A program made the translations under genes and the position numbers. The notes below the pieces were generated by a model. It was not told where the DNA came from. It was given only the letters and a program-made list of their open reading frames with translations, and searched no databases. A stretch of 40,120 bases of DNA, from positions 1-40,120 of the forward strand of contig CAZUFC010000080.1 in NCBI GenBank assembly GCA_964619725.1. The letters run 5' to 3'. Of the stretch, positions 1 through 40,120 are shown piece by piece (position 1 is the stretch's first letter; each line of letters starts with the position of its first letter). The stretch is from an uncultured bacterium (GTDB taxonomy: Bacteria; CSSED10-310; CAZUFC01).

Positions 1-12
1 ATCAAAAACCCA

Positions 13-92
13 AGTGGCTGTCCAGCATTAAATTTTGAATCGACAATCGAGTTTAAATTTTGAATCGACAATCGAGTTTATGGACAGGCACT
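13..92. repeat. REP/MITE-like element family R2, copy 1, with an internal 25-bp tandem duplication
   Basis: AGTGGCTGTCCA (13-24) and TGGACAGGCACT (81-92) form an 11/12 inverted repeat. AATTTTGAATCGACAATCGAGTTTA occurs twice exactly (31-55, 56-80). Homologous to 13014-13065. Confidence 0.8.
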
Positions 93-104
93 AGCTAATT
101 GCTT

Positions 105-2948
105 TCATTTTGCAGGGGTTTTTGCATTCAGCGCATTCTTCAAAAAGTTACCGGTATATGAGTTATTGTTCCGAGCGATTTTTTCCGGGGGCCCCTCGGC
201 GACAATGTACCCGCCGTCATCTCCGCCCTCCGGTCCGAGATCGATGATCCAGTCTGCGGTTTTTATTACGTCCAGGTTATGTTCAATGACCAGAACAGTG
301 TTTCCTTTTTCTACGAGTCTTCTCAAAACGGCCAGCAGTTTTTTGATATCAGCGAAATGAAGGCCGGTCGTAGGTTCATCCAGGATGTAGAAGGTATTGC
401 CGGTACCTATTTTGCTCAGCTCCCTGGCGAGTTTTACTCTTTGAGCCTCTCCCCCTGAAAGCGTAGGAGCGGGTTGGCCCAGTTGGACATATTCCATGCC
501 GACGTCTACAAGCGTCTGAAGATGTCTTTTGATAGGCGGAATATTTCGGAAAAGTTCAAGAGCGGCATCGACCTCCATTGCAAGAACATCCGCGATGTTT
601 TTACCTCTGTATTTCACCTCCAGCGTTTCACGATTGAATCTTTTTCCTTTGCATACGTCGCACGTCACATAGACGGTCGGCAAAAAATGCATTTCAATTT
701 TTTTCACACCATCGCCTTTGCAGTTTTCACAGCGTCCTCCCTTAACATTAAAAGAGAACCTGCCCGGTCTGTAACCCCTTATTTTAGCTTCCGGAGTTTG
801 TGCGAACAACTTGCGGATGTGGTCGTATACTTTGATGTAGGTGGAGGGATTGGAGCGTGGTGTCCTTCCGATAGGTTTCTGATCGATGTTGATGACCTTA
901 TCGATTTTTTCAGCGCCGGTCATGCGATCATGCTTACCGGGAGAGCGTCCGGAATTGAACAATTTTCTGCTGAGCGCTTTGTAAAGGATGTCCGCAACAA
1001 GGGAACTTTTGCCGGACCCTGAAACGCCGGTAACGCAGGTGAAGAGGCCCAGTGGAAAAGCGACGTCTATGCCTTTGAGGTTATGATGGGAGGCGTTTTT
1101 AATTTTTATGAAACCTTTTTTAGGGGATTTACGCTTTTCAGGAATTTCTATCCGCATATCGCCCTTCAGATATTTTCCCGTTATGGATTCCGGGGCTGCC
1201 TTGATTTGATCGGGCGTTCCCCGGGCTACGATCCTGCCGCCCGCATATCCTGCACCCGGACCGAAGTCCAGAATATAATCGGCCGCCTCAATTATTTCGC
1301 GATCATGTTCCACTACAATAACGCTGTTGCCGGCATCACGCAGTTTCAATAACGTTTCCAGCAGTCGACGGTTGTCCCGCTGATGCAGGCCGATAGTCGG
1401 TTCATCCAGTATGTAAAGCACTCCGACCAGGCCCGAACCGATCTGACCCGCCACTCGAATCCTTCGCGCTTCCCCGCCGGAGAGAGTCCGCGCCTCCCTG
1501 TCCAGCGACAGATAATGCAATCCGACATTCAACAGGAATTGAAGTCTTCCCGTTAATTCGCGGATAACCTCCTCAGCGATGATTTTTTTCCTTTCATCCA
1601 GTTCCAGCGCATTAAAGAAATCGATGGAGTCCCTTATCGATAAGCTTGTAACATCAGCGATGGAATAACCGTTGATCTTCACCGCCAGACTTTCCTTCTT
1701 CAAACGGGCGCCGCCGCATTCCGGACAGGGAGTGTCGCTGATGAATTTTCCGTAATACCTTCTCTGCCATTCTGAATTTGTCTGAACGTATAACCGGTTT
1801 ATCTCATGCAGTACACCCCTGACCGGACGCTTGAAACTTCTTGAAACTTCGTGGTTGCTCCAGGTGAATTGAATCTTTTCCTTGCCCGAACCGTGCAAAA
1901 GTACATTTTTTATCTTGTCGTCCAGGTCTTTATAAGGAGTATTGAGATCGAAACCATAGTGTTCCGCAACGCTTTCCAGGGCCTGCCTCCGCCACGATTC
2001 GGGTTTCTCTCCCAGCTTGCCCCAGAATATTATCGCTCCGTCTAATATGCTTTTTTCCTCGTCGCCTATTATCTTATCAATGTCGGCCTTCAGATATGTT
2101 CCTATGCCTTTGCAGACCGGACACATTCCCTGGGGACTGTTGAAAGAGAACTTCTGAGGCGTCAACGGGCTGAAACTCAAACCGCAGCGGAGACACGCCG
2201 CATGCTCGTTATAATAAACATCCCGGTTCGTCTCATAATCATTGACGATTAGAATGCCGTCCGAAAGTTTTACCGCTGTTTCAATCGAATCAGTTATCCT
2301 GGAGTACATTTCCGGTTTTACCCTGATCCGGTCCACCACTATCTCCAGATTATGCTTTTTATTTTTATTCAATTGCGGAGCCTCATCCAGATCGATCAGC
2401 TTTCCGTCGACTCTCGCCCTTATGAACCCCGATTTTACGCCCCTGTCGAAAAAATCGCGATGCTCTCCCTTCTGATTTCTGATCACAGGAGCCGTCAGCA
2501 TTATCCGGCGTCCGGAAAATTCCTTCAGAACAGATTCCGTCATCTGCTGGACCGATTGAGAACTTATCTCGCTTCCGCACTGCGGGCAATACTGGGTCCC
2601 TGCTCGCGCATATAAAACCCGTAAATAATCATATATCTCCGTTACTGTCCCTACAGTAGAGCGGGGGTTGGCGCCCAGCGTTTTCTGTTCGATCGATATC
2701 GCCGGAGACAACCCGGATATCAAGTCCACAGCCGGCTTCTCCATCTGTCCTAAAAATTGACGGGCATAACTCGACAATGATTCCACATACCGGCGTTGTC
2801 CCTCGGCATACAACGTATCAAAAGCAAGCGACGACTTCCCCGAACCGCTCACTCCCGTAAATACCGCCAGCCGGTCTCGCGGAATCTCCAGATCAATGCT
2901 CTTAAGATTATGCTCTCTGGCTCCCTTGATGATGATCTTTTTGTCCAT
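105..2948 (-). CDS. uvrA: Excinuclease ABC subunit A
   Basis: [12 protein letters not shown] start, two [10 protein letters not shown] Walker A motifs, LSGGEA signatures, LDEPT Walker B and CxxC Zn fingers. Probable start is ATG 2948 (MDKKIII) rather than the ORF-track 2984. Confidence 0.98.
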
Positions 2949-3075
2949 CTTTCTGCTCTCAACCCTCAAAAGGGCCCTTCTCAAATCCGCTGAATTGGTT
3001 TAACATCGGTTACGACAACCCAGTTGATTGTCCTGCTAGAACATAATGAAACATCCCAGCAAAGTGAACCTTTAA

Positions 3076-3912
3076 ATGAATCCTTCGCAAAAAAAATCCT
3101 TCCGTCTCTCTCAAAAAAACGACGCAACCTTTCCCACGCCGCTGATCGTCGCCCTGCGCCCCTGGATACTGGGATTCCTCCTCGGCAGCTTCTTTACGCA
3201 AAACACCACGATTATCGCCTGTTCCTGCGCCGTCGCCGCCTTTCATCTGATCCTCTGGCTTTATTGCCTCTTCTCCGTGCATTGCACTCTCTTCGGTAAT
3301 ATGGTGAACCGGCTCCCTTCACACGAAAAACTCGTCGCCTTCACTTTCGACGACGGTCCCGATACCGAAAAAACATATTCTATACTGGAAGCGCTCGAAA
3401 GGGAAAATGTTAAAGCCGCTTTTTTCACCATCGGAAAACGCTGCCTTCAGAATCCGCAGATCATCAAAACCATCGCCGAAAAAGGACATGCCGTTGAAAA
3501 TCACACCTTTTCCCACTCCCCCTTTTTCCCCTTATTTCCCGCCTCCAAAATAAAAAAAGAACTGGAATCCGCCTCACGAATTATCCAACGGCTTACAGGC
3601 CGACCACCCAGATTCTTCAGACCGCCCGCAGGCATTAAAAATTTCAGCATCCTGAAAACCGCACATTTGCAAAAATTGACGCCTGTCGGATGGACTGTCC
3701 GTTCACTCGACTCCCTTCCCTTATCGTCGAATTATATCCTGAAACGTCTGAAAAAGAAAACTGTTCCGGGCGCCATACTGGCCCTCCATGACGGTTTGGC
3801 GGTTAAAAACAAGAAAAAATCCTCCCTTTCCGCTGAAGAGCTGCAGAAATTGATAAAACATTTAAAATCAGAAGGTTATCGTTTTGTTTCTTTGGAGGCA
3901 ATACGGGACTGA
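3076..3912 (+). CDS. Polysaccharide deacetylase (NodB/CE4) with N-terminal hydrophobic segments
   Basis: TFDDGP, NHTFSH, FRPPAG, GWTVRSLD and ILALHDG CE4 motifs; hydrophobic N-terminal region. Confidence 0.9.
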   Translation: MNPSQKKSFRLSQKNDATFPTPLIVALRPWILGFLLGSFFTQNTTIIACSCAVAAFHLILWLYCLFSVHCTLFGNMVNRLPSHEKLVAFTFDDGPDTEKTYSILEALERENVKAAFFTIGKRCLQNPQIIKTIAEKGHAVENHTFSHSPFFPLFPASKIKKELESASRIIQRLTGRPPRFFRPPAGIKNFSILKTAHLQKLTPVGWTVRSLDSLPLSSNYILKRLKKKTVPGAILALHDGLAVKNKKKSSLSAEELQKLIKHLKSEGYRFVSLEAIRD

Positions 3913-3943
3913 ATGAAGCCGCCTGTAGATTTGAAACAAAATA

Positions 3944-3972
3944 TTGCCTTGAGTCATAATAAGGTTTATACT
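3944..3972 (+). promoter_or_regulatory. Putative sigma70 promoter of the radical SAM gene
   Basis: TTGCCT (3944-3949) - 17 nt - TATACT (3967-3972), 43 nt before ATG 4016. Confidence 0.55.
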
Positions 3973-4015
3973 TTTCCCCGGCATAGATACCTGAGAAGGT
4001 GAGGTTCGTTTTAAA

Positions 4016-5458
4016 ATGAAAGAAAAAAGTCTCAGTCAGTCAATCGATAAAGTTAAAAAGCATATCCTTTCCCGCTCCATTTATTACGGGTCCAATCTTC
4101 TGGCTGTCCGTTCGGACAAGACGCTGATAAGGATAACGCGGATGGCGGAAAAATTGGTCGGCAAGGATTACTATGTAAGGGAGATACAACGCATAAGGCG
4201 GATGTTCGAATCGAACCATCCGACTATGACCATAGCTCGAAATATACTAAGAAAAACGAATCCCCGTCAGCGCAAGAAGCTGATAGATTGCTTCATCATA
4301 AACCAGCTTCTGATCGGAACGAACAAGCGGAAGGATTTTTCGGAGACGCCCGGCGGTTTTTATCCGCCCGGTTTTTTTGTTCTTTCTCCGACCATGAATT
4401 GCAATCTTCACTGTGTGGGATGTTATTCCAGCGGTTACAAGAAGGACAAGGGATTGTCGTTTGAAGTTATGGATGACGTTCTGACTCAGGCCAAGGAAAT
4501 GGGGATGTATTTTTGCGTGGTATCGGGAGGCGAGCCGTTTTTGAATCCTCATCTGACGGATATTTTCGAGAAGCACAATGACGTAGCGTTTCACGTATTT
4601 ACAAACGGAACGCTGCTTGATGAGAGGACTCTGGAGAGGCTGGTGAAGGTCGGCAACGTGCTGCCTGCGATAAGCATCGAAGGGTATGAGGATTTTACGG
4701 ATAAGCGCCGCGGCAAGGGTCATTACAAAAGAGTCATGAAGGCCATGCGATTGTGCCGTGAAGCCGGGTTCCTTTTCGGTTTTTCCGTGACATACACGCG
4801 GGAAAACGCCCAGACGACGACATCGGACGATTTCGTTGATTTTCTGGTGAACCAGGGCTGCATACTGGGCTGGTATTTCTGTTACGTCCCCGTAGGTAAA
4901 CAACCCGATCCCGACCTTATGCCGACTCCTGAACAGCGTGATCACCTGAGAGAACGGATACAGTATTTCAGAGACACCAAGCCGCTGCTTTTCGGCGATT
5001 TCTGGAATGACGGCCCGGTCGTCGGCGGTTGTATAGCCGGGGGAAGAAAATATTTCCACATCAATTCACGCGGCGACGTGGAACCCTGCGTTTTCTTCCA
5101 ATATTCCACACACAACATAAAAGATTCAACTCTTAAAACAGCGCTCAATTCGCCCTTCTTCCAGAAAATAAGAGAGGGTCAAAGAAATAATCCGAACCTG
5201 CTCACTCCCTGCACGCTGATTGATAAACCGGAAATTTCGCGCTCGGCCATCGCCTGTTGCGGAGCGAAGCCGTCTCATCCTGAGGCGACCAAATTATGGG
5301 AGGACTATGCGGGACTGATCGACGAATATTCAAACTGCTGGTGCGCCATAGCCGACAAAGTATGGGCCATGCATCCGAAAAATAAAAACCGCAACCTGAA
5401 ATCGCTTGACGAACAGAAGGACGACGAAAAAGAATCGGCTTATTCTTCCGCGAAATGA
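4016..5458 (+). CDS. Radical SAM protein with SPASM/twitch-like C-terminal domain
   Basis: CNLHCVGC (CxxxCxxC), SGGEP, FTNG, and GCIAGG...GDVEPCVF plus further C-terminal Cys residues. Confidence 0.92.
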   Translation: MKEKSLSQSIDKVKKHILSRSIYYGSNLLAVRSDKTLIRITRMAEKLVGKDYYVREIQRIRRMFESNHPTMTIARNILRKTNPRQRKKLIDCFIINQLLIGTNKRKDFSETPGGFYPPGFFVLSPTMNCNLHCVGCYSSGYKKDKGLSFEVMDDVLTQAKEMGMYFCVVSGGEPFLNPHLTDIFEKHNDVAFHVFTNGTLLDERTLERLVKVGNVLPAISIEGYEDFTDKRRGKGHYKRVMKAMRLCREAGFLFGFSVTYTRENAQTTTSDDFVDFLVNQGCILGWYFCYVPVGKQPDPDLMPTPEQRDHLRERIQYFRDTKPLLFGDFWNDGPVVGGCIAGGRKYFHINSRGDVEPCVFFQYSTHNIKDSTLKTALNSPFFQKIREGQRNNPNLLTPCTLIDKPEISRSAIACCGAKPSHPEATKLWEDYAGLIDEYSNCWCAIADKVWAMHPKNKNRNLKSLDEQKDDEKESAYSSAK

Positions 5459-5628
5459 TTTTGTCCATATCAGATGCTCTCCGGATAAAAAACGAAATTC
5501 CGAGTGCGTGTCTCTTGCAGGATATTGTGCGCTGAAAGAGTTATGTAAAGGCGCTGATTATTTTAAAAGTTATTGATATTCGGTTATAATTTTATTACAT
5601 TTTCAGCAGATTCAGGCGGGGTCAGGAC

Positions 5629-7968
5629 ATGAGTCGAGTTGAACTTGAAAAAGCCAAACGTTTTAAAGCTCAGGGACATTATTCTCTGATGTGGAATAGT
5701 CTGCTTGAATCGGCCCGCCTGGGGGACCCTACAGTTAATCGTGAGTGTCTGGATTTTCTGGAGGAGATAACGGGTTTTGAGTTGGAGCGGATACTGGAGG
5801 TTATCGATCAGATTGCCGTGATAGCGGATGATTTTCTTCAGAAGCGGGTTGAGGAGTTGCTGCTGCTCCTCAAAAGGCGTCATCCTCAGTACAAGAGTAT
5901 GATATATGAAAGGTTATCTCAGTATGTCGATTTATGGAGCGAACTGAAAAAATCTTCAGGAACCCGTAAATACGATCATCTTGCGGAAGCCTGGAATTCC
6001 TATTCTTTGCTTGAGCAGATGACGCTCAGTCTTCTGGCGGAGAATCCAAAAGGACTTTCCTGGCCGGAATTACGTGACCAACTGCTGATATTCAAGGGTA
6101 TTTTCAGCGCTGAAAGGCTGATTGAAATCGTTGAGGGACTTTTTCTTTCCGGCGCGACCGTCGCGGTGACCAAGAAAGGCAGAATCATCAAGCCGACGAC
6201 TCGAGACTGGCTTCAGAAGCACACTCTCTCTTCCATACACGGCTCGTTCGGTAAATGGATAAGAGACCATCAACCTTTTCCCGTATTGATGAAAAAATGT
6301 CGAGCCAAGCTCTTCAGAGAAATAGGATATGATAATTTCATTGATTTTCGGAAGGAGCTTTCGAAGCACCCGGTTCACAGAAGCATATTCCTGGATATGA
6401 TGCGACTGCCTGCAGTGGAATGGAAACCTCTGGAAAAAGTCTTTTCCGAATTGGCTGAATTGAAGGTTAAATTAAAAACCGGGTATTATGCTCAGTTCAA
6501 GAATTTGAAAAACCAGGTTTTAAGCGATGTAGTGGAAGCGATGGGATTGCAGCAGTTGTCCAAACCTTACTCCAAAGGAGTCATTTCCGGAACGAGGATA
6601 CGGTATCATAAATTGAGGGCGCCGAGTTTCAACCAGGCCGGTTTCCTTATTCTTGCGACACTGGACCCCTTGGAAAACGAATTTAATATGGTCGAACAAT
6701 TCATCACTGAAATGCATTTCACCAAAAAAGTCGTCATGATACTCACTTTCGGCAACGCCACCGAATTCAAGCAACTGGCAGCCCGTTCAGAGATAGACCT
6801 GATCGTATTCGAAGAGGGTGACCTTTTCGATGCGCTTCTGGCTGAAAATATTCAGAAAGCTTTCGTGGACAAAATAATCGATCAGATAGACATATCCATC
6901 GTTTCTCCTTATGAAGTTCATTCCCCTGTAACCGAAAACATGTTTTACGGCCGCCTTTCGTTCAGAAAACGAGTCCTTCAGACGGAAAAAGGATATGCCA
7001 TCGTCGGAGGAAGGCGCCTGGGCAAAACTTCATTACTTTATAAACTGAAAAATGAACTGCAGACGCACGGCACGATCAAGGCTTATTTCGATTGCAGCAC
7101 CTGCCGGAACGGAATGGACTTGTGTCGCCGAATCAACAAAAAACTTGATTTAAACTCCACAAATCCGGGCGATTATCAGGATTTTGAACAATCGGTGGTG
7201 GAGTATTACAAGAAAAACAGGAAAAGAATTATCCTGTTTCTCGATGAAATTGATCATCTGGCCGCTGAAGAAAAGGGAACGGAAAATATTTTCGTATCTT
7301 TCCGGACATTGTCGAACGAAGGATACCTGCGTTTGTTCGTTACGGGTTGTCGTGAGTTGTATCTTCAGGTGCATGACAGCAAGTCGCCTTTTCAGAATTT
7401 TCTGGAAGTCCAAAAACTGGGTAATTTAGACCACAAAAGCGCCTACAGGCTCGTCAAGGAGCCCCTGGCCGAAGTGGGTATCGGCTTTGATGACGAGCAC
7501 ATGCAAATCAGTAAATTACTGGGCATAACGTCAACGCATCCTAATTTCATACAAATATTCTGTTCTGAGTTGGTGAACACGCTGAATCAACTGAACAAAA
7601 GAACGATCAACAACGAGGACATTGATGAAATTGCCGGGGGACACGCCTTTAGAACCGGCATTTTAAATACTTTTTCGCAGAATCTGACCGATTTTGAAAA
7701 ATTCGTGCTGCTGATGCTGGTGGACCGCCACAGGATAAGACCGGAAGACATAACCGGCGTCCTGGATGAATGGGATACTCCCGTAAAACCTGAGGAAGTG
7801 CAGGATATGCTCGATCATTTCCTTTTAACCTCGGTACTGGAAAAGAAGGACAAATATTATTATTTTGCTTATCCTTACCTGCCCGTGGTGGTAAAAGAAG
7901 AAGAAATGGACTGGATGATCGGAGACGTTGAAAAAATACTGCATGAAAGACAAAGGGGCCTGGAATGA
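5629..7968 (+). CDS. STAND-like P-loop NTPase with large N-terminal region and C-terminal winged helix
   Basis: SPY...PV...MFYGR, Walker A GGRRLGKT, Walker B IILFLDEID, STHPNFIQ (GxP-like), C-terminal wHTH-like segment. Confidence 0.8.
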   Translation: MSRVELEKAKRFKAQGHYSLMWNSLLESARLGDPTVNRECLDFLEEITGFELERILEVIDQIAVIADDFLQKRVEELLLLLKRRHPQYKSMIYERLSQYVDLWSELKKSSGTRKYDHLAEAWNSYSLLEQMTLSLLAENPKGLSWPELRDQLLIFKGIFSAERLIEIVEGLFLSGATVAVTKKGRIIKPTTRDWLQKHTLSSIHGSFGKWIRDHQPFPVLMKKCRAKLFREIGYDNFIDFRKELSKHPVHRSIFLDMMRLPAVEWKPLEKVFSELAELKVKLKTGYYAQFKNLKNQVLSDVVEAMGLQQLSKPYSKGVISGTRIRYHKLRAPSFNQAGFLILATLDPLENEFNMVEQFITEMHFTKKVVMILTFGNATEFKQLAARSEIDLIVFEEGDLFDALLAENIQKAFVDKIIDQIDISIVSPYEVHSPVTENMFYGRLSFRKRVLQTEKGYAIVGGRRLGKTSLLYKLKNELQTHGTIKAYFDCSTCRNGMDLCRRINKKLDLNSTNPGDYQDFEQSVVEYYKKNRKRIILFLDEIDHLAAEEKGTENIFVSFRTLSNEGYLRLFVTGCRELYLQVHDSKSPFQNFLEVQKLGNLDHKSAYRLVKEPLAEVGIGFDDEHMQISKLLGITSTHPNFIQIFCSELVNTLNQLNKRTINNEDIDEIAGGHAFRTGILNTFSQNLTDFEKFVLLMLVDRHRIRPEDITGVLDEWDTPVKPEEVQDMLDHFLLTSVLEKKDKYYYFAYPYLPVVVKEEEMDWMIGDVEKILHERQRGLE

Positions 7969-9920
7969 AAGAATGGGACTTGCCGCCTTTTCCGGACGGA
8001 CCGATCATATCGGAAGCATGCGAGGGAAATCTGAAGATAGACCGGCCGGAGGAACTGGAGAGAATACTAAGATTCATAAAGCATCAGAAATTAAGTGCGG
8101 TTCTGTGTCCGCCCAAATCAGGGCTGACCACTTTTTTGCACAGCGTTAAGGAAGAGCTGCTGAATCGGACAGGGGATGCGAGCCTGCAATGCTGCATTAT
8201 CGATATGTCTGAATTCATGAATGAAGAGACCTTTTTTTACGATATGATTAAAAAGATCGGCAGGTCGCTTTCTTTGACTCAAGCTGCAGGAGCCTTGCAA
8301 CCGGATTTGAATGCAGAACCCCTGGACCTTCAAAATTATCTGACAGAAACAATGGAAAAGAGCCGGCAAGAAATAGTCATCATATTCGACGACGTTTATA
8401 AAACGCATGAAAATTCGGCTACTCTTCTGCTGAACGTCGTCAGGGCGCTTTTTAATGAGCGGCTCCAATTTCCGCCTCTTTACCGTTTGAATTTCGTCGT
8501 CGGAAGCAGCGGCGATCTGATGAGATTGACGAAAACGCGTACCTCGCCTTTCAATATCGCCAATCAGATATATTTGAGCGATTTCAGTAAAGAACAAACC
8601 TTGCATATGATTAATAATATGTTGCAAGATTCCAGTCTTAAAACTGACGAGCGCTTTATCGCTGCCCTCTATCAGCAGACTCACGGGCATCCTTATCTCA
8701 GTTGCCTGCTCGTTTGTCTGGCCGCAGGGGAAGCCGCAGCCTCCCAGGAGAGCGTGATCGGTTCCAGTTGCGTTCTCAAAGCCGTCGACTCACTGCAGAC
8801 GGAAGGCGACCCCATGTTTGAACATATTATTAATGAAATAGCAGAGCGTTCTTATCTTAAGAAATTTTTGCGGCAGATGCTTCAGAGGAAAAAAGTCCGG
8901 TTTTCGCGTTTCAATTCGCATATGAGGAAACTTGAATTGCTCGGAGTGATCAAGATGGACGACATGGGGTGGTTGCAGTTCAGGAATCCACTTTACGAAA
9001 GAATCCTCCAGGAGAACCTGTTATCCGGTGCGGATACGGAGGAAGATAAGCCGGAAAAAAATCAGGAAATATCGACCAGGTACAGGATATTGACTGAACG
9101 GGCACGTGGAGGAATGGGCATAGTATGGAAGGCGTTCGATAAAAGGTTATGCCGAATAGTGGCTTTGAAGGCCGTGGCTGAAAACATCGTCGACGATGAA
9201 AATTCCGAATTGCTTATCGAAAGGCTGCTGCGGGAAGCGCGAACGCTGGCTCAATTGGACCATCCGAATATCGTGACGATTTACGATCTGGAAAAAGATG
9301 CCTCACGGATATATCTGACGATGGAATATGTGGATGGAATAGACGCCCGCCGCTACTTGAACGACAATAATAAATTCGATCCGGCAGCGGCAGTCGAATC
9401 AATAATAAAAATCTGCGATGCCTTGCACTATGCCCATCAAAAAGGAGTCATACACCGGGATATCAAACCCGAAAACATCATGATGCTTCCCGACGGGCGA
9501 ATAAAAGTCACGGATTTCGGACTGGCGAAGATCATACGCCCGCATCTTTTGAAAAACCTGTCCGGCGATGCTTGCGATCCCACACCCAGCGGTTTCATAC
9601 CCGGAACTTATTCCTATATCGCCCCGGAAACCCTAGCCGGCAGCGAAAGCGATGCTAAATCAGATATCTTCTCCCTGGGCTGCGTCCTGTTTGAATTTCT
9701 CTCAGGCGAAAAAGCCTTCAAAGGCGCGTCTCCTCCTCTCATCATCGATGCCGTTCTTAACAAAGAACCCAGGCACGCCTCGGAATTCATGAACAAGGGC
9801 GCTGAACCAATGGCGGATATTCTCGCCGGCGCCCTGGCCAAATCACCTGAGGCCAGATGCGATTCAGCGGCTGCGCTCGCTGACAAACTGCAACAATGGC
9901 TGATCACTTTTTGTCCATAA
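7965..9920 (+). CDS. Degenerate AAA_35/STAND-like domain fused to a Hanks-type Ser/Thr protein kinase
   Basis: N-terminal CPPKSGLTT (Walker A Lys replaced by Leu), IIFDD, SPFNI, THGHPYL, FRNPLYE. Kinase motifs RGGMGIV, VALK, HRDIKPEN, DFG, YIAPE. ATGA overlap with the upstream gene. Confidence 0.88.
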   Translation: MKEWDLPPFPDGPIISEACEGNLKIDRPEELERILRFIKHQKLSAVLCPPKSGLTTFLHSVKEELLNRTGDASLQCCIIDMSEFMNEETFFYDMIKKIGRSLSLTQAAGALQPDLNAEPLDLQNYLTETMEKSRQEIVIIFDDVYKTHENSATLLLNVVRALFNERLQFPPLYRLNFVVGSSGDLMRLTKTRTSPFNIANQIYLSDFSKEQTLHMINNMLQDSSLKTDERFIAALYQQTHGHPYLSCLLVCLAAGEAAASQESVIGSSCVLKAVDSLQTEGDPMFEHIINEIAERSYLKKFLRQMLQRKKVRFSRFNSHMRKLELLGVIKMDDMGWLQFRNPLYERILQENLLSGADTEEDKPEKNQEISTRYRILTERARGGMGIVWKAFDKRLCRIVALKAVAENIVDDENSELLIERLLREARTLAQLDHPNIVTIYDLEKDASRIYLTMEYVDGIDARRYLNDNNKFDPAAAVESIIKICDALHYAHQKGVIHRDIKPENIMMLPDGRIKVTDFGLAKIIRPHLLKNLSGDACDPTPSGFIPGTYSYIAPETLAGSESDAKSDIFSLGCVLFEFLSGEKAFKGASPPLIIDAVLNKEPRHASEFMNKGAEPMADILAGALAKSPEARCDSAAALADKLQQWLITFCP

Positions 9921-9966
9921 ACTCGAAGCGCCTGTCCGACCCCCGGCATGCCGGATTGAATTCTAA

Positions 9967-10143
9967 TTTGGGGACTGATCAAACCGGGGTTACACTTCTT
10001 TCAAAACTTTTGACGATTTGTTTCAGTAATCGGGGTCAGGATCGTTGCCGGGATCGGGATCGCAATCGGGATCGAAATTGAAACAAAATGATGGGAAGCG
10101 CCGTCAAATAGTAACCTCAAAAGACTTTTGTTTGATCAATGCC
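9967..10143 (+). repeat. Dispersed repeat family R1, copy A (MITE-like)
   Basis: TGATCAAAC (9976-9984) and GTTTGATCA (10130-10138) termini, palindrome TCAAAACTTTTGA (10001-10013), about 9 degenerate hexamers (ATCGGG/ATCGCA/ATCGAA), then ACAAAATGATGGG. Confidence 0.8.
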
Positions 10144-10259
10144 TTGATTTGAGAACAGACGATCATTAATGAATACGGAAAATGAAAACAGAAAACAACA
10201 AGCGGCAGCAAAGCCCAAAAAACTTCGTCCCATTTCCGGGAAATATTGAGCCGTGCTTC

Positions 10260-10679
10260 TCAGTTCCCGTTGAGATTAAGCAATATTTCGTCGGAAACGC
10301 CTCCAAATGCATCTTCAATCGCCCTGATGAATATCTCGACCTTGACGTCCTTTTTGCCCAGATTCAATTGAAAACGGCCTTTCTGCCAGTCCCACCTTCG
10401 TTTTTTCTCCAGCCCTGAAGCGTATCGCATTTGACTGAAAATAGGAGCCGCCAGCTCTATGGGCAAAGCCAGTTCCTTTTTCAGACGATTCTCGGCAAAA
10501 TACCGGATTTGAAGCATCCTGGGACGGGGTACAAGCAATATTTCGACGCATTTGTTTTTTACCGCTTTGACGATTATGCCTCTCATCAATTTGGCCAGGG
10601 GATTCTGAGGATCGCCGTCAGTGGGAAGCCCTTCTTTGGCATGGGCCAAAGCCTCCCGGACTATCTCGGCCCAGGTCAT
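10260..10679 (-). CDS. Stand-alone protein resembling the N2D domain of PilB/GspE secretion ATPases, with no ATPase domain
   Basis: PLAKLMRGIIVKAVKNKCVEILLVP...QIRY...LAAPIFSQMRYASGL...QKGRF aligns by eye with the PilB/GspE consensus PVVKLVN.IL..A....ASDIHIEP..RVRY..LAAAIISRIK.MA.LDI...QDGR. GAAGGAGA RBS upstream. Confidence 0.65.
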   Translation of the reverse strand: MTWAEIVREALAHAKEGLPTDGDPQNPLAKLMRGIIVKAVKNKCVEILLVPRPRMLQIRYFAENRLKKELALPIELAAPIFSQMRYASGLEKKRRWDWQKGRFQLNLGKKDVKVEIFIRAIEDAFGGVSDEILLNLNGN

Positions 10680-11158
10680 CTTTTAAACTCTCCTTCTTGA
10701 TGAAAGCATCAGGCGCTCTCGCTCTCTTCAGGCTGCCGCCCGATGATCACTTTTTGTATTGCAAGGAATAGCAAATGACACTCGTACATACCTTTACAGT
10801 CAACTTAATACCATCCTTACTCGCCTTATCCGATACCCAAATTTCATAACCTGCGTAAATCCTGCACGATGGATTCTGCTGAATAAAACTTCTATGGCAT
10901 CATCCAACGAACGAGGAATCGACTCATTCCTCCTCTATATAATGCAATTAAAAAACGTCAATAGTCAAGAGATTGACTCCTTTTTGGCGCCTGACCACTC
11001 AATTGAAGGAGTTTGCATGGCATTAGAATTTGATACGGGGTTCGAGTTTATGGACATGCGCTTTCCACAAAAATATCTGCCTGAAGTCGATTTCACTTTT
11101 CGACTTTTAACTCTTTCAAGATGCCGCTATAATATATTTGAGAAACGAAGGAGGAATG

Positions 11159-11644
11159 ATGAGCACGGAATGCGAACAGGGAGTCGTTACGGCAACGAGA
11201 GAAGGTTATGCGACAATTCGATCCACGAGAGGAGAGATGTGTTCGCATTGCTCGACCCGCGACGTCTGTGCCGCACTGGAGAGCGAATCGAAGTCCGTTG
11301 AAATAGAGGTGATTGATCCTGTCGGAGCAGATGTGGGAGACCATGTTCAGTTAGCGATGGACAGGGGGACCATAATGACGGCATCATTTCTTATTTACAT
11401 GATTCCTGTTTTCGCTGTTCTGCTGGGCGCTCTGTCAGGGCCTTACATTGCCGAAATTCTCAAAATGGACAGTAATCTTGTTTCCATTATTTCAGCGCTT
11501 GCGTTTTTTATCGCCTCTTTGTCGATAACTGTTCCGCTTTGCAATTCGCTTTCCCATAAAAGCAAATACGTTCCCAAAATAACGAGAATCGTTTACCGGG
11601 AAGGGAAGCCGACAGAGACTGAAAAGGATGAAAGAAGCGATTGA
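11159..11644 (+). CDS. RseC/MucC-family membrane protein
   Basis: EQGVV...CSHCSTRDVC...GADVGDHV...ASFLIYMIP with two TM helices and a PKITRI end. AGGAGG RBS at 11149-11154; TATAAT at 11128-11133. Confidence 0.85.
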   Translation: MSTECEQGVVTATREGYATIRSTRGEMCSHCSTRDVCAALESESKSVEIEVIDPVGADVGDHVQLAMDRGTIMTASFLIYMIPVFAVLLGALSGPYIAEILKMDSNLVSIISALAFFIASLSITVPLCNSLSHKSKYVPKITRIVYREGKPTETEKDERSD

Positions 11645-11667
11645 AGGCGATGGCGATATAAACCTAT

Positions 11668-11815
11668 GGCCTTGATCAAAAAAGCGTCGTTTGAGGTTAT
11701 ACCACAGAACCACCCATCATTTTGTTTCAATTTCGAGAGCGATAGCGACTCCAATTACTGAAATAAAATGTCGAAAGTTTTGAAAAAAGTTTAACCCTGT
11801 TTGATCAGTCCCAAA
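11668..11815 (-). repeat. Dispersed repeat family R1, copy B (inverted relative to A)
   Basis: Reverse complement reads TTTGGGACTGATCAAACAGGGTTAAACTTTTTTCAAAACTTTCGAC...CAGTAAT, about 5 hexamers, then ACAAAATGATGGG...TAACCTCAAA...TTTGATCAAGGCC, collinear with copy A. Confidence 0.82.
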
Positions 11816-11861
11816 CATATTCATATCATCGCCTTTGCGGTCGCAAGAAAACAGAAACGTA

Positions 11862-12407
11862 TTAATCAGCTTCCAGGCAGGCGCCTTTTACCCACAGCAT
11901 AACGCTGGGAGCAGGACATTCGCATTCTTCGCTGTGGTCAGTTTCTTCCTTTGCTTCAGGGGGGTCCTTTTCTCCTGCTTCTTTTTCTTTTTCAACTTCC
12001 TGCTTTTCTGATTTAGGCCCTTCTTCGCTTTCCTGCTCGACAACAAGTATTCTACCCTGTATCCATGCATGACGGCCGATGCAGTCTTTGGGAAAAGAAA
12101 CAGAATGATCGATGGACCGGCATATAAAGACGTTATCTTCATCCACTTTAAGGGACACCCAGCATCCTGAACGGGGACATGTGCCGGTTATTTCTCCTTC
12201 CACCAACACTGTTTTATCCTCGAATTCTTTTGGGTTCATGGTTATCTCTTTCAGGGGAGTCGATTGCTCCAACGTAATTTCTTTTCCGAAGCATTCCTTA
12301 TCGGCGTCGGACTTTTCAATTGAATTTGCGGCTTCTTCTTCGGCAGACAGAATTCCCAAATTTGAAGCAAGCAAAAGAATCATGAGAATCAAACAACACT
12401 TTTTCAT
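11862..12407 (-). CDS. Secreted DUF4920-like (OB-fold) protein
   Basis: Signal peptide; FGKEIT...VLVEGEITGTCPRSGCWV...FPKDCIGR; GGAGG RBS. Confidence 0.7.
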   Translation of the reverse strand: MKKCCLILMILLLASNLGILSAEEEAANSIEKSDADKECFGKEITLEQSTPLKEITMNPKEFEDKTVLVEGEITGTCPRSGCWVSLKVDEDNVFICRSIDHSVSFPKDCIGRHAWIQGRILVVEQESEEGPKSEKQEVEKEKEAGEKDPPEAKEETDHSEECECPAPSVMLWVKGACLEAD

Positions 12408-12722
12408 TATTCATCCTCCATTCAGATTTCTCCATTAAAAGAAAAAAATCACGTTCATTTTAAAGCAAAGAATGAAAAAAACAAGCCAATAATGCTTTTC
12501 GTTCGGCTGAAATCGACCGTCACACCTGACAGAAAACAAACTCATTTCAGCTTGAAAATCCGCTTTTGTTTGATTAAATTCTAACAGGCGAACGAATCAC
12601 GTTTTCAAAACTGATTTTATTCTCCGTTATTATCATTCATTCGCTTAGAAAAGAAGATTATGGAAGACTCACATGCAGAAACCGGTTTTTTCCAGTAAAT
12701 TCAGCGGTGCAGGAGGAGCTAG

Positions 12723-13010
12723 ATGAAACTTTTGCTTTTAAATCCAGATGCCGACATTAAAGAAAAAGTATCGGCGCTTTTCAACGGAACTCACGTTCAG
12801 GTCGTCTGGGCCGATACGCCCCAAAATGCCGACATTACCTTTAATTGCGGCCGCGAGTCATTTGTCGGCGCCATCGCGGCGGGCGGCAAGTTACCCTGCG
12901 CGAAAATATTCGACATTGCGGATACTCTTCAGATATCCAAGAAAAAGGCAGGACAACTGATGAATACACTGAAGATCAAAATCGTATCCTGTCAGCTCGG
13001 CTGCTTCTAA
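12723..13010 (+). CDS. Small conserved hypothetical protein with C-terminal CQLGCF motif
   Basis: AGGAGGAG RBS; GKLPCAK.FDIA..L.IS....G...N.LKIKI..CQLGCF pattern typical of small Cys-containing proteins of anaerobes. Confidence 0.75.
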   Translation: MKLLLLNPDADIKEKVSALFNGTHVQVVWADTPQNADITFNCGRESFVGAIAAGGKLPCAKIFDIADTLQISKKKAGQLMNTLKIKIVSCQLGCF

Positions 13011-13013
13011 TCA

Positions 13014-13065
13014 GCGTTTGTCCAGCATTAAAATTTGAATCGGGATTGAGTTTACAGACAGGCGC
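13014..13065. repeat. REP/MITE-like element family R2, copy 2; possible bidirectional 3' stem
   Basis: GCGTTTGTCCAGCATTAAAATTTGAATCGGGATTGAGTTTACAGACAGGCGC matches 13-92 with a single internal unit. It fills the gap between convergent stops at 13010 and 13069. Confidence 0.75.
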
Positions 13066-13068
13066 CCA

Positions 13069-14610
13069 TTAGTTTGCGGACAGACGCTCATTAGTTTTTA
13101 TGCCGTACTTTTCGATCTTATTATATAAGGTTCTTCTGGTAATGCTCAGTATCTCCGCGGCTCTGGAAATGTTTCCTTCGGTCAGAGTAAGCATATTTTC
13201 GATGGTGGTTCTTTCCAGATTATTTTTCATTTCGTAAAAGTCGATTGTCGCCGGCATGCGAACATATGCAGACTTTGTTGATTCAAGCAACTGCAAGTCA
13301 TGATCATGAATCACATTGCCTTCTGAAAGAACGACGGCTCTCTGAATCGACTGCATCAGTTCCCTGATATTGCCGGGCCATTGATGATTTTTAATAGATT
13401 CCCGGGCTTTTTCAGAAAACCTTTTAAGCGGCAGATCGAATCGATTGCAATATTCGACAAGGAAATGACCGGCCAGCAGGAAAACGTCGTCTCCTCTTTC
13501 TCTCAGGGGCGGCAAATCCAGCGTAACGGTGTTGATACGGTAAAAAAGGTCTTTCCGAAAAGCGCGTTTTTCAATTTCCCTTTGAATGTTTTTGTTGGTT
13601 GCTGCAACGATTTTCACGTCCAGGCTGATAAACTGTGATGCGCCGACGCGCCTGATTCTTTTGGATTGAAGAAAATGCAGAAGTTTTCCCTGAACTTCCA
13701 GAGACATATCCGCTATTTCATCCAGAAAAAGAGTGCCGCCGTCAGCGGCTTCAAGTTTCCCTTTTCTTGCCGTCACCCCGGTGGCTATCGCTTTTTCAAT
13801 GCCGAACAATTCCGCCTCGACGATTTCGGACGGCAGGGCCGCGCAGTTTAATTTTATGAATGGTTTATCGTTCCGCGGACTGTTGTAATGAAGCGTTTTA
13901 GCGATCAGTTCCTTTCCGGTTCCCGTTTCTCCGGTGATCAGAACTTCAACATCGACCTCTTTAAATTTCTCCAGTTTCTCATATATGGATTTAATCTGAG
14001 AACACTCCCCGATGATGCCCTGAAAATGAAATCTCGCTCTCTCTCTGTGCAGCACGGCATCCTTTTCCTGCTCTATTTTTTTCATATAGAGGATATTTTC
14101 AAGAGCGGCCGCTGCATGGCCGGCCATAAGGTTCAACAACGCCTGGTCTTCATCGCCGAAATCCTTAACGGCTGTAGGACCGTCTACGTAAAGAACTCCG
14201 TGAATTATTGTATCTCGATCAGCAGCTTCTTCTGAAGCCAGACTTTTCATGAGGGGGGCGCACATCACGGTTTTCAGGTTCAATTCTTCAATGCTGCCGG
14301 AGATGTCCGCGGGTTCATCTTTGTCGTCTATAATGATTTTGATTGAATTACGATTATTAATGGCGTCGAAAATGACAGACCTTGAGAATCGTAGGCCGGA
14401 TGTATTTATTTCCTTAGATTTCGAGGATGTCATCTCCAGATTGCTGTCGGCATCAAGGAGAAACAGTATCGCTTTTTCTGCGCCGGTTAATTCAAGAGCC
14501 TTACCGGTCAGATAGTCGTATAACTCCTGTTCGCTGCGTACGGAGTTCAGATATTGAATAATACGCAGCAGGGTTTTCATTCTTTTTTTTGACGATATCG
14601 GTTCAGTCAT
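13069..14610 (-). CDS. GAF + sigma54-interaction AAA+ + Fis-HTH transcriptional regulator
   Basis: GAF (FSRSVI...VMCAPL...GVLYVD), GETGTGKE, LFLDEI, WPGNIREL, GNISRAAEILSITRRTLY. L1 loop reads AIATGV. Confidence 0.92.
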   Translation of the reverse strand: MTEPISSKKRMKTLLRIIQYLNSVRSEQELYDYLTGKALELTGAEKAILFLLDADSNLEMTSSKSKEINTSGLRFSRSVIFDAINNRNSIKIIIDDKDEPADISGSIEELNLKTVMCAPLMKSLASEEAADRDTIIHGVLYVDGPTAVKDFGDEDQALLNLMAGHAAAALENILYMKKIEQEKDAVLHRERARFHFQGIIGECSQIKSIYEKLEKFKEVDVEVLITGETGTGKELIAKTLHYNSPRNDKPFIKLNCAALPSEIVEAELFGIEKAIATGVTARKGKLEAADGGTLFLDEIADMSLEVQGKLLHFLQSKRIRRVGASQFISLDVKIVAATNKNIQREIEKRAFRKDLFYRINTVTLDLPPLRERGDDVFLLAGHFLVEYCNRFDLPLKRFSEKARESIKNHQWPGNIRELMQSIQRAVVLSEGNVIHDHDLQLLESTKSAYVRMPATIDFYEMKNNLERTTIENMLTLTEGNISRAAEILSITRRTLYNKIEKYGIKTNERLSAN

Positions 14611-17600
14611 GTTTCTCCGTGATTCCGGCGTTTAAAGTCAATGGGCGACAGTCCATGTTTTTTGATCAGTCTGTGCATGGCCATCCTTGATACATTCAAT
14701 GAAGCGGCAGCTTTAGCGACGTGTCCGTGGGAGCGCTTTAAAGCTTCAGCAGCCGTCGATTTTTCAAAATCATCCACAACGGATTGCAATGTTTCTCCTT
14801 CGGCTCCGGCAGCGCTTTCTCTTTCAGGAATGCTCAACATAGGTTCATCGGTTTCGGCGAGAAGTATGCCCTTGCGAACGACGCTTTCCAGCTCCCGGAC
14901 ATTGCCGGGCCATTCATACGAGAAAAGTTTCTTGATCGATTCTCTGCTCAACCGTGTGACTTGCTTTTTAAATTCACGATTATACCTGTCCATAAAAAAT
15001 CGCGTTAGAGGTAAAATATCCTCTCGACGTTCTCGGAGCGGAGGAAGGACGATTTTTACGCCGTTAAGCCGATAATAGAGGTCTTCGCGGATTCTTTTCT
15101 CAGCGACGGCTTTTTCGAGGGGATAGCTGGAAGAGGATACGACTCTGACATCCACGCTTATGGACTTCTTTCCGCCGACTCTGGTAAAATCGAATTCCTG
15201 GAGGAAACGAAGGAGTTTGGCCTGCACGGATGACGGGATTTCAATAACTTCGTCCAGATAAAGCGTCCCACCGTCAGCCGTTTCAATCAGTCCTTTGCGT
15301 TCAGCGACTCCCGTTGCTACGCCCTTTTCAATTCCGAACAGTTCGCTTTCGATCAAGGATGCTGGAATAGCCGAGCAATTGAGATACACGAACTCTTTTT
15401 GATTTCTGCTGCTGTATTTGTGGATCACCTCTGCCGTCAGGTCCTTTCCCGTGCCGGTTTCCCCTTCTATCAAAACAGGAATATCAATATCGATGATCCT
15501 CTCCATGATATGGAAAATCTCCTTCATGCGGCTTGTTTCGCCCACCATCTCATCCCAGGCTTTATCCGTCTGACGTTTAATGACTCGAGTTTCTTCCTGG
15601 ATTTTTTCCTGAAACCGCAAATTCATTAAAATAACGGCGCAATGGTCCGCTATGGCCTGTAAAAATTCCATTTCAGCAGAAGTCCATCCCTGCTCAGCAT
15701 AGCGGCTGTCTGCATAAATGATCGCCGCTGTTTCGCCGGTGCGCTCCATTCCTGTTGCATCCTTCTCATGAGCAAGTATCACCGGCATACAAAAAATGCT
15801 CCTCAACCTCATCTCTTGAATGCTTTCCGTTATCCTGAACTGATCTTCAGAAACCAAATCCGTTGAAACGATCGGCTCACCGCTTTTAAATACTTCATCA
15901 ACCACACTCCGGCTGAAATACCTCTCGGAAAGAGGATCATTCATTCCGGGTTTACGTTTGAAACCGATGCGTCGGGGCAGACCGCCGGACGTCATCAAAA
16001 AAGCGAAACATCTTTCGGCTTTTGATAAAGAAATAACCAGATCGCATACTTCATTGAATAATTGTTCTTCAGTGCGCGCCGCCGTCAACCGTCCTATGGA
16101 TTTAGCCAAAAAAAGCCAATCAGGGTCGTGCCCGCGGTCCTTAAATTCAGCGCTTTCACTGATCTTTTCGATATTCTTCCGGCTTGAACCTGCTGCGACC
16201 CTTTCTTCATAACCATACGACGAAAAACTATTTTCTGAAGAGCTATCAGCGCTTTCCGCCCGCTCGTCCCCGGACGAAATATGGCTGATCCTTCTGGAAT
16301 CGAAAAAAATATTCCTTTCCTTTTGGGGCAGTTCATTCCCGATTCGCTCGAAAATTTCGATTGCCTTTTGCCGTTCCCTGTTCGCATCGAGTCCCCTGTC
16401 CAGATCGCTGAATATTTTTGATTTCATATCGTGAATAAACGCAAAAAATTCGGGGCTTTCAAAATGCTGCATCTGAGTTTGTATTTTTTCGATTTTTTTC
16501 AGGTATCTTCTTCGTTCGTTTTTATCGTACGTCTTATCAGTTTGATAAGCCTCCATTAGACTTAGAAAATCAATAAAGGGCTTCCAGTTCAGAAAGAGGC
16601 GATAAACGGCAGGATTCGTTTCGGAGGAAGAAACCTTTTTGTCAATACCGTATCCGTTCCCGCAGGCAGCCGTAATTATTTTAAAATACAAGTTTCTATA
16701 AGCATCCTGGTTCAACCTGGATACTGCGTAATCAAGAAAATACCTGGTTTCGTCAACGGTCTCTCCTTCGTTAGAATCGCTCAGAATGGCGATAACGAAC
16801 TTCAATAAAGCCAGTCGAAATTCCCGACCCGGCGTATTTACGGTCTGGAGATGCAGATGAGCTTCATCAGTCAATTTACGAGCGTTTTCTGCATCTCCCA
16901 GCCATAAACGGTATATGGACAAAGCCGTCAAAGCACGGAATAATTTTAACGGAGATTGTTCCTCCCTTGCCTCCTGCAGATGTCTCTCTATCGTCTCCGA
17001 TGACGTCGCCGGCTTTCCTATCAGGATATTCAACAAAGCGGAATACAATGACAGGCGGTCGGCATGGTCCCAGGCCGATAAGTTCTCCGCCTGGCTTCTG
17101 CAGCTTTTCAGCATTTGCGATGATTTCTCCAAACTGCCCTGCAGAAAATAGAACCTTGCCAGGGTTTCATCCGTAAGCCACAAGTCGCCTGATTTTCCTA
17201 TTTCCTGATTAATCCGCAACAGCTTGAGAAATCGGTCGGTTAAAGATTCAGTAAAGCCGGAACGCATCCCTGCCGTGAGCAGGTTGTTCAATATTAATGC
17301 CTGCTTTCGTCTATCCCCTAAACGCTCAGCATACTCCTCCGCCTGCTTCCACAACGACACAGCCTTGTCCGTCCCTCCTTTTTCATATTCCAAAAAAGCC
17401 AGCAAATGAAGCCTTTCAACCTCGGATAACCCCGAAGCCGGCCGCTCCAGCTTTTTCTTTAAATCACTCCGTTCTCCCCTGAGCAATTTATAAGAAGCCA
17501 ATGCAGTCAGATATCCGACGCTTTCACGATATATCGGATTCTCATTTATCCCGGACAGCGCTTTTTCCGCAGACGCCAGATCGTCCTCGCTTAAAGAATC

Positions 17601-17651
17601 CCGCAAGCGCCTCAAATTCCGGTCGATTTCATCTGAGTAATCAGCTTTCAT
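14607..17651 (-). CDS. TPR-like + GAF + sigma54-interaction AAA+ + HTH regulator
   Basis: Helical repeat N-terminus, GAF (FSRSVV...IFCMPV...IIYADSR), GETGTGKD, LYLDEV, WPGNVREL and C-terminal HTH. L1 loop reads GVATGV. ATGA overlap with the next gene. Confidence 0.9.
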   Translation of the reverse strand: MKADYSDEIDRNLRRLRDSLSEDDLASAEKALSGINENPIYRESVGYLTALASYKLLRGERSDLKKKLERPASGLSEVERLHLLAFLEYEKGGTDKAVSLWKQAEEYAERLGDRRKQALILNNLLTAGMRSGFTESLTDRFLKLLRINQEIGKSGDLWLTDETLARFYFLQGSLEKSSQMLKSCRSQAENLSAWDHADRLSLYSALLNILIGKPATSSETIERHLQEAREEQSPLKLFRALTALSIYRLWLGDAENARKLTDEAHLHLQTVNTPGREFRLALLKFVIAILSDSNEGETVDETRYFLDYAVSRLNQDAYRNLYFKIITAACGNGYGIDKKVSSSETNPAVYRLFLNWKPFIDFLSLMEAYQTDKTYDKNERRRYLKKIEKIQTQMQHFESPEFFAFIHDMKSKIFSDLDRGLDANRERQKAIEIFERIGNELPQKERNIFFDSRRISHISSGDERAESADSSSENSFSSYGYEERVAAGSSRKNIEKISESAEFKDRGHDPDWLFLAKSIGRLTAARTEEQLFNEVCDLVISLSKAERCFAFLMTSGGLPRRIGFKRKPGMNDPLSERYFSRSVVDEVFKSGEPIVSTDLVSEDQFRITESIQEMRLRSIFCMPVILAHEKDATGMERTGETAAIIYADSRYAEQGWTSAEMEFLQAIADHCAVILMNLRFQEKIQEETRVIKRQTDKAWDEMVGETSRMKEIFHIMERIIDIDIPVLIEGETGTGKDLTAEVIHKYSSRNQKEFVYLNCSAIPASLIESELFGIEKGVATGVAERKGLIETADGGTLYLDEVIEIPSSVQAKLLRFLQEFDFTRVGGKKSISVDVRVVSSSSYPLEKAVAEKRIREDLYYRLNGVKIVLPPLRERREDILPLTRFFMDRYNREFKKQVTRLSRESIKKLFSYEWPGNVRELESVVRKGILLAETDEPMLSIPERESAAGAEGETLQSVVDDFEKSTAAEALKRSHGHVAKAAASLNVSRMAMHRLIKKHGLSPIDFKRRNHGET

Positions 17652-17759
17652 AAGCTTCCCCTACCCAATTAAAGATTATATTTGTCGATTGTAAATGTCC
17701 AGAAGATGCGGCAATGAACAGTAAACAAGGCACTGAGTATGATCACAGCAGTTGAAAAG

Positions 17760-17867
17760 GCGGAAGAAGCGGACAAAGCGGACTGGGCTGACAGAATGAA
17801 TAAAAAACACATCTATTCAACCATCCAATCGTCCATCCTTCCATCCCTTCCAATCTTCCACTCTTCC
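17760..17867. repeat. Degenerate short tandem repeats (4x 9-mer GCGGACAAA-like; about 7x 8-mer CTTCCANN-like)
   Basis: gcggaagaa gcggacaaa gcggactgg gctgacaga (17760-17795); catccaat cgtccatc cttccatc c cttccaat cttccact cttcc (about 17814-17867). Confidence 0.65.
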
Positions 17868-17998
17868 GGCCGGCGGGAAGCTGTTCTTTTTTTACTTGAA
17901 GTTGCGGCGCTTTTTTGATATTCACAACTAGTTTTCTCGTTTTTCTGTCGACGAAAAATCGTTTGACTGCCGAACAAAATATCATTAAGGAGGAGCAA

Positions 17999-19381
17999 AT
18001 GTCGGACATCATCAGAGAAGTAAACCAGGATTTCCGGGAAACGCTGACCAGAATCGACACTCCGGAACATCCTGCGATTGAGATCGTAAAAGAGGTGAAC
18101 AATGAATTTCATAAGCGTGGAGCGGTGATCAACACGCCTGAAGGCAACAAGCCGTTTCCGATATTCATCAAGCCTTATTTCATAACCAGGCAGCGCATGG
18201 AATATGTTCGCCGCGTTTCGAACGTCATTATGGACGTGTTGGAAAAGGTGAGTAATCTTTATTTCGTGGACGACAAGTATAAACCCATGTTCAATCTTAC
18301 GGATAAAGAAACGGAGCTGGTAAAAGTTGAGCCGGGAACGAAAAGAAACGTCTGGATCACTCGCAATGATGCATTCATGACGGAGGATTGGCTTAAATTC
18401 ATCGAATTTAATACGGACTCGCCCGGCGGACCGATGTATTCCGACGTTCAGACCATGCTGATAGAGCAGACTACTGTCATGGATGAATTGCGAAAAAAAT
18501 ATTATTTTTCATCCGATCGTTTTGTGCCTGTGATTTTATACAACCTGCTCCAGGCTTATCGCGAATGGGGCGGCAAGAAGGAGCATCCCAATATCGCCAT
18601 CGTATCGGACAAAGGCGTAACATATCCTGAATTTCTGATGATCGTTGAAGACTTCAGAAGAAAGGGCTATAACTGCGAATTTTCAACCCCCGAAGAGATC
18701 GAATACGACGGAAAGAAGGCTTATGCCAACAAGATGCCTATTGACGTATTTTACAGACGGGGTTGGATAAGAAACTGGACGGACGTTTACGATGAGATCA
18801 AACCGTTGCGCAGGGCTTATGCGGACGGAGCGATCTGCGTTGTGAATTCCATCAGGTCCATACTGGCGGCGATCAAGAGCCTTATCGAAGTGATACAGGA
18901 CCCGGAGATAATGAAGATGTATACGGAAGAGGAAAAAGATACGATAAGGAAGCACGTGCCGTGGACGAAACTGATGGTTGAAAAGAAAACTTATGATCCG
19001 GAAGGCAATACGGTCGATCTGTATGATTATGTAAGAAAGAACCGTGAAACGCTGGTATTGAAACCCATGGACCTTTACGGCGGAAAAATGGTGTGCGTCG
19101 GACCTGCGGTCGACCAGGCCGAATGGGAAAAAACCATCGAAAACACCACGGGCGATCAAAAATTCGTGGTTCAGGAATATGTACCGATTCCCGAAGATGA
19201 GCTTCCCGTCATCGGTCAGGAAGGCGTGGAATGGCAGGCAAAGAAAATGAACCAGAATTTCTACGCATTCGGCGGCCATCATGCCGGCGGAATGATAAGA
19301 ACGTCTGAAGCCGCAGTGATAAACATCTCAGCCGGCGGAGGCCTGACGCCCATCGTTATCGTAGAAGGCAGAAAAAGCTGA
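17999..19381 (+). CDS. Circularly permuted ATP-grasp ligase (glutathionylspermidine synthase / CP_ATPgrasp-like)
   Basis: RNDAF...KFIEFNTDSPGG, DVFYRR, VPWT, LVLKPMDLYGGK, VVQEYV, INISAGGG. AAGGAGGA RBS before ATG 17999. Confidence 0.8.
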   Translation: MSDIIREVNQDFRETLTRIDTPEHPAIEIVKEVNNEFHKRGAVINTPEGNKPFPIFIKPYFITRQRMEYVRRVSNVIMDVLEKVSNLYFVDDKYKPMFNLTDKETELVKVEPGTKRNVWITRNDAFMTEDWLKFIEFNTDSPGGPMYSDVQTMLIEQTTVMDELRKKYYFSSDRFVPVILYNLLQAYREWGGKKEHPNIAIVSDKGVTYPEFLMIVEDFRRKGYNCEFSTPEEIEYDGKKAYANKMPIDVFYRRGWIRNWTDVYDEIKPLRRAYADGAICVVNSIRSILAAIKSLIEVIQDPEIMKMYTEEEKDTIRKHVPWTKLMVEKKTYDPEGNTVDLYDYVRKNRETLVLKPMDLYGGKMVCVGPAVDQAEWEKTIENTTGDQKFVVQEYVPIPEDELPVIGQEGVEWQAKKMNQNFYAFGGHHAGGMIRTSEAAVINISAGGGLTPIVIVEGRKS

Positions 19382-19475
19382 AGATCAAGGACCGTCGATT
19401 ATCGAACGACGTTCCCTGATATAAGCGTCTAAAAGCGCTAAACGGCTCCCCGATACGCTGATTCCTATGCCGGCG

Positions 19476-21221
19476 TTAATTTTTATGCAACGACCTCAGC
19501 GGATCGGGGGGTTGTTTCTGGATACCGGTTGCTTCAGACTCACGGAAAATATCCGCTTGCTTGAATTGTAAGATAATCCGCGTCCGACGCTTTCTCTCCG
19601 CAAAGATCAACATAGCCGCTAAAAGCGTACATAAAACGGCCAGTCCCGACGGTTTTGCAGAGGGTATAACCGGTAATGTGGGCGTAGGCGACGGAGCGAT
19701 ATCCGACCAGGCGGCCCAGACGTCGCATGTGGCGCCTGAGCGAAAGTCCGGCCATAAAGCGCAGCGCCTGTATGGAAAGGCTGTGTTGTTGAATCCAACG
19801 CCTGATGAGAGTGCGTTGCTGCTGCCATAGGCCGGGTCAGCGGAACCTCCGGAAACGATTTCGGCCTGCAGCCATGTCGGCGGCATAGTGAAAGCGCATT
19901 CGGAATAGCGGACTCTTGCGCTGTCAGACTGATGCTGATCGATGAAAGCGACGCGATATCCGCCGCCGTTTAAGCGGGAATCTTCAAAAACAGCGGGCAT
20001 GGTGTTGTCGTAATCGGCATCTTGATAAATTTCACCCACATGAACCGGAAATCCGTCAGGCGAAGGGTCCCAGAAGTCGCCGGGACCAACCTGTATACTG
20101 TCTGCATATTGATAGGTATAACAGATTTTGGCGACCGATGTGATTTGTTCTATTCCCGTCCAGACCAGCATCAATGTTTTATTATTCTGAAACGGATTGG
20201 ATGCAATGGCGGCGTCAGATTCTGCACAGGTATGCCAGTCATTCGGCGCCATACGGTAAAGGTCGCTGAACCAACTGTTTCCGCGGTTCACAGAAAGAGC
20301 CGTCAGAACATCGGGATTGCCCGGAGCAGAGCTGAATGCCGCTGACCAGACGCAATACAGACGATTATTAATAACATCTTCAATAAAGTCGGCACGCCAT
20401 ATTTCCACCTGGTCCGTTGCAGGATTTATCGCCGAATATCCGTTCCAGGACGTGCAATTGGTATCGGAGTAATCACACCAGAGTCGACCGTCCGAATAAC
20501 CGTAACTCGCACAGAGGACTCTTTTTAATGAAGGATTGGAAGGACGCCGGACAGATTTCAATCGAGGCGCCACATAATTTTCGTTCGTATCATTCTGCAC
20601 GGAAACAGCCGTAAAATCGTCTCCGGAGCCGATAGCTTTCCAGCAGACGATAATGTCATTAGGGGATGAGATATAGGGCCAGGGAGCAGATACAGCGACT
20701 GTCAGACGGTATGTACCCGGAGTAGTTTGAAAAACAGCGATTGAAGGTCTGAACATAAATAAATTGTATAACGCAAAACCGTTGGCGCCGCCATCTGGAT
20801 TCTCCCAGGTAAATCCGCCGTCTCCCGATCGTTTCACGAAAACGCAATAATGTCCCGGCTGAGGCTGGTTATCGTCGAAATAAGCAAGGTAAACATAGCC
20901 GTCCTCAGCGACAACAACGTCAATTAATCCCTGGCTTGACCCCGGAATACTCTGAACGTTCAACTCCGTCCATATCCCGCGATCTGAAGAGCATTCAAAA
21001 AAATCGCCGGCCGTCCGCAAATTAATTAAAGCATTACCAACGCCTTCTGAATCAGACTGCGATGCTTTTCGTTCCAATCCTTCATGCCCCGGAGCCTCCG
21101 GCAATTGAAAATTACTGATCTCGCCGACCTTGACTCCGCTTCCCAAACCTGCCGCGCCGGCAGGAATAGTTAACGCTATGATCCAAATGCTTAACAGTTT
21201 ATTGAACGCCTTTCTTTTCAT
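19476..21221 (-). CDS. Secreted Asp-box/BNR beta-propeller-like protein with C-terminal Pro/Thr linker, TM helix and basic tail
   Basis: Signal peptide MKRKAF...PAGA; Asp-box-like SGDGGFTW, SDTNCTSW, SVNRGNSW; PSPTPTLPVIPSAKPSGLAVLCTLLAAMLIFAERKRR. AAGGAG RBS before ATG 21221. Confidence 0.75.
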   Translation of the reverse strand: MKRKAFNKLLSIWIIALTIPAGAAGLGSGVKVGEISNFQLPEAPGHEGLERKASQSDSEGVGNALINLRTAGDFFECSSDRGIWTELNVQSIPGSSQGLIDVVVAEDGYVYLAYFDDNQPQPGHYCVFVKRSGDGGFTWENPDGGANGFALYNLFMFRPSIAVFQTTPGTYRLTVAVSAPWPYISSPNDIIVCWKAIGSGDDFTAVSVQNDTNENYVAPRLKSVRRPSNPSLKRVLCASYGYSDGRLWCDYSDTNCTSWNGYSAINPATDQVEIWRADFIEDVINNRLYCVWSAAFSSAPGNPDVLTALSVNRGNSWFSDLYRMAPNDWHTCAESDAAIASNPFQNNKTLMLVWTGIEQITSVAKICYTYQYADSIQVGPGDFWDPSPDGFPVHVGEIYQDADYDNTMPAVFEDSRLNGGGYRVAFIDQHQSDSARVRYSECAFTMPPTWLQAEIVSGGSADPAYGSSNALSSGVGFNNTAFPYRRCALWPDFRSGATCDVWAAWSDIAPSPTPTLPVIPSAKPSGLAVLCTLLAAMLIFAERKRRTRIILQFKQADIFRESEATGIQKQPPDPLRSLHKN

Positions 21222-21337
21222 GAATCTCTCCTTTACCAAACGCCAGATATATGATTCAGAATTTCGAATGCCTTTGTCAAATTTCCTTCAATGGATCACA
21301 GTCGAAACGCATAACATATAGTGATCGAAATTCCGGT

Positions 21338-21505
21338 AATGATCAAAGTACCTCTTCTGAAGTTACAATACGAAAGAGTATTCCTTCATTTTGTTTCTAT
21401 TGTGATTGGGATTGCTATTCCGACCCCGATACCGATTGGGATACCGATTACTTCAACAAACTGTCAAAAGTTTTCAAGGAAGCGTGACTGCGGTTTGATC
21501 AGTCC
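21338..21505 (-). repeat. Dispersed repeat family R1, copy C
   Basis: TGATCAAA (21340-21347) ... CATTTTGTTTC, about 9 hexamers, ATTAC...TCAAAAGTTTTCA...GGTTTGATCAGTCC (ends 21505); same orientation as copy B. Confidence 0.75.
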
Positions 21506-21546
21506 GATGTATTACTTCCATCTGAGCAGGCCTGTCCGTTATAATG

Positions 21547-22881
21547 TCACTGCTCCAGCCTGGATATCACGATACGTTTTTTACCGGAGTTATCCGATAC
21601 AATATGCTGCCGCTTAATTTCCGTGAGGGTTATTTTCATTTCCGGACCGATCATTTTACGTGTATAGCTTTTCAGTCTTTCCCTTTTTTGACGGTTCCAG
21701 CCTTTTCCCGGCACCGCCAATATGCGCAGATTCATCCGGTTTTCCTGTATGAATTGAACGAACTTTATCCCTTCGATAAACTCCGGGACGATAAAAAGCG
21801 ATGTGATGTAGCGGCCGTCAGGGGTTATGATGACGTCTTCCTTTCTGCCGTGTATCGCTTTGATCAGGGGGAGAGTTCTGCCGCACGAGCATTGAACGGG
21901 CTGATTGAACGTTTCGATCTCATCCCCCAGTTCATAGCGAACAAGAGGCATCGCCATGTTATAGAGAGAAGTGCCTACGGCTTTTCCTATGGAAGTATTT
22001 TGTCCTGATAATTCTGATTTATTTTCGATCTGCAGGAGTCCATAGTCCATGTTGACGTGATACCCGCCCTGGGGACATTGACAAATCGCCGCCGTTCGCT
22101 CCATATGGCCGTATGAGTCCATTACCGGACAGTGAAAAACCGATTCTATCATGCGGCGGTAAGGCGCTGACAGGACCTCGCCGGTCGAAAAGGCCGCTTT
22201 GAAGCCTACATCACTCACTCCTGATTCTTTTGTCAGCATTGCGAAAAAGTATAAAGTCGATGCTAATCCCTTCAAGAATTGCGGTTTATACCGACGAACA
22301 GCCCCAATCATTTTTTTCGCCTGCTCCGCAGACAATTGTCCGCTGTTCAGCATTAATCGCCGCAATGTTCTCTGCCACACGAAAGGTTTCTCACTCAAAT
22401 GAGACCTTCTTAAAAAATATTCGCTTCCGAATTCCGCAAAACGGTCGCCAAGCCTGTAGCCGGCCCATCCCCAGTAACGCCAGTAATAACAGAATTCAAG
22501 GATATTGGATTGCTTATCCAGATAAAAAGTGAGCGGTTCCCCTGTGGTGCCGCTTGTCGTATATCTTTTGGGACTGTAACGGCGTGCGTTTTCAGCGGTC
22601 ATTGAATGAAAATTGTTTTTTATGATTCGCTTGTTCAGCAAGGGAACTATTCTCAAATCCTCCGGCGTCACGATTTTTTCCGGCGTTATGCCTTTTTCGA
22701 GAAAAAGATTTCTGTAATAAGGCACGTTTCGATAAGCCTGATCCAGTATCGTCTTCAACCGCATTATCTGATATTCCACAAGCTCATCATGCGGCGCCCA
22801 TTGGTTTTTATCGAGTATTCGCGTGAGTTTAACAATTCCCAGCGGGTAGAAAAAATCTGAAGGAGAGAAGTCAATAGCCAT
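21547..22881 (-). CDS. CapK/PaaK-like adenylate-forming (ANL superfamily) enzyme
   Basis: AYRNVPYY, TTSGTTG P-loop, SYGHME, MPLVRYELGD, CSCGR, GRKED, SGKKRIVIS. Confidence 0.9.
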   Translation of the reverse strand: MAIDFSPSDFFYPLGIVKLTRILDKNQWAPHDELVEYQIMRLKTILDQAYRNVPYYRNLFLEKGITPEKIVTPEDLRIVPLLNKRIIKNNFHSMTAENARRYSPKRYTTSGTTGEPLTFYLDKQSNILEFCYYWRYWGWAGYRLGDRFAEFGSEYFLRRSHLSEKPFVWQRTLRRLMLNSGQLSAEQAKKMIGAVRRYKPQFLKGLASTLYFFAMLTKESGVSDVGFKAAFSTGEVLSAPYRRMIESVFHCPVMDSYGHMERTAAICQCPQGGYHVNMDYGLLQIENKSELSGQNTSIGKAVGTSLYNMAMPLVRYELGDEIETFNQPVQCSCGRTLPLIKAIHGRKEDVIITPDGRYITSLFIVPEFIEGIKFVQFIQENRMNLRILAVPGKGWNRQKRERLKSYTRKMIGPEMKITLTEIKRQHIVSDNSGKKRIVISRLEQ

Positions 22882-22958
22882 AATTCTTCGATTCGAGAAA
22901 CAAAATGGAAGTGATCAAAAGACGTTTACTTTTGATGATCGCATGCGAGTCCGTCATT

Positions 22959-23207
22959 TCAGGTTTCACTTTTGCCGTATCGACTGATTGTTCTTTTGAG
23001 GTCGCCGAAATTTTTAATCTGAAATATGTCCCGCGGTTTAATTTTAATATTGTACCGTGAATGTATTCTGGCGAGAAGCCGGAGCATATCTCTTGAATCA
23101 AGCGGAATATCGTCTCCGAAGGTTGAATTTTCATCAATACTGCTTCGACTGAGATCAACGAATTCAGCCATAATGTGCAACAATTCATCAGCATCGACAT
23201 GCATCAT
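22959..23207 (-). CDS. Discrete acyl carrier protein
   Basis: 82 aa; STFGDDIPLDSRDML (Ppant Ser), ACP helix pattern ...IKNFGDLK; ATGA overlap with the PKS stop. Confidence 0.8.
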   Translation of the reverse strand: MMHVDADELLHIMAEFVDLSRSSIDENSTFGDDIPLDSRDMLRLLARIHSRYNIKIKPRDIFQIKNFGDLKRTISRYGKSET

Positions 23208-26200
23208 ACCGCCTCGTCCGATTTCTCAAAAGTTTCAGTGATTCTGCTGACGGCATAGGCGTACTGCCATTTCTGCAAAGCGACTGATTTGACAGTCCCC
23301 TGATCAGGATGATCAAATTCAAAAATCATATATTCTCCATCCGGTTTCACAGTGAGCAGTTCAATCTCCTTCAATAAGCGTTTTCCCCGGGCAGGCAGTT
23401 TAACAGCGGATTCTTTTGCTGTCCACAACAGCGTCAAAGCGTACTTTTCGGTGAACTCCGCTGCCTGTCGCACTGTTTTTAATTCTTTCGCGTCGCAAAA
23501 ATCGTCGAAATGAGAATCGAGAGATATCGTCATAAGTTCAACGTCGATGCCTACAGGCGAATAGCTTGTTGCCGCAACTGCAACGTCGGCGCTGTGTGAA
23601 ATGGATATGAACGGAGGCCGGGTTTCCTCAAAACAGGAACCTTGCGCAAAAGGCGCACCGTTCGGACCATTCCCTATGGAGATGTCTGAAGGCATGATTT
23701 TCCGAATATTTAACAACTGTCTTATTGCCGTTTTGGCGGCTATTCTTCCGGCTGTCCATTCGGCGCGTCTCTTAGGATGGCGGATCATATCCAGACGTTT
23801 CAGCTCCTCTTCAGAAAGGTAAAATTTTAAAACCTCCCGTTGCCTTCCTCCGTTAACGGCCTCTCCTACAGAAGCAATCCTGACATGGGCAGCATTTATT
23901 TCATCAAGCCCCAATATGCGTCTCATCCGGTCATCTTTTCGATTTGTTCTCAGCTCATCCCAGATTCTTTCATCAGTTTTCTCTTCCGATTTTTGCATAT
24001 CATTCGTTTTAACCAGTCCGTAAATTCTCAGGGACGTTCTGCCCATTTCATCAGCGGCTTCGATGCGGCACGTTTGTTCCGAAACATCCGATTGCCGTAT
24101 GAAAATGCGGCATGTTTGAGCATCTCTTTTATTATTCGGCTGAATAAATTCGATAACATCGACTTTTTTAACGGAGTAACCGGCTGCGCTGAACATACAG
24201 GCGGCATAAATATCGGAAGCGAAAAAAAGGCTTTCAAGACGAATCAGATCACCCAGAGATTTCGTTGCATATTCAGGACGATTCGCTGTCGGATGGACTT
24301 CTGCGGAAAAGCCGTCCGGCGATATGGAAGCGACCGCATCGATATTATTGTAAATACCTTTATACCGGCTCATAAGTTTTGTATTCCATATGTCTGAAAT
24401 ATCGATGCGTTCCGTTGCAATTGAGTTTTCCGGAAGAATGATCCGGGAGACTTCAGACGTAGAATTTTCGCTAAAAACAAGGCTGCATGAAATATGAGTC
24501 ATTTCCCCGGCATTCATGCTGCCCGGCGTATCTCCAGGAGAGTAAAGTCTGGCCTTAAAGGCATCCGGTTCATTTGCATCTTTGATCCGCCGGACTTCCG
24601 CATATAACTTAAGGGAATTGTTTTCCGTCATAACGATATTGCTCTGAACCTCCAGATTAACGATTCGCTTTATGACAACTTTTGAATCAAGCAATGCTTC
24701 AGCCGTCTGAGCCAGCATCTCCAGGCCGTATGAGACAGGCATATGAAATGCCCCATCGGTAAGATGCGCATTCAAGAATTCATTTTCCTCAGGATTAAGG
24801 TCTATCCTTCCCAGAGCCTCTCCGGGACGTTTTCTTTCGATTTCGACTAATGACTTCTTTTCTTTCTGAGGCAGCGGCGTTTCGCCCGATTCAACGGGTT
24901 GGAAAAGGCCTGCAGGTTCTTTTCCCCTCAATGCCGCCGTAGAATTTTTGCCCGCCAGTATCTCACGGTGGAAAAACATGAAGCCGTCCGATTCGGTAAT
25001 GAAGGCGGCTCCTTTCTGATGAAGGCGCTCCATGGTACTGCCCTGCCTGGTCATTCCTTTCTTCAGCCAGGGTCCATAAAGGAGATTGATCCAGATGCCG
25101 GACCTCTTTCTTTCGTTGCGTGCAGCGGCCACGGCAGAGCATGAAATCTCGTGCCCCGCAGCATAAGAACTCAATCCCATGTATCCCCATCTTCCGACTA
25201 TACTGGACAGATTTACGAAGGCTTTTAATTTTACCTCTTTCAATGCAGCGACAAGGTTTAAGGTTCCCAGGCCTTTGGGTTTGAAACCTTCTTCAAATTC
25301 ATCGCCGGTTGTATTCAAGACGCTTTTTTCAAACAGTCCGCCGGCGCCGTGAACCACGACGTCAATTCGTCCGTATTTCGCCGTAATGCGGCCCAGCGTC
25401 TCTTTTACATCCGGCATATCCGTCAAATCGCAGGCGTAATATTCAACTTCGCTCCCGGCTTCCTTCATCCTGTTTATATTATAGTTGCGTTCGGATTCCC
25501 ATACCTTTCGCCAGGCTTGTTTTTCCAGTTCAAAAGGAGTCGAACCGGAACAGGTTTCTTCGTTTACTTTTAACGCCTGTTTGAAAGCCTCTTCATACTC
25601 CAGCGGAGCGCTCGCAGGATACTGCTCCTTAAACCGACTTCTTCCGATTATGACCATCCTGCACTGGTATTTTTGCGCTAATTCAAGACAGAGGCTCGCC
25701 GTAATGCCTCGAGCTCCTCCCGTAACAAGAATGATACTTTCCGCGTTCAATTCGAATTCGTTTACCGTTTCCGGTTCCTGTTCCGCCGCCCAGTGAATTT
25801 CATATCTTTCACCCTTTATCCGGCCTATTTCCGAATGGCCTTCTCGCCGAACTGTTTCCCGGAAAATGAATTCCGCAGTTTCCTGCGCATCATCCATTTC
25901 ATCAAAATCAATGTACAGAGCTTCAAGAATATCGGGATGCTCCGATGCCAGACTCCTTATCAGACCTAATCCGACAGCGGACAAGGGAGCAAACCGGCAT
26001 CTCTTTTCAGCGCCGAAATCGCCGCCCATGGACGTAACGCTCACCCACAGTTTCTGATTTTCATTTTGGCGTTCAGCGACGGCGATGAAGCGTTTCGCTG
26101 TTTCAAGCAAAATGCCCGCCCTGGTTCGCCATTCCTCCCAGGCTGAATCGCTGCCTTCATCAGACATTGAAAACGCTTCGTCCAGACATGACAGGTCAAT

Positions 26201-29200
26201 GATTATATCCGCTGATTGTTTTGTGATCTCTGGTATCTTACCCGCTTCGCAAATTATAGTCGTTGCGCCGGCATTGCTTATCAGATCGGAGAGGTATTTA
26301 TAAACGCCTTTTCCGTCGCTTATGATGATGACGCTTTTTCCTGAAAGGTTCGACCCATTCCCGGATTCTTCACGAGATGCTTTCTTCAGGAAACTGACGA
26401 AACGATATGTGTTCGTGTTGTATTTATCACTCTTTTTCACAGCGCCCTTTTGTTGGTCCTGCTCTTCCGGACGCGTTTCGACTTCACCGCCGGGTGACTC
26501 GTCCGGCACAAGAGAGACTATTTTTCTTATCAGTTCTTCAAGCGTCGTAATTTCATAACGTCCAGCAGGAGAAGCGGACGACATGTCGACGTTGTACATT
26601 TGCTCCAGTTTTCTGACTATTTCCATCTGCTTTATGGAATCGACCGCCAGCTCAGCTTCAACATCCACATTCAGATCGATCAGCTCCGCCGGATAACCCG
26701 TCTTTTCAGAAATCAGGGCAATCACCTGCGTTTCGACATCCTTTTTTGATGCTTTTTTCGATACAGCCTGTCGTTCAGGCTTGAAATCCTGAAAATGCTC
26801 GAAGTCCAACCGGATCATTTCTTTGATATATTCCCGTCGCGACTGAATATATTCTTCAATTTCCTCATCATTCTTACCGGTCAGAGCTGATGCAAAAAGG
26901 TCTTCCCGGACGACGGCCGGAAGCGATTGTTTTCTGGCGACGGCAGACTCAGACCGTTTTAGTTTTCTGTATTCATCGCCCCTTTGTTCCACCAGGGATT
27001 GCGTTTTCTTCTTCAAAGGCTTTGATTTAACAGGAAGTCCTCTTGCCGCGCAGAAAGCCAGAGTATGAAGCAATTGTATGGTGGGAGAGCGGCGGGCCTG
27101 GTTTGAGGGAAAAGTGAAGTGCGGTCTGTCTCCAAGCGTATCGTCGACAAAGGAACAAAGCGCTGCGCCAGGACCTATTTCAACGAACAGCCTGGCGCCG
27201 GCATGATACATTGATTCAATGTTGTTAATGAATTGTACCGGACTGACCAGGTGCATCGCCAGAATTTCCCGTAATGATTCACTGAAGTTTCCATCCGTTG
27301 GATAGGCTTTTCCGAGAGTATTGCTCTGGACCTTTATTTTCGGAGGTTGCACGTCGATTTGATTGAGGAGCCATCGAAAAGGTTCGACGGCTGTAGAAAG
27401 CAGCGATGTATGAAAAGCGCTGGACACATTCAATGGAATGCAGTCAATATTCATATCATCGCATATGGAATGAACTCTTGATACGGCTTCTTCTTCTCCG
27501 GCGATCACGGTCTGTGAGGGGCAATTGATGTTGGCGATTCTGACGTAACCTGTAACTCTGTCCAATATATAACCGGTTTCTTCGGCCGGCGCCCGCACCA
27601 CCGCCATCGTTCCCTTATGGAAGCAGTTTTCGTATATGCGGGAACCTCTGAGGCTGATCAATTTGACAGCGGTCTCCATGTCGAAGACTCCTGCAGAATA
27701 CAAAGCCAGGTATTCACCCAGGCTGTGACCGGCGGTCATATCCGGTTTTATTCCGAAAGAATTCAACACAGCGTTAACTGCAGAGCATATGGCGAAAAGG
27801 GCGGGATGATTGTAATCCGTCCTGACAAGTAATTCCTGGAGCTTTTCTTTTTCGGCGGGAGTCATATCGATGCCGGTTGCGAGTATGCTTTTGATCGAAT
27901 GACCGGTCCACGTCTGAGCCAGAGAATCGACACGGTCAAATATTTCATTTGCTTCCGGAAAAAATTCAGTGAGGTCGCCGCCCATATTTGGATATTGCGC
28001 ACCCTGGCCGGGAAACAGAAAAGCCGTTTTTTCTCCTTCCTGCAGGGTTTTTTCGCTGAAATAAATGCCTTGTGCAAGTGATATGTCTTGACGGGAATCA
28101 TTTTCAAGCAAGGCTGCGGCTGTTTGCGTCAGTTGACGAAAATGCTGTTCGTCCTCTGCGACTATTGCCGTTACAACATTTAGTTTACTCGGATAACCGG
28201 ACGCGCTTTGTGACATTACAGATAGTACCGGCGTATCTATACCTGTGAATGTAAGTTGCGCCGATTTTAATTCGTCAATCATGTCACGGCGCGTTTTTGC
28301 CTTGAAAATCAGTACATGAGCGGGCCATTTCTTTTTCATTTCGGCAGCAGTCGGGAGGAGGTCAGCAACGAAAGCCGGTTTACGGCTGCCGGGCGCTTCT
28401 TCCAGTACCGCGTGAAAATTTATTCCTCCGAATCCGAATGCATTGACTCCTGCACGCCTGGGTCTGCCGGCAGTGTTCCAGGGGAGCGGTTCCCGGTTGA
28501 TGTAAAACTGGCTGTTTTCCCAGTCGATGTCTTTGCGGGGCTTCTCGCAATTGATGGTCGGCGGGAGTATCCTGTGGTGCAACGCCAGCACGGTTTTAAT
28601 GAATCCTGCTATTCCTGCGGCAGTTTTCAAATGACCGATCATTGATTTTACGGAACCCAGGGCGACTGATCCTTTATTTTTCGTATAAGGAGAAAAAGCC
28701 CGGGTCAGCGAACGCATTTCAGTGACGTCGCCCAGCGGCGTGGCCGTGCCGTGTGCTTCAACGAGTGAGATGTCGGCGGGAGTGACAGGTATATTTTTGT
28801 AGGCGCTTTCTATGGCGCGCGCCTGACCCTTGAAATCAGGAGCTGTGACGCCCCGCATCCTGCCGTCGTTGGAACCGCCGATATCGCGTATCAGCGCATA
28901 TATCTTGTCGCCGTCTTTCACAGCATCCTTCCATCGCCTTAAAATCACCACTCCTGCGCCTTCCCCCACTACAAATCCGTCGGCTCGCTGATCGAAAGGG
29001 AAAGAACCGGTATCGGACAAGGCATCGATATTCGACAATAAGATGAAGGTTGTGGGAGTGACGGCGGCATCGGCTGCGCCGGCAAGAACCATGTCGTAAC
29101 GGCCGTTTCTCAGGCCGTCCAGTGCGGTTTGTAAGGCCGCCATGGCTGAAGCGCATGCCCCGTCTATAGTATACGATGCGCCTCGCAAATCAAAACATCG

Positions 29201-31900
29201 GCCTATCCTCGCCGATAATATGCAACCCAATGCTCCCGGACAGGACTCCTCTGTGAATTCCGGCAGACTCTCCTTAAAACGCTTTTCCGTCTCCTGAAAC
29301 AGCTCTTCCCTCTCTTCCGGCTTCATCCCCTCAATACGAGGATGAGAAAGCATGGTTAGAGCATAACGCTCCCAGTAGGCTCTTAAAGTATATCTCTCCC
29401 ATATTCCTCCGCCCATGCAACTTCCCAGCACAACCCCCGTGCGAGTCCGGTTGAACTCATGACCGCTCGCATAACCCGCATCCTCCATTGCCTGATAAGC
29501 CGCTTCCAGAGCCATAAACTGAACTATATCTATGGAAGGCGCTGCTATCGGAGCAACGCGAAACTTGATCGGGTCCTTCTCGAATCCCTCGACGAAAGCG
29601 CCCATCCGGGAAGCGCTCTTGTCGGACGACTTCATCTCAGGATCATAATATACATTCGCATCCCATACTTCAGGCGGGACCTCCTTCACAAAACACTTCT
29701 TCCGTAAAATGTTGTCCCAGAATTGAGCTATAGAGTCCGCGCCGGGAAATACGCATCCCATTCCGATGACGGCAGCAGCATCACCATAGAAACCGTCCGA
29801 GACTTCAATTCGCTGCTTTTTTCCTCTATCAAGGACTTCTTTTCCGCCCGATGTCATCCTCTCGTGCAGGTCAGCGATGGAAAAACTCTCATCACATGCG
29901 GCAATAACCTCACCGCAACTGATAACCGTCAGACTATCCGATTCAGCGTCGCCGGCGTTTTCCAAAAGCGGCTCTTCCCCGTTGCCTGAAGTTTTTTCTT
30001 CCTCCACGGCTGCATTCCAGGCTTGTTCTGTCAGTTCTTCGATAACCTTTTTCCGCTCTTTCAATGCCATGCCGTCGTCCTTGAGGCATAACTCGCGTTT
30101 AAGGAGTTCTTTGCTGCCCGACGAGGATAAAAAACGAGTCGTTTGGTTGACCGTTTCACCGCCCGTTATCGTTTCGGTTGCTTTCAGCAGAGCTTTCTGG
30201 AAGGAGACTGGAATCATTTTTGATTCAATCGCCTCGCATGTCATCAGATAGGCTGTGCCCATCTGCAGTCCTACTTTTATGCCTTTTTCCGTCAAGGGAT
30301 GCAGCATGGCTGCCGCCAGCGCCGCTCCCATTTCGTTTATCAGACCACCGGCGATAATGACTCTCAGGTGGCGGATTTCATCGTCATGCCGGCTCAGCAG
30401 TTCCTGAACTCCCAATTCCCATAATTCCATGGAAAAAAAAGAACCGATATGACCGCCGGCTTCCCGGCCTTCCCATATCAAACCGTCGGCGCCCTCATCC
30501 AGGAATGCCTGTATATGAACCGGCGACGGTGCGTGGATATATGCAGGTATGCCGCCGTCCCGTAATTGCTTAACTGAAGCCGGCGTCCCGCCCGCCAGGA
30601 TGACGAAATCAGGCTTTTCTGTTAAAACAACCTCAATCCTTGTTTCAACGTCCTCTGATTCATCAAACAGCGTCAGTCCGGCTCCGAAAGGATATTCGCC
30701 TGACTTCTCCCTCGTTGCTTTCAAAATGTTCCGGCATTCTTCAGCCCTAATCCCGGTCAAAGCAATGCATCCCAGGGCCCCGTTCTTTGAAACCGGAGCG
30801 ATTGCATCCGGCTTGTTGGTAATCCCCGCCATGGGTCCCTGGACGATCGGAAATTTTACGTGATGATATTCAGCAAACGGAGAATCCTCATTAAAAGCGT
30901 AGTTTTTTATGGGCTTCTCCAGAGCTTCCTTTGCTGCCTTCTCATATAAATCCAGAATCTCGCATACATCTAAACCTTCCTGGGCGAACTTTTGAGCAAA
31001 AATCAAACCGTGCCCAACGGGCGGCAAATTCGCATCATCAGAGAAACCCTGGATCATAAGCGCTTTGATTTGATCATCAAGCTCCTGTCTCTTCGCTTCT
31101 GCTTCCGGCTCGTCTTTGATCACGGCGCTTTCAAGTTTCATCAGGCGATTATAGCGTTCATTAACTCCACGAACGAAAAAGCGGTAACGGCTCCCCATCG
31201 ATTGCCCTATTACGGATGCATCCAAAACCGAGCCTGAAGTCAAATTGTTTTTCCATTCCGTGGAGATGGGAGATTCCGGGGACAGAAGCATTTGCGTATC
31301 TAAAATATATCCTGCGCAACCCGCTGCGATTGCGGCTGCGGCGCCGAGAGGTCCTGAACTCCCGCGAATGAAGAAGGGTATGTCCAGTCCCGGAAGAATT
31401 TCCTGGATCAACGTCAGTGAGGATTTGCGATTTACCGGTCCGGCAGCCTCATTCCCCGAAGCCGTCAAAAATTCAGCGCCCAGTTGAAGAGCTAAACGAG
31501 ATTCGGCGCTGGACTGGACTTCCATACCTGCAATGCAACCCATTGCTTTTAATTTTGATATTGCTGAGGCCGCTTGCTGCGAGATGCCGCCGGGAAAACA
31601 TAAATTTACCGTTAAATCGGCCGGGCGTCTGGATACCAGCCATTCAAACAACTCATCATCGCATGCGTCAATTGTTATCATCAGATCGTTCAACCGTTCC
31701 TGCACGACGGCTTTTTCCAGCAGTGACTTTTTGAAAGTCGTTTCTCCGTAACGCAGGTCCAGCAAGGGGGAAGCCCTTCCGGAGCATTTTTTCAGCATAT
31801 CAAGCGATGCTGCGCCCGGCGGAGAGGTTACCCAGAAATGATAGTCTTTTATTCCTTTAATCATGAATCCTTCGCATCCCTTCCGCCGACAGTCGATCAT
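23204..31900 (-). CDS. Iterative type I PKS / PUFA-synthase-like megasynthase: FabK/NMO-like x2 - KS - AT - ACP - KR - DH - Sfp-type PPTase
   Basis: NMO/FabK: PIVQGPM, EGREAGGHIG, GLQMGTAYL. KS: DGACAS, EAHGTAT, KSMIGHL. AT: FPGQGAQ, GHSLG, AFHT. ACP: LAVDSIK. KR: TGGARGI, YAAGH. DH: HLTDGAFHMP. PPTase: EWTAGRIAAK, ISISHS, VGIDVE, WTAKES. GAGGAG RBS before 31900. Confidence 0.93.
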   Translation of the reverse strand: MIDCRRKGCEGFMIKGIKDYHFWVTSPPGAASLDMLKKCSGRASPLLDLRYGETTFKKSLLEKAVVQERLNDLMITIDACDDELFEWLVSRRPADLTVNLCFPGGISQQAASAISKLKAMGCIAGMEVQSSAESRLALQLGAEFLTASGNEAAGPVNRKSSLTLIQEILPGLDIPFFIRGSSGPLGAAAAIAAGCAGYILDTQMLLSPESPISTEWKNNLTSGSVLDASVIGQSMGSRYRFFVRGVNERYNRLMKLESAVIKDEPEAEAKRQELDDQIKALMIQGFSDDANLPPVGHGLIFAQKFAQEGLDVCEILDLYEKAAKEALEKPIKNYAFNEDSPFAEYHHVKFPIVQGPMAGITNKPDAIAPVSKNGALGCIALTGIRAEECRNILKATREKSGEYPFGAGLTLFDESEDVETRIEVVLTEKPDFVILAGGTPASVKQLRDGGIPAYIHAPSPVHIQAFLDEGADGLIWEGREAGGHIGSFFSMELWELGVQELLSRHDDEIRHLRVIIAGGLINEMGAALAAAMLHPLTEKGIKVGLQMGTAYLMTCEAIESKMIPVSFQKALLKATETITGGETVNQTTRFLSSSGSKELLKRELCLKDDGMALKERKKVIEELTEQAWNAAVEEEKTSGNGEEPLLENAGDAESDSLTVISCGEVIAACDESFSIADLHERMTSGGKEVLDRGKKQRIEVSDGFYGDAAAVIGMGCVFPGADSIAQFWDNILRKKCFVKEVPPEVWDANVYYDPEMKSSDKSASRMGAFVEGFEKDPIKFRVAPIAAPSIDIVQFMALEAAYQAMEDAGYASGHEFNRTRTGVVLGSCMGGGIWERYTLRAYWERYALTMLSHPRIEGMKPEEREELFQETEKRFKESLPEFTEESCPGALGCILSARIGRCFDLRGASYTIDGACASAMAALQTALDGLRNGRYDMVLAGAADAAVTPTTFILLSNIDALSDTGSFPFDQRADGFVVGEGAGVVILRRWKDAVKDGDKIYALIRDIGGSNDGRMRGVTAPDFKGQARAIESAYKNIPVTPADISLVEAHGTATPLGDVTEMRSLTRAFSPYTKNKGSVALGSVKSMIGHLKTAAGIAGFIKTVLALHHRILPPTINCEKPRKDIDWENSQFYINREPLPWNTAGRPRRAGVNAFGFGGINFHAVLEEAPGSRKPAFVADLLPTAAEMKKKWPAHVLIFKAKTRRDMIDELKSAQLTFTGIDTPVLSVMSQSASGYPSKLNVVTAIVAEDEQHFRQLTQTAAALLENDSRQDISLAQGIYFSEKTLQEGEKTAFLFPGQGAQYPNMGGDLTEFFPEANEIFDRVDSLAQTWTGHSIKSILATGIDMTPAEKEKLQELLVRTDYNHPALFAICSAVNAVLNSFGIKPDMTAGHSLGEYLALYSAGVFDMETAVKLISLRGSRIYENCFHKGTMAVVRAPAEETGYILDRVTGYVRIANINCPSQTVIAGEEEAVSRVHSICDDMNIDCIPLNVSSAFHTSLLSTAVEPFRWLLNQIDVQPPKIKVQSNTLGKAYPTDGNFSESLREILAMHLVSPVQFINNIESMYHAGARLFVEIGPGAALCSFVDDTLGDRPHFTFPSNQARRSPTIQLLHTLAFCAARGLPVKSKPLKKKTQSLVEQRGDEYRKLKRSESAVARKQSLPAVVREDLFASALTGKNDEEIEEYIQSRREYIKEMIRLDFEHFQDFKPERQAVSKKASKKDVETQVIALISEKTGYPAELIDLNVDVEAELAVDSIKQMEIVRKLEQMYNVDMSSASPAGRYEITTLEELIRKIVSLVPDESPGGEVETRPEEQDQQKGAVKKSDKYNTNTYRFVSFLKKASREESGNGSNLSGKSVIIISDGKGVYKYLSDLISNAGATTIICEAGKIPEITKQSADIIIDLSCLDEAFSMSDEGSDSAWEEWRTRAGILLETAKRFIAVAERQNENQKLWVSVTSMGGDFGAEKRCRFAPLSAVGLGLIRSLASEHPDILEALYIDFDEMDDAQETAEFIFRETVRREGHSEIGRIKGERYEIHWAAEQEPETVNEFELNAESIILVTGGARGITASLCLELAQKYQCRMVIIGRSRFKEQYPASAPLEYEEAFKQALKVNEETCSGSTPFELEKQAWRKVWESERNYNINRMKEAGSEVEYYACDLTDMPDVKETLGRITAKYGRIDVVVHGAGGLFEKSVLNTTGDEFEEGFKPKGLGTLNLVAALKEVKLKAFVNLSSIVGRWGYMGLSSYAAGHEISCSAVAAARNERKRSGIWINLLYGPWLKKGMTRQGSTMERLHQKGAAFITESDGFMFFHREILAGKNSTAALRGKEPAGLFQPVESGETPLPQKEKKSLVEIERKRPGEALGRIDLNPEENEFLNAHLTDGAFHMPVSYGLEMLAQTAEALLDSKVVIKRIVNLEVQSNIVMTENNSLKLYAEVRRIKDANEPDAFKARLYSPGDTPGSMNAGEMTHISCSLVFSENSTSEVSRIILPENSIATERIDISDIWNTKLMSRYKGIYNNIDAVASISPDGFSAEVHPTANRPEYATKSLGDLIRLESLFFASDIYAACMFSAAGYSVKKVDVIEFIQPNNKRDAQTCRIFIRQSDVSEQTCRIEAADEMGRTSLRIYGLVKTNDMQKSEEKTDERIWDELRTNRKDDRMRRILGLDEINAAHVRIASVGEAVNGGRQREVLKFYLSEEELKRLDMIRHPKRRAEWTAGRIAAKTAIRQLLNIRKIMPSDISIGNGPNGAPFAQGSCFEETRPPFISISHSADVAVAATSYSPVGIDVELMTISLDSHFDDFCDAKELKTVRQAAEFTEKYALTLLWTAKESAVKLPARGKRLLKEIELLTVKPDGEYMIFEFDHPDQGTVKSVALQKWQYAYAVSRITETFEKSDEAV

Positions 31901-32038
31901 CTCTCCTCTTGTTCAATCGAAGCAATATAACGGTCGACTCCGTTTGCATGTTCAAGGGAATTCCTGTTTCATACTTCATGCGTCGAAATGCTCCGCATAC
32001 TTCCCTGATATACAAATAACTGATATTCCCAAATAAAA

Positions 32039-33121
32039 TCAATAATAAAGCCAGTCGCCCAGAGAAAAACGCCAGTTTTCCGGCTTCAGCTCAGGCGCCT
32101 CTTCCCCGCTGCGCTCCGTGGCGACGATCAGTTTCATTCTCCATAAAGCGCCGGCCCAGGATCGAAAGCCGATGCGTTTCAATGCCTTCTCCTGCAAGGA
32201 ACCTTGCGGAAAAGAAGCGCCGGCCATGCCTATTCCCTGCTTATGCAATCTGTGGAGAGCAGTTCCAAGTAAAATATGGGAAACATCTTCCTGCCGGTCC
32301 TTCATCAGAAGCTCCAGGATGTAACCTTCACGCCGTTCTTTCCAGACCGAACAGACGATGACTCCCACCAGCCGTCCGTCAAGATAAGCCCCCAGACATT
32401 CATGCCGACGGTCGGGACGAGCAATATACCGCCAGTTCATATATTTTGAATTTTTCTCTATGCTGATCACGCGGTCCGCTTTCAGACTCATCCAGAATTC
32501 GTCATATCCGCTGTTGAATTCATGCAAAGGTTCCACAGTGATCCTGCCGGAATTTGAAAAACTTCTCTTTTTCACGCCTGCGACTTTCTGCAGAAAGAAG
32601 CTCCCCGGCAGCGCCAGGGAAGCCGGCAGTGAGCGATTACGAAGAGCCTGAAACGCATCGAGCATAACGAAGAATATTTTGGGTTTGCCTATAAGCGACC
32701 ACCCCAGGCGGACATTCATATCAACCGATTTTGAATCGGCCAATGAAAACCCGAAAGAAACGCCCTTCTCCACGCATAATACATAATTCATCTGAAGCAG
32801 TCCGGAATAACAGGACCAGCGTCTGAACGAAGGCAAAACCGCCAGGCCTTCAAACAGGCATGCCAAAAGAGGATATCCCATAACGGACATACGATAAAAT
32901 ATTCCGCCGATTTTACCGATGACCGTATCGTTATGGATCGCCGCAACCGATGCCGAATCGCGTTCAGGATTCTCCAGGTAACACCATCGCCAGAATTCCC
33001 GGCTCCGCTCCTGGCCCCTGACTTCCCTGTAGAGCCGACTGAGACCATCTGCCAGAGAATCCAGGTTGTCTTTATTCAATTTTTCGAATCTGATTGCATT
33101 GGTTTGACCGCTCTTCATCAT
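32039..33121 (-). CDS. GNAT-family N-acyltransferase (tandem GNAT-like domains)
   Basis: RSREFWRWCYLENP, LAVLPSFRR, YMNWRYIARP and WRFSLGD end, typical of GNATs in glycan loci. Likely start ATG 33121 (ORF-track start 33178 lies inside repeat R1-D). Confidence 0.8.
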   Translation of the reverse strand: MMKSGQTNAIRFEKLNKDNLDSLADGLSRLYREVRGQERSREFWRWCYLENPERDSASVAAIHNDTVIGKIGGIFYRMSVMGYPLLACLFEGLAVLPSFRRWSCYSGLLQMNYVLCVEKGVSFGFSLADSKSVDMNVRLGWSLIGKPKIFFVMLDAFQALRNRSLPASLALPGSFFLQKVAGVKKRSFSNSGRITVEPLHEFNSGYDEFWMSLKADRVISIEKNSKYMNWRYIARPDRRHECLGAYLDGRLVGVIVCSVWKERREGYILELLMKDRQEDVSHILLGTALHRLHKQGIGMAGASFPQGSLQEKALKRIGFRSWAGALWRMKLIVATERSGEEAPELKPENWRFSLGDWLYY

Positions 33122-33127
33122 GGCGTC

Positions 33128-33156
33128 ATTATATACCGCAAAATGACAATGATCAA
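33128..33156 (-). promoter_or_regulatory. Putative sigma70 promoter giving a leaderless GNAT transcript
   Basis: Minus strand reads TTGATC (33156-33151) - 17 nt - TATAAT (33133-33128) - 6 nt - ATG (33121). No SD sequence. Confidence 0.6.
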
Positions 33157-33224
33157 AAAGGCCTCTTTTAAGGCACAATTCTTAAAAATTTCGCACCGTT
33201 TTGTTTCGATTGCGATTGCGATAC
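33148..33224 (-). repeat. Dispersed repeat family R1, partial copy D
   Basis: AATGATCAAAAAGGCCTCTTTTAAGGCAC resembles copy C AATGATCAAAGTACCTCTTCTGAAGTTAC, followed by TTTTGTTTCGATTGCGATTGCGATAC hexamers. Distal end not recognisable. Confidence 0.6.
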
Positions 33225-33335
33225 AGGCTAAAACGAAATCCTGGGACTGAAATTATGGGGCGTCGTGGAACCATAAAGTGAACGATATCAGGGGCTATTA
33301 CACCTTGATTGAATTCGGGTATGGATATTGATAAA

Positions 33336-33410
33336 AAAGGACGAAGGGACGAAGGGACGAAGAGACAAAGGGACAAAGGGACCTAAGGGACCTAAAGGAC
33401 AGAAGGGACG
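33336..33410. repeat. Short tandem repeat, about 9 units of AAGGGAC(G/A/CT)
   Basis: aaaggacg aagggacg aagggacg aagagaca aagggaca aagggacct aagggacct aaaggacag aagggacg. Confidence 0.85.
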
Positions 33411-33475
33411 TTTGGAGTATAAAATCATTTTTATAAACCAAAACCATCATCCATCTCCGAATTCCGGCAATTGTC

Positions 33476-35134
33476 TCAGAGGTAACCCAGGTCCTTCAGC
33501 CTTTCCTGCACCATCTGTTCTTCCTGTTCAGTATAGGACGTTTTTCCGGAATCAGCTTCTTTTTGGATTTTCTCCTGTTCTCCGTATCTTATGGGTTGTT
33601 TTTCCAGGCGTTTCATGGTGAATATTTCGGCGGGTATTCTTCCTTCCATGTGCAGTGGGATGGGTATGTTCATGGAATAGAGGATCGTCGGCGCCATATC
33701 GAGGACTCCGGACTCCGCGTTTTTTCCGCTTTGAATGCCCGGACCGGCGGCTATGAATATGCCTTCCATGCGATGAGTTCCTGTTTTCCAGTTTTTTTCT
33801 ATTAATGGACCTTTGAACGCCGGTGAGGGTTCGATTGTTCCTTCGCCGAACGTTACATATATATCCGGGGCATCCTTGATATAATCGCCCTGCATTATGT
33901 TTTCTTTACGCTCAATCCTTGTTGCCAGACATTCTCCTGTTTCGGGATGCTTTAAACCTTTAATCGCCCTGATAACTTCTTCAATTATTTCACGTCGGGC
34001 GACCTCATTCGCCTCTTCTCCATCTTCATCCCCCGGCGCGTTGACGTATATGCCGCAATCGGAATGCGATTTCAGGCAGGCCCTGGTTCGATTCCAATCA
34101 ATGCTTTCTGCCATGACCGTCATGTCATTGGCGCCCCAGCCGGTAGGTCTGGCGTTTCCAGACAAGAGTTTCTGCTTTAACTGACGGATGTATTTTCTCA
34201 CTCCCATAGCCCCGGCTATTCTGACGGCTATGGAATCGATTTTAGCCAGGGGATAACGTCTGTCGATCCTTTTGGTGTCGTAATGAAGAAAGCCCTGATC
34301 AGCCAGAAACTTGTTTACTCTTAACTTATAGTGAACTGGACCGAAACCGTGGTCGGATATGATGAAAAAATCGGTTTCGGCGCCGAAAGAATCCAGGAGC
34401 ATTCCGATCGTTTCATCTATTTCCCGGAAAAATTTTTCCATAAGGCGTTTCATGCCGGGATTCGAGGGGTTCTGTTCAAGGTCGCAATGGGGCCATAATC
34501 TGTGCTGAACCCGGTCCAATTCCATGATGACGCCGAAAAACAGGTCGGGAAGCCCTTTTTTCAACAGGAATCGCATGATGTTCCTGGTTCGTTGATGATA
34601 TCGTACGGCTCTTTCGATCACCCTGCGGTCCGAACCGTCTCTGACCAGGACATCCGCAGGCAGCAGCTTGTTTTCCTTTAATTCCTGGAACAGTTCCGGC
34701 GGATAAGTCATTTGCGGGCCTGGAGCAGGAGTAAGCATACCCGTAAGCATTATGCCGTTCAGTTTTGCCGCGGGATAAGCCAGGGGAAAATTCGTGATGC
34801 ATACGCTCCGATTGTATTGACCGGCAATGTCCCAAATCCGGGGTGTTTTGACGTCATAGGAACGTACGAAACGAGCCTTCATTCCGTCAGAAGACCATTT
34901 GAAAAAATCGAACACGCCATGCATGGCCGGATTGACTCCCGTTGATATGGACGTCCAGGCTGGTCCCGTAACCGGGGGCATGGTAGACGTCAGAATACCG
35001 CGGCTGCCCCTGTTTATTAAACTCTCCAGATGCGGCATAGCGCCTGATTCTATCCATTGATCGAGAATATCAAACGTCGCGCCGTCCAGTCCTATAACGC
35101 ATGTGCGCTGAGATGCCTTTTTCGGTTGCTCCAT
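33476..35134 (-). CDS. Alkaline phosphatase superfamily protein (type I phosphodiesterase/nucleotide pyrophosphatase-like)
   Basis: IGLDGAT, STMPPVTGPAWTS..TG.NP..HG, DRVQH, ISDHGF, GTHRMEG, DMAPTIL, C-terminal RLKDLGYL. GGAGG RBS. Confidence 0.9.
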   Translation of the reverse strand: MEQPKKASQRTCVIGLDGATFDILDQWIESGAMPHLESLINRGSRGILTSTMPPVTGPAWTSISTGVNPAMHGVFDFFKWSSDGMKARFVRSYDVKTPRIWDIAGQYNRSVCITNFPLAYPAAKLNGIMLTGMLTPAPGPQMTYPPELFQELKENKLLPADVLVRDGSDRRVIERAVRYHQRTRNIMRFLLKKGLPDLFFGVIMELDRVQHRLWPHCDLEQNPSNPGMKRLMEKFFREIDETIGMLLDSFGAETDFFIISDHGFGPVHYKLRVNKFLADQGFLHYDTKRIDRRYPLAKIDSIAVRIAGAMGVRKYIRQLKQKLLSGNARPTGWGANDMTVMAESIDWNRTRACLKSHSDCGIYVNAPGDEDGEEANEVARREIIEEVIRAIKGLKHPETGECLATRIERKENIMQGDYIKDAPDIYVTFGEGTIEPSPAFKGPLIEKNWKTGTHRMEGIFIAAGPGIQSGKNAESGVLDMAPTILYSMNIPIPLHMEGRIPAEIFTMKRLEKQPIRYGEQEKIQKEADSGKTSYTEQEEQMVQERLKDLGYL

Positions 35135-35333
35135 TGCTCTCTTTCAACCTCCTTCATCGAGCATACTCTTTTTTTATTGAAATTGCTAATACCTTTATGG
35201 ATCAAAAACTCGAAGCGTCTGGGCGCCCAGCCATGCCGACTGAAATCTAACTCCGTTGAGAGGCGCTGATACTTTCCTCTTCGGGATTCTAATTTGATTC
35301 TAATGAAGACTCCGGGAATACTCCCATCAGCTT

Positions 35334-36794
35334 TTAACCTGTGAGGGATTTCCAGGCAGAATATAAATCTTTTCTCATAAAAATCAACGTAAAGAAGCCA
35401 TAAACCAGGGCGCCGGAAGCCGCCTGCAGCGAAAGCGTGCTCAACGCAGACATCTCACCTGCGATATCCGGCACAAGATAAACCGAAAGTCCCATGACCG
35501 CGCCGCTCATTATTGGAACAAACGCGGCCTGAAAATATTCTTTAAAACACGGCCCCATCAATTTTTTCAGGAACAGGATATAATGAAGGCCTATTAAAGG
35601 GACATGAAAAGCCAGGAGGAGATAAACGATGTTGATGACTCGACCGGTAAGACAACCGGCGAGAACGAGCGGGGCAACGATCGACAGAATTCCGGCTCGC
35701 CAGAGAAACAACCGGGCCGACCAACCTGCGGCCAGGATAATTCCTGCGGAAAAGTTCATTATTGAACTTATAAGAGCATAAAAAGCGAATGCCTGAACAA
35801 GGGGAACGGTCTCCCTCCAGGCGTCTCCCAGAAAATAAGGTAATGCTGCCGGCGCTGTTCCCGCTATGCCGAACAATATGGGAGCGCTGAGCATGGTTGA
35901 AAATCGGATCATCTGCAAAAAGCCCCTCTTTGCCCTCGGCCTGTCCTGTTCCACTCTGACGAATACGGGGAACGCCACATGATTGAAGATGGGATTTAAT
36001 CGCTGAACCGGCTGCCAGGCTATCCTGACGGCCATATTGTAGTATCCCAGAACCGTGGAACCCAATATGCCGCCGACGAACAACTGGTCCAGCCGATTGG
36101 ATAAAGCGTTCGTCAGGCGTGCCCCGACACGGTACGCTCCGAATCCCAGGTATTCCCTGATTTCGTGAAATCGAAGCCGCAATTTCGGTTTATAGAACCT
36201 TTGCATGCCCCAGGAGGCATAAAGAGCGGCTTGAGCTGCAGCCTGCGCCAGACGGCCCCATACCAGGGCCCAGAAGTTCATGTTCAGTTTCCAGGCGCAA
36301 AATATCGCAACAGCAGCGTTAATCAACGCCGCTATCACGTCGAACCACGCGATGACCTTGAATTCGAGTTTCTTATGAAATAAAGCCATATAGGGCATGC
36401 CGACAGGAGATACTATAAATATCAATCCCAGAACTTGTAAAACCTGACTCAGTTCAGACAATTGAAAACGAGCGGCAATAAACGGAGCAACCAACCATAG
36501 AAGTGCGTAAAACAGGAAGCCTGCCGATAAACTGAACCAGAATAAACTGCACAGTTCATTATCGGATGGATTTTTCCTTTGTATAATAGCCTCATTCAGT
36601 CCCAGCCGACTCAACAGCAGCATAAAATCAACGAAAACAAGCGCTACGGCGAATATGCCGAAATGAGAAGGCGACAGCAACCGTGCCAGCCCTGCGAGAA
36701 CCGCCAAATGAATGAGCACGACCAGAAAAGCTGAAACGGCGGTATACTGTCCGCCCCTGGCCGCTATTTTTCTTAATTTCATATCTCTTGACAT
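35334..36794 (-). CDS. Wzx-type polysaccharide flippase (MOP/PST family, WzxC-like)
   Basis: LARLLSPSHFG, LGLNEAIIQ, LDQLFVGGILG...GYYNMA, VAFPVF; many TM helices. Confidence 0.9.
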   Translation of the reverse strand: MSRDMKLRKIAARGGQYTAVSAFLVVLIHLAVLAGLARLLSPSHFGIFAVALVFVDFMLLLSRLGLNEAIIQRKNPSDNELCSLFWFSLSAGFLFYALLWLVAPFIAARFQLSELSQVLQVLGLIFIVSPVGMPYMALFHKKLEFKVIAWFDVIAALINAAVAIFCAWKLNMNFWALVWGRLAQAAAQAALYASWGMQRFYKPKLRLRFHEIREYLGFGAYRVGARLTNALSNRLDQLFVGGILGSTVLGYYNMAVRIAWQPVQRLNPIFNHVAFPVFVRVEQDRPRAKRGFLQMIRFSTMLSAPILFGIAGTAPAALPYFLGDAWRETVPLVQAFAFYALISSIMNFSAGIILAAGWSARLFLWRAGILSIVAPLVLAGCLTGRVINIVYLLLAFHVPLIGLHYILFLKKLMGPCFKEYFQAAFVPIMSGAVMGLSVYLVPDIAGEMSALSTLSLQAASGALVYGFFTLIFMRKDLYSAWKSLTG

Positions 36795-36874
36795 GGACAA
36801 TTTAACATATTGAAATAATTTGATTTTATTGCATTGCCAATCGACATAATAATTGTGCGGTTTTAGCCCACCCT

Positions 36875-36899
36875 AAATCCCCCGCAAGGAGGGGGATTT
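36875..36899. terminator. GC-rich hairpin (REP-like or terminator)
   Basis: AAATCCCCC-gcaagga-GGGGGATTT perfect 9-bp stem between the GT-C and flippase genes. The T-rich tail is on the + strand, antisense to the cluster. Confidence 0.5.
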
Positions 36900-36995
36900 T
36901 GTTTTACTTGAAATTTTTTGATCGCCTGTTGTATTTTCGACAAAAAGTTCACAATTTTTTATCAGTCGTGATATCATGAGATGCGAATATAGTCA

Positions 36996-39980
36996 TTATT
37001 CATCATAAAACCAAACTGAGATTCTCTGTCGGGTATAAACGCCGGGCAATAATCCTTTTTTCATGCCGAGAGCGTATATGGTGTGTGAGAATCCCTCATT
37101 GAAGTTCATTCGATCGTTCCTGCCTGTGTCCAGTGTATTTTTCCATTTTTCATTCCTCAAGGCATAGGGGTCGTCGTAAACAGCGAAAAAGGGACCTTGC
37201 GCATCGTTCCTGACTGGGACTGCGGCGATTCCGACGGGCTGCCCTTTGCAGATGCGCGCTGCAGGCACGGTAAGGCGAAAAAGTCCCGCACGGGCTACGC
37301 CTGCAGCTTTCGGTTTTCTTATCATTTTTTTCTGTGCAAACCTCAGTTCGTAGTCGTCGCTCTTCCATTGCTGTTTTCTTGCCGGCGAAGGCTCAACCGT
37401 AAGCGCGTATTCATTGTTGACGTAGAGATTTATTTTTCCCGTTTTGTCATCCATTGCGCCGTTGAAGAAAAAAGTCGTTTCCCCGGCGCTCTTCGCGGGG
37501 GCGGAGAGCCATACTATACGTGACGGGCTTTCTTTTTCGAATTCATCTGCTTTCTCTCGTTTCGCGGGCGTCAGATATTTTGGAAACTCGTACGGAATCA
37601 GGCGTCCGGAAGGATAGAAACCCAGATAAAAATCACGGCCTGGATACATGTCCATGAGCATTGTGTCCAGGTAGAAACCGAGATAATGAGCATAAACGAT
37701 GGGGCCGTCGAAGTCGGGAGTATTCTGTGGCCATACGGAGCCGTAATCCATCCAGTGAGCGTCCAGGATTTTTTCATCCGGCCTGGTATGACCGGCATAA
37801 GTTATTCTTCTGACTATCCTGTGATCAATCTGCGCTCCGAATTCCCGCCAATTATCCTCCAGGACTTTAGGGACGACGAATACGACCGCATCGTCGATTT
37901 TCTTTTTTTTCGCGGTTTTCAGTATTTCTCCGCTTACTATATTCTGATCGCGCATATCTTTAATGATCGATCCGTACCCGGCAGGATTCCTCACAGAAAA
38001 AATCAGGATTAACGATAAAAGCGTCCATCGAAGCGGCGTCGCTGCGTGTGAAATGCTTTTACCGGCAGCGGATTTAACGCGTTCGGTAAGCCGGCCGGCT
38101 GCATTCATGGGCAGAATAAGCCCCCGCGCCGTCAGAAGCAGTATAAAAGGCAGCGCTTCAAAATAATAACGGGGTCCGTAACACAATCCATCGCTGTAAA
38201 ATAGAAAATAGGCGCCGATGATGAAAATAAAACCGGATGCCATAAACCTGTCGGATGCCGAACCTGCCGGTTTAAGCGCAGGTATGAACAGGGGAGCCAA
38301 AACCAGGAAAACAGGCCATCGAAATAAAAACGCCATCATGCTGCTGAACTGATTGTCTATATTGTGGAAACTCTTGGCGATACGATAGAGAATTTTAAAT
38401 TTTTTCTGAGCGCCGAAAGAGAGGGTGTTTGCGACCATTGTCCTGCCGGCGTATGCTTCGTATGTCGTCAGAAGAGGATCGCCGGTCAGGAGAGCGTTAT
38501 ATCCCAAAAAAACGAATCCGCTCAGAATTAAGCCTGTAAGCATACCCAGCATATGATCGCGGTTTTTTAAACGGGACTGCACGGCATCCCATATTGTGAA
38601 GACAAACATCAACAGGCCGCCGGCAAATGAAGTCAAAGGCCGCGTGGCCGCCAGCATACCCAGAAAAACGCCCGCTCCGAATCCCCGGAGAAACTTATGT
38701 CTTTTGTCGCCGCTGAAAAGACAATACAGGAATGCCAATGTATAAAACAGTCCGGCGCCGTGCGACATAAAAGTCCCATGCATTAAAAGGAAAAAGGGAG
38801 AAACCAGCCCCAGCAGGACGGCTATATTGGCTGTTTCCCTATTGTAAAGAATCAGGCCCAACCGGGACAGCAGAAGAAGACTCAGGCCTCCCAGAACAGG
38901 GTTCACCAACCACCCCAATCCCAGTTTTATGCCCGGCGCGAGCAACATGGGATAGCCGTAGGGGTAATGAGTGAACATTTTATCCTTTTTTGCGGTCAAA
39001 AATGTATGGATGAAGAACTGAGGGCATTCCGGAACAGGCGCCCATAGCCTTCCCGCTGCGAAAATTTTTGCTTGAAAAATGTAAGCTCCTGAATCCTGTA
39101 CGTGAGACCGTCCCTCCAGTATGAATAAATTGATGTAACTGCTTATGATGACTGCAGCAATCGCAGCCCCGAAAGGTATAATTACGGCTGCCTTTGTTTT
39201 ATTAACCGCCTTTTTCAATCTCAGGCAAAATGAAATTATTTTTTTCAGGCGAATGCACAGGAGCAACAACGCGCAGAAAATAAATGAAATAACAACGGCA
39301 AGCAGGACGGCGCACCCATAAATCAACAGAATTTTAGTAAGAAAGACGGCCATTCTGGAGAAAGGAGCAGGAATTGTTTTTGCTTTTTGCATTCCGACGG
39401 TATTTCCTTTTTCCACAATAGATAAATTAATATTGCGATGCAGGAAAGGACGAAATTCAAGATGCACATAATTCTCATCATCTGTCGCCAGAAGACGCAT
39501 TCCTGCAGACCAGCCTCCCAGAATATCCGCTTCAATGCGATAATTGGTCCCGAAGTTTCTGACCGTTTCGATGACGGCAAGGTCATCGGCAGTAACGGCG
39601 CCCCAGCGAATCTGCGGACTGCCCTGGACCGTTTTCCAATCCTGCAGAATACCGTTGCTGAAATTATCTTCAAAAAGAAGCTCGTCCGTTTTGCCGTCAA
39701 AGACCCTGATATAGTCCCATTCCTGGAATACGCCCGTTTTTTCAGCCCACCAGTTGCTTTCGCCCAGCGTAATTAATTCCAGGCCGATATGTCCTTCCCG
39801 CCACGGGGGAGCTTCGATTTTGACGGCTTCGGTTCCATCGAAGACAACGCTTATTTCATGAGGGTTTACTTCAATCGCAAGATGATAACGGCCGGCTGAA
39901 CGGAAAAAGAAAAAGAGAGCGACCAGAAAAACATGGACAACAAGAAGGATGGAGTATTTAATCTTAATGCGTTTCGTCAC
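36996..39980 (-). CDS. GT-C fold membrane glycosyltransferase (ArnT/PMT-like) with extra extracytoplasmic beta-rich domains
   Basis: HVQDSGAYIFQAKIFA, YPYGYP..LA, SPFFL...TFMSH, TRP, YN..LTGDPL, YGPRYYFE; N-terminal lectin/ConA-like region (LFEDNFS...W). GTG start. Confidence 0.8.
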   Translation of the reverse strand: MTKRIKIKYSILLVVHVFLVALFFFFRSAGRYHLAIEVNPHEISVVFDGTEAVKIEAPPWREGHIGLELITLGESNWWAEKTGVFQEWDYIRVFDGKTDELLFEDNFSNGILQDWKTVQGSPQIRWGAVTADDLAVIETVRNFGTNYRIEADILGGWSAGMRLLATDDENYVHLEFRPFLHRNINLSIVEKGNTVGMQKAKTIPAPFSRMAVFLTKILLIYGCAVLLAVVISFIFCALLLLCIRLKKIISFCLRLKKAVNKTKAAVIIPFGAAIAAVIISSYINLFILEGRSHVQDSGAYIFQAKIFAAGRLWAPVPECPQFFIHTFLTAKKDKMFTHYPYGYPMLLAPGIKLGLGWLVNPVLGGLSLLLLSRLGLILYNRETANIAVLLGLVSPFFLLMHGTFMSHGAGLFYTLAFLYCLFSGDKRHKFLRGFGAGVFLGMLAATRPLTSFAGGLLMFVFTIWDAVQSRLKNRDHMLGMLTGLILSGFVFLGYNALLTGDPLLTTYEAYAGRTMVANTLSFGAQKKFKILYRIAKSFHNIDNQFSSMMAFLFRWPVFLVLAPLFIPALKPAGSASDRFMASGFIFIIGAYFLFYSDGLCYGPRYYFEALPFILLLTARGLILPMNAAGRLTERVKSAAGKSISHAATPLRWTLLSLILIFSVRNPAGYGSIIKDMRDQNIVSGEILKTAKKKKIDDAVVFVVPKVLEDNWREFGAQIDHRIVRRITYAGHTRPDEKILDAHWMDYGSVWPQNTPDFDGPIVYAHYLGFYLDTMLMDMYPGRDFYLGFYPSGRLIPYEFPKYLTPAKREKADEFEKESPSRIVWLSAPAKSAGETTFFFNGAMDDKTGKINLYVNNEYALTVEPSPARKQQWKSDDYELRFAQKKMIRKPKAAGVARAGLFRLTVPAARICKGQPVGIAAVPVRNDAQGPFFAVYDDPYALRNEKWKNTLDTGRNDRMNFNEGFSHTIYALGMKKGLLPGVYTRQRISVWFYDE

Positions 39981-40120
39981 GTCCTGACGTATCCCGGAAA
40001 AAAGTCATCGTCTAAAGCCGTTCTATTTTATTCCAGTTTTACCGTTTTGTCCAAGCATATCAGGTTTCTGAGCTTTTTCCGCTGTGCAGGATTTTGGAGA
40101 AAAATTTTTCCAAGTATTCC

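Follow-up and report, generated by a model that had tools for sequence, protein, structure and literature searches.

The window, an entire contig of 40120 nt, carries a giant fatty acid synthase (FAS), a conserved acyl-transfer partner and sugar-export genes, and this combination points to an undescribed route for lipid tails on surface sugars. The conserved core is a tandem GNAT acyltransferase, then a fused FAS, and then a small acyl carrier protein (ACP). Our reading, to which we give about even credence, is that the GNAT transfers the long saturated acyl chain made by the FAS to an amino sugar, giving a lipid-tailed glycan or glycolipid. No published description of such a system of FAS, GNAT and sugar export was found in literature searches. 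A previous sequence-only reading had proposed a polyketide-acylated glycan for this locus, and it is partly supported by the present analysis.

Organization of the locus

Seven minus-strand genes, all in the same direction, are present within positions 21547–39980. As the window is the entire contig, the locus may extend upstream of the first of them, a GT-C-like gene. All seven genes listed in the sequence-only reading are real, but its ACP had been placed in the wrong ORF and its "mega-PKS" label was wrong. Its remark that no thioesterase (TE) is visible stands: the TE family is absent among the 21 window ORFs scanned, and a TE search of the genome gave a sole PF00975 trace, sub-threshold, on contig C46. 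Domain-family scans of the ORFs found no initiating phosphoglycosyltransferase (PGT), Wzy, cytoplasmic glycosyltransferase (GT) or adjacent de-N-acetylase in the window. The only Polysacc_deac_1 gene of the window, at 3076–3912, lies 28 kb off and is without a close relative in related loci.

The megasynthase is a type I fatty acid synthase

The largest protein of the locus (23204–31900, minus strand; 2898 aa) is an ArsA+ArsD-like fused iterative type I FAS, as indicated by Pfam, NCBIfam and homologues that carry the name "type I fatty acid synthase ArsA". Its N-terminal part consists of an NMO-like pseudo-ER (residues 1–340), ER (342–679), KS (710–1119), AT (1294–1590) and ACP (1725–1792), and its C-terminal part of KR (2057–2290), DH (~2360–2450) and PPTase (2708–2859), with no TE. 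Several motifs are legible in the translation, namely Cys/His/His, GHSLG, DSI, HxxxGxxxxP and GIDVE/WxxKES, which we take to be those of KS, AT, ACP, DH and PPTase, respectively. The full reducing set together with the PPTase places the enzyme with ArsA among the type I FASs, so that the mega-PKS label does not apply. A synthase of this kind should give a plain long acyl chain rather than a decorated polyketide, and the polyketide product proposed earlier is not borne out. In a tree of the ER and KS domains, the window synthase falls in a clade of 13 rows with an SH-aLRT value of 99.

Presumably, the FAS would activate itself through the fused PPTase and build a long saturated chain. Passages of three reports (PMC4824345, PMC6274091, PMC3098273) give the ArsA acyl chains as C22–C26, received by a partner enzyme straight from the ACP, and by analogy a length of about C22–C26 may be expected here. 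With no thioesterase in the FAS to free it, the chain would stay thioester-bound, either to the internal ACP of the enzyme or to the discrete ACP that is co-translated with it.

A conserved GNAT–synthase–ACP module

The GNAT gene adjoins the FAS gene in 13/13 rows of the window's FAS clade. It immediately precedes the synthase in six of the seven closest metagenome loci, the seventh having only 169 nt upstream, and in nine of the ten closest genome loci, the tenth contig stopping inside the GNAT. The discrete ACP (22959–23207, minus strand; 82 aa; PP-binding E 1.2e-9) is likewise constant: it is encoded directly downstream of the synthase in all nine loci with DNA past the synthase, at 36–48% identity. 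Its start codon and the stop codon of the synthase overlap in ATGA, through which the ACP is translationally coupled to the synthase. The 109-aa ORF at 22871–23200, previously taken for the ACP, is in another frame and has no family match. The grouping of GNAT, synthase and free ACP put forward in the sequence-only reading is thus recovered as a conserved module.

The last of the seven genes encodes a PaaK/CapK-like adenylate-forming ligase (21547–22881, minus strand; 444 aa; PDB PaaK 4r1l, E 1.8e-20), for which every NCBIfam match is under the cut-off. Its relatives lie directly after the ACP in locus L095 and near the ACP in L094, so its earlier inclusion in the system finds some backing in this recurrence. 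The ligase may load a starter or re-activate an acid onto the ACP. GNAT loading domains occur in modular PKSs, and with this precedent one could imagine that the ligase adenylates an unusual starter acid for the discrete ACP, that the GNAT primes the synthase like a PKS loading domain, and that another enzyme off-loads the chain. The position of the ligase directly after the ACP in the window and in L095, and its resemblance to starter-activating PaaK and FlxY-type enzymes, agree with such priming. We nevertheless consider it improbable, given that the ligase is found in only three of the 13 clade loci, the window included, whereas GNAT and ACP are constant; that an AT and an ACP are already built into the synthase; and that the GNAT is a tandem enzyme resembling N-myristoyltransferase (NMT) and Eis, not a single loading-type domain, with relatives in glycan loci lacking a synthase.

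The tandem GNAT as proposed off-loading enzyme

We propose that the tandem GNAT (32039–33178, minus strand; 360–379 aa; Acetyltransf_9 and Acetyltransf_1 matches), which consists of two GNAT halves, is the off-loading enzyme, which would release the chain by acyl transfer onto an amine. The best folds for its predicted model (pLDDT 77) are N-myristoyltransferases, with Z scores of 22.9 and 22.1, an rmsd of 3.4 and 299 and 297 aligned residues at 8–11% identity. Eis2 follows at Z 21.1 and the tandem-GNAT glucosamine N-acetyltransferases at 19.2 and 18.8, while the FemX folds rank lower (Z 13) and Acetyltransf_6 is matched only at E 0.099. The fold similarity to NMT thus extends to acetyltransferases of the Eis type, which score within about 2 Z units, and this weighs against our reading.

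The C-terminus, ...GDW(L/I)x(H/Y), has an identical end point in 7/7 aligned GNATs, which, like the NMT-like fold, speaks for our reading. NMT catalysis uses the C-terminal carboxylate, and this conserved end recalls it. Together with the rank of the NMTs as top structural matches, it could suggest that the GNAT moves the long acyl chain to a protein N-terminus or lysine. A candidate acceptor would be the product of the gene next to that of the ligase (19476–21239, minus strand; 587 aa), a BNR/sialidase-like secreted protein of uncertain membership in the locus. Hydropathy shows a hydrophobic anchor at its C-terminus, along with a basic patch, resembling a sorting signal; Pfam and NCBIfam searches gave no match, and an atlas lead of 0.91 connects it with BNR_2 sorting-domain proteins. 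This BNR-like protein, however, has no homologue in any related locus, the GNAT shows no sequence homology to NMT (a phmmer search with it gave no NMT match, in line with the low identity above), and the context of its family points to sugars. Lipidation of a protein is therefore very improbable in our view.

Glycan setting of the wider GNAT family

Among 35 sampled loci of the wider GNAT family, 27 have glycan-assembly families among the four or fewer nearest genes, and nine have a sugar de-N-acetylase no more than two genes away from the GNAT. Five of the six annotated loci are of the Wzx/Wzy, Bac_transf or GT type and have the same phosphodiesterase as the window. Two further loci have ArsA-like FAS genes inside Wzx/Wzy-type clusters. 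L110, from a Desulfobacterales MAG, carries FAS, PPTase, GNAT, BY-kinase-like, Wzz-like, MurJ-type flippase, Wzy_C and GT4 genes, its FAS belonging to another clade of the ER+KS tree; L050 carries Poly_export, BY-kinase, phosphodiesterase, GNAT, Polysacc_deac_1, GT2, Wzy_C and FAS genes. The transfer to an amino sugar suggested earlier fits this setting, and the likeliest acceptor would be the free amino group of a nucleotide- or lipid-linked amino sugar. The FAS-linked GNATs and the glycan-locus GNATs share only 20–28% identity, and the acceptor of the former may differ from that of the latter.

Phosphodiesterase and export genes

Upstream of the GNAT gene lies that of a cytoplasmic NPP-type phosphodiesterase/pyrophosphatase of the AlkP superfamily (33476–35134, minus strand; 552 aa; PF01663 E 1.5e-39), in which hydropathy revealed no TM or signal segment. 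Its predicted model (pLDDT 84) best fits the folds of NPP7 (Z 26.8), NPP4 (25.7), Xac NPP (25.1) and NPP6 (24.7). In 13/13 sequences, T/S56 is retained and residues D17, D207, H211, D261, H262 and H454 do not vary. The gene adjoins GNAT/FAS in all four members of the window's subclade (the window, L010, L092 and L094), which bears out the earlier view of an AlkP-type enzyme as part of the system, and it also occurs in 14 of 80 GNAT-family genome loci. The enzyme would process a phospho or pyrophospho head group; one conceivable substrate is an N-acyl amino-sugar nucleotide, from which it would remove the nucleotide in the manner of LpxH in the lipid A pathway.

Next upstream is wzx, a single-copy gene in this genome that encodes an MOP flippase (35334–36800, minus strand; 488 aa; Polysacc_synt_3 E 4e-71; NCBIfam PRK10459, 315.8 bits against a cut-off of 273). 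The first gene (36996–39980, minus strand; 994 aa) encodes a candidate GT-C-like membrane glycosyltransferase, whose PMT_2 match (E 4e-4, 21 bits) is below the Pfam cut-off of 26.1 and whose homologues bear PF13231 or are named GT39/ArnT-like. It has about nine or more hydrophobic stretches by hydropathy, arranged as an N-terminal anchor, an external domain of ~170 aa, a multi-TM core and a soluble C-terminal domain. In the window, Wzx would flip the lipo-sugar, which the GT-C enzyme might then use on the outer side of the membrane; the membership of the GT-C gene in the system is uncertain, and none of the 160 related loci has a homologue of it.

The spacers are long: 195 nt between the GT-C gene and wzx, 199 nt between wzx and the phosphodiesterase gene, and 297–354 nt between the latter and the GNAT gene. 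The first contains a palindromic GC hairpin (36875–36899), a possible terminator; the last contains 8.6 copies of an 8-nt tandem repeat (33339–33410). A sigma-70-like TTGATC-17-TATAAT (33156–33128) is found just before the GNAT ATG at 33121. With these spacers and the hairpin after the GT-C gene, separate transcription is possible, and with five GT-C and at least nine phosphodiesterase paralogues in the genome, adjacency could be due to chance. Moreover, in a synteny test set beforehand, the closest synthase homologues showed synteny with neither wzx nor the GT-C gene: tblastn found no relative of either near the other 12 members of the FAS clade (L010–L098), and the Wzx, Wzy and PGT families are absent among 61 neighbour ORFs scanned in window-clade loci. 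The accessory genes also change with subclade, a sulfotransferase occurring in L013, L018, L097 and L098 and radical-SAM enzymes in L093, L095 and L096.

All these observations would suit a stand-alone secondary lipid, in which the three core proteins yield an amine or amino-acid lipid with a long N-acyl chain, or another non-glycosylated amphiphile, tailored by the phosphodiesterase, sulfotransferase and radical-SAM enzymes, with Wzx and GT-C as unrelated neighbours from one of the genome's many envelope loci. We regard this as the most serious competitor, though rather unlikely. It sits poorly with a wider GNAT family that is overwhelmingly found in glycan loci and beside de-N-acetylases, with the FAS–GNAT pairs of L110 and L050, and with a phosphodiesterase partner common to FAS loci and glycan loci. 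A GT2 or GT4 gene also lies near the module in L013, L093 and L095, the only other clade members with any GT nearby.

Comparison with known systems

The synthase most resembles the ArsA/ArsD FAS of the Azotobacter vinelandii ars operon (the "Type P secondary lipid synthase" of Shulse and Allen), and homology is clear, at 30–31% identity across the first 700 residues (E about 1e-67 to 1e-65). Both share the order of tandem NMO-like/ER, KS, AT, single ACP and KR, then DH and PPTase, with no TE. In the window, however, ArsA and ArsD are fused in one 2898-aa protein, which falls in a separate, well-supported clade, and where the ars operon has the type III PKSs ArsB/ArsC as partners, this locus has a tandem GNAT and a discrete ACP. 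A search of the genome, which is 91% complete, yielded no type III PKS.

The logic proposed for the locus is that of the Nod-factor pathway (NodC, NodB, NodA, NodE/NodF, NodH), carried out by different enzymes. As outlined in part of one account (PMC5080398), that pathway has fatty-acid enzymes and an ACP reserved for it, and uses a sugar de-N-acetylase, an ACP-fed N-acyltransferase and, optionally, sulfation. Relatives of the window locus likewise have Polysacc_deac_1, GT2 and sulfotransferase genes. Here, a tandem GNAT stands in place of NodA and a type I FAS in place of NodE/NodF, while the window module has no adjoining deacetylase or GT2 and its export genes are of the Wzx type.

In the Raetz pathway of lipid A, LpxC, LpxD and LpxH de-N-acetylate a UDP-amino sugar, N-acylate it from acyl-ACP and cleave the pyrophosphate to give a lipid-sugar-1-phosphate. 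These steps may serve as a template for the cooperation of the GNAT with the NPP-type pyrophosphatase. There is no homology, LpxD being a left-handed β-helix and LpxH calcineurin-like.

The pairing of wider-family GNATs with deacetylases follows the same logic as HfsK/HfsH of the Caulobacter holdfast. A passage of PMC5362036 describes HfsK as a soluble tandem GNAT coupled genetically to EPS loci, the proposed targets of its acylation being amines that a polysaccharide deacetylase has uncovered. HfsK differs in belonging to a FemX-like GNAT family, other than that of the window GNAT, and in having no dedicated synthase. Eukaryotic NMT and the window GNAT are both pseudo-dimeric tandem GNATs, and NMT puts a long fatty acyl chain on an amine, but from acyl-CoA and onto a protein N-terminal glycine; at 8–11% identity, sequence does not place the window GNAT among the NMTs. 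By analogy, the window system appears to follow the logic of Nod factors and lipid A with a different set of enzymes.

Organization of the locus

The seven co-oriented genes proposed from the sequence alone were confirmed by the ORF listing, in which seven consecutive genes occupy 21547–39980 on the minus strand. In the direction of transcription, they encode a GT-C-like multi-pass membrane protein of 994 aa with a sub-threshold match to PMT_2, a Wzx-type MOP flippase that exceeds the NCBIfam cut-off and has a Pfam match too, a phosphodiesterase of 552 aa (PF01663), a 379-aa protein made of two GNAT halves, a 2898-aa megasynthase, a discrete ACP and a PaaK/CapK-like ligase (21547–22881), these assignments coming from family scans. 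The free ACP that had been predicted does exist, as an 82-aa ORF at 22959–23207 (PP-binding, E 1.2e-9), and lies in another frame than the longest ORF at this position, a 109-aa ORF at 22871–23200 that has no family match and is probably spurious.

The ATG of the ACP gene overlaps the stop codon of the synthase gene as ATGA. The other spacers are 195 nt between the GT-C gene and wzx, 199 nt between wzx and the phosphodiesterase gene, 297–354 nt between the latter and the GNAT gene, 138 nt between the GNAT and synthase genes, and 77 nt between the ACP and ligase genes. A palindromic hairpin is located 3′ of the GT-C gene, and a promoter-like site together with an 8-nt tandem repeat is located 5′ of the GNAT gene. 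This repeat (33339–33410, between the phosphodiesterase and GNAT genes) has 8.6 copies and is CTTCGTCC-like on the minus strand. Scans for sigma-70 promoters (29 observed, 23.9 expected from shuffled sequence) and terminators (33 observed, 21.4 expected) gave counts near the shuffled expectation, and single sites are therefore leads only.

The window and contig C80 are one and the same; the contig belongs to a 9.17-Mb MAG (344 contigs, 90.9% complete, 6.5% contamination) and has only 140 nt upstream of the GT-C gene, so that the locus may run on past this gene. The MOP flippase, a feature of Wzx/Wzy-dependent glycan loci, is present; no initiating phosphoglycosyltransferase, Wzy polymerase or cytoplasmic glycosyltransferase was found among the 21 ORFs scanned in the window, which stops at that contig end.

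Next to the cluster, 19476–21239 encodes a secreted 587-aa protein without a Pfam match, for which the Atlas lead is BNR/sialidase-like proteins with C-terminal sorting domains; its own C-terminus has a hydrophobic anchor, RKRR and about 40 more residues. An ATP-grasp-like protein (17915–19381) gives weak circularly permuted ATP-grasp matches and has at least eight paralogues in the genome, at 30–55% identity. Side by side at 5629–9920 are genes for two large proteins of signalling, a STAND/AAA NTPase of 779 aa and an AAA_35–Ser/Thr kinase fusion of 651 aa, with two GAF–sigma-54 activators after them (13069–17651); the sigma-54 promoter scan of the window gave no signal above chance (6 matches observed, 15.5 expected). 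The contig begins with a perfect 25-nt tandem repeat of 2.1 copies (28–80).

Identity of the megasynthase: an ArsA-like fatty acid synthase

The megasynthase had been called a mega-PKS; its domains instead identify it as a fatty acid synthase (FAS) of the ArsA kind. According to Pfam and NCBIfam, it consists of an NMO-like pseudo-ER (residues 1–340, NMO match E 4.5e-7), a FabK/NMO-type ER, KS, AT, ACP, KR, a weak DH and a C-terminal PPTase. The DH segment has a weak PKS_DH_N match (E 0.0094) plus an HxxxGxxxxP motif, and its sequence search against the PDB returned nothing. The first 700 residues match an Azotobacter protein (P0033, E 5e-67) and the ‘type I fatty acid synthase ArsA’ of Methylocaldum (P0051, E 4e-65), and the nearest homologues of the synthase carry PF21089. 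As had been noted from the sequence, no thioesterase (TE) was found in the window.

According to the ars literature, ArsA makes C22–C26 fatty acids (C23–C25 in one account), the chains stay on its own ACP and go directly to the type III PKSs ArsB and ArsC, and ArsD is the PPTase (PMC4824345; PMC6274091; PMC3098273). No type III PKS (PF02797) was found in the window or in its own genome, which is 90.9% complete, the controls being matched in 3 of 14 genomes. With the ArsA and ArsD functions fused and with neither TE nor type III PKS, the enzyme is predicted to work like ArsA in a locus that is not an ars system. The domain content shows what is, as far as can be read from sequence, a complete, self-priming, TE-less type I FAS.

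The genome also has a second ArsA-like synthase, on another contig (C46, 8263–19764), which is split into a protein of 2272 aa and a KS-AT-...-PPTase protein of 1456 aa and followed by a 101-aa ORF; close to it are a fragment of PMT_2 and an ORF with a sub-threshold likeness to thioesterases.

A conserved module of GNAT, synthase and ACP

A first scan of the genome collection with the synthase N-terminus as a single-protein query found no relative. The order of the window is represented by this genome alone and the phylum by 14 genomes, in which there is no orthologue of the synthase, only the ArsA-like paralogues on C46 and in one other genome (G013). Metagenome contigs were therefore scanned with an alignment of the synthase N-terminus, and genome contigs with a GNAT alignment. 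The GNAT gene lies directly upstream of the synthase gene in six of the seven closest metagenome loci, the seventh having only 169 nt upstream, and the synthase follows the GNAT in nine of the ten closest genome loci, the tenth contig ending inside the GNAT gene. The hosts of these genome loci include Dadabacteria, Planctomycetota/Planctomycetia, two Brocadiaceae, Omnitrophota, two Bryobacterales and one betaproteobacterium. Directly 3′ of the synthase gene, an ACP of 36–48% identity is encoded in all nine loci that reach that far. These arrangements show that the partnership of the synthase with the GNAT and the ACP is obligate.

In a maximum-likelihood tree of the ER+KS region (75 rows; rows that were too short, among them L011, L012, L050, L091 and L096, were omitted), the window falls in a 13-row clade (SH-aLRT 99) in every row of which the GNAT adjoins the synthase, and the ArsA proteins of Azotobacter and Methylocaldum fall in a different, 14-row clade, well apart. 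Three subclades of the window's clade differ in their accessory genes. The window groups with the related loci L094, L010 and L092 (support 80), all of which share an NPP-type phosphodiesterase adjoining the GNAT or the synthase; this shows that the NPP partner of the module is recurrent. The second subclade (L013, L018, L097, L098) has a sulfotransferase after the ACP, and the third (L093, L095) combines GT4 or GT2 with radical SAM genes of the SPASM and B12 types. The same radical SAM as in L093 and L095 lies upstream in L096. In the Planctomycetia MAGs of the third subclade (L093, 1–21050; L095, 1–17280), three to five radical SAM genes (SPASM, B12), a methyltransferase and a glycosyltransferase surround the module, which suggests heavily modified acyl chains.

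A PaaK-like ligase gene also comes immediately 3′ of the ACP gene in L095, and one lies close by in L094. The window's ligase is homologous to PaaK in the PDB (4r1l, E 1.8e-20), and its NCBIfam equivalog scores all lie below the cut-offs. The GNAT, ACP and ligase could together be a loading module for the synthase, and their shared neighbourhood would fit this; we consider it quite improbable.

Structure and family of the GNAT

The model of the GNAT (pLDDT 77, from an alignment of seven sequences) is a tandem GNAT. Its top folds are N-myristoyltransferases (NMTs), with a Foldseek E of 6e-15 and a TM of about 0.6, and with VIA Z scores of 22.9 and 22.1 (rmsd 3.4 over 299 and 297 residues). These are followed by Eis2 (Z 21.1) and further tandem GNATs, among them MshD (Z 16.4) and two glucosamine N-acetyltransferases at Z 19.2 and 18.8. 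NMT catalysis employs the C-terminal carboxylate of the enzyme, and all seven aligned GNAT orthologues end in ...GDW(L/I)x(H/Y), a region where the confidence of the model is low. Protein lipidation would accord with such a fold. The sequence identity of 8–13%, however, indicates a resemblance of fold to NMT, not family membership: phmmer gave no NMT match in the PDB at E up to 10, and no NMT Pfam family appeared at E up to 1. We regard protein lipidation as very improbable.

Two acyltransferase families were considered in addition. An HfsK/FemX-like tandem GNAT (PF13480) was rejected, as Acetyltransf_6 scored 13.2 bits (E 0.099) against a cut-off of 22; the folds of FemX and FemA align with the model at Z of about 13, well under NMT and Eis. 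When six GNAT orthologues were scanned against Pfam (E up to 1), only GNAT and chance families came up, with no NodA profile among them.

The GNAT family is linked to glycan loci

The sequence-only reading had placed the synthase within a surface-glycan export locus and had made synteny of its homologues with glycan genes the measure of that proposal. In the close relatives, wzx and the GT-C gene are not syntenic with the synthase: neither Wzx nor the GT-C protein of the window had a tblastn match in L010–L098, and Pfam scans found no flippase, Wzy or initiating transferase in 61 neighbour ORFs (21 + 40). The GT-C protein has five paralogues in its own genome, the two nearest of which adjoin GT1/GT2 and sulfotransferase genes, and the phosphodiesterase has at least nine. 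Missing synteny and multiple copies together weaken the link to glycan genes. The protein is a candidate GT-C glycosyltransferase (GT39/GT83, PMT/ArnT-like): it scores 21 bits for PF13231, below the 26.1 cut-off, and has a multi-TM core by hydropathy. Many of its homologues either match PF13231 or bear a GT39 or ArnT-like name, and a sequence search against the PDB returned nothing.

Across the wider GNAT family, the link reappears. By profile search, this family counts 276 representatives at E<1e-30 and 6031 at E<1e-10. A word-based search found only two relatives, and the names given in the sources and the Atlas (‘GNAT family N-acetyltransferase’ or ‘hypothetical’) are uninformative. Five of the six more distant annotated GNAT loci are polysaccharide loci (L101, L121, L124, L141 and L110). 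L101 has Bac_transf/NTP_transferase, GNAT, phosphodiesterase, GT4, GT2 and Poly_export; L121 and L124 have Wzz/BY-kinase, a MurJ-type flippase, radical SAM/SPASM, phosphodiesterase, GNAT and Wzy_C; and L141 has phosphodiesterase, PIG-L, GNAT and several glycosyltransferases. In the sixth, L142 (a Glassbacteria MAG, 5130–12020), the GNAT lies between a FabF-like KS with an ACP on one side and a FabG on the other, and two phosphodiesterases and a B12-radical SAM come after; the arrangement resembles the module in a type II form.

An ArsA-like synthase and the GNAT family also occur together inside export loci in two further cases. In L110, a Desulfobacterales MAG whose synthase branches elsewhere in the ER+KS tree, the order is synthase, PPTase, GNAT, BY-kinase-like, Wzz-like, MurJ-type flippase, Wzy_C and GT4; in L050 it is Poly_export, BY-kinase, phosphodiesterase, GNAT, Polysacc_deac_1, GT2, Wzy_C, a gene of no known family and the synthase.

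For a wider sample, 35 further genome loci were chosen only for at least 3.5 kb on both sides and no prior examination, and up to four nearest ORFs were taken from each (139 chosen, 132 scanned, 7 dropped for a size limit). Glycan-assembly families are among these neighbours in 27 of the 35 loci and absent from the scanned neighbours of the other eight (L099, L108, L109, L114, L115, L138, L146, L150). A sugar de-N-acetylase lies within two genes in nine, being Polysacc_deac_1 in L103, L106, L123, L131, L158 and L160 and PIG-L in L140, L148 and L154. The phosphodiesterase is present in 14 of 80 GNAT-family genome loci. These surroundings show a GNAT family that lives in glycan loci beside de-N-acetylases. 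A sugar-free secondary lipid, with the glycan neighbours incidental, would suit the missing synteny of wzx and the GT-C gene and sits less well with this wider context; we hold it to be possible, if on the unlikely side.

The window itself has a NodB-type polysaccharide deacetylase gene beside a radical SAM/SPASM gene (3076–5458), at a distance of 16–28 kb from the module. Genes of both kinds are found with the GNAT family in other loci, but the window's copies are not close orthologues. The radical SAM gene (4016–5458) is no orthologue of the GNAT-linked radical SAM genes: it is only 26–32% identical to them over about 100–150 residues, and they share 32–56% identity among themselves. The Polysacc_deac_1 gene (3076–3912) has a single weak match in the related loci, in L102.

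The phosphodiesterase

By profile, metal ligands, nucleophile and fold, the AlkP-superfamily enzyme is an NPP/type I phosphodiesterase. It scores 137 bits for PF01663 against a cut-off of 23, its bimetal ligands are invariant, and the T/S56 nucleophile is kept in 13 of 13 sequences. The best folds for its model (pLDDT 84) are NPP7 alkaline sphingomyelinase (Z 26.8), then NPP4, the Xanthomonas (Xac) NPP and NPP6 (Z 24.7–25.7), and by sequence it finds only PhnA N-terminal matches in the PDB. Hydropathy reveals neither a signal nor a TM segment, in contrast to the classical ecto-NPPs.

Proposed pathway and comparison with known systems

We propose that the chain made by the FAS is passed to the GNAT, which would free it by N-acylating an amino sugar; the NPP enzyme would act, much as LpxH does, on a phospho or nucleotide head group, and Wzx would flip the lipo-sugar, which the GT-C enzyme may use. 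The ligase would load, or re-load, an acid onto the discrete ACP. Overall, this route from FAS chain through N-acyl amino sugar to head-group trimming and flipping has, in our judgement, about an even chance of being right.

A bolder joint reading, which we offer tentatively and rate as rather unlikely, is an undescribed, widespread pathway class in which the logic of lipid A and Nod factors has been reinvented with unrelated enzymes, yielding a non-isoprenoid lipid-linked sugar. A self-priming ArsA-like FAS would hand a very long acyl chain to a dedicated ACP, from which the NMT-like tandem GNAT would N-acylate an amino-sugar phosphate or nucleotide, and the NPP-type enzyme would trim the head group. 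The lipo-sugar could then anchor in the membrane the surface glycans that Wzx flips and the GT-C enzyme transfers, or could even act as their lipid carrier or donor. The hosts would be mostly uncultured: Brocadiaceae, Planctomycetia, Bryobacterales, Dadabacteria, Omnitrophota and this small phylum.

If true, ArsA-type ‘secondary lipid’ synthases reach beyond phenolic cyst lipids, and a whole clade relies for chain release on a tandem GNAT instead of a thioesterase or type III PKS, a new release chemistry for iterative synthases. It would also explain lipid-tailed sugars or lipid-anchored polysaccharides in some uncultured bacteria, anammox relatives included, and would assign a role to a large unnamed tandem GNAT family (6031 at E<1e-10) and its phosphodiesterase partners in polysaccharide loci. 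The three-gene module is small enough for heterologous expression.

Our literature searches turned up no account in which an ArsA-like synthase is coupled with a tandem GNAT and an ACP. The nearest of the known systems are ArsA/ArsD, the Nod-factor pathway, lipid A synthesis and the Caulobacter holdfast. The LpxC, LpxD and LpxH steps of lipid A synthesis are functional templates for the proposed route, and so is the Nod-factor pathway (PMC5080398). In the Caulobacter holdfast, the tandem GNAT HfsK is proposed to acylate amines exposed by the deacetylase HfsH (PMC5362036). The anammox ladderane papers that the searches brought up appear to concern type II FAS clusters. Compared with the ars system, the synthase is homologous, but here the functions of ArsA and ArsD are fused in one protein, and its partner is a different one.
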